NCBI RefSeq assembly: GCF_004010195.1
Contig: NC_057718.1
Coordinates: 49,112,021-49,176,020, forward strand
DNA: 64,000 nucleotides
Direction of reading: 5' to 3'
DNA from: Chiloscyllium plagiosum
Lineage: Eukaryota
In this document: positions 1-64,000 of the stretch, piece after piece
How the letters are laid out: each line of letters opens with the position of its first letter
How positions within the stretch are numbered: the first letter of the stretch is position 1
Made by a program: the position numbers and the translations under genes
Notes under the pieces: model-generated
Databases searched by the model: none
What the model was told of the DNA's origin: nothing
Seen by the model: only the letters and a program-made list of their open reading frames with translations

Positions 1-1329
1 ATCTGTTGAATCTTTCAGTACCATGTTACCCACATTTATTCTTATGTTACAGCAGCTAACATAAGCATTGACACATCAGTCACAAATAGCCTGGGAGGCA
101 AAACCCTACACATCACAGATCAGTAGTGAACACTGGTTTTTCATTGACTTGGAGGATTTTTCTCACCGTGGAGCTGATGACCTTAAGTTCTGGCAGATTT
201 GAAAAAAAAAAAAAAAATGGGTTAAAATCACACATTACCTTAACTGGAAAAGTCACATCTTTTATAAAGAGACAAACTTTTCCTCAGTTGTACACAAGAA
301 CCATGCAAAACACTTGCCAAATATTCTCAGCACCCAGCAGTCCCTTAAAAACACACAACTTCATCAAGAACAGGTTGGTTAACCTTGGATGATTTAACTA
401 GATTTCAAGAAGCATTACAAACTTAAAGTAAACTACTGCAACTTTTTGATGAACCTAATTACATTAGTCATAAGTTATTACTTAACGACCTTACCAAGCA
501 ATATCTTTTGCATTGCTCAGTTAAGCCAGAGAATCTGCTGTTTTATGAAAGACAAGACATCAGTATCATGCAGTCTGATTCTAATGTGGAAGACTGCACA
601 CCATCAAGGTTACAACAGCATTAATTCAAGAGATCAGATTATCTTTGTCATTAAATTTAAGTCCAGCATAAAAATTAACAAATAATGCAGCTCTTGAGTA
701 TGATGCCCATATATCATGGTCAGTACATTCAAGCTGCAGTAAGTCAGCATGCTTTTAAGAGAAATGCTCATGAAAAGCCCTAGCATAGCAGGTCACCCAA
801 CAGTATTAGTGATTATATACTCCATCTTTACTTCAATCACTGGAAGTATGACATGCTGCGAAAATGCTGCTCTATAATCTAGTAATGTACAGCAGACACA
901 TGTCCTCGTGAATGTAATATACAATAGGTTATTGCAATAAATTCTACTGGGTTCTTTATTTACATATTCATATCCGGTTGTGAGGTATTATGTAGACATG
1001 GGTGCAGCAGGTAAAATATCCTGCTGCACTCTATAGGCCAAAATTTAATGGAGTGGAGGACCTAGCAGAAAATAGGTTACCCTTCATTGAGAAGGATGGT
1101 GGTGGTAGTGGCGATGAGACAGACAGAGACAATGATCACAGAATCTAGGAGAGATTTTTCAACACAAGTATTAAGAGATTTTTTCCGTGGAGCACAGGAA
1201 ACAATGTACTTTTCCAGGCAAAGAAATAATTGCTATTTGAGTTTCTAAATGCTTATTTTCAATAAATTTCCCATATGAGGCAGTGGAAGCTTCACAAAAT
1301 AAAACACCTTAAATTTGTGAATTGCTTAT

Positions 1330-2305
1330 CTTAACCATCAATATAAATAAAATCAACACCATATACTTGGATTTGCAGTTTACTGAACTTAGTGGGAAAG
1401 CAAGTGGCAAGGATGACAGTCTGCAGAGGGATATAGAGAGGTTAAGCAAGTGAATAAGAACTTGGCAGATGGGATAGAAATATGGGAAAATGAGGTTATG
1501 CACTCGGGCAAGAAGAGGTGCTGAATATTATTTAAAATGAAGAAAGATCGCAGAAAGCTACAACACAGGAGCTGTCCTCATGCATAAATCACAAAATGCT
1601 AGCAAAACATTCAGCAGGTAATAGGGAAGGCAAATGTAACGTCTGGAATAAGTGCAAAGGAAATAGAATGTAAAAAATACAGAGGTCTTTCTAAAATTAT
1701 AAGGCATTAGTCAGACCACAGCTGGAATACTGAACAATTTGATCTTTTATGGAGGGAAGCAGAGGCACTGGGGAGTCATTGGAGTTTAGAAGAATGATAA
1801 TTAAAACATACAAGATTCATGGGGGCTACAATAATATAAATAAAAACAAGGATGTGCAAATGCTGGAAATGTGAAACAAGAGAAAAAAAAATTGCTGGAG
1901 AAAAGCAGTAATCTGGCAGCATCTGTGGAGAGTTTCACATTCAGTGACCCTTCATCAGAATAGATTCTGAAGGAGCATAACAGAATAGATGTTGAAAGGC
2001 TGCTTCCTTTGAGAAAGCCTCAGATCAGACGCATAAATCTCAGTATTTTAAGACAGTATTCCTCTCAAATATCAATGAATCTGTAGAATGAGTACCATAG
2101 ATTATTTCACAGGCTGAGGTGTTGAGTATATTCACAGCAGAGGTAGATGAGGCATTGAATCAGCAAGAGAATCGAGGGTTAGAAGGTAAGAAGGCACAAA
2201 ACTGGAGTTGAGGATAATCAGATCAGCCATGACCTCATTGAATGGTGTAGCAGACTTGATGGGCTGATTAGCCTACTTTTGCTCCTGTGTTTTATGGTTT
2301 TATGA
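1330..2305 (+). mobile_element. CR1-type LINE 3' fragment (RT end + 3' UTR), decayed
   Basis: ctgcagagggatatagagagg (LQRDI), gtcagaccacagctggaatac (VRPQLEY), CR1 tail gatcagccatga...gctcctgtgtttatgg. Confidence 0.8.
1838..1962 (-). mobile_element. PLE terminal fragment with decayed hammerhead motif, nested in CR1
   Basis: Reverse complement ttCTGATGAagggtcactga...cagatgctgccaga..., similar to the tails at 6875-6962 and 50205-50312. Confidence 0.65.
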
Positions 2306-4289
2306 ATGGAGTTTCCGGAGCTAGCAGTGGCATGCCTGAGAAACTTTAAGAAATCCAAGCTCAGGCTTTTCCAAATAGGTAAAGGCCTCCTGAAACAAAC
2401 CATTGTTCTGTCGTTATAGGTAACTTCAATCGTTTCTTGTAAATATTGCACTTTTGTCTATTTCACTCAAGCCAATTTCCCGCAGAAAGTACTCAGTTTA
2501 ATGAAAAACCCAGTTGGCAGCAAAAATAAAGTCAATAGTTTAATAGAAGTCATTGGGTTTCTTCAGCCTCTTCTTTTTTAAACGGATTGTTGAAGAACCA
2601 TTTTGATGGATTTTTCTCATTCTCATCATTGTCTCCCGATTTTTTTGCGTGCTTATGAAGGTCAAATTTGAATTTAAAAAAATAACAGCTAAAAAGTGTA
2701 CACTCAAAGAGTCCAAAGAGTTGTAAAAGAAGTGCAGCAGACAAAATGGACAGAGGCTTCAAAAAGGCGCACAGTGATGCAAATAGATTTAAAGCCACAA
2801 CTTCAAAAGATGCATTGCAGATTGGTGTCTTTTAAAATATTAGCAGCATTTACAGAAAAGGTTGGTATTTATATCTATAACAGCATATGGAGAGAGTATA
2901 ATATGCTCAGTGGAAAAAAAATAATATTAAATTGGAATTTTCACAGTTTAAGGGAATCACTGGTGTAACAATGTGTCCAATAACCATTCCATAATTGGCA
3001 CTATCGGTGCCACAAACTAAAAATAAAAGTAATTGTCATGGCACATTTAAAGTACAAATAGTCCCGAAGGTACAAAGTTAATTTCCTGTTATCTCCTATT
3101 GTTCTGTATCACCATCGTCATTTTTGCATTCAAACTAAGAATCTTTTTTTAAAGTTTTACATCAAGTTAAATTTATTATAAAAAAGGAGTTCAATTGCTG
3201 AATTGCAACATGAATAAAAGATTGCCTGAGGAAACTGTTTTACTGATCTGTAATAATTTAAGAAACTTTTGCTCATTGCAACAGTATTTAAAAAGTAAAT
3301 TATACAGATCTTAGACTAAAGGGGAGAACTGAAGAGTGGAGGTTCAGCTCTGTCACATTCTTAATTTGCATTCAATAAAATACGTCAGAAGACACTGGAC
3401 ATTTTGTTAAATAATTGAAGTTATGGAATTAAACTACATTTTCTGCATGCAACAATCAGGAATGACCTACAAAAAGTCAAATGCATACACAAATCAGATA
3501 CAAGCAAATCCTTTGTAAAATCCTAATACAAGCAAACGGTCAGGAGGCCTTCCTGACTCAGTAGGTTATATGCAAATTTGGTGAAACTCAGCCTTTTTCT
3601 CTCATCACTGACCTAAACTGTTTATTTCCAGTTAAAGAACTTTGCCCAATCGGAATTGGTATAAGCACCCTTCCTTCAGTACCCTTTCTTCCTGGACAAT
3701 TAATTTAAACAGTAATCTAATCCCTCAAACAACTGTGACCTCTTGATCAATTTATATCCAGATACCTCTGCAACAGTAATAGCCCTAACAGGCAATACCA
3801 AACTTGGAGTGGACAGCATCCAGTCTCCAGACTCTAGACTTAGATAGGCCATCACCAAGCAACAGTGTTTACAAACAGACGGAGATTGGATACTTGGCAG
3901 ACATTTAGATTATAAATACACAATGATCGTTTGAAGAGCAAGGCTGACAAAAATGCCATACTGAATCACAGCACCAGTATTTTCCCCAATGTATCAATTT
4001 AAACAAAATTCTATTTAATTCTAATGTTGTAGAATTCTGTAGTTCACTAGCACTTTAAAAATTTTAAAGTCCCATTTGACTTTTCCTTATATAGGATGAA
4101 CCATGAAAATATAGTCCTCTGACCTGGCAAGTTTTCAATTTCTTCAAAATTTGTTTACCACTTGTGATCTGGTATTTATATTAAATGACGAAAACAGATC
4201 TATTTGTAGGCTATGCTGACAATAATCAGACAAATGGCAAGTGTTCGAGCAAATCCATGGGTACCTGTTCAGTCATTATGCTTTTGTAT

Positions 4290-4600
4290 TAAAGTATCAT
4301 TGGGGCAGACTGCAGAAAGGAGAAGTCTGTGAGGAATGGTCCAAGGGGGCTTTAAAATTGTGAAAGGTTTCACTAGAGATGTCACACAGAGCATTTTCAC
4401 TTGTGAGCAAGTCCAAAACTAGGACCATATATAAAAATAGATTGTCACTAATAAATCCAAGAAATAATTCACAAGAAACAAATACAAATAAAATCGAATA
4501 GTTCAAAACTTCCTATCACTGAATGGAAGTAGTGAATGGGCAATTGCTGTTTTTAAGAGAAATATAGGCAAGCATGAGAGAAAGACATGTAAAATGAGTG
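4290..4600 (+). mobile_element. Old CR1 3' fragment
   Basis: cttgtgagcaagtccaaaactaggacc resembles the CR1 ORF2 end (SKTRGH). Confidence 0.5.
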
Positions 4601-5094
4601 ACTTAAAATGTGAATCTTGCATTGTGATATATATATATATATTTTAATATGATTCTCATGTGTTCAGTTAATGATCCCAAGTTAAGGTTACCAGCCAGGG
4701 ATAAAAAAGGGAAAAGTGATTATGGTTCAGATTGCCACCTGGTTAAACTCAGGGACAGGAGTAAGTTATTCTAATCACATCATGATCAAGCTTTATTTCC
4801 CATAGTCCCATATCCCTTGATAACACCACGTTTAAAAAAAATTAACACTTCTTTGAAGTTCCAATTATTCTAGCAACCTTTAGGAGGAAAGAAAACAGCA
4901 GATTTCTAGTAGCAGTTATAAAGGGTGCACTCAGATTTCTCCAAATACCCATATTTTAAGACAACATCCCCTGACTGTTGATTATCCAGTCAAATGAAAT
5001 AGTTTAGCTTTAATTTTAAATAAAATCAGCTCATCCCTCAACGCTGAAACTCAAAAAAGGTATATAACAACTTTACCATTTGTCCTCCTAGCTT

Positions 5095-5462
5095 TATAGA
5101 ATCAAAGCCTGACAGGGCAGAAAGAGGCCATTCAGCCCATCAAGTCAGCACCAACCCTTTAAACAGCATCCCACCCAGTCCCCACAATATCCCATAACTC
5201 CACATTTCCCATGGCTAACCTGAGAACGGGTTAGCCTGTTAGCTGCAGGTTAGCCTGCACATCCCTGGATACCAGGGTCAACTTAGCATAGCCAATCCAC
5301 CTAACATGAACAGCTTTGGAGAGAGAGGAAACTGAAACACTTGGAGGTAACCCATGCAAACACAGGGAGAATGTCGGTGTGGAGTTTGCACATTCGCTCA
5401 ATCGGCCAGATGCCTGGTTCTGTGAGACAGTATTGCTAAGCGCTGAGCAACCGTGCTGGCCC
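5095..5462 (-). mobile_element. HE1-family SINE (V-SINE), old copy
   Basis: tRNA-derived head, V-domain (cacagggagaatgt...) and CR1-like tail. Confidence 0.75.
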
Positions 5463-5912
5463 TTAAGTTAATTCTTGAAGCTTTGGTATCATTCTGGAAA
5501 AGTTCCAAAGAACCTCCATCATGGTCAATATATACCTTCCCTGAAGTGGTAGCCCATAGCTGAACACGGTACACCAGATATGATCTACAGCACTCTACAA
5601 CTGAAGCATATCTTTTAAAAAGTAATTTCTATGCATATTTCAGCTCGCTTTCAAATAAGGTCAATATTCCATCAACATTCAGGTCCGCACCCTCACACTT
5701 GGATATGTTAAACTTCATTGGCCATTATTTTGCCTATTTGCTTGTTTATGATCCTTTGTAACTTCTTGTTCAAATCACCATAATTTGTTTCCATTTCCAT
5801 GAACATAATGTTCTAATCCTTTATTCTACATAAAAAATATCTGGGGACCATCACCAGCCACATCCCTCTAATTGGAGGAACTGCCTCTTCCCCAAATAAT
5901 CTGACACCTACC

Positions 5913-5980
5913 CTATTTTCCTGCTCCTTGAATGCTGCCTGAACTGCTGTGCTTTTCCAGCACCACTCTAATCCAGAACC
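5913..5980 (+). mobile_element. PLE tail fragment (family A)
   Basis: cctgctccttgaatgctgcctgaactgctgtgcttttccagcacc; acctacc on both sides. Confidence 0.7.
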
Positions 5981-7136
5981 TACCTACCAATAACTATCCA
6001 GTCATGTCACATTCAATGTGGTCTTGACTTTGCCAACCTCTTGTGGAGTCTTGTTAATAATAGTGTAGAATGACCCTAATTTTGAGACCAGACAGAGACT
6101 CCATTGTCTATTTAACATGTTAGAACCGCCTCAAAGAACAAGTTAGATTAATCAGACATGGTTTACCCGTCACACATTTAAATTTTACTCTGACCTACTG
6201 CAAATTATTTGGATGTTCGGTCACTGCTTGTCAGGACACATTCAAATAACACCCCAAATTCATGCTAAACTGATGGATCTGAAGTTGCCCATTTTCTCCC
6301 ACCTTTTCTAATGGAGTGACATTTTCCAAATAGAATTCTGAAATCTAAGATTTAGAAAAATGACTTGCGGACCTGAAATTTTCAGACCTGTTTTCTTTAA
6401 CATCCTGAAGTGGAACTCACCAGCTTTGAGAGATTTGTCTATCTTCAGTCACACTATTTTCTCCATTACCATTTTTCAGAAAAATTAGGCAAACTGAGCT
6501 CTAGTCCCTTACCATAGTGGAAACACCAGCAGTACAAGAGGTTCAAAATACCAACTGAATACCCACCATTCTGGATTCTTCATCATCTTCAATGAAACCC
6601 TATTTCACACTTACTGTCCTTTTATCGAGTTAACATATAAAAACACATTTTTACTAATAGATTTTGTGTTCTTTACAAGCATTTTGCTGCATTTGATACC
6701 ATTCTAGTCAGTTAATTTCCACTTGATTTGCATTGTGTAAACCTGGTCTTTAAGGACGTCACTGCCTCATATCACTTGAACAGCAGAGTTGCTTAAAATA
6801 CAATAAAAAGAGCTTTGAATAAAAATCTTCCCCCGCCCTATAGTTTTTCTTATTTAAGAGAATTGTGAATGTTGGCCATTTGAAACTCAGCGGGTCTGAC
6901 AGCATCTGTAAAGACAGAAGCAGAGTTAACACTTCAAGTCCAGTGAACCTTAATCAGAACTAAAAGTAGCTGGGCTACTTACAGCATAAGTGGCAGTTAT
7001 GCTGATGACAGTGGAGGTGGGAATGGAATGTATGCAGAAGATGAAGGAGTGAGAAATCATATGCAAACAGAGTTTGCTCATAAGCCTAGAGAGTTGGGAG
7101 GGTGCTAACGTGAAGTGCAAATGATTGAGAATGCGT

Positions 7137-7302
7137 TGGTACAATGATAGTGTCTTGACTTTTGAGCAAAGAGGCCTGGATTCCGGAATAGAGTGGCGCT
7201 GGAAAAGCACAGCAGTTCAGGCAGCATCCGAGGAGCAGGATTCAAGTCCAAACTGCTTCAGAGGGATGTAATAACATCACTGAACATGTCGATTAGAAAA
7301 AT
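7137..7302 (+). mobile_element. Short tRNA-derived SINE-like element, split by a PLE tail (7184-7237)
   Basis: B-box-like ggattcaagtcc, body gtaataacatcactgaac...gattagaaaa; ggattc duplicated around the nested insert. Confidence 0.55.
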
Positions 7303-7351
7303 TCTGAACTCCCTGTAAGCAGACAGACATTGAATCTGTGCCTAGGATCTT

Positions 7352-7452
7352 ATGATACAGTGGTATTGTCTCTACCTCTAGGCCAGGAGATTTGAATTCA
7401 AGTCCCACCTGTCCCAAAGATTTTAAATACCTGAACAGGTTGATTGAAAAAA
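7352..7452 (+). mobile_element. Short tRNA-derived SINE-like element (second copy)
   Basis: cagtggtattgtctctacctctaggccaggag...aattcaagtcccacctg...ctgaacaggttgattgaaaa. Confidence 0.55.
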
Positions 7453-8259
7453 ACGTTTTTAATACTATGGTTATTTTGGTTTTGCACATGTGTAGCCTAA
7501 CAGATGAATATGCAGTGCTCTGAGCAGCCCATACATAAACTCCTATGGGTTTGGGGGGAAGGTAATGAGTGAAGAAGAGAGTGTGTTCATGGTTCTGAAA
7601 CTGTTAAACTCAAGTCCCGAGGCGATAAAATGTACCTCATAGTGGGTGCAAGATGAGATGCTATTCTTCCAGCTTACATTGAGCTTCACTGGAATACTGC
7701 AGCAGACCCGAGACAGAAATGCTGGTCAGAGAATACAGTGGTGTCTTGAAGTGGAAGGCAACTGAAACTCGAGGTCATTTTAAAGGATAGAGTGGAAGTA
7801 GTCTGTAAAGCAATCACGTAGTCAGCATTTCATCTCCCTATTGTGAAGGGAGATTACATTCTGTCCATAAATATGACGCTGAACTTCCAGCTGACCACCA
7901 CTGCAACACCCCATTGTATTCCCAGGTCAACCTTTCTCAGAGCTGCTGCAGTTATCCTGGGGAAAGAAAGCATTACCTTCCACCTAGTTACCATATAGCC
8001 TTCAGGGCTCAAACATGGAGTGTAACAATTTCAGAAAATGCACACACTCCTCAGTTTTCACTACCTTCCCCCAAACCCTCCAGCGTCCTGTTAGGTTTGG
8101 GCTGCTCGAGCACAGCCAACCCATTTATAACCATTTATATTTTACACTGGCACCTTTCTAAGAATTATCTCAGTCTCAGATTATCCTCAGTAATCTCTAT
8201 TTGCTAATCCTTTTCTTCTCTCTGTCTAGGCACGGTGTATTCTAAATTTCCACTCGAGA

Positions 8260-8985
8260 GCGTTGCTGAACAAAGACCTTGGAGTGCAGATTCATAGTTC
8301 CTTGAAAGTGGAGTCACAGATAGACAGAATACTCAAGGTGTGTGGTATGCTTGTCTTTATTGGTCACTGCACTGAGTGTAGGATTTGGGAGTCATGTTGC
8401 TGCTGTACAGGGCATTGGTTAGGCTGCAATTCGAGTGGTGCATGCAATTCTGGTCTCCCTGATATAGGAAGGATGTTGTGAAACTTGAGAGTTCAGAAAA
8501 GATTTACAAGGATGTTGTCAGGGTTGGAGGGTTTGAGCTGTAGGGAGAGGCTGAATAGACAGAATACTTTCCCCGAGAGCATCAGAAGCTGAGGGGTCAT
8601 CTATTAGAGGTTTATGAAATCATGAGGGGCATAGATAGGGTAAAGACAAGGATTTTTCCTTTATGGGGGGGGGGGGGGGGGCATGGGGGAATCCAACACT
8701 CAAGGGCATAGGTTTAAGGAGAGAGGGGAAAGATTTAAACAGGGGACCCAGGGGGCAACTTTTTCATGTAGAAGGTGTTGTGTATATCGAATGAGCTGCC
8801 AAAGGAAGTGGCGGAGGCTGGTAATATTATAAAACATTTAAAAAGGCATCTGAATGGGTATGTTAACAGGAAGAGTTTAGAGGGACATTGGCCAAATGCG
8901 ACTAGAGATTTATTTTGGATGTCTGGCCGGCATGGACAAGTTGGACCGAACGGTCTGTTTCTGTGCTGTATATCTCGATGACTAA
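8260..8985 (+). mobile_element. HER1/CR1 LINE 3' fragment
   Basis: DLGVQIHSSLKVESQIDR...; same 3' UTR as 19545-19765. Confidence 0.9.
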
Positions 8986-10184
8986 ATATCTTGTCATCTT
9001 TGCAAAATCTTTGTGCTTCCAAAAGCAGGACATTCGGAATAGGCCACACTTTGTCTGACCTATCACCGAACCAATGGCTTCTGGATTTACTGTGACCAAT
9101 TATCTTTCCATTTGAGTTGGTCTTTTATCATTTACAAAGTATTCCCCAATGTTCCTGCTTTGATAAGTGTTGTACCACACTCATCATGTAGTTTATAATG
9201 TCTTTGCACATTTTCCAAAATGAGGCCTCTTTCTTGACGGTGGTAGTCTGTCAAATTTTTCAGATCATGCTCTGCAGCTAACCAACAGGAGGAAGCATGC
9301 TGTAGTGAGACCAGACAGGCATATTATCACTTTTCCATTGTCCTTGAAACAAACAGCACTGGCAAAAGTGCTCCACCTAGCAGCCTGGCTAAAACTGGCA
9401 GATTTTAAATCCCAACTGTTGCAGGCAGATTGGAGTGACAAACCACTTTAGGACTCAAACCCACATCAATTTGTGGGGAAGGTCAATGCTGCAACTGCTG
9501 AGCTGCTTTGCCTTTGCTACTGTAAATGCCATCAATACTGCTCACTCCTTACGTGATAAATCTACGAAATTGAAAAATACATATACTGCACTGCATTCGA
9601 ACGAAACAAGGTCAATATCATTAAGCCAATGTCTCTAATTATGCTGCATTGGAGATTATGTTTGCCATGTAATCAGGACCTTTCAGAAGTTGTTCATATC
9701 TGCAGACCATGCATGAATCATCACTAATGGTCTCTTTCCCCCCTCAATTTCTGTGCTAGTAAAGCAGTCATGCACACTAGCCGGGGTGACGTGCTACACA
9801 TACTGTATTCGTTTGCAGGATGTTGCCCTGCGCTCCTGCAATGTGACATTTCAAAACAGGCATTTTCATTCAATAAGCAGAATTGAAAAACAACACCGTT
9901 TTCACGTCAAAGTCAATCGCTTTATGCATTCCACGTGCAGGCTATGCAACTAAAAATGCTTAAAATGGATCGAGCCTTGAAACGAACCGATTTAGTTCCG
10001 CAGGCTGCGCCGTTCACAAATTACTACCAACTCCTGGCGACTTTTGCTTTTCGAAGCAAAACTGTGAAGGCAGCGAATCTCTCTGTGCCTGCTTTATACT
10101 TGACCCTAACAACAACTCTGGAAACCTCCGATCGTTAAAAAAAAAATAACTTCCTTATTTTAGAAAAAAAAATGAAAGGTCTAC

Positions 10185-11106
10185 CTTTTAAAACCAGCGG
10201 ATCCTTGCCTTCTCGTTTCAACGATTCCAGCACTATGTGGAGTGGCTGAGAGGGCAGCACCCGGTTGGGCTCAATAGTGTTCTCATCATAAACTATTATC
10301 TCCTTGGAGAATATCCTTTTATAGGAGTCCTTGCCTTCCCTGCAGGAGATGAGATCCAAGACGGTGATCTTGCCCTGCTGCAGCCTCCTCCTGCTGATCT
10401 TGTCCGAGCAGTTGATGTGGACGGCTCCCTGGATGTGGCTCTTGTTGTATTCCATGAAGGGGCGACAGTCGATGATGACCGGACCCTGGCTCTGAGACGG
10501 GGGGCCCTTGATGCCGCCGCTTTTGGTCAGTTTCTTGGCCAGCTCGGCCGGGGGGATGGTGCGGACGGCCGCAGCGGCCGGAGGGGACGGGCTCCCTCCG
10601 ACTCCGGGAGCCGGGGGGCTGGCAGAGCCGCCGTTCTCATTGCCGCTCACCATCGGGCTGCCGGCGCACGAAGGGCAGCCGGGTTTGGTGGCGGAGGCAG
10701 CAGCAGCAGCAGCAGCAGCCGCCGCTGGGGCTGGTAGAGGGTGGCTGCCGCCCACCACCGAGCCCGGGCTCGGGTCGCCCTTGTTGGGGGGGTAGGTGCT
10801 CACCGTGCAGCAACTAGCGCCGCTGCATCCGCAGGACAGGGAGCGCACCGAGCCGTTAGATGATGGCATATACGGAAAGTTGCCGCTTCGGGACGGGAGC
10901 GGAGCCGCCGCCTCCGCCAGGCTCTGAGCTTTCGGATGGCCAGCTGCCGGACTCACCGCTCCGGGACGAGAAGGAGGAGGAGGAGGAGGAGGTGGTGAAG
11001 CCGCCACGTAGGTGTGATCCAAACGGAGATGGAGCTCCTGCGGTCTGACCGGCCTCGGCAATGCCACCACCCCAACAATCCGTTCGTCTAGAGGGGATGG
11101 AGGCAT
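10185..11106 (-). CDS. DUSP10: Dual specificity phosphatase 10 (MKP-5), first coding exon (N-terminal extension + rhodanese/MAPK-binding domain); later exons outside window
   Basis: Translation MPPSPLDERIV...RPVRPQEL...YMPSSNGSVRSLSCGCSGASCCTV...GPVIIDCRPFMEYNKSHIQGAVHINCSDKISRRRLQQGKITVLDLISCREGKDSYKRIFSKEIIVYDE...LVLK(G) matches vertebrate DUSP10. Similarity ends at a phase-1 donor AAAG|GTAGAC at 10185/10184. Confidence 0.97.
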
Positions 11107-11153
11107 CAGGATGATGTTGATGAGCCCTGCTGGCGATCCGTGGAGGAAATGGA
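11107..11153 (-). other. DUSP10: 5' UTR part of DUSP10 exon 2
   Basis: Acceptor ttgatcccgtttcAG| with AG at 11155-11154 and a CTGAC branch-like motif about 20-25 nt upstream; 47 nt precede the ATG. Confidence 0.7.
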
Positions 11154-11525
11154 CTGAAACGGGATCAAATGTACTGTCAGCATCAGAGCGGAGGGAGGGG
11201 AGGGGAGAGCAATAAATTCAGAGGCACGCATTGGTTATTTCTGCCGCAAATAGAAGGGGATCGCAACTAAAAATAAACTCGAGGCACGGGCGCCTTCATT
11301 GGGCAACCTGGCGGACCGACTTTTTTTTTTAAAAAAAAGAGAAAATATAAATCAACAAACTGCTCGCTTATTCTCTGGGTGAGGTGCTTGCAATTTAAAG
11401 TCCAAGTTGAGCAGCAACTTTGTGCGGAACTGGGGTTTCACTCCGCATCCGCTGCAAGAGGCCATTGAGAAAAGAAATGTACTCACATCACAAAGTGCAG
11501 CTCCTCCCGTTCTCTTGGCACTTAC

Positions 11526-11635
11526 TGTCTAATCGTTATTGATCTATTCCCAGAGAAACTTCCCAACACTTGTAGTGTTTTTGTTTCTTTCTCTCTCTTT
11601 TGCTACATTCATTCAGCTGGTCCCCCGCCACTGCC
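11526..11635 (-). other. DUSP10: Putative non-coding exon 1 of DUSP10
   Basis: Donor ACA|GTAAGT at 11526/11525; start inferred ~28-30 nt downstream of the TATA box at 11662-11654. Confidence 0.65.
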
Positions 11636-11653
11636 GCTTTAATTCAGCTACAC

Positions 11654-11995
11654 TTTTTTATAACAACGCGATTCGCCTTCACCTGACAGGGGCGGGACCC
11701 GCTCTCCGATGGACAGGGCGCCCAACCAATGCGACCCCAGAATCCCTGGGGTTTGACACGCCCTCATGCCCCACCCACTGCCTGGTTGACCAATCACCGG
11801 TGGGAGGGGACGGACACCGCACCTTCATTGGTCGGGACGCGGCCGACGTTTTCATCATTATGACATCATTGGCAGCCAATGGGCGGGCCGGCAGCGAGGC
11901 CGCTCCCGGAATTGATGGGCTGCTCGCTCTTTCCAGTCCAGGGCTGGTGCAGCCGATACCAGTTTAAACTGACCGTGCAATCAGAGCCAATGCAG
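11654..11995 (-). promoter_or_regulatory. DUSP10 promoter: TATA box, GC box, multiple CCAAT boxes, CRE/ATF-like site
   Basis: TATAAAAAA (minus, 11662-11654); GGGGCGGG at ~11689-11696; CCAAT/ATTGG at 11726, 11790, 11827, 11868, 11876, 11987; ATGACATCAT at 11860-11869. Confidence 0.8.
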
Positions 11996-12286
11996 CCGGG
12001 ACCAGGTCAGCCAGTACCATCCGAGTGAGTGTGAACAGGGACAGTACCAATAGAGTGAGTGTGAACAGGGTCATAAACCTAGAGTCAGTGTGAACAGGGA
12101 CAGTACCAATAGAGTGAGTGTGAACAGGGTCAGTACACCTGGAGTCAGTGTGATCAGGGACAGTACGATCAGAGTGAGTGTGAACAGGGTCAGTACTCCT
12201 AGAGTAAGTGTAAACATGGCTAGTACACCCAGAATCAATGTGAACATGGCCAGTATCATCAGAGTGAGTGAACAGGGTCAATACAC

Positions 12287-12400
12287 TTTTGCCCGAAACG
12301 TCGATTTTGCTGCTCGTCGGATGCTGCCTGAATTGCTGTGCTCTTCCAGCACCACTGATCCAGAATCTGGTTTCCAGCATCTGCAGTCATTGTTTTTACC
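12287..12400 (+). mobile_element. PLE tail insertion (family A) with 9-bp TSD
   Basis: ttttgccCGAAACGTCgatt... flanked by tcaatacac at 12278-12286 and 12401-12409. Confidence 0.8.
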
Positions 12401-12432
12401 TCAATACACCCAGAGTCAGTGTGAATAGAGTC

Positions 12433-12554
12433 AGGAGAAAGTGAGGACTGCAGATGCTGGAGATCAAAGTTGACGGTGTCGTGCTGGAAAAGGTCAGGCA
12501 GCATCCGATGAGGATGATAAACAATGATTTGGGCCTCAGCTCTTGATCAGGAAT
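12433..12554 (-). mobile_element. PLE tail insertion (family A) with decayed hammerhead motif
   Basis: ggagaaagtgaggactgcagatgctggagatc...; reverse complement starts attcCTGATcAagagctgaggccc. Confidence 0.7.
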
Positions 12555-13499
12555 GAGCAGGGCCAGTACAACCAGAGTCAGTGTGAACAGGACCAGTACA
12601 CCCAGAGTCAGTGAACAGGGTCAGTAACCCAGAGTCAGTGAACAGGGTCAGTACACCCAGAGTCAGTGTGAACAGAGCCAGTACACCCAGAGTCAGTGTG
12701 AACAGAGCCAGTACACCCAGAGCCAGTGTTAACAGAGCCAGTATACCCACAATCAGTGTGAACAGGGCCAGTACAACCAGAGTGAAAGCAGCGAGAGTCA
12801 ATGTGAACAGCGTCAGTGGACGTGCAAGCAAAGCCAGTGAAACAAGGGCCAGTGCTGCCGGGACAGTTTTAATGAAAAGGAACAGCCAAGTCATCTCAAC
12901 CTGTTTTCCCCTTCGCACCCATTTGGTTACTCATTAAGAAATTGCACTCCTGTTTCGAAAACAGGAAGAAATCATTCAATACAGTTCCAAATGTGCAATA
13001 TTCCGCAACACTTACTAGTTGGAATTTTGAAGATAAACCAGACAGCAAAACAAAAACAAGGCAACCGGGTATTCCTCCCCAGCCTGTATTAAGTAACACC
13101 TCGAAGTTGTGCTGCCCTCAGCAGCATACGGCACAGCATATGGTGTTTGCAAGCAATTAAAAAAAAGCCCGCCAATGTTGCACTGGGAACTTTGAATTGG
13201 ACTTGACACGAATTCACTAGCAAAACCTGTAAAGTACAGCAAAAACAAAACGATGTGTCGAGCTGGAAATGATACTTTCTAAAACTTTTTTTGTTGTTTG
13301 AATTTGGTGGCAAATCTTATGGAATATGTTAAAAGAATCTGTGAATGGTTGGGTTAACGACGATGGGAACGAACACATGGCACGATGTCATTATTTAAAT
13401 CAAAGATTAAGCATGTCGTCGGAGATCATTTAACTTTTGCATGAAATCGTTTCGACATAGTTTATTCTTCCCACTACGAAAACATTTCACTAAACTGTA

Positions 13500-14040
13500 T
13501 GAAGTATGTATGCACTAGGAGGCAGGATTTGCTACTACTGCATATTATATGGGTACAATGCATGTTAGTTGCTTGTGAGCAGTCCCGGCAAGCATACCTG
13601 AAATAGGAGTAATCAATTGAGAGGAGTACAACATAGATTTCTAAGATGCCTGGACTTCAAGGGTTAAATAAGTTGGAGGAATGCAAAAATCGGGTTGTTG
13701 TCACTGGCATTTAGAAGTTTAAGGATGATTTGATCAGTTGCAAAATAAAAATAATTGATATAAAAATAATAATTGAGGTAAATTATTTCTGTTGGGAGTC
13801 TCGAACTAGGGATCATATTCTGAACATTGGAGCCAGCCAGACCTATCAGGAGTCAATTTTGGAAAGACTTTTACGTTTTAAAAAATGGCTAAAATTTGGA
13901 AGTCTCTTTCACAAATAACAGATGTTAGATAGATCTTAAATTTAAAACTGAGATTGATAGAATTTTGTTCTTTGAAGATTTGAAGGGATATTGAATGATG
14001 ATTCAGACTTGAAGGGCTAAATGACCAATTCTTGTTCCTC
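13500..14040 (+). mobile_element. Old CR1 3' fragment
   Basis: ggagtctcgaactagggatcat (ESRTRDH); gacttgaagggctaaatgacc tail. Confidence 0.6.
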
Positions 14041-14139
14041 AGGGTGGGAGATTACATACCAGCAGTAAGGGCAGCTCTTCACTGTACATTTTTTTTTGGA
14101 AAGGCAGGTTTCTTTTTCCTGTGAAAAATATTCCTGTGC

Positions 14140-14510
14140 AGGTTGCTAATGGTTCAAGTCCAACTCTAGCACCTTCAGCACATAATATAGGCTGCAATGT
14201 AAGAGCAATATTGAAGGAATGATGCGGATCTGTTATATTTCAGATGAGACTTTAAGTAGATCCCCTGTAAGAGAATCTGTGGCATTGTTTGTCAAGAGTA
14301 AGGGAATCTTCCTGATCGTGAACCAATATTCAAACCTCATTCAAATAATTAAAACAGCTTATCTGTTCATTACCATACTGCTATTTTCACAACTTGCTGT
14401 ATGCAAATTGGTTGCATTGTTTCCTTCATTGCCCCATTGACCACATGTTGAAAGTATTTTATTTACTGAAAAAAGCTTTGCAAAGTTTCATTGAAAGTCT
14501 TCCTTTAGTT
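14140..14510 (+). mobile_element. DeuSINE (SacSINE1-like)
   Basis: B-box ggttcaagtcc; Deu-domain-like tttcagatgagactttaa...ccaatatt...aaaacagcttatctgttcatt...cttgctgtatgcaaattggttgc. Confidence 0.7.
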
Positions 14511-14844
14511 TGTTTAAAAATGTAAATAATGTTACTTGAACTGATGTAATCATCAAGCATCTTTCACAACAAAAGTACTGCCAGCATTTAAGTAGGGGGA
14601 AATTCTAATTGGTAATTCCCTCAAAGCTGCTCCCACTCCATTGACATAATTGTGAAGGAAATCTGGCATAAACCCTGTTTAAGTTGCTTTTCTGGTAAAA
14701 TTATACCAGTGGAATGGAATAGGTTGGAGGAAACTCCCAGCCTATGTGTTCAAATTTAGACTTTTAAGAAAAATTCCACGCCACACGAAGCTTTTTGTGA
14801 TAAAGCTTTGTAATGTTCGTGAGCTCTTTATTTATGTTTTCCTC

Positions 14845-15672
14845 AAATAGCACTGTCTTATTCATCTACAATACACTGCTCCAGGCTAACTTAATACTTA
14901 TGACTTATTGATTTTTGAGACGATTTGTAGCTCAGGTTGAGATTTTGGATGTAGGTTTGCTCACTGAGCTGAAAGGTTCATTTCCAGACGTTTTATTACC
15001 TTACTAGGTAACATCTTCGGTAGATCTCACACGAAGCAATACTGAAAATTCCTGCTCTCTATTTATATGTTTGGGTTTCTTTGGGTTGGTGATCGCATGA
15101 GGTTCACTGAAGATGTTACCTAGTAAGGTTATGACTTATATTTTTTAAGTTTAATCAAGAGACATATCCCAATAAAACATATAATCAAGAAAGAGCCCAC
15201 TCTACACACGACTGCAGACTTACTGTAAGGCCACACTTAAAAGTAGCACTTATCTGTATCTATGCTGTGGCCTCTCCCAAACAGGTTCCTCCGAGATCTG
15301 TTGTGAATTTCACTGTTTGTTAGTTTTCCCAGATGCAGTCCGATGTCCAGCGATACATTAATTCAAAAAGCAAAGGCAGTAACTGCACAGGTTCACTGCT
15401 GTGTCAGGGAGCAGTATGAGTTTCTCTCTCTCTCTCTCTCTCTCTCCTGCACTGCCTGACCATTGCTGCCTTTGTCTGGTCCTCTCCCTTTTAAAAAGCT
15501 TCTGTTTTGACTTTTTTTTTCCTCCAAAGTTCCAAAACAATGCAACAGCATATAAAACAGTAATTGCTGCTCCTGGAATTCGAGGAAATCGCCTCCAACA
15601 ACTAAAATACCTCAAAAAAGGAGCAACCTGTTGCAGCCAGAAATTTTTCCCATCCTCCATCTTGGATTACCA
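14845..15672 (-). mobile_element. Inverted 5' segment of the adjacent CR1 LINE
   Basis: Directly homologous to 39130-39688, the 5' end of the minus-strand CR1. Confidence 0.8.
14909..15128 (-). mobile_element. PLE insertion (family C) with inverted hammerhead-like repeat and 11-bp TSD
   Basis: ttatgacttat at 14898-14908 and 15129-15139; gaagatgttacctagtaaggt occurs in both orientations. Confidence 0.8.
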
Positions 15673-16853
15673 ATTAGGGGGTGATGGATTCTCAGGGGAA
15701 TATAGCACCAACAGCCAAGTTCCTGGTATCAAGACTAGCTCTAATGCAACGAGAGGTACATTGGGTTCCAAGAGATCAATTGTGTTAGGGGACTCTCCAG
15801 TCCGAGGAACATAAAGACAATTCTGTGGCAGCTGCAAAAAATCAGAATGGTGTGTTGCCTCCCTGGTACCAGGATCAAGGATGGCTCAGTGAGGGTGCAG
15901 AATGTTCTCAAGGGGGAGAGGGGCCAGCAGGAGGTCATTGTCCACATTGAAACCAATGACATAGGAAGCAAAAAGGATGAGATTCTTAAGGGAGATTATA
16001 GGGAGTTAGGCAGGAATTTAAAAAGGAGGTCCTCGAGAGGAGTAATATCTGGATTACTCCTGGTGCTACAAAACAGTGAAGGCAGGAATAGGAGGATGGA
16101 GAAGATGAATGCATGGCTGAGGAGCTGGTATGGAAGAAGGATTCACTTTTTGGATCATTGGAATCTCTTCTGGGTTAAAAGTGAACTGGCACGAGAAGGA
16201 CGGATTGCACCTAAATTGGAAGGGGACTAATATACGGCAGGGAGATTTGACAGAGCTGCTCGGGAGGACTTAACAAGTAAGGTGTGTGTGTGTGTGTGTG
16301 TGTTGGGGGGGGGAGGGTGTGGGCAGGAAGATAGTGAGGAAAGAGATCAATCTAAGACTGGTACAGTTGAGAAAAGAAGTGAGTCAAACAGTCAGAGCAG
16401 GCAGGGACAAAGCAGAGAATAAGATAGGACTGATAAATTACACTGCATTTATTTCAATGCAACAGGGAAGGCAGATGAACTCAGCGCATGGTTAGGAACA
16501 GGGACTGGGAATAGCAAATACAGAAACATGGCTCAGGGATGGAAAAGACTGGCAGCTTAATGTTTCAGGATACAAATGCAACAGGAAGGACAGAAAGGGA
16601 AGCAAGAGAAGAGGGGGAGTGGTGTTTTTGATATGGGATAGTATTTCAACTGTACTGAGGGAGGATATTCACGGAAATACATCCAGAGAAGTTACTTGGA
16701 TTGAACTGAGAAATAAGAAAGGGATGATCACCTTATTGGGATTGTGTTTTATAGACCCTCTCATAGTTAGCAGGAAATTGAGAAGCAAATTTGTAAGGAG
16801 ATCTCAGTTATCTGTAAGAATAATAGGGTGGTTATGGTAGGGGACTTTAACTT

Positions 16854-16979
16854 GAAGAAAGTGAGGACTGCAGATGCTGGAGATCAGAGCTGAAAAATGT
16901 GTTGCTGGAAAAGCGCAGCAGGTCAGGCAGCATCCAAGGAGCAGGAGAATCGACGTTTCGGGCATAAGCCCTTCTTCAG
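16854..16979 (-). mobile_element. PLE tail insertion (family A) with intact hammerhead core and 13-bp TSD
   Basis: gggactttaactt (16841-16853) / gggattttaactt (16980-16992); insert absent from the paralogous CR1 at ~27352. Confidence 0.85.
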
Positions 16980-16980
16980 G
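16948..16980 (-). ncRNA. Minimal type-I hammerhead ribozyme motif
   Basis: CUGAAGA-A-GGGC(UUAU)GCCC-GAAA-C-GUC; palindromic ACGU replaces stem III. Confidence 0.7.
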
Positions 16981-19219
16981 GGATTTTAACTTTCCAAACA
17001 TAGACTGAGACTGCATAGTGTTAAGGGTTAAATGGAGAGGAATTTATTAAGTGTGTACAAGAAAATTTTCTGATTCAGTATGTGGATGTACCTACTAGAG
17101 AAGGTGCAAATCTTGACCTACTCTTGGGAAATAAGGCAGGGCAGGTGACTGGGGTGTCATTGGAGGAACTCTTAGGAGCCAGCAACCGTAATTCGATTAG
17201 TTCTAAAATAGTGAAGGAAAAGGTAGACCAGGTCTAAAAATTCAAGTTTGAAATTGGAGCAAGGCTAATTTTGACAGCATAAGGCTAGAACTTTCAAAAG
17301 CTGATTGGGGGGCAGATGTTCGCAGGTAAAGGGACGGCTGGAAAATGGGAAGCATTCAGAATTGAGATAACGAGAGCCCAGAGACAGTATATTCCTGTTA
17401 GGGTGAAAGGAAAGGCTGGTAGGTGTAGGGAATGCTGGATGACTGATGAAATTGAGAGTTTGGTGAAGAAAATGTCAGGTGCAAACAGCAGAGATCAAGT
17501 GAATCCTTAGAAGAGTATAAAGGCGGTAGGAATACATTTAAGAGGGAAATCAGGAGGGCAAAAAGGGGACATGAGATAGCTTTGGCAAATAGAATTAAGG
17601 AGAATCCAAAGGGTTTTTACAAATACATTAAGGACATAAGGGTAACTAGGGAGAGAATAGGGCCCCTCAAAGATCAGCAAGGCGGCCTTTGTGTGGAGCC
17701 ACAGGAGATGGGGGAGATACTAAATGAGTATTTTGCATCAGTATTTACTGTGGAAAAGGAGATGAAAGGTGTAGAATGTAGGGAAATAGATGGTGACATC
17801 TTGAAAAATGCCCATATTACAGAGAAGGAAGTGCTGGATGTCTTGGAACCTATAAAGGTGGATAAGTGCCCATGAGCTGATCAGGTGTACCCTGGAACTC
17901 TGTGGAAAGCTAGAGAAGTGATTGCTGGGCCCCTTGCTGAGATATTTGTATCATCGATAGTCACAGGTGAGGTGCTGGAAGACTGGAGGTTGGCTAACAT
18001 GGTGCCACTGTTTAAGAAGGGTGGTAAGAACAAGCCAGGGAACTATAGATCAGTGAGCCTGACGTCAGTGGTGGGCAAGTTGTTGCAGGGAATCCTGAGG
18101 GACAGGATGTACATGTATTTGGAAAGGCAAGGACTGATTCGGGATAGTCAACATGGCTTTATGCATGGGAAATCATGTCTCATAAATTTGATTGAGTTTT
18201 TTGAAGAAGTAACAAAGAGAATTGATGAGGGCAGAGTGGTGGATGAGATCTATGTGGACTTCAGTAAGGCGTTCGACAACTGGTTGGCTGGGAGGCTGGT
18301 TGGCAAGGTTAGATCTCTTGCAATACAAGGACAACTAGTCATTTGGATACAGAACTGGCTCAAAGGTAGAAGACAGGGGATGGTGGTGGAGGGTTGTTTT
18401 TAGACTGGAGGCCTATGACCAGTGGAGTGCCACATGGATTGTTGCTGTGTCCACTACTTTTCATCATTTATATAAATTATTTGGAAATGTGCATAAGAGG
18501 TACAGTTAGTAAGTTTGCAGATGACACCAAAATTAGAGGTGTGGTGGACAACGAAGAAGGTTACCTTGGATTACAATGGGATCTTGATCAGATGGGCCAA
18601 TGGGCTGAGGAGTGGCAGATGAGGTTTAATTGAGATAAATGCAAGGGGCTACATTTTGGGAAAGCAAATCTTAGCAGGGCTTATGCACTTAATGGTAAGG
18701 TCCTAGGGAGTGTTGCTGAACAAAGAGACTTTGGAGTGCAGGTTCATAGCTCCTTGAAAGTAGAATTGCAGGTAGATCGGGTAGTGAAGAAGGCATTTGG
18801 TATGCTTTCCTTTATTAGTCAGAGTATTGAGTACAGGAGTTGGGAGGTCATGTTGCGGCTGTACAGGATATTGATTTGGCCACTTTTGGAATATTGCATG
18901 AGATTCTGGTCTCCTTCCTGTCAGAAGGGTGTTGTGAAACTTGAAAGGGTTCAGAAAAGATTTACAAGGATGTTACCAGGGTTGGGGGATTTGAGCTTTA
19001 GGGAGAGGTTCAATAGGCTGGGGCTGTTTTCCCTGGAGCTTCAGAGGCTGAGGAGTGACCTTATAGAGGTTTATAAAATCATGAGGGGCATGGATAGGGT
19101 AAATAGACAAAGTCTTTTCCTTGAAGTGGAGGAGTCCAGAACTAGAGGTCATAGGTTTAGGGTGAGAGGGGAAAGATATAAAAGGGACCTAAGAGGCAAC
19201 TTTTTTGCGCAGAGGGTTT

Positions 19220-19537
19220 TTATTTTATTAGATTCCCTACAGTGTGGAAACAGGCACTTTGGCCCAACAAATCCACACCGACCCTCCGAAGAGTAACCCA
19301 CCCAGACCCATTTCCCTCTGACTAATGCACCTAACACTATGGGCAATTTATCATGGCCAATTCACCTGACCTGCACATCTTTGGACTGTGGGAGGAAATG
19401 GGAGCACCCGGAGGAACCCACGCAGACACAGGGAGAATGTGCAAACTCCACACAGACAGTTACCCAAGGCTGGAATCGAACCTGAGACCCTGGTGCTGTG
19501 AGGCAACAGTGCTAACCACTGAGCCACCGTGCCACCC
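19220..19537 (-). mobile_element. HE1 SINE, full length, nested in CR1
   Basis: Minus strand gggtggcacggtggctcagtggttagcac...ggttcgattcc...gtagggaatctaa. Confidence 0.92.
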
Positions 19538-20214
19538 TTACGTGTTATGTGTATGGAATGAGCTGCCATAGGAAGTGTTGGAGGCTAATACAATTGCAAC
19601 ATTTAAAAGGCATCTGGATGGGTATATGAATAGGAAGGGTTTGGAGGGATATGGGCCGGGTGCTGACAGGTGGGACTAGATTGGGTTGGGATATCTGGTC
19701 GGTATGGATGAGTTGGACCAAAGGGCCTGTTTCTGTGCTGTACATCTCTATGACTCTGACTCTAACTAAATAGATTACATGAACTTACAGGATGGGAACT
19801 GGTTGAATGGCCCCACAAGCCTGTCATGTTCTGTAGTTCGTACAGTTGTGATTCATTCTCTGTGCAATAAAATTGTAACTTATGGCTAAATCTTACATTG
19901 TTTGGCAGAATATCAGTCATGCACGTTCTTGGAGGGATTTTTTTGCTGTGATGTCTAGCCAGATCTCTAACTATGTCTTATCAAAATCACCTCATTCCCA
20001 ACTTTCCCTGCCCCTTGGTATTCCTCTTGCTGGATTCTAACCCCGTCTCAACACTTGCTGTTTCTGAAACAACTCACCAATCACTGGATATTGGCTGAAA
20101 AACCGGCATATCTGGCATTTTAAAAAGGCTGCTGTGCACCCGGGCAAACTTTAGCAACCTGGTGTTACCCCTCACTGGCAATGTAATAACACAGCAGCCA
20201 CACTGCTCGGGACT

Positions 20215-20690
20215 CATAAAGTCACGGAATTGCTACAGCATGGAAGGTGGCCATTTGGCCTATCATGCCTGCATTTGCTTTTCACACAAGCATCCCTGTT
20301 TAGTGCCAATCTCCGATGTTTTTGTCATACCCTTGCACACCATTTCTATCCAATTAATCATCCAATACCCTTTTGAAATCCTCAACTGAACATGCCTCCA
20401 TCACATTTCCAGGCAGTGCATTCCGTACTTTAAATACTCACTGTGTGGAAATGTTTTTTCTCACATCCATCTTCCTTCTTTGCACATCACTTTAAATCAA
20501 TGCCTTTACATTCTTGTTCCTTCTACAAACTGGAACAGCTTCTCCCAATCTATTCTGTTCAACCTGCTTTTGATTTTGAAACTCTGTATCAAATCTCTTC
20601 ACAGCCTTCTCCTCTCAAAGGAGAACAGTCCCAACTTCTTCACTCTATCCTCACAGCTGATGTTTCTTAGTACTGGAACCAAAGTCATTG
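20215..20690 (-). mobile_element. CR1 3' fragment
   Basis: ccaggcagtgcattcc...ctgtgtggaaatg; aaatctcttcacagccttctcctctc. Confidence 0.7.
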
Positions 20691-21279
20691 TTTAACCAAA
20701 GGCTAGTTTACCTGTCCTTAACAACATCTTCTCTAAATGCCTTCTCTAGGTCACCATTTTTCCTCCCCACTGACATTTGTCATTGCCCAATAGAAGAACA
20801 TCACTTCCAAGCGAGTAATCAGACAATTCCAAAGATGAGCTTCAATTTGAATTCAGGAAATGCAAATGCATATAAAGTGAATAGAGGATGCAGTTCACCT
20901 CATCAATGCAAACTAAATGCTGATGACCAGCAACTATTTAACATTCCATGATGATCTGCTGCACCCAGCTCTCATCTGCTGGAACAAGGTAACAATTAAA
21001 TCCCGTTTTACTTGTAACACAGAAAACAGCTAAGTTCTGACATGCACAAGGAAAGTTTCCTCCTCCCCATTGTCCTCATTCTCCTCTCAGTTCCTTCACA
21101 TCCATCCCATCGCTTTGTCACTTGCTTCAATTGTGCAGAGCACAGCAATCCAGGGTGGTGCAGCACATCCTGTGCGGTCTATACTGACCCCTATCCTATC
21201 CCAAGCAGCTGAGTCTTATCTTCAGCATTTCTATCATCTGCTCCACTGTGGCACTGGTCAAAGTATTTAACAGTTGTTC

Positions 21280-21530
21280 AATGTGTCATCAATCACGGTT
21301 GCAATGGATCACCCTTATCCCTAAGAACCAACCTTGCAAGGGACCTGGACCCTCAAACAAACCAGATTCATGAGAGTGCTTCAGGGTGTAGAAGTCATGT
21401 CAGTTGTTTGGCAACTGGCAAGCATGTCCAGGAAATGGTAATAGTGGTCACAGATCACCTGAACATCAATCAAATGGAACTACTTCCTGTTGATGAATTT
21501 AGCAATGTTGTGATATGGCACTGTCACTGA
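21280..21530 (-). mobile_element. PIF/Harbinger (HARBI1-like) DDE transposase remnant, catalytic part
   Basis: Minus translation KFINRK*FHLIDVQVICDH and GWFL(G)DKGDPLQP*LMT resemble NRKGxHSxNVQxVCD and GWLLGDxGYPLxPWLMT. Confidence 0.8.
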
Positions 21531-21654
21531 GTCCATTATTTATAATGTTAGTGAGGTCTTTTTTCACATTTTCCTTATTAATTCTGTAGTTAAATAGACA
21601 GAGGAACTTACTATACAGAAACAGATCAAATGGCCCAACAAATCTGTAACTTAG

Positions 21655-22590
21655 GGCTGAATCTTAGTCATATTAAGGATGAGATTATGGAGTACTTCGA
21701 TGTACTTGGTAAAATAAGGCTGAATCAGCATTGTTTCATTAAGGGGTGGTCGTACCTGACAGATTTGTTTGAAATCGTTGAGGTGGTAATGAGCAAGTTA
21801 GACAAAGGAGAGTCTGTGGATGTGATCTATTTGGATTTCCAGAAGGCCTTTGACAAAGTGATGCACAGGAGACTGCTAAACAAGATAAGAACCCGTGGTG
21901 TTAGGGACTAGCATGGATAGAGGATTGGCTGATTGGCAGAAGGCAGAGAGAGAGAAGATAAATGAAATTGTTTTCATACCAGTGGAGTTCTGCAGGGATG
22001 AGTGTTGGGATGACAGCGATTCACGTTTTACATTAATGATCTGGATGTTGGAACTGAGAGCATTGTTACTAAGTTTGCAGATGACACAAGGATAGGTACA
22101 GGGACGGGTAGTGTTGAGGAAGTGGGGAGGTTGCAGAAGGTCCTGGACAGGCTAAGAAAGTAGGAAAAGAAGTAGCATATGGAATACAATATGAGAAATT
22201 GTGAAAAATGCACCTTGGTGAGAAGAATAGAAGCACAGACTGAGGAAAGACTTCAAACATAGAAAGCACAAGTCCTGTTTCAGGATTCTCATAAAGTTAA
22301 CATGCAGGTTCAGTTGGCAGTTAGGAAGCAAATGCAATGTTAGCTTTCATTTCAGGAGGGCTAGAATACAAGAACAGAGATGTACTGCCAAGGTTGTATA
22401 AGGCTCTGGTCAGACCACATTTGGAATATTGTGAGCAGTTTTGCGTCCCATATCTGAGGAAGGATATGCTGGTATTGGACGGGGCTCAGAGAAGTTTATA
22501 AGAATGATTGTGGGATGAATGCCTTGTCACATGATGAGCGGTTGAAGACACTGTGTCTGTAGTTGACGAAGTTTAAACGGATGCAGGGAA
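21655..22590 (+). mobile_element. CR1 RT fragment
   Basis: VDVIYLDFQKAFDKV, KFADDT, VRPHLEYC. Confidence 0.9.
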
Positions 22591-22843
22591 GATTAGATTC
22601 CCTACAGGGTGGAAATAGGCCCTTCGGCCCAACAAGTCCACACTTACTGTCCGAAGTGTAACCCATCCAGACCCATTTCCCTCTGACTAATGAACCTAAC
22701 ACTATGGATAATTTAGCATAGCAAATACACCTGACCTGCACATCTTTGTGACTGTGGGAGGAAACCCACACAGACACAGGGAGAATGTGCAAATTCCACA
22801 CAGACAGTTACCCAAGGCTGGGATCGAACCTGGGACCCTGGGA
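22591..22843 (-). mobile_element. HE1 SINE, 5'-truncated
   Basis: V-domain and tail match other copies. Confidence 0.88.
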
Positions 22844-22849
22844 CCCCCA

Positions 22850-24370
22850 TCACCTTGAACCTGTGACCACTAGTAATTGACCCCTTCACTCTTGGAAAAA
22901 GCCTCATTCTTTCCAATTTATCCATGCCACTCACAATTTTATAAACTTCTATCAGGCTGCCCCTCAACCTCCTGCATTTCAGTGAAAACAAAACCAGTCT
23001 ATGCAACATCCTGGTAAACTGTTTCTGTACCCACTCCAAAGCATCCACATCCTTCTGGTAGATGATGACCAGAACTATATGCAATATTCCATGTGTGACC
23101 TCACTAAAGTTCTATAAAGCTGCAGCATAACGTGTCTACCCTTATACTCAATGTCCCTTCCAATGAAGGCAAGCATGCCATAAGCATTTTTTACTATCTT
23201 ATCAACTTTCAGTAATCTTGGACCTGCACACCCAGATCCTTCTGCATATCAATGCTCCTAACGGTTTCTGCCATCCACTGTATAATGTTCACCTGTACTT
23301 GACCTTCCAAAATGCATCACCTCACATTTGTTTGGATTAAATCCATTGATCAATTTTCTGCCCATGTCTCCAACTGATCTATACCCTGCTGTATCCTCTG
23401 ACAATCCTCCTCACTACCTGTAACACCAACAATCTTTGTATTGTCTGCAAACTTACAAACTAGACCAGCTACATTTTCCTCCAAATCATTTATGTAGGCC
23501 ATGAATAGCAGACGTCCCAGCACCAATCCCTGTGGAACATCACTCATCACAACCCTTCATTCCAAAAAGCATTTTTCCACCGCTACTGTCGGTCTCCAAT
23601 GACTAAGCCAGTTCTGTATCCATCTTGCCAGCTTGTCCCTGATACCATGTGACTTAACATTTTGTACCAGTCTGCAATGAGGGACCTTGTCCATGTAGAC
23701 AACATAAAGCACTTTTCCCTCATCAATCATCTTCGTCACCACCTCAAAAAACTCCAACACTTTAGTGAGGCACGACCTCCCCTGCACACTTATCACCAAT
23801 AAGTCCATTTGCTTCTAAATCTGTATAGACCTTGTCCCTGAGAATTAGATTAGATTAGATTACATTACATTACAGTGTGGAAACAGGCCCTTCGGCCCAA
23901 CAGGTCCACACCGACCCGCCGAAGCGCAACCCACCCATACCCCTACATTTACCCCTTACCTAACACTACGGGCAATTTAGCACTGCCAATTCACCTGACC
24001 TGCACATCTTTGGACTGTGGGAGGAAACCGGAGCACCCGGAGGAAACCCACGCAGACACGGGGAGGACATGCAAACTCCACACAGTCAGTCGCCTGAGGC
24101 GGGAATTGAACCCGGGTCTCAGGCGCTGTGAGATAATTTTCCTACCACTAACGTGAGGGTCACAGACCTGTAATTTCATGGATTACCCGTGTTACCCTTC
24201 TTAAACAATGGAACAGCATTGGTTATTCACCAGTTCTCTGAGATCTCACCTGTGGCCAAAGAGGATATGAAGATGCTTTGTCAATGCTCCAACAATTTGT
24301 TCTCTTGCATCCCTGAATCCTCTCGGTGAGATCCCATGAGGATGCAGGGACTTATCTACTTTAACACTTC
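22850..24370 (-). mobile_element. CR1 RT fragment interrupted by HE1
   Basis: ORFs VPQGLVLG...KFADNTK; LEWVQKQFTRML. Confidence 0.88.
23844..24132 (-). mobile_element. HE1 SINE (young subfamily), 5'-truncated
   Basis: Near identical to 40636-40955; (gatta)n tail. Confidence 0.92.
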
Positions 24371-24371
24371 C

Positions 24372-24915
24372 TAAGAAGTTTTTCTTGACACAGTATGTAA
24401 ATAGTCCAACCAGAGAAAGGGTTATACTGGACCTAGTTTTGGGAAATGAGCCTGGCCAGTGAGTGAAGTTTCAGCAGAGGAGCATTTCAGGAGTAATGAC
24501 CATAATACCGTGATTTTTAAGATACTCATGGATAGGAATACCAGTAGTTCTCGGACGAAGGTGTTAAATTGGGCAAAGTAAACTACAACAGTATTAGGCA
24601 GGAACTGGAGAATGTTGATTAGAGGTGTCTGTTTGAGGGTAAATCCACATTAGACATGTGGGAGTTTTTCAAATGGCAGTTGATAAGAGTTCAGGAGTGG
24701 CATATCTTTACCTGTGGAACTCATTGCCACAGAATGCTATGGAGGCCAAGTCATTGCATGTATTTAAGACAGAGTTGGGTAAGTTTTTGATTATTAAGAG
24801 GATCAGGAGTTACGGGGAGAAGGCAGGAGAATGGGTTTGAGAACTATGTTAGCCATGATCTAATGGCGTTGCAGACCCAATGTGCTGGACGGCCTATATC
24901 TTCTGGTCTCTGTAC
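24372..24915 (+). mobile_element. CR1 fragments (endonuclease part joined to 3' end)
   Basis: ILDLVLGN...HFRSNDH; LWNSLPQ...RSYGEKAGEW. Confidence 0.8.
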
Positions 24916-25260
24916 CATGTGTGTTAAATCAATGGAAATGTGTACTTGGGGGAGCTCGGCTATGTTTCTAAATCCTGTTGCCTGGGCTGCAGTCCAGGTC
25001 TTGTCATTGAGAAATACCATGAATTGCTCACTGTCCTGGTGTGTTTGTTGGTACATGACTGAGAGATCCCACACAGGCCACATGTGGCTCCCTGAAAGAC
25101 AGTAACATAGAAGTTCAGAGTGTCTGTCACCTTTGCAATCATTAGAATAGGTTGCCTGCCATTCGTCCAGTCTTTAGGCCCTGCTGTCATTTTGGCATAG
25201 TTCTTTCGCAGTGTCCCGGTACATACCGAACCTGCATCGACACTGCATCCTGATCATCCC
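24915..25260 (-). mobile_element. PIF/Harbinger transposase remnant, N-terminal part
   Basis: KVTDTLNFYVTVFQGATCGLCGISQS and GFRNIAELPQVHISIDLTHM resemble HARBI1-like motifs (GISQS; GFPxVxGAIDCTH). Confidence 0.8.
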
Positions 25261-26519
25261 AAGGAAATGGAGACAGAAGTGAAAATCTCTGGTCTTCCTT
25301 TGAACCTCATGCCTCTGCACACTCTGCTTGAGCTGGGTGCTTCTTGACCTTGGCAGCAGCCTGTTGCTGCTGCTCCTAAACTTGCTGGCAGCCTCTGTCC
25401 CCCTACATCTGCTTTTACCTTCTTAGCAAGGGAGCTGCAGCAGCCAACATCTCATTCACGGTTGTGTACTTGGCTCTTGCTGGAAAATGACCAATGTTAG
25501 GAACATAAGAAATAAAACAAAAGCTCCAACCCCTGTCCACCCCAGACCCACAAGCATGAAACTCATCTATTTTGTTTAGTAGAGTCTGTCCTAATGTCTT
25601 TGGAAACGTCCCAGGTTATGCATCACTCTTGGCCAGGATTTCCCTCTTTTTGAGCCATTGCCATTAACATTTGCATCACTGAGATGCCAGTTTTCAATTT
25701 GCAAAATAACAGTAGTATCATGCAAATCACCATTGACCAATATTTGAATATTAAGCGCATTCACTCTGCATGCTTTGCAAATGGATGATGAAATGATTGA
25801 AATTAATTGTAGCTGGAGTTTGCAAATTCTTGTTTCATGTATTTGCCCCTTCCAATGTTCTAGTGTCCATCCAACTGATACTGACTGTGCCCACCCCACC
25901 CTGACCATTGTCCCAGTCATTTTCCAGTTGAAGTTACCATCCAGTGAATGGCAAGTGATGGCAGAGCCAGTAGCACCAGTTTCTGCCTGGTCACAAGATT
26001 ACCTCCAGGAGTCTCCCTGTCCCCTTTACCTCACACTATTCTGACAGCACACTACTGCCCATTCTCCTCATGTGGAGACCCAACACATTGAACTTTGTGT
26101 CCAACTGTTCTCCCTGCCTCCTTATAATTTGACGATTCCCACCCTGTTCCACAGCACTTTCACCTGAGGAGACCACAGTGGTGGTCGCTGCCAATACCAT
26201 CCACTCCTGTAACTTACCATGGTCTCTAATGCGCTGACAGCAGTCCTCCCTTTACTGGACTGAGGACTAGCCCACTCCCATTTCTGACATGGCTATTTGG
26301 CTGAATAAATATGCAGTGTGTTTGCTGTGCAGACAGCTAACGTATGCTATAAGCATTATGTTGATGTCTTGGTGTGCCATACAGAAATAGTCCCCAACAC
26401 AGACAGATCACAACTGAGAAGCATGATGTGCAGCTAAATGTACCTGTGCAAAGGAGCAGCAGTATGACAATGCTGATAGCATTTAGGCTCTGACTGAACT
26501 GCCACTGCGCTAACAGGCA

Positions 26520-29397
26520 TGGCATTACTTGGCAAGGCAAGAGGTGGGGTGGGGGGGGAAGTGGAGGGGGGGAGCAGAGGAGGGATCCAGGGAGATAGTG
26601 AGGAAAGAGATCGATCTGAGACTAGTACAGTTGAGAACAGAAGTGAGTCAAACAGTCAGGGCAGGCATGGTATATGGGAGAGGGATTCACATTTTTGGAT
26701 CATTGGAATCTCTTTGGGGTAGAAGTGACCTGTACAAGAAGGACGGATTGCACCTAAATTGGAAGGGGATTGGCAGGGGAATTTGCTAGAGCTGCTCGGG
26801 AGGATTTAAACTAATAGGGTTGGGGGTTGGGACAGATGGAGAAAGTGAGGAAAGAGATCAATTTGAGACTGGTACATTTGAGAACAGAAGTGAATCAAAC
26901 AGTCAGGGCATGCAGGGACAAGGTAGGGCTAATAAATTAAACTGCATTTGTTTCAATGCAAGGGGCCAAACAGGGAAGGCAGATGAACTCAGGGCATGGT
27001 TAGGAACATGGGACTGGGATATCATAGCAACTACAGAAACATGGCTCAGGGATGGGCAGGACTGGCAGCTTAATGTTCCAGGATACAAATGCTAGAAGAA
27101 GGATAGAAAGGGAGGCAAGAGAGGAGGGGGAGTGGCATCTTTGATAAGGGATAGCATTACAGCTGTGCTGAGGGAGAATATTCCTGGAAATACATCCAGG
27201 GAAACTATTTGGGTGCAACTGAGAAATAAGAAAGGGATGATCACCTTATTGGGATTGTATTATAGACCTCCCCATAGTCAGAGGAACATTGAGAAACAAA
27301 CTTGTAAGGAGATCTCAGCTATCTGTAAGAATAATATGGTGGTTATGGTAAGGGATTTTAACTTTCCAAATATCGACTGCGACTGCCATAGTGTTAAAGG
27401 TTTAGATGGAGAGGAATTTGTTAACTGAGTACAAAAAAAAGCTCTGATTCAGTATGTGGACGTACCTACTAGAGAAGGTGCAAAACTTGACCTACTCTTG
27501 GGAAATAAGGCAGGGCAGGTGACTGAGGTGTCAGTAGGGGAGCACTTTGGGGCCAGCGACCGCAATTCTATTTGTTTTAAAATAGTGATGGAAAAGGATA
27601 GACCAGATCTAAAAGTTGAAGTTCTAAATTGGAGAAAGACCAATTTTGACGGTATTAGGCAAGAACTTTCGAAAGCTGATTGGAGGCAGATGTTCACAGG
27701 TAAAGGGACGGCTGGAAAATGGAAAGCCTTCAGAAATGAGATAACGAGAATCCAGAGAAAGTATATTCCCGTTAGGGTGAAAGGAAAGGCTGGTAGGTAT
27801 ACGGAATGCTGGATGACTAAAGAAATTGAGGGTTTGGTTAAGAAAAAGAAGGAAGCATATGTCAGCTATAGTCAGGATAGATCAAGTGAATTCTGAGAAG
27901 AGCACAAAGGAAGTAGGAGTATACTTAAGAGGGAAATCAGGAGGGCAAAAAGGAGTCATGAGATAGCTTTGGCAAATAGAATTAAGGAGAATCCAAAGGG
28001 TTTTTACAAATATATTAAGGACAAAAGGGTAACTATGGAGAGAATAGGGCCCCTCAAAGATCAGCTTTGTGTGGAGCCACAGAAAATGGGGGAGATACTA
28101 AATGAATATTTTGCATCAGTATTTACTGTGNNNNNNNNNNNNNNNNNNNNNNNNNNNNNNNNNNNNNNNNNNNNNNNNNNNNNNNNNNNNNNNNNNNNNN
28201 NNNNNNNNNNNNNNNNNNNNNNNNNNNNNNNNNNNNNNNNNNNNNNNNNNNNNNNNNNNNNNNNNNNNNNNNNNNNNNNNNNNNNNNNNNNNNNNNNNNN
28301 NNNNNNNNNNNNNNNNNNNNNNNNNNNNNNNNNNNNNNNNNNNNNNNNNNNNNNNNNNNNNNNNNNNNNNNNNNNNNNNNNNNNNNNNNNNNNNNNNNNN
28401 NNNNNNNNNNNNNNNNNNNNNNNNNNNNNNNNNNNNNNNNNNNNNNNNNNNNNNNNNNNNNNNNNNNNNNNNNNNNNNNNNNNNNNNNNNNNNNNNNNNN
28501 NNNNNNNNNNNNNNNNNNNNNNNNNNNNNNNNNNNNNNNNNNNNNNNNNNNNNNNNNNNNNNNNNNNNNNNNNNNNNNNNNNNNNNNNNNNNNNNNNNNN
28601 NNNNNNNNNNNNNNNNNNNNNNNNNNNNNNNNNNNNNNNNNNNNNNNNNNNNNNNNNNNNNNNNNNNNNNNNNNNNNNNNNNNNNNNNNNNNNNNNNNNN
28701 NNNNNNNNNNNNNNNNNNNNNNNNNNNNNNNNNNNNNNNNNNNNNNNNNNNNNNNNNNNNNNNNNNNNNNNNNNNNNNNNNNNNNNNNNNNNNNNNNNNN
28801 NNNNNNNNNNNNNNNNNNNNNNNNNNNNNNNCATTGGTTAGGCCACTGTTGGAATATTGCATGCAATTCTGGTCTCCTTCCTATCGGAAAGATGTTGTGA
28901 AACTTGAAAGTGTTCAGAAAAGATTTACGAGGATGTTGCCAGGGTTGGAGGATTTGAGCTATAGGGAGAGGTGGAACAGGCTGGGGCTGTTTTCCCTGGA
29001 GCGTCGGAGGCTGAGGGGTGACCTTATAAAGTTTACAAAATTATGAGGGGCATGGATAGGATAAATAGACAAAGTCTTTTCCCTGGGGTCGGGGAGTCCA
29101 GAACTAGAGGGCATAGATTTAGGGTGAGAGGGGAAAGATATGAAAGAGACCTAAGGGGCAAATATTTCATGCAGAGAATGGTATGTGTATGGAATGAGCT
29201 GCCAGAGGATGTGGTGGAGGCTGGTACAATTGCAACATTTAAGAGGCATTTGGATGGGTGTATGAATAGGAAGGATTTGGAGGTATATGGGCCGGGTGCT
29301 GGCAGGTGGGACTAGATTGGGTTGGGATATCTGGCCGGCATGGACAGGTTGGACTGAAGGGTCTGTTTCCATGTTATACATCTCTATGACTTTATGA
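26520..29397 (+). mobile_element. HER1/CR1 LINE, 5'-truncated, spans an assembly gap (28131-28831)
   Basis: KDGLHLNWKG (ORF1 end), CICFNAR...ETWL (endonuclease), HFGASD, RT end and tail; ~26520-26668 duplicates the ORF1/ORF2 spacer. Confidence 0.93.
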
Positions 29398-31549
29398 TGT
29401 AGATGCTGCAAGCGTGCAGGTAGGCACTAAGTGACCAAGCAATTGAGCAGGTGATCCAATCCCTGTGCTGGGTGTCTGTCCCTACAAGAAAAGCGTTTTT
29501 TAATGCTAATTATTGATACATACTGTAACACAGGTTGGTCCTTCCTAAGCAACCTGCAAGTGGATCAGAGCAGTGCTATGGAGTTCCTGAGGGTTTGGTA
29601 AATATTGGATGTGAGGAGTGTGTGCGGCTGGTGCCCATGGATCTTGCCCATGGATGCTGTGCTCAGTATCAAGGAGGATCTTTGCAGTAAGTGGAGAGCT
29701 GGAGTCACCTGATATGGCGAATTCTTGGTGTAAAGCTTGCTCGTGGCAGATGATAGGAGAGGAACTAAGATCGTAACTAAGAAATAATCCTCTTTAATAG
29801 GCAATTTCACTGCTCCCTAGCAAGAATCTTATCTCAATACCTGGAACTTAGTTAAAAGTAGCAGTGAGTTGTGTTCGATGACAAGATAGGCCTCATCAGA
29901 TTTCTTACATGATTCTGCCAGAAACCTTGCCATAGCCCAAACTGTTCAGTATACATTTGTAATATTATGCAATATTTAAATGGTGCATTTTGATTTGTTT
30001 CAGATGCCAGCTAAAATATTTATTTTCAATTTATCTACCAATTTGTGGAGGCTTCCATATAGTCATTAATATTTAGATGACAAATATGATAAATTGAAAT
30101 TTTAGTCTAGGCATGCAGCTGCTAACTAATTCTGCAATTATCCTTTCAAATGGAATCTACTACTTGGATTTAACATTATTTGAAAAGTCTGTATCAACGG
30201 GCTTTTTTGTTTTGTCAATGTGTAGTTAAATATAAACATCATGCCTTCCTTCACAGCCACCTCATGCTTATTTTGGGGCATTAATTTGGTCTATTTCAGG
30301 CAGTTCCAAATATTGCCTATTCATTATCAGGTGCCTGGTGGGATAAGAGCCGGCTTTTAAAACCTCATTGAAAAACAAGAGTTTTTCTGTTTCAAGTCCC
30401 AAATTAATTTCAAACTAGTACACCTTCCCTGGCATTGCTCCAATACATTTTTAAGATGTCCTTCTTAGTCTAACCATTCTTCTGTTCTCTCTGTGTGTTT
30501 TATATCTTCTAGTTGTATTTCTGTAAAATCTCTACGTTCATTGTAAGTGAAGCACATAAATTATCTTTTCCAACTTATAAGTCCATTCCTAAAAAAAGTG
30601 CAAAAAAACATGGAAAGTCCTAAACTTTGACATTGTATCAATGAGACTGAAACTTGATCATTTCTGCAATTTATTACACATCTTAAAAATAGCTCCTTTT
30701 TATATTTTTTGTCGTACTCTAATCAATCTTTATTCTGTTTTATTTAACTTTATTGAATATCCGAGGGACAGTAACAATAATAGCTCTGAAAGCAAACCAG
30801 TCAGGGCAATAGAAATCTGCTCCATTAAGAACCAGCCTATTTTATGGAAAAAGAATTGACCTTAATGTGGGTCTGAATGCTTGTGAGAAGGAGTTCTGCA
30901 CATGTGGGGCCATCCAGTTGACAAATGGGAAACATTCTGACGCACAGGTTGAAGTCAAGAAGGTTATCTGGGATTTGCTGACAGCAACTAGAGCTTGGGT
31001 TAAAGGGGAGGGCAGCAAAGGTGAAGAGAAGAGATGCTGAGGCTATGTGAAATGGTGAAGTACTGACAAAAATCTCAAATCTGGCTCATGTAATGAGGGA
31101 AAAGCTGCAAACAGGGCTTATGAGCTATTTAGAGCCAATTGTTGGATATTAATTTGGGCATTTAATTAATATCTAGAACTGTTAATATCAAAACCTTTCC
31201 ATCATTTGCTGACTCTATGAATCCAATTATCACCATTTGAGCATTAGTGTGTGGAGTGGCCAATCTGTCTTTCATTTGGACCTGAGCTAAGATTTGGGAA
31301 AAGCTGTGGAGAACCCAAGGTATGCACCAGACCACAATTATGCTGAAGCAATAGAACAACGCTACTAAGGAATGTTTTAATAGAAAACATGACCAGGCTG
31401 GAGAAGATAGCAAGTTGGAAGCAAGGAGGGAGGAATTATTAGCATGAACATTCCTTTTGTCAGCTGCGTAACCTTATCTCAGTCATGAGGTCAGAAGGAT
31501 GTTCACTGATCATTACACAATGCTGAGCACCATTTGTAACATCTCAAAC

Positions 31550-32155
31550 ACTGAAGCAACCCATGTCCAAATGCAACAAGACCTGGACAATTAGTCAGTG
31601 ACATTCATTCCACACAAGTGCCAACACTTCCTGACTCCCCAAACTCTGTCAATCATCTACAAGTCACAAGTTCAGAACATGATGGAATAGTCCCCACTTG
31701 CTTGGACGGATGCTGCTCCAACAACACTCATGAAGCTTGACACTGTCCAAGACAAAGTAACTAGCTTGATAGGCACTGCATCCAAAAATACTCCCTCCCT
31801 CCAGCATTGATGCATAGTAGCAAAAGTCTGTACCATTATAAGATGCTTTGCTGAAATTTACCCAGTCTCCTTAGATAGCATATCTTGAACATATAAGTAC
31901 TATTATCTAGAAGGACAAGGACAGAAAATACATGGGAAAAACCATCACCTGCAAATACCTCTCCAAATCAATCACCATTTTGACTTGGAAAATACCACTG
32001 TTCCTTCAATGTTGCTGCGTCAAAATCCTGGAACTCCCTCTTGAATAGCATTCTGTGACTACCTAAATAAATGGACTAAGCAGCTCGCTAGCACTTTTCC
32101 AAGGACAACTAAGGATGGGCAAAGCACTGTCAACATTCCACGAACAAAATAAACA
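31550..32155 (+). mobile_element. Second, older CR1/L2-group LINE family, 3' fragment
   Basis: Homologous to 57680-58490 (atgcaacaagacctggac, ctccaacaacactcatgaagc, gtcaaaatcctggaactccc). Confidence 0.7.
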
Positions 32156-33604
32156 AAACATTTTTTTGTTGTCTTAAGATTCTGTACAGACTTCTCAACG
32201 TGAGCTTGGAGATATGTGATGTTTAGCATGAAAGGATGTTCCTGAGATATCTGAGACAGTGAACTAAAGCTGCAAATAAAATCAGATAAAGATGCAATTA
32301 AAGCTCCTAAAAAGAGATAACTATCTTGTGTGTTGGAGGAAGATAGCGGTGTGAAATTGGATAGACTGGGAAATTTACAGGTATGATTCTGATTTTGTTG
32401 CAAAATGAATTATTAATTTTATGCATTAATATAGTGTCTACTTTTACAAATATATAGTACAATGTGTGATAAATTGTCATGGTTGCTATATACTCCGGAC
32501 TTTGTTGTACATCATGATTGTTGCTTGCTTGACTAAATTAAACATTAAGTTTGTTGCATTAGATTGATTGGATTGATGGGGCATAGCTCCTTCTTCTACA
32601 AACTGATTGTTGAATGAGAGGATTCCACAACAAACAGCAACATATTTGCAAGCTTCAAGGTATGTTGTCCTTGCTGGGTGCCCCATCACACAGATTGTGT
32701 GAAATGCACTAGACTGTTCAGAGGAATTGTATGTGAGAATTCTGCCGTGGACCATTTACCAGGTACTTGCACATGTTAAGTTTAAGACAACCTGAGGAAG
32801 AGCAGCACGTAGAAGGCCCACAGCACTTCAATGAGAGGAGGTAATACTGAGAAGACAGTACTGGACTCTTTGCTCGCCTTTGTCTGCCTTTGGGCTTTCT
32901 GAAGACTCAGCAATCTACTGAGATCCTGACCCAATCTCTACCAGCTACCATTCTGCGGCAGCACCCCACACTCTAATAAGAAGACTAGTGCACAATGAGA
33001 AATTGTGAATAACTTCTCCCTGATCTTTGCTACTGTGACTACACTTAAATAAGATATGCCATTTGCTGGAAGATCATAAGGACATAAAAAGTGCTTCATA
33101 ATTGCGATCTTTATTTTATCTAATTTTTCTTCTAGTCATCACTGAAGCACATACATCCATTTTTCCTGTACAACATACTTGAGAACTAAATTTTAGATGT
33201 TCTGTTGTGAATAAGCTAATTCTACAGTAGAAACCCCTGGTTACTGGAAAATAAAGAAAAAAGAAAACATATTATCCTAATCGTATTATATTTTACCAAT
33301 AATCTGTTGTGGTGATTTGAAGTCTCTGGAACTCTGTAGCTTACTACTGTTTACTGCAAAGTAGTTTCAGGGTATAATTGAGTGCAGGTATACAGTTAGT
33401 GAAATAAAATGTATATCAGTAAAAGATGGAAATGTAATTTACGTCAGACAATAGTCAGGAAATTCAATGATTAAGATTCTTAAATTGAAGGCAGGATTCA
33501 GAAATTGGTGCAGAGCACTTTTAATTCTGTTATTCTGAAACCAGATATTTTGAATCCTATTGGAATGTAAGCATGTGATACTTGAAGTTCTGAATTTACT
33601 TATG

Positions 33605-33950
33605 TCAAAAGTCGTACAGCACAGAAACAGATCCTTCAGTCCAACTTATCCATGCCGACTTAGTTTCCCAAACTAAACTGGTCCCACTTGCCTGTATCTG
33701 GCCCATATCCCTTAAAACTTCCATATTCATGTATCTGTCCAAAAACAGATATCTTCTAAATGTTGTAACTGTACCTGCATCTATCACTTCCTCTGGCAGT
33801 TCATATGAACCACCCTCTGTGTGAAAAAAGTTGCCTCTCAGATCCATTTAAATCTTTCTCCTCACACCCTAAAAATATGCCTCGTAGTTTTGGACATCTT
33901 GACATGAGGGAAGAGACCTTTGTTATTCACCTTCATGATTTCAGAAACCT
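33605..33950 (-). mobile_element. HER1/CR1 3' fragment
   Basis: DLRGNFF...ELPEEV; tail matches other copies. Confidence 0.85.
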
Positions 33951-35874
33951 CTATACAGTCAGCTGGTTCAGAGATTAGATTAACAAATTCATGACTCATG
34001 TTGGGATTCCAGAGTTTCTGAATCTTCGACCAGCATTCTGTCAGTTTGCCTGAGACAAAGTCATGCATAAGAAAAAACTATTAGCACTTCAATGCTTATT
34101 CCTATAAAACATTCTGGTATATATTTTCCTTTGTATACTATCTGAACAATGGTGGTAAAGGAGGGAAAGTAGACTCGACAGGATAACATTGGATATGTGC
34201 CTGATATATGTCATATGTGGCTTGTGAGCAATTAATTTATGTTTTCTGTTAGTTCTGAAAGTTCTGGTACCCTCTTTCTATGGATAAAACACACAGAAGT
34301 TAGTTGTCCTCTGTTCCAACTGAGAGAACCTAATTTGTATTTTTCTGATGCATTGAATGCAAAGAATGACAAGACAAATCCAGAGTCAATTTGCATTTAT
34401 GGTTAATATTTATTTGTTGATCCATTACTTACCCAAAGCAATACTAGTGTAAAATTAGCACAGTGCTCTGTTTTTAAAAAAAAGTTACAAATCCAATAAA
34501 GAAATAATCATTAACATGTACCGTGGGAAAAACATGTTTTTCATGCAAAACCAGTTCAGCAGGTAAGTGCGTCCATCATTCACATGAAAGATCAACATAA
34601 AACTGCCAATTGGCCTTTGTACATTCCAGCCTTGATTTCTCAAGGATCCATCCATGCTGTCATGGATTGTTGGTGCTAGTTGGAAAATCCTGACCTGACT
34701 GTGCGCAGCCCAATTTATTCCAATTTCGCTGAAAGTAAAATAATTCTTTCTGTAAGCAAGGACAGTCTACATTACTCTGGGTTGAATTTTCTCAACTTTT
34801 GGTCAAAATGTTTTTTCCCAGTGAGCTTCATGGTGCTCAGTCTGCCATGCCTCACAGTGACTTTTCTCCCACATTCTTCCTCTCTTCTCGATAATTAATT
34901 ATGTGCCCGTTATCTACTTTAATTATCTCATGAAATTGTAAAGGAGAAGAGGCAGAAATGCAAGTCTCAGCCAGTACCTTCCAGTATTCATGTTGCTGGC
35001 ACCATATTTAAAGCCCAGTTGCACGCCACTTCTGGTGCTGTAACATAGCAACTGTCCTCCATGCTGTTGTGCAGGGCAACTATAACTGAGGATATGCCCA
35101 TACAGGGAAGTAAGCTTCTCACTTCACCCTCAGGGACCTGGAAATGCTGCTGTTATAGGACAGTGGAGAGGCAAACAGTGCTTCATCATGCTGACTGGTA
35201 ATGGAGGCCAGGATAGCCCACCCAGGTAATCTAGACACAGATTGCAGCACTGAGCCATGCTGTCTCCTGGATAAATTGCATTGTACTGCAGTGTAAGACG
35301 AAGGTTAAAACTCTTCTGCACTCTGCAAGAATAAGTGCCACAATCTCATGTCTGCTCCCTCTCACTAACATCGTGCACACACCTTCACCAAGAATTATGG
35401 CCTTCAACTCTCATTATTGCATCCAACATGACCGGATCTCACACACTTCACAATCCCAAGCTACAAACTCTGACCACTCGTGTGAGGATGGCGAGACCTT
35501 GATAGAGCCAATAAGCTTCATTGTCATATGCCATACTGATCTCTAATTGGCACTGATGTTAGCAAAGTCCAAATCTGTTCCAACTTTTATTCTTCTTGCA
35601 CAACTAATTCTACCTCTGCTTTTTATTTGACACCCAGTGAACTTCAACCTCAAAGATGCCAATGCTACAGACTCTCAGCTCTACCTCCACTTCAGAGGAA
35701 GAAACCACGCAATGATACACGAGTAAGTAAGGCCTGAACTCTGCACCAGTACGGAAACATACACCTCAGTGGCTTCTTTATTTCAGTTTGACTCATGAGG
35801 ACAGTCTGGCGAACATTAACACTTATTGGCAACCAGTCGAGGAAGGAATGTCCAGGTTTTCTGCACTCAGAGGT

Positions 35875-38800
35875 CATAGAGTCATAGAGTCATAGAGATG
35901 TACAGCATGGAAACAGACCCTTCGGTCGAACCCATCCATGCCGATCAGATATCCCACCCCAAACTAGTCCCAAGCTGCCAGCACCCGGCCCATATCCCTC
36001 CAAACCCTTCCTATTCATATACCCATCCAAATGCCCTATCCATGCCCCTCATAATTTTGTAAACCTCTGTAAGGTCACCCCTCAGCCTCTGACACTCCAG
36101 GGAAAACAGCCCCAGACTGTTCAGCCTCTCCCTATAGCTCAAATCCTCCAACCCTGGCAACATCCTCCTGAATGTTTTATGAACCCTTTCAAGTTTCACA
36201 ACATCTTTCTGATAGGAAGGAGACCAGAATTGTACCCAATATTCCAACAGTGGCCTAACCAATGTCCTGTGCAGCTGCAACACGACCTCCCAACTCCTTT
36301 ACTCAATACTCTGACCAATAAAAGAAAGCATACCAATTGCCTTCTTCACTATCCTATCTACCTACGAATCCACTTTCAAGAAGCTCCAAGGTCTCTTTGT
36401 TCAGCAACACTCCCTAGGACCTTACCGTTAAGTGTATAAGTCCTGCTAAGATTTGCATTCCCCAAATGCAGCACCTCGCATTTATCTGAATTAAACTCTG
36501 TCTGCCACTTCTCAGCCCATTGGCCCATCTGGTCCAGATCCTGTTGTAATCTGATGTAACCTCTTCGCTGTCCACTACACCTCCAATTTTGGTGTCATCT
36601 GAAAACTTACTACCTCTTATGCTCGCATCCAAATCATTTATGTAAATGACAAAAAGTAGAGGACCCAGCACCCATCCTTGTGGCACTCCACTGCTCACAT
36701 ACCTCCAGTCTGAAAAACAACCCTCCACCACCACCTTTGAGCCACTTCTGTATCCAAATGGCTAGTTCTCCCTGTATTCCCTGAGATCTAACCTTGCTAA
36801 TCAATCTCCCATGGGGAACCTTGTCAAACGCCTTACTGAAGTCCATATAGATCACATCTACTGCTCTACCCTCATCAATCCTCTTTGTTACTTCTTCAAA
36901 AAACTTAATCAAGTTTGTGAGACATGATCCCTAATTAGTCCTTACTTTTCCAAGTACATGTCCATCCTGACCCTCAGGGTTCCCGCCAACAACTTGCCCA
37001 CGACCGAGGTCAGGCTCATCGTCTATAGTTCCTGGCTTGTCCTTACCACCCTTCTTAAACAGTGGCACTACGTTAGCCAACCTCCAGTCTTCTGGCACCT
37101 CACTGGTGACAATTGATGATACAAATGTGTCAATAAGAGGCCCAGCAATCACTCCTCTAGCTTCCCACAGAGTTTTCGGGTACACCTGATCAGGTCCTGG
37201 AGATTTATCAACCTTTACGTGTTTCAAGAAATCCAGCACTTCCTCCTCTGTAATATGGACATTTTGCAAGGTGTCACCAGCTATTTCCAAACAGTTGAAA
37301 TCTTCCATATCCTTTTCCACAGTAAATACTGATGCAAAATACTCATTTTGTATCTCCCACATTTTCTGCGACTCCACACATAGGCTGTCTTGCTGATCTT
37401 TGAAGGGCCCTATTCTCTACCTAGTTATCCCTTTGTCCTTAAGTAACTTGTAAAAACCCTTTGGAGTCTCCTTAATTCTATTTGCCAAAGCTTTCTCATG
37501 TCTCCTTTTTTCCCTCCTGATTTCCCTCTTAAGTATACTCCTACTGCCTTTATACTCTTCTCAGGATTCACTTGATCTATCCTGTCTATAGCTGACATAT
37601 GCTTCCTTCTTTTTCTTAACCAAACCCTCAATTTCTTTAGTCATCCAGCATTCCCTATACCTACCAGCCTTCCCTTTCACTCTGACAGGAATATACTTTC
37701 TCTGGATTCTCGTTATCTCATTTCTGAAGGATTCCCATTTTCCAGCCNNNNNNNNNNNNNNNNNNNNNNNNNNNNNNNNNNNNNNNNNNNNNNNNNNNNN
37801 NNNNNNNNNNNNNNNNNNNNNNNNNNNNNNNNNNNNNNNNNNNNNNNNNNNNNNNNNNNNNNNNNNNNNNNNNNNNNNNNNNNNNNNNNNNNNNNNNNNN
37901 NNNNNNNNNNNNNNNNNNNNNNNNNNNNNNNNNNNNNNNNNNNNNNNNNNNNNNNNNNNNNNNNNNNNNNNNNNNNNNNNNNNNNNNNNNNNNNNNNNNN
38001 NNNNNNNNNNNNNNNNNNNNNNNNNNNNNNNNNNNNNNNNNNNNNNNNNNNNNNNNNNNNNNNNNNNNNNNNNNNNNNNNNNNNNNNNNNNNNNNNNNNN
38101 NNNNNNNNNNNNNNNNNNNNNNNNNNNNNNNNNNNNNNNNNNNNNNNNNNNNNNNNNNNNNNNNNNNNNNNNNNNNNNNNNNNNNNNNNNNNNNNNNNNN
38201 NNNNNNNNNNNNNNNNNNNNNNNNNNNNNNNNNNNNNNNNNNNNNNNNNNNNNNNNNNNNNNNNNNNNNNNNNNNNNNNNNNNNNNNNNNNNNNNNNNNN
38301 NNNNNNNNNNNNNNNNNNNNNNNNNNNNNNNNNNNNNNNNNNNNNNNNNNNNNNNNNNNNNNNNNNNNNNNNNNNNNNNNNNNNNNNNNNNNNNNNNNNN
38401 NNNNNNNNNNNNNNNNNNNNNNNNNNNNNNNNNNNNNNNNNNNNNNNNNNNNNNNNNNNNNNNNNCAGATATTACTACCCTTGAGGACCTCCTTTTTAAA
38501 TTTCTGCCTAACTCTCTGTAATCTCCCTTCAGAATCTCAACCTTTTCCCTTCCTATCTTGTTGGTTCCAATGTGGACAATGACCTCTTGCTGGCCCCTCT
38601 CCCCCTTGAGAACATTCTGCATCCTCTCTGAGACATCCTTGATTCTGGCACCAGAGAAGCAACACACCATTCTGATTTTTCGCTGCTGGCCATAGAAACG
38701 TCTGTCTGTACCTCAGACTAGAGAATCCCCTAATACAATTGATCTCTTGGAACCCGATGTACCAATCGTTGCATTAGAGCCAGTCTCAATACCAGAAACT

Positions 38801-39688
38801 TGGCTGTTTGCGCAACGTTCCCCTGAGAATCCATCACCCCCTACATTTTCCAAAACAGCATACCTGTTTGTAATGTGTATATCCACAAAAGACTCCTACA
38901 CTAGCTGCCTAACTCTTTTACCTTTCCCCCTTCCTATAACTGCCATCCATCACATAGTGTTGCTGTTGCAAATTCTTCATTCCTTCTAACTGTCTCTCCA
39001 ACCGATCCATTTGATCTGTTTGTAACCAGCAGCATTTATGGCAGATATAATCCGCAGTAACCCTTAATCAAGAAGTACATATCACATTACTGAAGGCCAT
39101 TTTTGCTCCTTCACAATCTCAGACCCAAAAAATAATACCGTCTTATTCCTCTACAAACATTGCCCCAGGTTAAATTAATAGTTCTGATAAAATTTTAAGT
39201 TTAATCAAGAGACATATCTTCAAAAACATATAATCAAGAAAGAACCCACTCTACTCACTATTGCAGACTTTCTATAGGCCACACTTAAAACAACAATTAA
39301 CTTATCTGATTCTGTGCCGTGAATTTCGCCCAACAGTTCCTCCAAGATCAGTTGTGAATTTCACTGTTTGTTAATTTTCCCAGATGCACTCCGATGTCCA
39401 GCCATACATGAATTCAAACAGCAAAGGCCATGTCAGTTTCTTTCTTTCTCTCTCTCTCTCTCTCCTGCACTGACCTCACCATGTGCTTCCTTTGTCTGTT
39501 CTTCTCCCTTTTAAAACTGCTGTTGTTTTGACTTTTTTTTCCCAAAGTTCCAAAACAATGCAACAGCATATAAAACAGTCATTGCTGCTCCTGGTATTTG
39601 AGGAAATCACCTGCAGCACCTAAAATACCTCAAAAAAGGAGTAGCTGTTACAGCCAGAAATTTTTCCCGTCCTCCATCTTGGATTACC
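35875..39688 (-). mobile_element. HER1/CR1 LINE, apparently full length with 5' UTR, spans an assembly gap (37748-38465)
   Basis: Esterase ORF1 (MVCCFSGARIKDV...VHIGTN), RT (YMDFSKAFDKVPH, GVPQG), (gtcataga)n tail at 35874-35897. Confidence 0.95.
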
Positions 39689-39829
39689 CAGAATCCACAG
39701 TCTTGTGGTGTAGTGTAATAACATCTCTGAACAGTTAATTTAAAAATAGTTGTAGTTGCTTCACAAACAATTGAAAAATTCAGCACCACATATTATCTCC
39801 ATTGTAGCCTCAATCAAGCACCTTGCAAG

Positions 39830-40230
39830 GCAGCGAGAGCAGGCAGCCCAGGGTGGCCGGGGAGAAGGAACAGGCTGCAAGGCAACAAGAGTAGGTAGCC
39901 CAGGGCGGCCCGCAAACAGGAACAGGCTGGAAGGCAGCAGGAGCAGGCGACCCAGAGTGGGGTGTGGTCGATCCCTTGTGAGGAGTGTGAGCCCAGCATG
40001 GCTACGTACTTATGAACTGTTGTGTTGAACTGTTGACTGTGATTCTTTGTTTTTCTACTTTTTAGTAAGGAATGTAATGTTTAACCTTTTAACATTGCTT
40101 TCCTTATTTTTCTGCTTTGTACCTAAGATTCTGTGCCGAAGTACCTTTGTAGCTAAGGTGGTGCCATAGTGGTGACTTGTAAACTTTTCACTGTGCTCAT
40201 GTGAGTACATGTGACAATAAACTTAATCCA
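39830..40230 (+). mobile_element. SINE-like repeat with Rex1/Babar-like 3' tail
   Basis: GC-rich body ending cttttcactgtgctc...gtacatgtgacaataaa. Confidence 0.45.
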
Positions 40231-40635
40231 AAAATACAAATGGAAAGGCTGAGGCAGCAGGGAAAATTGTCGAAGGAATCACAAATAAATTGAGCAAAGT
40301 CTGCACAGATATGTATTCCAGCAATAAAGTTTCAACTTTGATCTCCAGCATCTGCAGACCTCACTTTCTCCTCAAACATGTATAAGACAATCCCTCAATA
40401 GAGAAACACACCTACTAAAGGCCTGGAAAGTAGTCCAGTTCAAGGACTAATGCACTAAAACTATTATTCCAATAGCAAAACATTCACTGAGGCCAGAAGC
40501 AGTAGCAGGCATGTGTGAAAAAGCAGAACACCAAATTTTGTTTTGACAAAACCGCTGAACTATTGCCAGAGTTGAGCGGTAGAGAGCTAGTCAAGTACAA
40601 ACCTTCAAATTATCAATCAAAGTCAGCCCATTTTG

Positions 40636-40955
40636 ATTAGATTAGATTAGATTACTTACAGTGTGGAAACAGGCCCTTCGGCCCAACAAGTCCACACCGA
40701 CCCGCCGAAGCGCAACCCACCCATACCCCTACATTTACCCCTTTAACCTAACACTACGGGCAATTTAGCATGGCCAATTCACCTGACCCGCACATCTTTG
40801 GACTGTGGGAGGAAACCGGAGCACCCGGAGGAAACCCACGCAGACACGGGGAGAATGTGCAAACTCCACACAGTCAGTCGCTTGAGGTGGGATTTGAACC
40901 CGGGTCTCTGGCGCTGTGAGGCAGCAGTGCTAACCACTGTGCCACCGTGCCGCCC
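40636..40955 (-). mobile_element. HE1 SINE, full length, young
   Basis: gggcggcacggtggcacagtggttagcac head; (gatta)n tail. Confidence 0.93.
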
Positions 40956-41070
40956 ACAAACATATCATGATAATTCCTTATCCTTATCCATGATGTTTCT
41001 TATACATATGCAAACATATGTATAAGAAACAACTTAAACATTATATATATATATTTATACACAATACATA

Positions 41071-41211
41071 TGCACAGTGGTTCAGTGGTTAGCACTGCTG
41101 CCTCACAGCACCAGGGACTGAGGTTTAATTCCAGCTTGGGCGACTGTCTGTGTGGAATTTGCACATTCTCCCTGTGTCTGTGTGGGTTTCTTCCCACAGT
41201 CCAAAGATGTG
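41071..41211 (+). mobile_element. HE1 SINE 5' half (part of a local duplication)
   Basis: Near identical to 41567-41707, including its upstream flank. Confidence 0.85.
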
Positions 41212-41566
41212 ACCTGGGACCTTTGCATAGCAGTTTTCCCTTCAATCACACAAAAGAGAAGTGAATAACTAGATATACCATCACAATTGCAGGCACATGC
41301 CTGACTGGAAAAATGTTCCTCAACTGCAGATAACTGATCAGGAAGATACAAGTTAATCATCTGTACAGTCCACAGACTAACTATCATACCTTGAGGTCCA
41401 CAGCATCCCACGTGCAGAGAAGAAACCACAGCAACAGAACATGATGCAGAAATGACATGCCCAGTGAAGGTACTTCACCCAGATGAGTAGCTAACAACAA
41501 CATGCAAACATATGTATAAGAAACAACTTAAACATTATATATATATATATATATACACAATACATA

Positions 41567-41850
41567 TGCACAGTGGTTCAGTGGTTAGCACTGCTGCCTC
41601 ACAGCACCAGGGACTGAGGTTTAATTCCAGCTTGGGTGACTGTCTGTGTGGAATTTGCACATTCTCCCTGTGTTTTTGTGGGTTTCTTCCCACAGTCCAA
41701 AGATGTGCAGGTCAGGTGAATTGGCCATGCTAAATTGCCCATTGTGCATTAGTCTGAGGGAAATGGGTCTGGTTGGGTTACTCTTTGGAGGGTCAGTGTG
41801 GACTTGTTGGGTTGAAGGGCCTGTTTCTACATTGCAGATAATGTAATCTA
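41567..41850 (+). mobile_element. HE1 SINE
   Basis: Head, V-domain and tail present. Confidence 0.92.
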
Positions 41851-42949
41851 AAAATATGCAGACTCTGATAAGAACAGCAGCATAGTGTATTGGGTAACAC
41901 AAAATGTACTCAATAATGCACACAATTGTTTTTCTAAGAAAGGGATGTTTGAATTGAAGTGTGATCATGAGCAATTGTCCTTTCTGGTCTGCTGTGGTCA
42001 TGTGATCTACACCATAATGCACACACTGTAGGCAGCCATCTTACTGAGATTTCAATAATGAATTCATTCTGACCAGCATGGAGACTTTTGTGCTCAGTAC
42101 ACCCTGAATGGAAGATTATATGGAATGGAAGTCAGAACTAAAAAAAGTCATATTTGCTGCTGTCCTTTTGGAATTATCATGATGTTTAGAGCTATGTAGT
42201 GCACTGTGAACAACTGGAATAATATTTCGTAGTTGCCTGCTGTCTGGCATATTTTTTAAATCCTTGGATGAAAGGATGGCAGTTGGAATGTCTCTTGACA
42301 GAGGCCAATGCTAGATGACCTACATTCTGCCGGAACATAATCACCATTGATAAAACACTTTCCAGGTGATGTCCCAAACAGGAAATTCTCAGCAATTATT
42401 TGACGTAAATGTGTGTCCAAATACCCAATGGCAAACAGTATGTCACTCAAAGGAGAACATGATTCTGTAGTTATTCTGCTGCAGTACTATCTGTAGAAGA
42501 CCTTGAAGTTTTGAGCTGCTTATCAATACTAGATCTTTAATGAGGCCACACAGACAGGACAGCAGGGATGTTGGCGGTGCACAGTTGCTGATTCATCCCT
42601 GGTTGCTACAGGTTGCTCATGTTGCATCTGCACCACAAATGGATGAGTGAAAAAGATTTTTAAAATGAAATAGTCAAAGTACAAAATAAAATTATTCCCA
42701 TAATAATAGGAATAATAAAAGGGGCACATATACCTAATCAATTTGATGTCTAAACAAAACATAATAGAAGAATATGATCTTCAGTAAAAAGGAAAATTGA
42801 AAGATTGAAATGTAAAGTGGAAAGATAAAAATGGGTTAGTAGAATAACCAAAAGGGGATATACAAAAAGGGGCTACCAGATAATAATAAAGTAACTGCTA
42901 AAGGCTTTTAAGTGCATAGAAAGTACGAGGATAGTTACGGGGAAAGTAA

Positions 42950-43035
42950 AAAATCAAAAGAACTGCGGATACAGGAAATCAGAAACAAAAACAGAAATTG
43001 CTGGAAAAACGGAGCAACTCAGTAAGGATGTATAA
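42950..43035 (-). mobile_element. PLE tail fragment (family B)
   Basis: gaaatcagaaacaaaaacagaaattgctggaaaaac. Confidence 0.6.
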
Positions 43036-43116
43036 AGGGAAACGAAATGTTGATGGAAGTAACAAAACTGGATTAGCTCCAAAAGATGAGCAGAACTCAG
43101 CTTGGATATGTCTTTG

Positions 43117-43200
43117 ATGAAGAGCTTTTGCTGAAATGTCAATTCTCCTGCTCTTCGGATGCTGCCTGACCTGCTGTGCTTTTCCAGCACACACTCTCGA
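43117..43200 (+). mobile_element. PLE tail insertion (family A), decayed hammerhead motif, 16-bp TSD
   Basis: cttggatatgtctttg (43101-43116) / cttggatttgtctttg (43201-43216). Confidence 0.8.
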
Positions 43201-45849
43201 CTTGGATTTGTCTTTGGGCCATAGTGGCAAACATCTACAGCTGTTAAATTAAGTCAGAAAGGAAATAACAGAGGTTCTGGCTGCAAACTTTCTGATGGAT
43301 GTAGTCTGGGAAACTGGAGAACAGTGTGTGTCCTTTTTTCAGAGAAAAACAACCTGGAAATCAGTTGTCACATGAATTATGGGTAAACTTTCAAAATCCA
43401 TAAATTCAGAAAAGATTTCTGACCAATTGGAATCTGTTATTTAATGACAACCAGTGTGAATTTGTTAAAGATTTGTTGTGCTTGACAACTTCAAAGATTT
43501 ACAAATAAGTGGCCAAACAGCCAGATAGCTAGACGACAGTATGTGTGGATTTTCACATGATATCTCAGGATCTAGCTTATCCTTATATGGCAAGAATGTG
43601 CTTTCTGGCCTTACTGAATAGCAGTCCTCATTCAGAATCAGGCAGATTAAGCTTTCTCTTCCACCATTGTTCAAGAACAGTAAAGCCAGTGTATCACTCA
43701 TTCTGTTATGCTGGTGAGCAGAGATCAACACATTCACCAGCCAATCAATTCAACCTGTGACCTTGATGGCCTCAAAGGCTTAATACCATACTAGGTGATA
43801 AATTTCCCAATGACTCATTCAGAAAGATGATATCTCTCAATTTCAATACTTTTCTGTATTCCTACCCACTCACTTTATGGGTAATGGGAAAAAATTTGCT
43901 GAGATGGTAAGTTCTTCAGACCACAGTTCAATTGTGCTCCATCTGATGTTATCAGGATTTCACTGGTAAATTTAAAATTGGAGCTGTTGGTAATCCAAGG
44001 CCAAGGGAATATCTTCCTTTAATCAGACATTTCCATGCTCATGGCCCTGATTCTCTGAGGGAAAACAGAATACAAATGCATAACTTTGGAGAAGTTCTAA
44101 TACACAGCCTACAAATTAAAGCTGTTCTATTATTAAACCACAGATTACAAGGTACTAATTTTTACTATTTCGGATAATACAATTTAAAAATATTTGCATA
44201 CCTTAATAGCAGTTCCTGCTCAAATGTATTTCATCTTGCCGTTTAAATTGCTGTACTCTTCCCATACAATAGCTTGTTCTCCACAGTGATTCTTTGAGAT
44301 TACTGAATGTTATGTTACAAAATCACGAATGAAAATAAAACAAGAAAAGGATGCAGGAATAATTGTCATTTACTGTGGATAATAATGTAAAAGGCATGTT
44401 TTTAAACTGGCTGCCTGTTATACCTCCTGCCTAATATTCCCATCCAATGCCTTGAAGGAGAATCAAATTGGTCATATGGACAGCCACTGCAATATTGATT
44501 TTACAATATTATATAAATTTAAAATGACCACTACATTTTTTTAAAATCATTCACAAATAAATGTGCAGAAGCAAAGATGGGGGACAGAATGGCCCAGGAA
44601 CTAATGGACACAAATGAATGCTTCCTACTGAAAAATATGAACGGCTGTGCATTGTCAGCTGCTCAGTGCACTGGGCTGTCTGTCAGCGAGTCTGCACACA
44701 ATTTAGGACAGTTTCAAAAATATGTTATGGCGCATGCCGAAATCTATACAACGGACAGTCTTTCAGGGCTATGCTGTAGGACAGCTGATCCATCCAAGAA
44801 TTGGGAGCTCTGTTTGTGGATGTCAATCATTTGCTCAGTGAGAACTCTGATAAAGTGTGTAACTTGACACACAATAGTCTGGATGGAACTAACGCAGAGA
44901 ATAGATGTTTGACTACTGTCAGGAAATGAGCCTCAGGTCTGTAGATCATAATTTCTTCCATTACACATCAAATGTATAATTAGTCAATGTAGACCATTTC
45001 TGAGAATGCATAGTTTGGTTCTGTAGGAATATGTGGGTGCACCTGAAAGATTCTTGCAAATCTATTGAAATTAAGAGAAGTAACTTCTTGCTTTACTGCC
45101 TCCAAAGTGAAAAAATTTCAATGTGTTTGTGATAGCAAAGAGTATGTTTGTCACCTGCTTGTTTCAGGTTGCACGGTGTATTAACTTATATTGCTATCTT
45201 ACCTGTTGTTGACGTAATGACCTTACGGCTGTAAAATTTCGAGCAACAGTTATATCTAGTTATATCTAGAGCAACATAAAATAAATTTGTGACTTGTTGA
45301 TACTGGTACAGAAGACATACAAAGCTCTAATAGCCTTCATGTGTTAAGGTTAGAGGCACTGTACATAGTGCTCTATTGAGGAAAGGTCTGATGTTTTGAT
45401 CTAATACACTTATTTGAAGTAAGGCCTCATTTGTCATAAAATTTGTTTCTGTTGACAAAAGTAATTCAAACCCTTGTAACTGAATGCCAACAACTTTTAC
45501 TAAAAAGAGACAGTATACAAGAAACAGTAAGTGAGGACCTCTGTGGAACTCTAGACACTCCCACAGATCTGATGTCATTATGATGTAATTATTCAAGTGT
45601 CCATGTTAACCCTTTTCTCCACATCACCCCTCAAGTCTTTATGCCCAATTATTATTTATTCTATTTACACATCTTTCTACTCCTCTCCTGAAGCAACCTC
45701 ACCCATCCATCCATCTATCCACCCATCCACACACACACACAATAAGTGGTGGGGATTGTGAAGGCTTTGATTTCTAAAACAAATTTGCATCTCCTTTCTT
45801 TGGCTAGTTGATGCATATACTTTGAAGACTGTGAGCAGTAGCTTGGTGA

Positions 45850-46190
45850 TACTCTTACTTATATTTTCATATCATGTCGTACTGCATCAACCACAATTAA
45901 AATCTCTCGATTCTGGGTGGGGCATCCATGACCTCCTTTATGTTCAGTAAGGTTACTAATGCCTTATGCTCAGTTTCATCCTTAACCAATAGGCCTAAGA
46001 TGCAGTCAGAACACTTTTTGCACACCCAAGATGCCGCAAACACTTCTGCCTCACAAGCGTCATATTGTTGTTCTATATCACTGAGAGCTATTGAGACATA
46101 ATAGATCAGCCATCTGATCCCATCATACTGAGAATGGGATGAGACTGCTTCTAGACCAGTGGATGGTACATCTGCTACACTTAGCATATC
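45850..46190 (-). mobile_element. Ty3/Gypsy pol remnant (RNase H)
   Basis: ADVPSTGLEAV...YYVSIALSDIEQQY...EAEVFAASWVCKKCSDCILG...ETEHKALV...PPRIERF resembles DASxxGLGAV...EKExLA...ETDHKPL...PPRIQRF. Confidence 0.85.
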
Positions 46191-46299
46191 TTTAATTTAA
46201 GCAAATAATTGTGGTTGTTTCTCAATCCAACATCACACCTGATCTTGCTAACCAACCCCACTAAACTAACCAAAACCCACAATGCCATGTGTAACTAAC

Positions 46300-47950
46300 C
46301 CTAACCCAATCCTACTTTCATGTTCGATTCCTCTCATCATAAAGGTAAGCGCCCCATTAGCCTTCCTGTTGAAAACTGATGCAAAGTATCTATTCAGATC
46401 CTCGTTCTTTTTGTTCCCAATTGCTACTTCCCCAGTCTCATTTTCCAACAGTCAACTTTTGCCAGTCTCTTACCTTTTATATATCTAAAAAACTTTTTCA
46501 ATCTTCTTTTATATTACTAGCTACCTTACCCTCATACTTCATCTTCTCCACGCTTACTGCCTTTCAGTTATCATCTGCTGGTTTTAAAGTCTTCCCAATC
46601 CTCTAGGTTCCCACTAATCATCATCACATTGTGTGCTTTTTTTAATGCTGTCCTTAATTTTCCTGGTCAGCCATGGTTGCCTCATTCTCCCTTTAGTATG
46701 TTTCTTCTTCCTTGGGATGAATTTCTGCCTTATCTTCTAAATTACCCCTAAAATCCCCTGCCATTGTCGGTGCACCATCTTCCCTGCTAGGCCCCCTTTC
46801 TAATCAAGCTGGCTAGCTCCTCCCTCATGTCTTTGTAATTACCCTTACTCAATTTTTAAATCTGATTCCAGCTTCTCCCTTTCAAACTGCAAGACGAATT
46901 CTATCATATAATGGTCACTGCCGTTGAGGGATTCCTTTATCTTAAGCTTCCCAATCAAGTCTGGTCCCAGCATGATACAAGTCGAGCCCAGCCCATCGGA
47001 ACAATCTCTCCTTCTCCAGAACTGGTGCCAATGTCCAAATGATTAAAAGTTGAAGAGTGAGGTGTTGGAAAAACACAGCCGGTCAGGCAGCATCCGAGGA
47101 GCTGGAGAATCGATATTTTGAGTATAAGGAATGAGGCTCCAAATAATTCAAGCCCATTTCTCCTGAATCAATCTTACAGCCACAAGTTTACCCCTTTAAT
47201 CTTGTTAACCCTGTACCAATTATCTCATGGCTCAGGTTCACATCCAAAGATTATTACCTTTATGGTTCTGCTTTTTAATTTAGTCCTTAGCTGCTCACAT
47301 TTCCTCAGCAGAACCTCTTTCCTCGTTCTGCCTGTATTGTGGGTATCTACCTGGACTATGACAATTAATTCTTTCCCTAGCCATTCCAAGTTCTTCTGCA
47401 GTCCAGGTGTGGGCTGAACCTGGGTACCAGAAAGACAACACAACCTTTGGGACTCTCGATCTTGGCCATAAAGAACAGTGTCTATTCCCCAACTTTACTA
47501 CTCCTGATTACAACTACATTTCTCTTATTTTCCCCTTTTCTGGAATTGCTCCCTGTACCACAGTGCTTTGGTCAGTTTGCTCACCGTCCCTATAGCTCCT
47601 TCTCTCATCCACATAGGGAGCAAGAATTTCAAACCTGTTAGACAAGCTGAAAGTCTGAGGCTCCTTTAGCACTACCTGCTAGATCACTCTACCTGTCTCG
47701 CTCATAGTCACACCCTCCTGTCCCAGCCCACTGATCAAATTTGAGGTAGTTAATCTAAGGGAGGTGACACCTCCTGAAATGCAGTGTCCAGTTAACTCTG
47801 CCCCTCCCTGATGTGTTGCAGTGTTCAAAGAGCATCATCTCTGAGTCTGAGTTCCTCAAGCAAGCAATACTTGCTCCAGATGTGGCCATTATGAACCACA
47901 ATGGGGTCCACCAGCACCCACGTCATACAGGTACAACACATTGCCTGGCC
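46300..47950 (-). mobile_element. Old CR1 LINE, internally deleted (ORF1 esterase + part of ORF2)
   Basis: CCLSGT...VQVDTHNTGRTRKEVL...LKSRTIKVII; NRYFASVF. Confidence 0.8.
47045..47137 (-). mobile_element. PLE tail insertion (family A) with 11-bp TSD
   Basis: tccaaatgatt (47034-47044) / tccaaataatt (47138-47148). Confidence 0.75.
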
Positions 47951-48339
47951 CTGCATCTCTATTTTATTTACATAGTTCTTTAAATTGATTTTTAAAAGAA
48001 TCCTACTTGGCCTTCAGATTGCAATATTTAAATATTTCCCCTGTTTACCTTCAGACTGAAAGTAACCTTTAATAAGATAGTGAAATTAGTAGCTTTCATG
48101 AAACAATGAAATAATGGTTTTCCAGTAATGTCACACTGTTGTGCGGGGGGCCCCCACCCCCAATCTTGCCCTGGACTTCAATTTATCCTGTTTTTCAAAA
48201 AAAACTTGACAAACTATGGCCTATAAAAACGCAAGGAAAAAAAATCTTCCCTCTGCAACGAATTCCCACGCTGCCTCCAAATTCCTCAAATTCACGCAGT
48301 CTGTATCTCAATCCAGATGTGATCACTCCTTCCCACTAT

Positions 48340-48700
48340 GCGCAACTTACTGCTTGAGGAATTCCAGCGATGATATCATGGGACTGACATGATGAACCTC
48401 CAACAACTACAACCATCTTCCTTTGTGTTATGTATGTCTCCAACCAGTGCAGAGCTTTCGCCTGACTCCCACTGGCTCCGGTTTTGTTCAGCCTCCTTGA
48501 GTGTTCACTTTGTCAAAGGCTGCATTGAGCCACTTTCACATCACTTCTGAAGTTCAGCTCTCTTGTTTGGACAAAGGCTATAACGAGGTCAGGAGATGAG
48601 CAGCACCCTTGAAAAATACACTGAGCACCAGGGAGCTGGTTATTATTGAGAAAATGCTGCTTGATTGCACTTTTAACAATCTCTTCCATCACTTGAGTTG
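48340..48700 (-). mobile_element. Older CR1/L2-group LINE RT fragment
   Basis: MEEIVKSAIKQHFLNNNQLPGAQ...PDLVIAFVQT; homologous to 57250-57600. Confidence 0.65.
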
Positions 48701-49487
48701 GAGTTTCTCTTTTGTTGGTTAGGAGCTTAAGGTGAGACAGATACCAGCCTGGAGAGATTTGTAACTTACAGGTAAAGTCACTTATTTCCATTTCCACGCA
48801 CCTTTCAACAGTTGCAAGGTCAAAGGCCCTTGAGCTGGTTATTTGACAGTCTTCCTGTCTAGATATGTGCTTGCTGTTTCTATACAAAATGGAAAGGAAC
48901 TTTCCAGTATTTGAATGAAATTACATTTATTGAAACTTAAAGCATTTACCCAAAGTGTTATTGAATAGGAATGTATTATGGTTTGCAAACCCTCCTCTTC
49001 TTTCTTCTTTAACTCTGAAGATTGCACATTACATGGTCAAACAAATCAATATTAAAAAGTTGAATGTTGGATGCAGAGATAATTAAGGAACAAACAGCAT
49101 CAGATATTCAAAACCTGTTCACAGTATTGTGGTATTTCTGTTACTGTTGACTGAAAACAGTAGCATTGAAAAGTGTGTACACAAGTTTAATGTATACTGA
49201 TAGTGGATATATACACAGGCTCAAAAAAAAGTTTCAGTGATCTCACAGAACTGCTATTGGAACTATTAGATTTCAGTGTTGTAACTCAGTCACACCCAGT
49301 TTCTGTTATGTCATTATTGTGAAGTCTGACAATTTCACACCGGAAGCTAATTTACCTGAGCCAAAGCATGCTAAACAATAAAGCAACTACATGTTTTACA
49401 AATTCTCTTGTAAAAATAAAAATTAGCTGAGTATAACATTAAGAGAATTGAATTAAAAGTAAATGTTTTAAAAGATGGACTTCACTC

Positions 49488-50312
49488 AATCTAGTCTACT
49501 GTATTCACTGCTCACAATGTGGTCACCTCTACACTGAAAAGACAAAGCACAGACTGGGCAACCACTTTTCAGAACGCCTACGTTCTCTCTGCAAAAAAGA
49601 CGCTGAGCTTCCTGTTGTCTGCCTTTTAACACACCACCGTGTTCCCTGGCCAACATTTCTGCATCAGCCTTGCAGCAGTGCTCCAATGAAGCTCAGAGCA
49701 AGCTGGAAGAACAACATCTTATTGTCTGCTTGAGGACACAGAAGTCTTCAGAATTCAATATCAAATTCAACAATTTTAGAGCCTGAGCACCTTTTCCCAT
49801 GTCCTTTCCCCAACCCCCACACACCACATCTTATCATCATATGGGCTGTTACACATAACCCATTCACTAATGGCCCCCATTAGCAGCTATTGTTTCTCCT
49901 AAACTCAATTCCTTTGTCTGTCCAACTGTGTTCTCTCTCTTTCTGGATTCCATTTCTACCTATTGTTTACTCCTCTCCTCCCCGCAACGCACCTTCAACA
50001 TATACAGAGGAACTTCGATTATCCTGCATTCGATTATCCGAATATCAGATTATCCGGCAAGATCGCAAGTACCCAATGCTTGGATAAACTATGTTATCTG
50101 GCATTGGATTATCCGGAATTTGTTTAAATGAACAAAATACTCCCCGCCCATGTCCTTCGGTTAATCAAGGTTCCTCTGTATACCAACCTTTTCCCAGCTA
50201 CAATCAGTTCCAAAGAAGGGTCACTAGACGCAAAATGTTAACTATGCTCTCTCTCCGCAGATGCTGCCAGATCAGCTGATTTTTTTTCCAGCAATTTCTT
50301 AATTTGTTTCTG
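49488..50312 (+). mobile_element. Penelope-like element 3' part: GIY-YIG endonuclease pseudogene + terminal region (family B) with decayed hammerhead motif
   Basis: NLVYCIHCSQCGHLYTEKTKHRLGNHFSERL...(frameshift)FNTPPCS...KLEEQHLI...FNIKFNNFRA*; agtt-CcaAAGA-a-gggtc-acta-gacgc-aAAA-t-gtt-aact at 50206-50243. Confidence 0.88.
50005..50178. mobile_element. pogo/Tigger-like MITE nested in the PLE
   Basis: TIRs cagaggaacttcgattatcc / ggttaatcaaggttcctctg (17/20 match); TA at 50003-50004 and 50179-50180. Confidence 0.85.
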
Positions 50313-50694
50313 AATCTCCCCTTATTAGATAATTTTCCAGCTGTGTCTGACTACTGGGGAGTTACATGTTTTAAAATATATGCCATTTTTGAAATGTTTT
50401 GAGTTATTTTTTCTTGTCAGTGATTGTGTGACTGAACAGTGGACTTCAGCCCAAGCTGACCTTTTATACAATAGTAGAGTCTCATAAGCACTTCTTGGTT
50501 TTACTTTACAGTTGCCTGCAGTCAATGGTAATTATACAAAACAATGTAAGCTTTTAGGCTTTTAATGATAAGGCATTTGAAGACATTTCCATAATGGGAA
50601 TGAAATAAAGAGAGAAGCTATTGTACCTTTTATTTCCTGTTTTCTCATGACAGTGATTTTAATCAATAGTTAGCCAGCAAAAAACATAAGTAAA

Positions 50695-50825
50695 ATTGAA
50701 GTAAAATGCTGTGGATGCTGAAAATCTGAAAAAAAACCCCCAAAGATGTTGAAAACACTTAGATGCTCTGTACAGAGACTGAAACAGAGTTAAGACTTGG
50801 GTTCAATGACCTTTCATTAGAATTG
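50695..50825 (-). mobile_element. PLE tail fragment (family B), decayed
   Basis: cagagttaagacttgggttcaatgacctttcattagaatt is the reverse of a degenerate hammerhead motif. Confidence 0.6.
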
Positions 50826-51149
50826 AGACAAAGTTGGAGATATTGTTGATTATAAACAAGCCAGAAGAGAAGTGGGTAAGAGGAACTGTTCCCAAATTAG
50901 TAAAACTGAGCATGTTTCTCCTAAATTAAAAAACTAAGATAGAAGTGATGGGAGATACTAAGGAGATTCTGAATCACCTGCAACCAAAATAAAAGAATGA
51001 TTTTATGAGCACCAGTATCTATTTTTTACAGACATAAATCAAATATTGTTGATGCTGGAAATGCAAAGTCTATTCTCAATTTATTTGATCTGCTCTGATT
51101 ACTGCTGCAGGTGATTTGGGCAAAATCAATTCTAGATCTCCACAGGCAG

Positions 51150-52850
51150 TTAGTCAGAAGCAGGGTGTCAGTTGGGCAGTCAAGAAAACCACAGGGTGCA
51201 TTTCACTCAAGAACAGATTTTCTCTGTGGGAAATCAATGAGAATGACAAGTTCTCTAGGGAGTGCAGCTTGAGCCCAACTGCACATGTAGGCGCAGAAAG
51301 AGAAGGAGAACAATAGTGTGAAGAAATTAAATAGTGAGGGTACATACAGACATTTCTGCAGCTGCAGATAACTTCAGCATTGTGCGTTGCCTCTCCAGGG
51401 CGGGGACAAGGATGTCACTCAAAGACTACAGGGCTTTCTGAATGGGGATGGTGATCAATCAGAAATCGTGGTCCACATTGGAACCAATGACATAGGTAGA
51501 AAGAGTGATGAGGTCAAAAGGAAGAATTTAGGGAGCTGAGTAACAAATTAAAAGCAGGATCTCGAAGATTGTAATCTCTGGATTACTCCCAATGCCTTGT
51601 GATTAGTGAGTATATGAATAGATTGATGGAACAGATTTTTTTAAAAAAGAAATTAGGAGACAAAGAGGGACCATGAGAAAACACTGGTGGGTCACATTAA
51701 GGAAAATTTAAAGGCATTTTATCTGTATATTATGTAAAAGAGAATAATCAGGGAAAAAAAATAGGACCCATTATGGACCAAGGTGACAATCTATGTGTGG
51801 AACCAGAAGATCTAGATGTGGTTTTAAATGAATACTTTGTAGCTATATTCAGTGTAGAGAAGGATGATGTAGTTAAAGAAGTAAGTGAGGGGGATTGTAA
51901 TATATTGGAACAAATTGTCATTGAGAGAGAGGAGTTATTAGAAGTTTAAATAGGCTTGAAAGTGGATAAATCCTCAGGGCCAGATGAGATATACCCCAGG
52001 TTTCTGTGGGAGGCAAGGAAGGATTTTGCAGGGACTCTGACATTAATTTTCAAAGCATCCCTGGCCACAGGAGGGATGCCAGAGGACTGCAGGACAGCTG
52101 ATGTACCATTTTTCAAGAAGGATGATGGGGTTTCTATAGGAATCGAGAAGCCAACGAGTCTAACTCTGTGGTTGGAAGCAATTGGAATAATTATGAGGGA
52201 GAGTTAATCTCCAGTTGGAGATATAAAGGTTAATCAAGAGTTGTCAGCATAGGGGAGATCAATGTCTAACATATATGATTGAATTGTTCGTGGAGGTGAC
52301 GAGGTGTGTGGATGGGGGCTGTACAGTTGATCTATTTCATATTGACTTTATTAAGGCTTTTTACAAGGTCTGTCATAGCAAACTAGTTAAGAAACTAAGA
52401 GCTCATGGGGCCCAGGGCAATTTAACAAAATTGGCTCAGTGACAAGAAGCAGAGGATGATGGTTGAAGGGTATTTTTGTGACTGGAAACCCTTTCCAATA
52501 ACATAACATTTGGTTCTGGTCCCTAGCTGTTTGTTGTGAACATTAATGATCTAGACATGAATATAGGATAGATGATCAGTACATTTGCAAATGACAGGAA
52601 TGTTGGTGGTTTGATAAATAATGACAAAGAAAGCTTTAGGTTATAGGACAATATTGATGGGCTGGTTCAGTTGAGTTGAACAGTGACAATGGAATTTAGT
52701 CCTGCAAAGTGTGAAGGGATGCAATTTGGGAGGAATAAGGGAAAGAAACACATGTTGAATGGCTAGGAAGTACAGGGGATCAGAGGATCTTATGCATGTC
52801 ATTAGATCCTGAAAAGAAGAAAGAAGGTTGTGTTAAGAAAGCGCAATGCA
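51150..52850 (+). mobile_element. Old CR1 LINE, internally deleted (esterase ORF1 + RT)
   Basis: VVHIGTNDIG, KVDKSSGPDEIYPRFL, DFIKAF, FAND. Confidence 0.82.
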
Positions 52851-54590
52851 ATTACTGGTACTGAGTCCAGAAGTGCCTCTCACATCAGAAAATTATCACA
52901 TGCCGCACAAAGAAACTCCATAGTGTAAGAGGGATATCTTGAGGTAGTAGCCCCAACAGACATAAATGTTGTACGAGGAACAATAATTTTAACAGAGTAG
53001 ACAGTGAAATAAAGACTACAAATCAATCCCAATCGCAAAGATTGAGTCACTGCCAGTAAACTTGAAGATAAACTAATAAGAATTGAAACAATGTTTGATA
53101 ATTGGAAAAAGTTTAGTTTATTCAGAGATAGCACATTAGGGTCAATCAGCCACATCACATAATGGATTTATATTGAAAAAACATGGGACTTATAAGGCTA
53201 AAGTAAAACTAGTTGCCTAGTTTTAGAGTATGACTAAATGTCACAGGTGCTAGACAGGAATCTTGTTGCTTGAAAAGTAAACACATAATTCTTCTTAACT
53301 ATTTTGGCCACGTGCTCGTGGGAGTGTAGGCTATTCAACACTAAAGCAGCATTATTGCAGGATAATACTTTACCAAGAGCAGTGTTTCTGAAATCATCCA
53401 AACAGCAACATATGCAGAAGGAAAGCTAATTTTACTTGTCAAAAATGTCTATGACCCATACGATATTTCCAGCATATGCTATTTTCCAATCAGGTTTTTG
53501 TTTTCTGAAAATAGGTTGTGTTCAAGAGCAGACCTACAATATATTTTGATGTAAAGGAAAGGATTGATCAAAGGAACTGTTTGGGCACGCTGATGACAAT
53601 TTATTCAAAGGAGACCTCCAAAGCTCACCAGAGGAAATGGGAGCAGGTGACCAGGGAGGCCAAATCCTGAACTCTGGCCTTGAGAATCTGGCAGCAATGT
53701 CACATTTGTAATGGCATTACAATGTATGGTCAAAATACATCTTCAAATTACATCTCCTGCCCTCCAGACCGTGAACATCTCCTATTGCTTCATGTACAAC
53801 ATCCTTGTCATTCAATCAAAGCAATCCTGGGGATTTAGGACTCAGTTCTATCGTTCAGACATTTCTCCCCAGTATACATTCCAATAACTCACATGCAAAA
53901 TTGGCTGATTCCACATACACCCAACTATTCAGTAATGGCAGGCACATCACCCAAATACAATGTGATATTCATTGATTTCTTCCGCTTCTCTTGCTTATCA
54001 AAATAGTCCATTACAGTAGAGTATAACGAGTGGAGGTCAGGGATGCCTGCACCTCCTGAACGACAGGAAGAGATGGTTCTCCACACAGCAAGACAATGGA
54101 GACAGCAGATTAGGTAACGTTTGGGATCCTGGCCTGTCCACTTCTTTTTGGCTGACCGGCCGCATCCTTTTTTAAAATTTTTTCTTCTTTAAAATTATTG
54201 TTATTTCATAATTTCACCTTTTGTGTCAAATTCATCCTTTCTTCTTCCTGCAGCTGAAGTGTGGCAGTTACAGTTGGACAGTCCCAAGTCCTTGGCAATT
54301 TCGATGGCCCCTGGTCCTCAGCGCTTCCCGTAGGTTCTGGTTCTTGGCAGTTTCAACGTGTCCGCAGTGCACAGTGCTTTTGGCAGGCCCCCGGTCCTTA
54401 GTGGTTTTGACAGGGCCCAGTCCTAGGCAGTTTCGACAGACCCATGGTTCTTGAGAGTTTCGAGAGGCCCGCCCCATTCTTGACAGTTGGCAAGGCCTCT
54501 GGTCCTCGGAAGTGACTGGTTTGTGAAACCAAGAGGCTGTGGAATGAACAAAAAATGATATTTGGCTTAACTTTGCCTTTTTTAAATATG

Positions 54591-54723
54591 ATTTGGAGAT
54601 GCCGGTGTTGGACTGGGGTGTACAAAGTTAAAAATCACACAACACCAGGTTATAGTCCAACAGGTTGAATTGGAAGCACACTAGCTTTCGGAGCAACACT
54701 CCTTCATCAGGTGATAGTCAGAC
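54591..54723 (-). mobile_element. PLE tail insertion (family D) with intact hammerhead core and 12-bp TSD
   Basis: tttttaaatatg at 54579-54590 and 54724-54735. Confidence 0.85.
54679..54713 (-). ncRNA. Minimal type-I hammerhead ribozyme motif
   Basis: CAC-CUGAUGA-A-GGAGU(GUU)GCUCC-GAAA-G-CUA-GUG: stem I CAC/GUG, stem II, palindromic AGCU in place of stem III. Confidence 0.75.
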
Positions 54724-54870
54724 TTTTTAAATATGTAAGTTATGTAATTATATGGCACTGTTTTTGTGGCAGCTTATACACATTTTACTCAATTTTCACA
54801 ATTACAAGTAATAATAACTTTCTATTCAATTTTCACAATTACAAGTAATAATAACTTTCTATCCATCTAC

Positions 54871-54871
<1 letters not shown>

Positions 54872-54934
<63 letters not shown>
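54872..54934. repeat. (CTAT)n microsatellite
   Basis: About 15 perfect tetranucleotide units; preceded by a 35-bp direct duplication (54790-54824 / 54827-54861). Confidence 0.95.
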
Positions 54935-56569
54935 ACCATGGGGCTTGCTGTGGCAGAGCCATTGGCATCTGACATTTTCAAGAACATTGATGACAGTGGT
55001 ACCCTTCTTCATGCACTTTCTCATTCCCTTGCTCACATTCATCCTGCTATATATATGTTGAGTAAAATAATATGACCACAAACCTTTGTTTTTCCACCCC
55101 ACCTTCCTTTCCTCATACCAACCTTCCTCTTTCTGTTCTTTTTCTGCTCTCAGATGCACAGGAACTACTGATTCCCAGTCACACAATACGCAGGAGGAAG
55201 TGAGATGGCTATTGTAAAGCTTTGATGAAGAGGCCTTGTGAATTGATCAAACATTCATAACCACCATCTCAGATGCATACATAACATGTATTCAGAGAAT
55301 AGTATGAGCAGGGATTTGTGCATGGTTAGTCATTGGGCGTGAATGAGCTGGACTCTGGTTAGGGAGTATTCTGTGTGCTAGTTGACTGGATGGCGATGGT
55401 TCAGACAAATTCTGGTGTAGTGGACCCAAATGAGATCTTCAATGAGACAATATAAAAGAGAATACTGGTGAGGATGCCCATGATGATTGACCTCCCTGTC
55501 ACGTTGTTGATCCAGAGGCATTGCAACAGTGACACCCCATGACTATGAACATACAAATTTGGAGCAGAAGGAGGTCATTTGACAACTTGAGATTGTCTGC
55601 CATTTGAGAAGTTTATGGCAGATCTGAATGTGGCCTCTTCTGTCCATATCTATACTCTTTGACTCCCTTTTCAATCAAGAATCTACTAAACTCAGCCTTA
55701 AAAATATTCAATGACAGTGTCTCTCTTGTTCACTGGAAAATAGAATTCCACAAATTAATAACTCTCTGAAAGAGAGAAAACAAATTCTCATTTTTGCCTT
55801 AAGTGAGAGATCCCTTCGTTTTAAACTATCTTCTCTAGTTCTAACCTCTTTTATAAGGTCTAACATAAGGACAGCATTCACCCTATCCAATCCCTTCTGG
55901 ATATTCCATTGCAATAAAGTCACCTTTCAATCTTCTAAACTCCAATGAATTCAGGTGCAATCTGTTCACCGCTTCCCCTCTTCATCCTGAAAATCAGCCA
56001 AGTCAATCTTTCCTGCACTGCTTCTAATGCAGTTATAGCCTTTGTTAAGGAGTCCTAAACTGTACAAGCCTCTCTGGATGTGGTCTCAATAATGCCCCAT
56101 GTCACTGCAGCAAAGCTACCTAACTTTTATATTCCTTGCAATAATAACAGCATTTCATTTGACTTCTTAATAGCTTCCTCTATGCCTACATACTGAATTT
56201 TTGTGATCCATGAAGCAGCGCGCTCAGATCTTTCTGCATGCAATCTATTATTTCTATTTAAATAATATATTGCTTTTCAATTCTTCCTGCCAATGTGAGT
56301 AAGTTCAGATTTTTTGACATTCTCCATCTGCCAAATTTTTTGCCCACTCCTGTAGCGTACCTATAGTCCTCTGCAGACTCCTTAGGTTTTCTTCAGAACT
56401 TAATTTCCTACATGTTGTCAGCAAGTTTAGCAACATTCAGTTCTTTCATCCAAGTCATTGATTTGGATTGTAAATTTTTGAAGCCCAACATCCCCTGCTA
56501 ATAATTGCGAACCCAAAAATGACACATTTATCCTTGCTTGCCGTTTCCTGTTTGCTGACCATCAATGCA

Positions 56570-58495
56570 AAAAAAATAAGGCTGAAGCATTTGCATCCAT
56601 CTTCAGTCAGAAACATTGAGGGGATGATCTATCTCCGTCTCAACCTGAGGTCTTCAACATTACTGATACCTGCCTTCACAGCCATTTCGATTTACTCCAC
56701 GCGATATCAAGAAACATTTGTAGACACTGGATTTTGAGATCCCTCCAGGCCCTGACAACATTCTGCCCTTGTGAAGACTTGTACTCCACAGCTGATTCCA
56801 GCTTCAGGTTACTGTCTATGTGGAGTTTGCACATTCTCCCTGTGTCTGCATGGATTTCCTCCGGGTGCTCTGGTTTCCTCCCACAATCCAAAGATGTGCA
56901 GGTCAGGTGAATTGGCCATGCTAAATTGTCCATAGTGTTCAGGGATGTATAGGTTAGGTGCATTAGTCAGAGGTAAATGTAGAGTAATAGGGTAGGGGAA
57001 TGAGTCTGGGTGGGTTACTCTTCAGAAGGTCGGTGTGGACCTGTTGGGCCGAATGGCCTATTTCCATACTGTAAGGATTCTATGATTCTACATAAAGAAC
57101 TAGTCACAACTTTGGCCAAGATGTTCCAGTACAGCTGCAACAATGGCAGTTATCCAACACTGAGGAAAATTGCACAGATACGTCTTGTACACACAAAAAA
57201 AAGACAAAGTCAACCTGACTAATTACACCCTATCAGTCTCATCTCAATGTTCAAATGATGGAAGGGGTCATTGACAGTGTTACCAAGTGACACTTCCAAA
57301 GCAATAATGTGCTCACTAATGCTCAGTTTGATTCTGCTAGGGCTACTCAGCTCCCGACCTCATTATTGCCTTGACACATGGATAACAGAGTTACATTCCA
57401 GGAGTGAGGTCACAGTGACTGGCCTTGATGTTATGACAGTATTCAAATGAGCTTGGCATCAAAAAACTGGAGCTGGAGTCAATAGGAATCAGGGAGAAAC
57501 ATTCTCCACTGATTAGTGTCATACCTAACTCAAAGGAAGGTGGCTGTGGTTGTTCGAGGTCAATCATCTCAGCAGGCATTTCTTAGGGTAGTGTTGTGGG
57601 CCCAACCATCATAAGCTGAGAAGTGGAGATGTTCGCTGATTATTGCACAATGTTCAACACCATTTGCAGACACTCAAAAAGCAGTTCATGTTCAAATGCA
57701 ACAGAAGAACCTATTCAGGCTTGGGTTCATATGTGGCAAGTGACATTTACACCACAAAGTACTATACAGTAATTATCTCCAACAAAAGGATAGCTTACCA
57801 TTACTCCTTATAAACATTAATGTTAAAATTAATTCCATCACTGTATCCCACACTATCGATGTCCTTGGGGTGGTCATTAACTAGAAACTGAACTGGTCTT
57901 GCCATCTTAATATTGTGGCTATAAGAGCAGATTGAGTGCTAGAAATTCTGCGGTGAATAGCTCACCATCAATCTCCCCTGTGTCTGTCCATTATTTACAA
58001 AGCACAGATCAAGAATCTGATTGAATGCACTCCTTAGCCTGGATTGGTGCAGCTCCAACAATATTCAAGCAGCCTAATACTATCCAGGATAAAGCATGTT
58101 ATCAATCTATCAATCACCTTTGACATTTTCTCCATCACATAATGGCAGTCGTAATTATCCTCTAAAAAATACAGTGCAGTAACTCACCAAGGTTCCTTCA
58201 ATAGTACCTGTCAAATCCATGACCTCTACTAATTTGATGGACAAGGAAACACCACCACCTCCAACTTCCCTCCAAGTCACACACCATCCTGACTTTGACT
58301 ATGTTTCTGTTCTTTCACTGTTGCTCGGTCAAAATCCTGGAATTTCCTTCCTAACATAAGTGTTCATATTCGTACACCCTGTGACTGCAGCACTTCAAAA
58401 AGGCAGCTCACCACCTTCTTCTCCAGGAAGAAAATGAGTGGACAATAATTGCTGCCCAGCTTTCAACATCTACATTCCATTAACACATTTTTAAA
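56570..58495 (+). mobile_element. Older CR1/L2-group LINE (RT + 3' end), interrupted by HE1
   Basis: NYTLSVS, agggtagtgttgtgggccca (GSVVGP), atgttcgctgat (MFAD); same family as 31550-32155. Confidence 0.75.
56796..57090 (+). mobile_element. HE1 SINE, 5'-truncated
   Basis: V-domain tggagtttgcacattctccc and tail. Confidence 0.88.
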
Positions 58496-58679
58496 AAAAC
58501 TCTATCCATGATAATATGTTCCCCCAGAATCTGTAATACCAGTAGTGATCTTTTATGTGACACCTTATCAAATGATTTTTTTGGAAATTCAGGTTCACTA
58601 CCTTTACAGGTTCGCATCTTTAGAAACATTGCCTATTCCTTCCTCAAATAACTCATTAAAACAACATTTCCCTTGTTGA

Positions 58680-58981
58680 TTTAGATTACTTACAGTGTGG
58701 AAACAGGCCCTTCGGCCCAACAAGTTCACACCAGCCGCCGAAGCGCAACCCACCCAGACCTATTCCCCTACACCTAACACTACGGGCAATTTAGTATGGC
58801 CAATTCACCTCACCTGCACATCTTTGGATTGTGGGAGGAAACTGGAACACCCGCAGGAAACCCACACAGACACGGGGAGAATGTGCACACTCCACACAGT
58901 CAGTCGCCAGAGGCGGGAATTGAACCCAGGTCTCTGGCACTGTAAGGCAGCATGGCTAACCACTGTGCCACCATGCCACCC
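58680..58981 (-). mobile_element. HE1 SINE, full length
   Basis: Same subfamily as 40636-40955. Confidence 0.92.
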
Positions 58982-58984
58982 ATA

Positions 58985-59056
58985 TGGCAGAAGATGGTTT
59001 CTATCCATTGACCTCTGGGTTATGGGCCCAGCACGCTCCCACAGCACCACACTGCT
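58985..59056 (-). pseudogene. tRNA-iMet(CAT) pseudogene
   Basis: Minus strand AGCAGtGTGGtGCtGtGGgAGCGTGCTGGGCCCATAACCCAGAGGTCaATGGATaGAAACCATCtTCTGCcA aligns without gaps over 72 nt to vertebrate initiator tRNA-Met (recalled sequence) with ~9 substitutions; B box damaged. Confidence 0.9.
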
Positions 59057-59977
59057 CCCAATACATAGTGGAGCCTTTTGGAGAGCCCCATTATCTCAGA
59101 CTTTGCCTGATTGCATTAAGATTTTCTCAGTGTCCTGTCACAATCTCTTCAATAGTGGATTCTATCAGTTTCCCATGACAAATGTTAGTGTAACTCACCT
59201 GTAGTTACCAACTTTCTGTCTCCCTCCTTTCTTGAAAAGAAAAAGTTACTTTCCAATCTAACGGACCTTTCCAGAATCTGGGGAATCCATTGTCGTCTTT
59301 ATGTGGACAGGTCACCAAATATTCAACACTCCACTCACATTCTCCACCACTTCAGACACTCACTACTGGAGGAAATATAGGTTTTTACATTGTTTTTTGG
59401 CAAGCAAAAAGTTAATGCTGGTGCATGAAGAGGTGTTTGCATTGATTGGGTTAGGTGTAAATAGAGGATATCATGTGATGATTAAGGGTAACACGTTTTA
59501 TGTAACTAGGCATTTATAGAGACAAAGGGTAAAAAGTTAGAACAATTCAAAATAATTACATGAAAAGTAGAACAATTTAAGATGATTGAGTCAGTATGTG
59601 GAATATACAATTTAGGAGACAGGAAAAGGACAATTTGAAATTACTTGGCAGTTTGATTTTTGATTAGATTGCTGAACTCTGATTGCAATGTTGCACTAAA
59701 AGTGGTACTGAAGAACAATCCAGATACACTTGCTGCATGCCTTAGACTTAATTATCTGTATTTCAGGGTGTAGCTCTTGATTGTATGTCAATGATGCATT
59801 GATGGAAATGTGTATTAATCATATCGATCATGCTATGAATGGTGTGAATATATTATTTTACCCAAACAGGGTTAGAGAGATACTGCATGCCAAAACTAGA
59901 AAGAGATAATGGGGCTCTCCAAAAGGCTCCAGTATATAGTTATACAGGTTAACAGAAGAAAGAAGAAAGAAGAGTTG

Positions 59978-60052
59978 ACTAGGAGGCCCAGGTTCAAGTT
60001 CCACTGGCTCTAGAGGAGTGTGTGAGAACATCTCTGAACAAGTTAGTTGGAA
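59978..60052 (+). mobile_element. Short tRNA-derived SINE-like fragment
   Basis: ggaggcccaggttcaagttccac...aacatctctgaacaagttag, similar to 7137-7302. Confidence 0.5.
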
Positions 60053-60282
60053 AGTGGTCAGTCTAGACTAGAACTAGCACCAACCTGTTTCCAGACTTCT
60101 GGCGAGAGCTAAGCCCTTGTGTGACTTAAAAAAAACCTATCCTTTGATTTTGCTTTAATTACATAATCTGCTTAATTTGTTGAAATGAAACTTACCAACT
60201 GCCAACCTTTTGTCTTTTCAGGAGGCTGAATAAATGTTCAAGTAATTTTTAGAATGTTAAACTTCAACATTCCTTGATACAT

Positions 60283-61020
60283 TAGAGTCATAGAGATGTC
60301 CAGCATGGAAATAGACCCTTCGGTTCAACACATCCAAGCTGGCTAGATATCCTTAATAAATCTAGTCCCATTTGCCAACATTTGGCCCATATCCCTCTAA
60401 ACTCTTCATATTAACATACCCATCCAGATGCCTTTTAAATGCAGTAATTGTACCAGTCTCCGCTTCCTCCTTCAGCTCATTTCATATACACACCACCCTC
60501 TGTGTGAAAAAGTTGCCCCTTGGATCCCTTTTAAATCTTTCCCCTCTCACCTTAAACCTATGTCTTCTAGTTTTGGACTCCCCACCCCAGGAAAAAGACC
60601 TTATCTATTTACCCTGTCCATTCCCCTTATGGCTTTATAAACCTCTATTTGTTCACCTCTCAGCTTCCAATATTCCAAGGAATATAGCGCAGCCTATTCA
60701 GCCTCTCCCTATAGCTAAATCCTCCAACCCTGGCAACATCCTTGTAAATCTTTTTTGAACCCTTCCAAGTTTCACAACAGCCTGCCTATAGCAGGGAGAC
60801 TAGAATTGCACACAGTATTCCAAAAGTGGCCAAACCAATGTCGTATATAGCCACAACATGATCTCTCAATTCCTTTAAAAAATGCACTGACCAATAAAAG
60901 AAAGCATATCAAATGCCTTCTTCACTATCCTATCTATCTGCGACTCCACTTTCAAGGAACTATGAACCTGCACTCCAAGGTGTCTGTTCAGCAACACTCA
61001 CCAGGATCTTACCATTAAAT
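60283..61020 (-). mobile_element. HER1/CR1 3' fragment
   Basis: Reverse complement of the 8260-8985 type sequence; gagtcatagag tail. Confidence 0.9.
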
Positions 61021-64000
61021 GCATGATTTCACAGTACTTCAGAAAATTTGTAATAGCAGACATTACTTTTACCTTACTTGCAAATTGGATGTCTCACCAA
61101 ATAAATGATGCTAATTCTGGACCACACTTACAGGTCTTTGATTACAAGCAAACAAATAGGTTGAAAGGACTTGTGTGATCTAAATTCAAATCTGTTGATA
61201 GCATTGGCTGATGTATTGATGGCATGAGTTGGCATGCTTTTGGTGCTCATCCAATGGAAGTGCAAATGTTGCATGGGGTATCCCAGTGACTGCACCAGGT
61301 TTCTCAGGATGCTTCTCTTGGTAGACCTTTGGCTTCACCAGAACATTACAGATACACGCACAACATACAAAAAAACAGAAGATGCAATTCTTGATACCAT
61401 TTGCTGCCGTTTTCTTTCAGTGGAGATCCTGGTTAACTCAAATATCTTAACTTTTTGGGAATGAATGAGATGTCTATTTCAAATTGAACCCAAAACAAGC
61501 TGATATATGCATCAATACCCAATGTAGATCTTTCTAACATTCAGAAATTTAGGCATTCACAATACAAAGGATGTTTCCCCAAAATTTCTATGCCTAAGCC
61601 TTCTTGGAAGATGGCAAACTTACAGAAATCGATTGTATGCCAACTTCAGCTACCAGCACCCCCAAGAGGGTCAGAGAACTCAGCAAACTTCCTCTTTTAT
61701 GTACTGGGAGATCTATAAAACCCATTGGACTATCTATTAGGTGAATAGAATAAAATGCAATTAAATTGTCTGAGAAAAATACCACTATATTACTTTTCTC
61801 ATAGTCACTGTGAACACAAACAGCGCATTCCATGGGAGGTAGGTGTCTGAATGACTGCATTGACAGTATTTATTGATGTTTTCCTCTAATACCTGACTGT
61901 GTGAGTCACATTAATTAAAGAGTGAAACCTACTTATAAAGAGTGTTCTTACCAATACTAATCACTAAATTAAAAAAATCGTAAAGCGGATTTTGTGCAGA
62001 ACAGAATTTATTCACTGCTAACCTTTTGTTACTTCTATTCATACACAAAAAAGACAATTAATCAGAAGTCTAGTTTTGAACATTAGCTGTGCTTGCTCAA
62101 CTGGCACTGAGTCAATTCATCCCCTGGCCCCACCAGAGAAAATTGAACATGTTTTATGCAAATTACAACGTGTTTTGATATGCACTTGGAATTGTAATTT
62201 CAAAGTGATGACCAGAGAGCATTGTCATCTCATGCATACAAAGCAAGTACCATGATGTAACAGTTAAAAATAAATGTAGACCTACCTTACAACAGAGTGT
62301 CATTGAAGTGAAAGGTCTTTTATTCACTGGGATCCGTGAACATCCCCATCTTGTATATTTTCCTTCAGGAGAAGAAATATCACATCTTTGTTGAGTGCAC
62401 ATAATTTTACTCTACAGCTAGCATATTGCTAAAATTTCACTTCCCAGCTCATTCACTGTGATCTTGAGTATGAGCATTATTTTAGCACAGTCAGTTAAAG
62501 TTCTCCACACCAACAACATACTCTTACTTACAATTCAGAATAATTATTTTATAGAGTTGTAGGGTAAGCTGGTTAACAACTACCAGATGTAACCACACAT
62601 ACCTGAATTAAACATTAGAATCCATTGGGCACAGGACATTGAAACCTTTTAACACTCCAACTAATGAATAAACAGATGGGCACACTGACAGCTTTGTATA
62701 AGCCTGCTTAGATTAAACCTCTGTGTATTAGGTGTGGGTCAGTAATAACAGTCGTTTTGTTTTGTGGTTAGACTTTTAGGAAAGAATATGGTTTCATTTA
62801 TCTGAGGATGAAACACAAACACCAAGAAAAGCCATCAAACATGTCGGTTGATACCCAGACCACAAGTGCAGTGGCAATGCTTCATTAGCTTCAAACTATA
62901 TTTGTTCTACCATTCACTTACTGAGCCCCTTCAACGGGACAGAAGAAAAAATGTCAATGAGAAAAATGTTTTATTTTAAAAATTATTCAGCATTTTAACT
63001 GGATGAGTTCAAACATCACAGATTCTTTGCCTGTCAATGAGATGAAATCTTGGCTAAATTTTCCACGGGGAATCAGATGGCTTTATATTTCAAAACATTA
63101 AAGTCTATTAATTTATAGGTGCAATTCCTGGAATGTATTAACTGTTATTTGTAACTGTAACATGGGTTTGGTGTTATGAAACACAGTGCTGATGTTAGTC
63201 AAAAGCATTACCATTGATTTAAGATAATTAGAGATAACTGCAATATCATTACTGCAGAATGGTGATTGTCAGAAAAGTAAAGCAAACAAATTATTTTGCA
63301 GTGTTCAAGTAGAATTAGAAGGGAATTAAAGGCCTAGTGTATACAATTCAGCATCATTGTTTATTTGCAATATCTCTCTTTCTTCTGTGTCTGTTCTGAA
63401 TTGAATTGTTTCAATGAATGATGTCATTGGTGGAATGATGAGTTGTGTGCAACAGGTCTGACAATGGTTGTGATATAAGATAAGGAGAAAGGATAAGCAA
63501 CCAGGCAAGATAATTACAGTGAAAAATGGCCTCCACTGTATTAGCTAAAGCTCTTTTATTCATTTTTTTTTGTTTGCACGTTCAGTGAACTTTAGTATCA
63601 AAGTGCTAACGTAAAGAGTGAATCACCAGCAGAATCACTTTGATTGTATTCTTCATGGTGAGGTCATTTTCTGTCATCTCTGGTCAGCAGCCTGGTAGGG
63701 GAGTCAGCACTAACTGTACTTTTAACAAAAAAGTGGAATCAATGTGACAGTCCATCTGCACCGTGTCATAAGCTAATTCCCAATCTTTTAAATATCTACC
63801 TTATTTTCACTTCACCTTTTCCAAACTCTCTGCTAACCTATGTGCTTGTGCAAAAGTCAAGCTGCTGAGTTTAAATTTTTAGCCAAAAATAGGAAACTGA
63901 CTGATACGTGAGTGATACATTCAAAGAGTTGAAATCTATCCACTTTCACCATCTCGTTACATAGTATTTTACAGCAGTACATCAGCACTTTGTACAGTTC

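What the first reader, a model, noticed from the sequence alone, without database searches (positions are those of the whole stretch)
5913..54723. Window-wide set of ~55-220 bp PLE-terminal insertions from at least four families sharing one ribozyme architecture
Seen: family A at 5913, 7184, 12287, 12433, 16854, 40317, 43117 and 47045; family B at 1838, 6875, 42950, 50205 and 50695; family C at 14909; family D at 54591. Many have 6-16 bp flanking duplications (tcaatacac, ttatgacttat, cttggat.tgtctttg, tccaaat.att, ggattc). Where the 5' part is retained, each family shows a CUGANGA+1...GAAA-palindrome-UH motif, intact or decayed, with family-specific complementary stems. Inference: these termini behave like SINE-sized, ribozyme-defined mobile units at roughly one per 4-5 kb here.
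Basis: partly seen in the sequence, partly recalled or inferred. Interest (0 to 1): 0.72.

Follow-up and report, generated by a model that had tools for sequence, protein, structure and literature searches.

The report
Truncated Penelope retroelement ends with hammerheads
These short repeats are real and very abundant insertions carrying a small hammerhead-ribozyme motif, and they are most likely ordinary cut-short tail ends of Penelope-like jumping genes, not a new ribozyme-defined mobile unit, because their starts do not fall at the predicted self-cutting site.

Summary
All 15 listed copies exist. Only 2 of 15 keep a complete minimal hammerhead (A16854, D54591; 0.017 expected per shuffled window). 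Five flanking duplications beat chance, and two copies have empty sites in paralogous repeats. They read as 5'-truncated 3' ends of Penelope-like elements. B50205 ends an ~840-bp copy with a GIY-YIG remnant. Family A is homologous to B. A has two 3' ends about 32 nt apart, the known 'tail'. C carries an inverted 5' arm and an ATG at stem II, as in Anolis Poseidon. Genomic reads give about 70 A copies per Mb, no depth step at the predicted cut site, and a shared upstream continuation, so cleavage does not define the unit and 'SINE-like' is not supported. No ORF link was shown for C or D. One residual signal: 6 of 14 placeable 5' ends lie just upstream of the ribozyme core (targeted P 2e-4; about 0.08 if any window is allowed), possibly run-off from a transcript starting there. 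The kind is published (2013-2024), and this scan found it repeatedly on other DNA of this genome.

The parts
16854..16980 (-). Family A, best-preserved copy: intact minimal hammerhead (core starts 16979, predicted cut between 16952 and 16951), long 3' end with the 32-nt tail (16856-16887); 15-bp duplication 16839-16853 / 16978-16992; inserted in a CR1-like LINE
12287..12400 (+). Family A, starts in loop II, long 3' end; 9-bp duplication 12278-12286 / 12401-12409
12433..12557 (-). Family A, decayed core, starts about 7 nt upstream of it, long 3' end; inside a 30-bp tandem array
5913..5977 (+). Family A, starts at the predicted cut site, short 3' end; 7-bp duplication (within chance by score)
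7184..7237 (-). Family A, starts 3' of the ribozyme, short 3' end; 6-bp duplication (within chance by score)
40317..40372 (+). Family A, last 56 nt only (no ribozyme), long 3' end
43117..43200 (+). Family A, starts within the first bases of a decayed core, short 3' end; 16-bp duplication 43101-43116 / 43201-43216
47045..47137 (-). Family A, starts about 9 nt upstream of the core, core deleted, short 3' end; 11-bp duplication (borderline)
1838..1975 (-). Family B, CUGAUGA intact but the 3' half of the motif damaged; 7-bp inverted repeat centred just upstream of the core (short fold-back arm); long 3' end
6880..6974 (-). Family B terminus, decayed core; likely the end of the GIY-YIG remnant at 7590-7781 (same strand, interrupted by SINE-like pieces and A7184; link by orientation and spacing only)
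7590..8200 (.). Two head-to-head GIY-YIG C-terminal remnants (minus about 7590-7781, plus about 7790-8200)
   Evidence: (tblastx E 5e-11 to 49.5 kb)
42950..43022 (-). Family B, 3' part only (no ribozyme), long 3' end
49476..49786 (+). Broken GIY-YIG endonuclease C-terminus (one frameshift near 49625), ending in a stop, upstream of B50205
49787..50202 (+). Pyrimidine-rich 3' UTR of that copy, split by a 180-bp TA-flanked element with terminal inverted repeats (50003-50182)
50203..50318 (+). Family B terminus (B50205), decayed core, short 3' end
50695..50825 (-). Family B terminus, decayed core, long 3' end; 5' boundary not determined
14909..15094 (-). Family C main arm: about 75-85 nt upstream sequence, hammerhead with 2 mismatches (core at 15020; stem II 7 bp, helix I 4 bp), ATG at 15014, 3' end 106 nt after the ATG
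15095..15128 (+). Family C inverted 5' arm with intact CUGAAGA; whole unit flanked by an 11-bp duplication 14898-14908 / 15129-15139
54591..54723 (-). Family D, intact minimal hammerhead (core at 54710; stem II 5 bp, helix I 3 bp, AGCU palindrome), starts about 13 nt upstream of the core; 12-bp duplication 54579-54590 / 54724-54735

Best explanation
The copies are dispersed insertions with target-site duplications and a minimal hammerhead motif, and they are most likely dead 5'-truncated 3' ends (pseudo-LTR pieces) of several Penelope-like retrotransposon families. Inferred mechanism, by analogy with Anolis Poseidon (PMC11167929): the element's GIY-YIG domain nicks mildly AT-rich DNA; its reverse transcriptase starts inside the RNA at one of two sites about 32 nt apart, which gives the short and the 'tailed' 3' ends; it copies through the uncut hammerhead and usually stops within 60-140 nt; it sometimes adds an inverted arm or goes on into the 3' UTR and ORF. 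The hammerhead is carried along and does not cut out the unit. An excess of stops just 5' of the core is seen; its most likely cause (inferred, untested) is that many templates begin there.
For: ORF link: B50205 follows a GIY-YIG C-terminus on the same strand after about 240 nt of UTR (Atlas top hit GIY-YIG, score 0.95, recognition 3156). 2 of the 3 GIY-YIG remnants seen in the window have a same-strand B terminus 400-650 nt downstream. A profile built from the 8 A copies ranks 4 of 5 B copies next (23.6, 18.9, 15.7, 11.4 bits; best of 10 shuffles 14.6); the B profile hits A16854 over positions 6-125 at 24.1 bits. Tail: 4 of 8 A copies end about 32-39 alignment columns short of the other 4; reads show a 'goes back 32' joint 16887 to 16856 in 148 and 166 reads, matching the 30-40-bp tail and its duplication in PMC8557442, PMC3846280 and PMC2377424. 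Inversions: C's arm, B1838's fold-back, and hundreds of opposite-strand joints at 16979-16980. C: predicted cut 28 nt and 3' end 106 nt after an ATG at stem II, against 26 and 111-118 in Anolis Poseidon. True insertions: empty sites at 27352, in 575 and 541 reads with 15 shared letters, and at 39187-39193 for C. Not cleavage-bounded: depth ratio 0.90 across the cut, like its neighbours; the cut is not among the six listed loose-end places of either raw run; 46,751 reads run past 16980 with a coherent consensus (agreement 0.53 against 0.38 at the 3' flank). Duplications are 68% AT (67 of 98 letters) against 59% for the window, P 0.03.
Against: No full-length element or RT was recovered: no whole genome was held, two protein searches with the GIY-YIG pieces found nothing, the HMMER search with C's 35-residue frame found 0 hits, Pfam did not name the GIY-YIG piece and the Atlas gave no hit for its second half. 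D has no ORF link at all and C only an analogy. The B6875 link is not supported by alignment (72, 16 and 34 of 300 shuffles scored as high). 0 of 8 A copies in the window extend more than about 10 nt past the core, fewer than smooth truncation predicts. Helix I of family A is weak (2 pairs, a mismatch, 1 pair; read). Self-cleavage was not tested.
Confidence: 0.85

Rival explanations
1. Run-off mini copies: the PLE transcript starts a few bases 5' of the hammerhead in the upstream pseudo-LTR; the protein binds the pLTR-ORF junction near that 5' end, starts reverse transcription there and runs off the RNA, giving a discrete 90-135-nt product. This refines the best explanation and does not replace it.
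For: 6 of 14 placeable 5' ends (A16854, A43117, A12433, A47045, B1838, D54591) lie between -15 and +3 of the core's first base; exposure-corrected P 2e-4 (4e-4 and 3e-5 for two ways of counting B50695). In reads at least 57% of peak depth reaches the CUGA box, while only a roughly estimated 27-42% of reads at the edge follow the main upstream consensus for 30 nt; in contigs that consensus decays after about 10 letters. Internal initiation and binding near the pLTR-ORF junction are published; PLE transcripts start in the upstream pLTR.
Against: If any 19-nt window is allowed, P is 0.08 (15 copies). The ends spread over about 16 nt and were placed by eye across four families. The read reference stops at 16980, so ends beyond it cannot be resolved, and the 27-42% is a lower bound because upstream subfamilies differ. 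In Drosophila Penelope the start site lies about 120 nt upstream of helix I (46 nt plus a 75-nt intron). No RNA data were examined.
Confidence: 0.35
2. One reading: SINE-sized units cut out by the ribozyme and mobilised as such in trans.
For: Very high abundance (about 70 A copies per Mb: depth 134,722 in 1,934 Mb of reads), short size, A5913 starts at the predicted cut, ribozyme-bearing SINE-like elements are known in Schistosoma.
Against: 1 of 14 5' ends at the cut; no depth step there; a cleaved unit would begin after UH and could not carry CUGANGA at its 5' end, yet many copies do; no B box in 4 copies scanned; B50205 and C extend upstream.
Confidence: 0.05
3. Monomers of non-LTR retrozymes: tandem units that go through circular RNA and reinsert.
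For: Head-to-tail joints of the 125-bp unit exist (48 and 46 reads; 50 contigs in X1). Retrozymes derive from pLTRs and occur in the one chondrichthyan sampled.
Against: Those joints are about 0.1% of reads at the edge (48 of 46,751); 0 of 15 window copies are tandem; unit ends vary and are not circularly permuted at the cut.
Confidence: 0.05
4. C and D are not PLE-derived, or the hammerhead match is coincidental.
For: No ORF link found for C or D; each has one copy here; Rfam is silent.
Against: Strict-motif null 0.017 per window; helices I and II pair with different sequences in C and D; C shows the inverted arm and the Poseidon-like ATG placement.
Confidence: 0.05

Closest known systems
Minimal hammerheads (min-HHR) in pLTRs of metazoan Penelope-like elements (Cervera and De la Pena 2014, PMC4209133)
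   Same: Type I motif with an extra base before stem II, G10.1-C11.1 pair, palindromic 15.2-16.2, short helix I, several consensus families per genome, mostly single copies spread through the genome and ascribed to truncated PLEs.
   Different: Abundance: about 70 per Mb for family A termini here against about 4,000 and 9,000 motifs per genome in coelacanth and Xenopus (different counting methods). Sharks are not among the vertebrates named in the parts read.
Insertion units of EN+ PLEs: 5' truncation, adjacent inverted copy, optional 30-40-bp tail (Craig et al. 2021 PMC8557442; Arkhipova et al. 2013 PMC3846280; Schostak et al. 2008 PMC2377424)
   Same: 5' truncation, head-to-head inversion, optional 32-nt tail, tail duplication, 9-16-bp target duplications.
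   Different: Copies are unusually short, and an excess of 5' ends at the upstream edge of the hammerhead is not described in the passages read.
Poseidon of Anolis carolinensis, PAc (Frangieh et al. 2024, PMC11167929)
   Same: For family C: ATG at the start of stem II, cut 28 versus 26 nt and 3' end 106 versus 111-118 nt after it. For A: two 3' ends. Uncut RNA as template; no reads ending at the cut.
   Different: No sequence match to PAc was tested; no such ATG frame could be tied to an ORF in A, B or D.
Non-LTR retrozymes (Li et al. 2026, 10.64898/2026.07.22.740005) and Schistosoma hammerhead SINE-like elements (review PMC6765202)
   Same: Short, non-coding, type I hammerhead, PLE-related.
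   Different: Those are tandem units (and Pol III-transcribed in Schistosoma); here tandems are about 0.1% of reads and no B box was found.

Membership tests
EN+ Penelope-like element terminus | Attached to a C-terminal GIY-YIG ORF (family B) | tested here: met
   B50205; B6875 by position only
EN+ Penelope-like element terminus | Attached to an RT/GIY-YIG ORF (family A) | tested here: inconclusive
   Indirect: homology to B and shared upstream continuation in reads; no ORF reached
EN+ Penelope-like element terminus | Attached to an RT/GIY-YIG ORF (families C and D) | tested here: inconclusive
   C frame search empty; nucleotide scans of viral contigs empty; ATG placement only
EN+ Penelope-like element terminus | Telomerase-like RT domain in a full-length partner | not testable with these tools
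   No whole genome held; no RT of this kind noticed in the window
EN+ Penelope-like element terminus | Optional 30-40-bp tail (two 3' ends) | tested here: met
   Family A: 4 of 8 short ends, 32-nt joint
EN+ Penelope-like element terminus | 5' truncation with adjacent inverted copy | tested here: met
   C14909, B1838, 7.6-8.2 kb remnants, opposite-strand joints
EN+ Penelope-like element terminus | Target-site duplication | tested here: met
   5 of 15 beyond chance; 2 empty sites; none convincing for B
min-HHR (type I) | CUGANGA, extra base, stem II, GAAA, palindromic pair, UH | tested here: met
   2 of 15 intact, C with 2 mismatches; in reads the best-supported variants inside the motif fall on N7, loop II and CpG sites (38 rows not shown)
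min-HHR (type I) | Helix I of 4-5 bp | tested here: inconclusive
   C 4 bp, D 3 bp, B 4 bp by eye, A 2 bp then a mismatch
min-HHR (type I) | Self-cleavage as dimer or with protein | not testable with these tools
   Needs an assay
SINE | Internal Pol III promoter (A and B boxes) | tested here: not met
   No B box in 4 copies scanned on both strands; A-box-like matches in D and none in the others
SINE | Fixed 5' end shared by full copies | tested here: not met
   5' ends from +75 to hundreds of nt upstream; only a loose cluster
Ribozyme-excised unit | 5' end at the cleavage site | tested here: not met
   1 of 14 copies; no depth step
Non-LTR retrozyme | Tandem units each with a complete hammerhead | tested here: not met
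   0 of 15 in the window; about 0.1% of edge reads
Poseidon or Neptune clade | RT phylogeny, Zn-finger-like linker | not testable with these tools
   No RT or linker sequence available; clade labels are not claimed

The most novel reading that the evidence does not exclude
Penelope-like elements in this genome mass-produce a discrete mini product: reverse transcription starts at the pLTR-ORF junction near the 5' end of the transcript and runs off an RNA end that lies just upstream of hammerhead helix I. Hundreds of thousands of 90-135-bp copies would then be a fossil map of the RNA start and of the two initiation sites, and a ready source of promoter-bearing pLTRs and retrozyme monomers.
Probability: 0.35. 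Interest if true: 0.5.

Novelty: new member of a known kind. Interest (0 to 1): 0.22.

Why it matters
As it stands it adds abundant families to a described class and shows, for family A, that genomic ends do not record ribozyme cleavage, in line with the 2024 in vitro result that uncut RNA is the template. If the pile-up of 5' ends at the upstream edge of the hammerhead holds genome-wide, it would give a testable handle on two open points of PLE biology: where the template RNA begins, and how pseudo-LTRs and retrozyme units arise.

Tried and rejected
Whole-genome counts: no genome held. Rfam: no hammerhead among 7 matches; the minimal form may simply fall outside its models. Pattern scans for ORF-linked copies: 0 matches in viral contigs for A/B, D and C; 81 metagenome and 67 prokaryote-genome loci for the A/B pattern, none of 148 extending beyond 44 bp of similarity, so chance. 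Protein searches: GIY-YIG halves gave nothing (1 and 3 candidates only, weak evidence); C's 35-residue frame gave 0 hits among 1.84 billion representatives and no Pfam family; Atlas had no usable hit for the second GIY-YIG half. Alignments of B upstream regions to each other were not significant, so an upstream extension of B50695 is not claimed and it was dropped from the 14-copy count. The depth step at 16894-16899 was not used to count short 3' ends, because part of it comes from subfamilies with a different linker (loose ends). Four 2-mismatch motif hits (50577, 63252, 52070, 36977) are within the shuffle expectation of about 2 and were rejected. Free folding of the two intact motifs recovered stem II only, as expected for a motif without a stable stem III; it is not evidence either way. 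Supplement search of PMC11167929 found no sequence to compare. Sequence look-ups in the scan's notes found nothing. Reads were laid on family A only; B, C and D have no genome-wide data here.


Full report
Setting. The window is vertebrate DNA: it holds a DUSP10 exon at 10135-11217 on the minus strand (E 2e-65), several CR1-like LINE pieces and tRNA-type SINEs (these two labels are from my own knowledge of the motifs). A shark-type host is suggested by my recall of such repeats and by the scan's earlier notes; I did not test the lineage. No whole genome was held, so genome-wide evidence comes from one laying of reads on family A.

Observation. All 15 listed copies exist. Read in the ribozyme's sense, they share their 3' ends and differ at their 5' ends. 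A strict minimal-hammerhead descriptor is met exactly by 2 of 15 (A16854, D54591), against 1 hit in 60 shuffled windows. C has two mismatches in its main arm, a 7-bp stem II and a 4-bp helix I, and an intact CUGAAGA in its inverted arm. No B copy passes; B's motif is visible only across decayed copies. Stems differ between families while keeping pairing, and the stem III palindrome is ACGU in A and C and AGCU in D. Rfam reports no hammerhead. Flanking duplications beat a null of 296 random pairs in 5 of 15 copies; A47045 is borderline; A5913, A7184 and A40317 are within chance by score; A12433 is in a tandem array; no B copy has one. Two insertions have empty sites: A16854 in a CR1-like paralog at 27352 and in 575 and 541 reads, and C in a paralog at 39187-39193.

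Link to Penelope-like elements. B50205 is not a 120-bp unit. It ends a copy that starts near 49476 with a broken GIY-YIG C-terminus, followed by a stop, about 240 nt of UTR (split by a 180-bp TIR element) and the hammerhead. The Atlas places the first half of that peptide with eukaryotic GIY-YIG clusters (0.95); Pfam and two word-based searches did not confirm it, and the second half had no Atlas hit. Related remnants lie head-to-head at 7.6-8.2 kb (tblastx E 5e-11), the minus one upstream of B6875; that link rests on strand and spacing, as UTR alignments were not significant. A and B are sister lineages: an A-only profile ranks 4 of 5 B copies next, 3 of them above the best shuffle, and the B profile covers A16854 nearly end to end. 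C matches Anolis Poseidon in layout: ATG at the start of stem II, predicted cut 28 nt and 3' end 106 nt downstream, against 26 and 111-118 nt; a search with its 35-residue frame found nothing. D has the motif and a 12-bp duplication but no ORF link.

Ends of family A. Four of 8 copies stop about 32-39 columns short of the other four, and reads show a joint that repeats 16856-16887, a 32-nt unit (148 and 166 reads). This is the optional 30-40-bp tail of PLEs, explained by two internal start sites of reverse transcription. Peak depth was 134,722 in 1,934 Mb of run X19, about 70 copies per Mb, or 1.7-3.1 x 10^5 for a genome of 2.5-4.5 Gb; X20 agrees, and contigs of a second organism (X5) hold the family in similar amount. 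Depth falls smoothly towards the 5' side (128.0k, 120.3k, 108.7k, 94.5k, 76.4k in successive 9-nt bins) with no step at the predicted cut between 16952 and 16951. The cut is not among the six loose-end places listed for either raw run (lowest listed 7,470 and 7,415 reads; 1,326 rows not shown). At 16980, 46,751 reads continue with a coherent upstream consensus. Opposite-strand joints at 16979-16980 number in the hundreds; head-to-tail joints of the 125-bp unit number 48, about 0.1%. Inside the motif, the best-supported variants fall on N7, loop II and CpG sites (38 rows not shown), which fits a conserved motif in active lineages with neutral decay after insertion.

The residual signal. Placing 5' ends by eye relative to the first base of the core, 6 of 14 fall between -15 and +3, 5 between +14 and +75, and 3 at -85 or beyond; B50695 was dropped as undetermined. 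The exposure-corrected P is 2e-4, and 0.08 if any 19-nt window is allowed (15 copies). Reads point the same way but cannot resolve it: at least 57% of peak depth reaches the core, and a rough decomposition gives 27-42% of edge reads following the main upstream consensus for 30 nt, a lower bound. I had this idea at about 10% before the look-up; notes e1-7858714 and e1-9807999 report the same pattern on other DNA and prompted the formal test. They are unchecked AI notes and are not counted as support.

Mechanism. Shown: dispersed insertions with duplications, two 3' ends, variable 5' ends, inversions, the motif, one direct ORF link. Inferred from PAc: nicking by GIY-YIG, internal initiation at two sites, copying of uncut RNA. 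Inferred and untested: that the excess of ends just upstream of helix I reflects run-off from a transcript that starts there. A structural block is a poorer fit, since it should stop the enzyme on the 3' side of the motif. Against run-off, the Drosophila start site lies about 120 nt upstream of helix I. An antisense, self-priming template has also been proposed for PLE inversions and is not excluded.

Comparison and literature seen. PMC4209133: parts 1-2 of 4 (results, discussion). PMC11167929: parts 1-2 of 4 and a supplement search without hits. Li et al. 2026 preprint: part 1 of 5, passages and the discussion; its supplements are closed and may list shark families. PMC8557442, PMC3846280, PMC2377424, PMC6765202, PMC4350176, PMC8455134: passages only. 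Lunse et al. (RNA Biol 14:1499) was seen only as cited in PMC6765202. Six searches turned up no paper on shark PLE termini or on 5' ends clustering at helix I; the library lacks most subscription papers, and Repbase and Dfam were not available.

Verdict. Real, abundant and well spotted, but a new member of a described kind: truncated PLE ends with minimal hammerheads. The SINE-like, ribozyme-defined reading fails its direct test for family A. The scan has reported the same system many times in this genome. Interest 0.22; the run-off variant has probability 0.35 and would merit 0.5.

Noticed in passing
window 10135-11217 (-): Large coding exon of a DUSP10 (MKP5) gene, with the rhodanese-like domain; many of the insertions may be intronic.
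   Followed up: partly
window 12014-12851: 30-bp tandem array that holds two family A copies in opposite orientation, their 3' ends about 32 bp apart (12400 and 12433).
   Followed up: partly
window 50003-50182: 180-bp element with TA-flanked terminal inverted repeats and internal GATTATCC repeats, inserted in the 3' UTR of the B50205 copy; looks like a Tc1/mariner-type MITE (label from knowledge).
   Followed up: partly
window 58985-59056 (-): tRNA-like sequence with a CAT anticodon ending in CCA (Rfam 30 bits; not called by ARAGORN), directly beside a SINE; likely a retroposed tRNA-Met copy.
   Followed up: no
window 40632-41856: SINE copies in inverted orientation forming a long fold-back, with a 170-bp 98% identical duplication 496 bp apart; could be a recent duplication or an assembly artefact.
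   Followed up: no
window 7130-7440: Nested tRNA-type SINE-like pieces; A7184 sits in a B-box-like motif of one of them.
   Followed up: no
window 15143-19764, 26588-29401, 35877-38843: Three long CR1-like LINE copies, 86-93% alike, two with runs of N inside (28131-28831, 37748-38465).
   Followed up: partly
window 16856-16980 (reads): Rare head-to-tail tandems of the 125-bp family A unit (48 and 46 reads, 50 contigs in X1): candidate retrozyme-type arrays elsewhere in the genome.
   Followed up: no
window 16889-16899 (reads): Family A has at least three subfamilies that differ in the linker before the tail, and at least two upstream sequences.
   Followed up: partly
window 44617-44669 (+), 21135-21164 (-): Weak hits of the family A profile (E 0.4 and 1.3), within the shuffle range; possibly further old fragments.
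   Followed up: no

Follow-up and report, generated by a model that had tools for sequence, protein, structure and literature searches.

We describe a 126-bp insert headed by a hammerhead ribozyme motif that interrupts a CR1-type LINE in a 64,000-nt stretch of the Chiloscyllium plagiosum genome, referred to here as the window. The insert (16854-16979, minus strand) is likely an inert terminal module of a Penelope-like element (PLE), made up of a pLTR end and a tail, and was likely generated by TPRT of an uncut linear RNA. Within this reading, the origin from a PLE by way of an uncut linear RNA is the part held with most confidence and is considered highly probable. A single insert of this kind is ordinary, being a dead copy within another dead retroelement. 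At the level of the family, the copies add evidence from a genome to what was found in vitro, namely that uncleaved RNA is copied by PLEs, and this support for an uncut template bears on what the hammerheads of PLEs are for.

The host LINE (15143..19217, plus strand) comprises ORF1, an endonuclease region and RVT_1, the last at 17876-18630. Its ORF1 has an OSK/SGNH-like match at 15745 that falls below the Pfam cut-off, and an Exo_endo_phos match, likewise below cut-off, occurs in a paralogous LINE at 26790. The host thus displays the APE endonuclease, reverse transcriptase and esterase-like ORF1 of a CR1-clade LINE. The label CR1 is that of an earlier note on this DNA and agrees with what we take to be the make-up of such elements. 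The insert sits in the codons for a DFNFP stretch in the host endonuclease region. Sequence comparison identified a target-site duplication around it, with a left copy at 16840..16853 and a right copy at 16979..16992 (both plus strand) that are identical at 13 of 14 positions. The length of the duplication is 12-15 bp, and it extends to 15 bp because the final target bases double as the first bases of the element, positions 16978-16980 being common to both as a 3-nt microhomology. A 13-bp duplication had been proposed, which lies within this range, although the single mismatch had gone unmentioned. The C at 16845 in the left copy is private, with T found in about 95-98% of contig depth.

An empty site was located in the paralogous LINE at 27352..27364 (plus strand) from BLAST matches of the host LINE to its paralogue. 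The left flank (16129-16853) matches 26673-27364 at 80.9%, the right flank (16980-17752) matches 27352-28130 at 86.6%, and the two matches overlap by 13 bp on the paralogue. This overlap was used to set the boundary of the empty site, as a two-sequence MAFFT alignment put the gap in the wrong place. Four public runs were also aligned to 16790-17050 at 80% likeness. Two of these, X1 and X5, are DNA runs with 114,010 and 120,013 contigs, respectively, CR1 flank matches included; X15 comprises 13,858 contigs from a run guessed to be RNA, and X21 comprises 3905 raw polyA reads. In the contigs, the empty form appears as a 140-nt skip (126 + 14) from 16839 to 16980, seen in 3 contigs of X1 and 6 of X5, and no contig spanning the filled site is among those listed. 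The duplication, the empty paralogue at 27352 and the empty-form contigs agree in supporting the proposal that the insert arose by a separate insertion.

Several unrelated features were observed elsewhere in the window. A GC-rich exon with a rhodanese domain lies at 10138-11217 (minus strand) and presumably belongs to a MAP kinase phosphatase of the DUSP10 type. An RNase H fragment of an LTR-type retroelement is located at 45900-46196 (minus strand). Repeats of about 300 bp with a SINE-like appearance, members of an abundant family, occur at 19221, 23845, 40632, 41568, 56794 and 58680, and a weak tRNA match (30 bits) at 58985-59056 adjoins one of them.

The minimal hammerhead motif occupies 16952..16979 on the minus strand. 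It opens with the core CUGAAGA (16979-16973, with C3 at 16979) and an extra A at 16972, continues with a 4-bp stem II of GGGC/GCCC (16971-16968 and 16963-16960) closed by a UUAU loop, and ends with GAAA (16959-16956) and C15.2-G16.2-U16.1-C17 (16955-16952), which together include the ACGU palindrome. This layout confirms the motif as it had been read from the minus strand and agrees with the published minimal hammerhead ribozyme (min-HHR) of PLEs, in which CUGANGAH is followed by GAAAN, a palindrome and NUH, an extra base stands between positions 9 and 10.1 (here A16972), a G10.1-C11.1 pair opens stem II (here G16971-C16960) and positions 15.2-16.2 are palindromic. A strict hammerhead descriptor, written by us for this analysis, found two sites in the window, one in the insert and one at 54710, and none in 200 dinucleotide shuffles of the window. 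Rfam searches returned no hammerhead model for the motif, either at the gathering threshold or at E values up to 10. It differs from a canonical hammerhead with helix III and a loop 1-loop 2 contact, the helix III loop being absent.

Cleavage is predicted between 16952 and 16951. As had been stated before, the insert begins at the ribozyme core, with its start at C3 upstream of this site, and 28 nt upstream of the predicted cut are kept in this copy. A single base pair of helix I is left, where the min-HHR has 2 bp or more; letters found upstream of the core in other members of the family would extend helix I to 2 bp and, past a U-U mismatch, one more pair. Owing to this loss of helix I, the 16854-16979 copy is probably inert as a ribozyme, judging by its sequence. 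Folded as a single strand, the insert gives nothing unusual (z between -1.0 and 0.8), and the active fold does not arise, which is what one would expect of a minimal motif. The palindrome would permit a dimer with four intermolecular pairs, at -18.9 kcal/mol vs -24.1 for the best two-copy fold. CpG positions of the core vary in 9-17% of contig depth, compared to 9-10% and 4-6% at non-core sites. The core variation resembles that of the first of these non-core sites, which fits neutral decay of the copies.

The insert is one of eight family copies in the window, a density of 8 in 62.6 kb, and the other seven were matched at E 3e-13 or better. Four of the eight start at the core or no further than about 10 nt upstream of it. 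Besides the insert, these are a short form at 43115..43194 (plus strand), which starts at the core, has an alternative stem II of GAGC/GCU and carries its own 16-bp duplication with one mismatch, overlapping the start of the core; a long form at 12433..12556 (minus strand), which starts about 6 nt upstream of a decayed core and is embedded in a 30-bp minisatellite; and a short form at 47048..47143 (minus strand), which starts about 8-10 nt upstream of the core position, has the core deleted and shows a candidate duplication of 11 bp. One copy, a long form of a sister subfamily at 12286..12399 (plus strand) with a 9-bp duplication, starts inside stem/loop II. Two short forms start 1-5 nt past the cut site: 5915..5981 (plus strand) starts 1 nt downstream of it and has a candidate duplication of 7 bp, and 7181..7243 (minus strand) starts about 2-5 nt downstream. 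The last copy, at 40316..40372 (plus strand), starts far downstream and consists of the 3' 57 nt only, with the tail.

The tail, of about 35 nt, corresponds to 16854..16890 (minus strand) in the insert and was defined from the window copies together with the public contigs. It is optional, being present in four of the eight window copies and absent from the other four. Target-site duplications are clear in three of the eight and weak or lacking in five, and their lengths vary (12-15 bp at the insert, 16 bp at 43115, 9 bp at 12286) as they do in EN+ PLEs. No tandem array was found at 16854-16979 or among the window copies. Two side observations concern the surroundings of these copies. A 30/60-bp minisatellite at 12012-12785 contains a tail-to-tail pair of family copies (12286, plus strand, and 12550, minus strand), and a 3' piece of a less closely related sister family, with 72% identity, lies at 42959-43022 (minus strand), head to head with the copy at 43115 and about 90 nt from it.

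A second hammerhead family is represented in the window by a copy at 54589..54723 (minus strand), whose start lies up to 13 nt upstream of the core. In a comparison with the insert, the best local match had an E value of 0.26 and covered the core only. The two families therefore share the core alone, in keeping with the earlier description of the insert family as unrelated in sequence to that at 54.7 kb. A 12-nt likeness near the 3' ends of both families was considered and rejected as not significant (E 0.9). A duplication of about 13 bp flanks the 54589-54723 copy, which follows the same pattern of starting at the ribozyme.

The repeat represented by the insert is very abundant, and the public runs reveal where its copies end. 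The counts of ends and joints given here rest on the 24 of 1068 loose-end rows and the 15 of 228 joints that were listed, and counts for X1 are lower bounds. On the 5' side, loose ends at 16980 were found in at least 1579 contigs of X1, 1611 of X5, 273 of X15 and 653 raw reads of X21. The first 6-7 loose letters at this position are identical across the four runs, after which agreement drops to 0.38-0.48; over 30 letters it is 0.38 in the DNA runs vs 0.33 for pure flank. The sequence upstream of the core is absent from the reference and longer copies are visible only through this agreement value, by which a shared 30-nt upstream extension would occur in at most about 9-16% of the 16980 contigs, a rough figure since contigs collapse shared sequence. 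Loose ends at 16974 (at least 771 in X1, 945 in X5, 111 in X15 and 328 in X21) represent a subfamily with U at N7, and their letters run back to the same start; U at N7 accounts for 22-26% of contig depth. At 16979, at least 320 contigs of X1 end in random flank (0.33). Among the rows listed, the 5' ends of the family thus accumulate within about 0-7 nt upstream of the core and not at the cut site, for which no row is present among the 24 of 1068 listed. By starting at C3, the insert falls about 5 nt short of the usual family start, a trim specific to this copy. Copy ends are accordingly non-random with respect to the ribozyme, the listed 5' ends clustering upstream of its core.

On the 3' side, one class of ends is found at 16856 (at least 1148 contigs of X1 and 844 of X5) and a second in the 16898-16899 rows (at least 600 of X1; 820 and 351 of X5), which gives two 3'-end forms about 35 nt apart. 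Among the rows listed, those at 16894-16901 represent short forms and subfamilies, and those at 16889 mark mid-element differences between subfamilies. Of the 15 joints listed (of 228), five lead onto 16978-16980 from the opposite strand, with a head-to-head, inverted and variably truncated partner. The inverted partner typical of EN+ PLEs is thereby seen at the level of the family, away from the 16854-16979 locus. None of the 15 of 228 joints listed is a full head-to-tail one that would link the long 3' end with the 5' start. One contig of X15 (depth 141) goes back from 16980 to 16896, which is a head-to-tail joint of the short form with a unit of about 85-90 nt and would fit either a small circle or a tandem in the genome. 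Other joints, whose kind is not given, include some at 16949, 16951 and 16952. The 3905 raw polyA reads of X21, a library poor for circles, cover both strands without a pile-up of starts or ends, the cut site included, and their depth passes smoothly across it (2455 in the 16943-16951 bin vs 2198 in 16952-16960).

The search for a parent element was carried out in several ways. No GIY-YIG or PLE-type protein match was obtained among 141 of the 205 window ORFs of at least 70 aa. Protein searches with the frame of the insert returned exonised copies, a short unnamed protein with part of the repeat and a chance match, with no PLE protein among them, and pattern scans of viral contigs, metagenome contigs and prokaryotic genomes gave no match. 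As no parent was found, membership among PLEs rests on architecture: a motif that conforms to the published min-HHR consensus (CUGANGAH, G10.1-C11.1, the extra base and the palindromic 15.2-16.2 positions), a long 3' end situated 116-118 nt from the point where stem II begins, and an optional tail within the 30-40 bp known from EN+ PLEs, evident both in the window copies and in the two 3'-end classes. Since these features match the PLE reaction and the behaviour of PAc, the lizard PLE discussed below, the insert is read as a PLE product made on uncut linear RNA.

Several observations concern coding potential. An open frame of 41 codons (16855-16977, minus strand) spans the insert, with an ATG in loop II, and by analogy with PAc the parent ORF could begin with this frame. 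Two annotated FUBP3-like isoforms of Chiloscyllium plagiosum end in a translated short-form family copy that is 71% identical, and the family therefore occurs in bamboo sharks. The peptide LYLIA flanks this copy on both sides and suggests a duplication of about 15 bp; the isoform ends possibly represent exonisation or an annotation artefact.

We propose the following sequence of events for the insert. A PLE endonuclease would have nicked the LINE with a stagger of 12-15 nt, and the PLE reverse transcriptase would then have begun at an internal position of the RNA, 116-118 nt downstream of where stem II starts. The uncleaved ribozyme would have been copied through, as cutting would need a dimer or a protein. 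Synthesis would have run off where the template ended, about 5-7 nt upstream of the core and most likely at the transcript start, and the cDNA end would have been joined to the target over the 3-nt microhomology, a step that would also have removed the 5' strand of helix I. Run-off at such a template end is our preferred explanation for the clustered 5' ends, tentative as it is. The pyrimidine-A motif at the 5' boundary of the family presumably fits the initiator consensus. A more specific version, which we consider possible but somewhat doubtful, is that the transcript of a shark PLE starts 5-7 nt upstream of the hammerhead and that, because reverse transcription begins internally, mostly only the first 90-130 nt of the mRNA are copied, yielding SINE-like head copies of fixed length. 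If this were true, an autonomous element would turn out fixed-length head copies on the order of 10^5 per genome without needing a separate SINE master, and the role of the ribozyme would be to mark the start of the template instead of cutting it. The two of eight window copies that start 1-5 nt past the cut, together with the joints at 16951, 16952 and 16949, indicate that a minor route using cleaved template may operate alongside the main uncut route.

The same PLE origin could also produce a fixed 5' end through a truncation hot spot on a long mRNA, with the enzyme stopping or switching strand once it has passed the 3' pLTR's ribozyme, folded or bound by protein. A truncated 5' end is usual for PLE copies (PMC8557442, PMC8969392), and the faint shared letters beyond 7 nt, along with the copy at 47143 that reaches 8-10 nt upstream, indicate that longer templates exist. 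Yet stops induced by structure would be expected 3' of the fold, near 16950, and not past the whole core, and raw-read depth shows no step there (2455 for 16943-16951 vs 2198 for 16952-16960). We regard a hot spot as unlikely. Still less probable is a self-standing, SINE-like family in which PLE protein acts in trans to mobilise a few independently transcribed short masters. The fixed ends, the subfamily variants (U at N7; the GAGC/GCU stem II) and the density of 8 in 62.6 kb are what such a family might show, and rotifer pLTRs are sufficient in cis for mobilisation (PMC3846280). Against it, Rfam found no tRNA or other RNA-gene head, the optional tail and the inverted partners belong to the PLE reaction itself, and the RNA reads cover both strands without piled-up ends, as for read-through.

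The earlier note had taken the template to be an uncleaved, tandem or circular RNA, that is, one of retrozyme type processed by the hammerhead, and had not recognised an origin from a PLE. The uncleaved state is upheld by the 28 nt present upstream of the cut and by the listed 5' ends upstream of the core; the tandem or circular state is not, and we consider it very improbable. A dimer with four intermolecular pairs is permitted by the palindrome, one X15 contig goes back from 16980 to 16896, circles have been proposed for PLEs (PMC4209133), and tandem retrozymes are reported from one chondrichthyan genome (bioRxiv 10.64898/2026.07.22.740005). If the ribozyme had made a monomer or circle, however, copies would be expected to start at 16951, to be circularly permuted, or to carry the element's own 3' end upstream of the core, and the 5' flanks are instead heterogeneous and differ from that 3' end, which argues against such a template. 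The site and the window copies lack a tandem array, the 15 joints listed of 228 lack a full head-to-tail joint, and the 3905 polyA reads, from a library poor for circles, lack a pile-up of ends at the cut site. Moreover, retrozymes are described as carrying canonical hammerheads in tandem units of 150-450 bp (PMC7229834). The two window copies that start just past the cut site temper the case against circles. Run-off on an uncut linear PLE transcript remains the reading that we prefer.

The known systems closest to the family are PLEs and retrozymes. Min-HHRs in the pLTRs of metazoan PLEs are reported to work poorly, as dimers, and most of these motifs are single and have been ascribed to truncated PLEs (Cervera and De la Pena 2014, PMC4209133). 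The core, the extra base between 9 and 10.1, the G10.1-C11.1 pair, and the palindromic 15.2-16.2 positions without loop 3 are shared with our motif, whereas stem II has 4 bp in the insert compared to 7-8 bp in Schistosoma motifs, and the short helix I of the published motif is missing from the 16854-16979 copy (PMC4209133). The file searched from the supplement of that paper contains no shark entry. In the papers located, figures and supplements aside, the shark family is not described and a clustered 5' boundary is not stated. Retrozymes have been associated with circular RNA and with hammerheads of the canonical type (Cervera and De la Pena 2020, PMC7229834). Non-LTR retrozymes resemble the family in their type I hammerhead, non-coding nature, relationship to PLE pLTRs and dispersed monomers (PMC7229834; bioRxiv 10.64898/2026.07.22.740005). 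They differ in occurring as tandem units, each with a complete hammerhead; the insert stands alone and has its minimal motif right at the front, in a window without arrays (PMC7229834).

EN+ PLEs are described with an optional tail of 30-40 bp, an adjacent inverted and 5'-truncated copy, partial tandems and solo pLTRs (Craig et al. 2021, PMC8557442; PMC3846280), and PLE insertions with joins over microhomology and with duplications 8-10 bp long (Arkhipova et al. 2013, PMC3846280). The tail, inverted partners, duplications and microhomology joins are all common to the shark family, while EN+ PLE copies are variably truncated and those of the shark family have many ends that cluster within a few bases and occur at far higher density (PMC8557442, PMC3846280). 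In Drosophila Penelope, an intron separates helix I from the transcript start, which lies about 120 nt upstream (PMC2377424, PMC4209133), so that a start at the edge of the ribozyme would not be general. A further likeness is to PAc, a Poseidon element of Anolis carolinensis, for which the use of uncleaved template is already known (Frangieh et al. 2024, PMC11167929). Unprocessed RNA is its dominant template, no RNA reads end at the cut, and two internal start sites of reverse transcription give an optional tail, with starts located 111-118 nt into an ORF beginning at stem II (PMC11167929). The parent ORF of the insert was not found, so that the likeness is one of architecture, and a fixed 5' end at the ribozyme edge is absent from the PAc text (PMC11167929). 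Shared by both elements are an uncleaved template, two 3' ends and a matching distance from the start of stem II, 111-118 nt in PAc and 116-118 nt in the insert (PMC11167929).

Follow-up and report, generated by a model that had tools for sequence, protein, structure and literature searches.

A short hammerhead-bearing insert in the Chiloscyllium plagiosum genome is probably a copy of a Penelope-like element mRNA leader

The 133-bp hammerhead-bearing insert in our window of the Chiloscyllium plagiosum genome (the whole 64,000-nucleotide stretch analyzed) is probably a promoterless cDNA, running from cap to AUG, of the first about 130 bases of the uncleaved and probably capped mRNA of a Penelope-like element (PLE). 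We give this reading of the sequence data a probability of roughly 0.7. It draws on this genome and one relative's RNA reads, and follows from a pile-up of copy 5' ends at -10..0, a TATA motif 30-32 nt above the A at -8, an excess of G at the junction, and a poly(A) site within the repeat.

The insert is bracketed by a 12-bp direct repeat, tttttaaatatg, at 54579-54590 and 54724-54735. In copies of the host repeat elsewhere in the genome, the flanks are joined with one copy of the duplicated stretch in seven of seven cases, and these empty sites indicate that the duplication arose upon insertion. The element sequence reaches 54588, so that three nucleotides of the duplication (C-A-T on the minus strand) are shared with the element. 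At the 5' junction, 54719-54723 are letters foreign to the parent element; the same five letters, G included, stand ahead of the element at another locus (L214). The sequence of 54588..54718 is also found ahead of the ORF in L091, L200, L202, L199, and L201. The window copy and copy L008 differ at three positions: 54698, where the change turns a stem II pair into U-G; 54695, in the loop; and 54667, in the poly(A) hexamer. The insert lies within an old repeat (window about 54230-54935) that matches dozens of loci at 68-88% identity, contains internal repeats of 26-27 bp, and ends in a TATC microsatellite; in sequence, it resembles the 3' terminus of a non-LTR element. Among the ORFs listed from sequence at window 48000-64000, none close to the insert was identified as a host gene.

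Table 1. Features of the insert and its target site in window coordinates, in minus-strand order.
Feature	Positions	Strand	Basis or remark
Target-site duplication, element's 5' side	54724..54735	.	single copy in 7/7 empty paralogues
Four non-element letters, 5' junction	54720..54723	-	parent comparison
Non-parental G before putative transcription start	54719..54719	-	C in full-length copies; likely cap-derived
Copy of putative mRNA 5' leader	54588..54718	-	from A 8 nt before ribozyme core to AT of the ORF's ATG
Minimal type-I hammerhead	54679..54713	-	architecture as in PMC4209133
Hammerhead stem I	54711-54713/54679-54681	-	sequence
Hammerhead CUGAUGA box	54704-54710	-	sequence
Hammerhead bulged A	54703	-	sequence
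Hammerhead stem II	54690-54702	-	sequence
Hammerhead GAAA box	54686-54689	-	sequence
Hammerhead palindrome AGCU	54683-54686	-	sequence
Predicted hammerhead cut	54682/54681	-	sequence
Poly(A) hexamer position	54665..54670	-	ATTAAA in family; mutated at 54667 in window copy
Family poly(A) addition site (+57/+60)	54650..54653	-	mapped on L202 with relative's reads
GU/U-rich stretch below poly(A) site	54630..54647	-	sequence; putative downstream element
Pseudo-LTR end, also the boundary of tail-less copies and inverted arms	54623..54627	-	first putative RT start
PLE tail, about 37 nt, ending at ORF start codon	54588..54624	-	second putative RT start; 67/84 copies
Target-site duplication, element's 3' side	54579..54590	.	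54588-54590 match element too

The minus strand of the insert reads CAC-CTGATGA-A-GGAGT(GTT)GCTCC-GAAA-GCTA^GTG (C3 at 54710, A17 at 54682, G1.1 at 54681) and has the core boxes, stems I and II, and palindromic 15.2-16.2 pair of a minimal type-I hammerhead. A strict minimal-hammerhead descriptor matched this motif, at 54679..54713, and no other in the whole window. Across about 800 kb of fetched loci, which are by design enriched for this PLE family, the descriptor had 174 matches versus 0 in each of five shuffles, and the palindromic pair is present in 162 of the 174. The basic anatomy reported in the earlier note therefore holds, both the 12-bp TSD around a 133-bp insert (the repeat coordinates match and the seven paralogues are empty sites) and the minus-strand hammerhead string with its predicted cut at 54682/54681 (confirmed by reading the sequence and by the strict descriptor). 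An Rfam scan did not detect the hammerhead at 54679..54713 and returned only two unrelated matches (E 6 and 8.1), and folding of the whole leader gave a stability that was not unusual (z -1.03 and +0.96).

The fetched loci contain at least five hammerhead families that share the core, differ in stems I and II with pairing kept, and carry AGCU or ACGU as palindrome; in this between-family comparison, the invariant core is imposed by the descriptor itself. The stem differences with the core kept argue for selection on the hammerhead in master elements, as judged from sequence. The earlier note had proposed preferential core conservation across copies as a check, which failed: in copies of subfamily A, core mismatches amount to 7.4% versus 2.2% elsewhere, a difference inflated by the nearby 5' junction. 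Missing conservation among copies is expected, since copies are dead on arrival. Neither copy ends nor RNA read ends from a relative (run X21, a poly(A) single-cell library) piled up at the predicted cut site. Cleavage by published minimal hammerheads is weak, in dimers or with protein (PMC4209133, PMC6765202, PMC11167929), and cutting here would require a partner copy or protein; the single window copy, with U-G in stem II, is likely inert.

It is close to certain from sequence comparison that an abundant Neptune-type PLE is the source of the insert, which comprises that element's pseudo-LTR and tail. The 3.56-Gb genome contains 17,357 exact matches to the ribozyme-core pattern and 18,278 to the tail pattern, counted as arms rather than insertions, and reversed controls gave 0; an early search biased to the window copy (1,447 candidates and their 30 loci) was left out of these counts. 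Walking upstream from short copies led to three long ones (L091, L200, L202) with the order pseudo-LTR, tail, ATG, RT, C-x4-C-x2-C linker, endonuclease, 3' UTR, pseudo-LTR. As in EN+ PLEs, there is a single ORF with RT followed by a C-terminal GIY-YIG nuclease, though all copies seen are broken or gapped; in these three copies the window sequence lies within the pseudo-LTRs flanking the ORF; and a tail of about 37 nt at one end (30-40 bp in EN+ PLEs) is accompanied by an inverted 5' partner and a variable TSD. The parent copies with an RT and endonuclease ORF thus bear out the earlier note's proposal of a PLE-type minimal hammerhead retrotransposed with a TSD.

ORF pieces matched RVT_1 (Pfam, E 3.5e-9), and the endonuclease piece shares 45% identity with a turtle protein across the latter's GIY-YIG region (P0006, E 6e-20); Pfam GIY-YIG had no match on this genome's own ORF pieces. 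Of 33 homologues of the ORF, most contain RVT_1 and several GIY-YIG; in an alignment with an intact one (P0002), residue 1 falls on the ATG that immediately follows the tail. The ORF translations contain a DKG motif (ADKGG) and, within the GIY-YIG core, two cysteines (VYLIRCRQGCPEAWYIGET), while the linker CHGGRCKTC in L051, L197, and L202 fits the CX2-5CxxC of Neptune. This linker is common to Neptune and Nematis and absent in Penelope/Poseidon (PMC8557442), and among PLEs, vertebrates are reported with only Neptune and Poseidon (bioRxiv 10.64898/2026.07.22.740005). The DKG motif, linker, and nuclease cysteines agree in fitting a Neptune/Nematis placement. Three turtle proteins annotated as zinc-finger genes (P0008, P0010, P0011) also contain the PLE RT region and are probably mis-annotated PLE insertions or fusions. 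The L202 copy is surrounded by a 1,661-bp perfect inverted duplication (L202:245-1905 and 6341-8001) beside N runs, which may be an assembly artefact.

The insert could instead belong to a non-autonomous retroelement in its own right, resembling a retrozyme or SINE, which would be transcribed and amplify by itself with PLE enzymes, an explanation close to the separate family proposed in the earlier note and one we consider very improbable. There are thousands of short copies of similar length, as such an element would produce, and animal retrozymes derive from PLE pseudo-LTRs (bioRxiv 10.64898/2026.07.22.740005). However, the short copies have no TATA box and varied junctions, occur in both subfamilies (21 in A, 18 in B), and are mixed with long copies on a tree (19 changes vs 19.4 shuffled), though this is weak evidence given the low resolution of its 121 columns. 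Furthermore, the window copy holds sequence from both sides of the cut site, and a second same-strand hammerhead lies within 600 nt at just 2 of 100 loci. The non-LTR retrozyme, built of tandem units each with a hammerhead, was rejected as a candidate on this last count and on the single motif in the window.

Copy ends were examined in the first 100 tail matches on contig C1, a sample that required the exact motif and was not selected otherwise. Among 84 anchored copies, 67 have their 3' end within 3 nt of the first base of the ATG and 83 within 9, and one runs into the ORF. Inverted arms start at the pseudo-LTR end, without the tail. Duplications of at least 8 nt were found in 46 copies, about 10 of which look like chance matches, and 30 of the 46 duplications, 9-16 bp in length, adjoin a tail-less inverted arm. 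In the anole element, two RT start sites bound the tail (PMC11167929), and the 3' ends of the copies here, at the pseudo-LTR end and the ATG, match these two sites of PAc (PMC11167929). TSDs in L094-L193 frequently overlap the element's 3' end by 1-3 nt, an overlap that may arise by chance.

The 5' ends, numbered from hammerhead C3 (A at -8 and G at -9 in the window copy), are concentrated at -10..0, where 39 of 70 arms at risk end (5.06% per nt), compared with 0.75% per nt at -40..-11, 0.12% at -110..-41, and 1.25% at +1..+10. On both strands together, 80 of 131 arms end at -10..0 and 11 at -37..-11, and 40 are long. Twelve of the 80 end exactly at -8, and most short copies end 1-7 nt inside it. 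The earlier note's "heavily truncated" thus fits the size of the insert but not its 5' end, which belongs to a pile-up rather than a random distribution. Since 31 of 100 direct arms go beyond -10, and the parental C at -9 has 22,114 matches, a second route to long copies must exist. The ends inside -8 and the long arms both count against the leader-copy reading.

Around the cut site, only 1 of 86 arms ends (0.13% per nt), indicating that the copied templates were not cut at this ribozyme; the insertion template of the anole element is likewise uncut (PMC11167929). This count also argues against a 5' end made by ribozyme self-cleavage or by splicing, which we regard as the least credible explanation. 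In D. virilis, an intron end maps to helix I (PMC4209133), and an intron ending there could produce a comparable boundary; here, the parent has no AG acceptor directly before -8 and the junctions share no common upstream exon.

In long copies, TATAAAT starts 30-32 nt above the A at -8, which stands in a TCCA(C) context resembling an initiator. We take these to be a TATA box and an initiator by comparison with consensus sequences. The TATA pattern matches 8,637 times; subfamilies differ in spacer sequence among the first 100, and match length is 47-49 of an allowed 44-52. The window copy carries a non-parental G at 54719 (position -9). Genome-wide, 4,746 matches have a letter other than C at -9, and the first 100 comprise 67 G, 21 T, and 12 A, versus 30 G, 42 T, and 28 A in 100 matches at control position -7 (both hand counts; Fisher p 2.6e-7). 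By class, the first 90 non-C cases include 16 mutated long copies, 13 of them with T; 22 whose letter might come from an inverted arm (20 G); and two classes in which it can come from neither parent nor arm, namely 22 with an inverted arm and extra letters (20 G, vs 27% expected) and 30 solo copies (G in 15, vs 27% expected), among them a few divergent long copies. The 22 cases that an arm might explain and the lower share of G in solo copies tell against the cap reading. An extra G marks capped full-length L1 cDNA, in which the cap is copied (PMC11702581). We infer from these sequence patterns that the A at -8 is the transcription start and the G at -9 a copied cap.

Ordinary 5' truncation of copies begun at the 3' terminus of a transcript, either long or read-through, is an unlikely alternative source of the short copies. 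The wall would then reflect RNA structure or fold-back at the palindromic 5' edge of the ribozyme, through self-priming and possibly antisense RNA, much as self-priming on antisense RNA was proposed for rotifer PLEs, in whose pseudo-LTR TATA and initiator-like motifs likewise occur (PMC3846280). Strong 5' truncation and inverted partners have been described for PLE insertions (PMC8557442, PMC3846280), long copies with tails exist, and 10 of 131 arms end at -5, within an imperfect palindrome (-5..+4) that may add fold-back junctions. However, a structural stall would be expected 3' of the stems, not 8 nt 5' of the core, and the wall is common to solo copies. Truncation also leaves the position-specific G and the TATA spacing unexplained, and sense reads exceed antisense several-fold across the repeat (run X21, L202).

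For a second, unrelated hammerhead family, the genome contains 21,900 matches in which A or G stands ahead of the family's own 5' A. None of 30 junctions inspected by eye has long parental upstream sequence, and G occurs in 16 of 24 junctions not supplied by an arm vs 43% expected, an apparent repeat of the pattern seen at -9 in the first family. In the window, this family (stem II GGGC, palindrome ACGU) lies at 16856-16980 on the minus strand, with related pieces near 5915, 7190, 12300, 40320, 43140, and 47050; its long copies have a TTTATCT-like motif about 32 nt upstream. A decayed hammerhead-like motif at window 1958 (minus strand) resembles a third family, with GGGT in stem II, that L156 and L181 also contain.

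A poly(A) site within the repeat had been predicted beforehand on the basis of the GU-rich stretch and the hexamer at +40. In run X21, poly(A) follows +57 of L202 in 352 reads and +60 in 407; these reads stem from many genomic copies, and such a 3' poly(A) library cannot reveal start sites. Neither a start pile nor an end pile was listed for L202 in this run. The site precedes the RT start sites at +85 and +121, which would therefore be present only in 5' leader, read-through, or circular RNA. At L202:2620-2860, depth upstream of the ribozyme is 400-790 with poly(A) at the element's site (run X21), which suggests that PLE copies end many transcripts with an uncut hammerhead.

If the insert is a leader copy, the endonuclease would have nicked the AT-rich target site, and the nick would have primed synthesis at the ATG-proximal site, with a 3-nt match to the target in the window copy. 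RT would start at the ORF start codon, pass the uncut ribozyme, and reach the first base of the mRNA and its cap; the cDNA would then be joined with four extra letters as the 12-bp duplication formed. With poly(A) upstream of both RT start sites, processed mRNA would offer these sites only in its 5' leader, making short leader copies the default product. In PAc, RT initiates internally at the tail ends, the RNA 5' end sets product length, and insertion proceeds without the ribozyme (PMC11167929). In D. virilis, the internal promoter of Penelope lacks a TATA box and the element contains an intron (PMC2377424), so the TATA/start layout is not universal.

More tentatively, and with less than even odds, PLE pseudo-LTRs may work as U3-R-U5: RT would run from the 5' leader to the cap, after which the 130-bp strong-stop copy would integrate, or a jump (or ribozyme-made circle) to the 3' repeat would regenerate the pseudo-LTR. 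In 2 of 30 solo copies (L266, L272), internal ORF sequence is followed immediately by the leader from -8, both in one orientation, which suggests template jumps from the RNA 5' end. At six loci (L006, L209, L215, L233, L259, L305), the initial bases of the leader recur ahead of the 5' junction as short direct repeats that end in G, as if the cDNA end had re-annealed to G in the RNA.

Minimal hammerheads in PLE repeats are already published, at thousands per genome, and the element itself is ordinary. The open-access literature searched gave no account of this PLE family or of a cap-to-AUG product, and the searched passages of PMC6155905 and PMC10018344 hold nothing specific to the family. The useful part is the junction record, a clue to the replication of a poorly understood class: the rebuilding of pseudo-LTRs by PLEs was called unexplained in 2008 (PMC2377424), and PLE steps after RT initiation remain unvalidated (PMC11167929). 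If the leader copy is dominant and poly(A) lies upstream of the RT starts, a complete element can be transposed only by way of read-through RNA, a template jump, or a circle. Likewise, if the cap-to-AUG reading is true, the ribozyme lies 37 nt from the cap and cutting there would decap the mRNA. PLE copies can also donate poly(A) sites to transcripts.

In LTR retrotransposons, with their U3-R-U5 order, the first cDNA, minus-strand strong-stop DNA, is a copy of the 5' leader. The proposed order of promoter, start, poly(A) site, and RT start is alike in the PLE leader here, an analogy rather than membership: the PLE leader would be target-primed, with no tRNA primer or integrase, and strand transfer is hypothetical. 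Among hammerhead systems, the motif here shares with the metazoan PLE minimal hammerheads of Cervera and de la Pena 2014 (PMC4209133) a short stem I, a bulged base between 9 and 10.1, G10.1-C11.1, and palindromic 15.2-16.2; the searchable supplement file of that paper contains no shark motif. Those hammerheads occur for the most part as scattered single motifs, "probably related to truncated PLEs" (PMC4209133), whereas the solitary motifs here have a defined, non-random 5' end. The non-LTR retrozymes (bioRxiv 10.64898/2026.07.22.740005) resemble the window copy in being non-coding and PLE-derived with a type-I hammerhead, but are defined by tandem units, while the window copy is single and of no separate lineage.

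PAc (Poseidon, green anole; Frangieh 2024, PMC11167929) provides a parallel from an in vitro system: its ribozyme is uncut in the insertion template, and both target strands are extended, matching the direct and inverted arms here. Its ORF begins inside the ribozyme with the tail within the ORF, whereas here the tail ends at the ATG; no homology at priming is reported for PAc, while short overlaps, which may arise by chance, are common here. Our family is closest to the Neptune clade of EN+ PLEs (PMC8557442), with which it shares a single ORF with DKG, RT, a CX2-5CxxC linker, and, at the C terminus, a nuclease of GIY-YIG type whose motif includes two cysteines, together with pseudo-LTRs, a 30-40 bp tail, an inverted 5' partner, and a variable TSD. 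A putative TATA/Inr start 8 nt before the hammerhead and a poly(A) site inside the pseudo-LTR, as in the family here, are not among the Neptune features in the passages searched.
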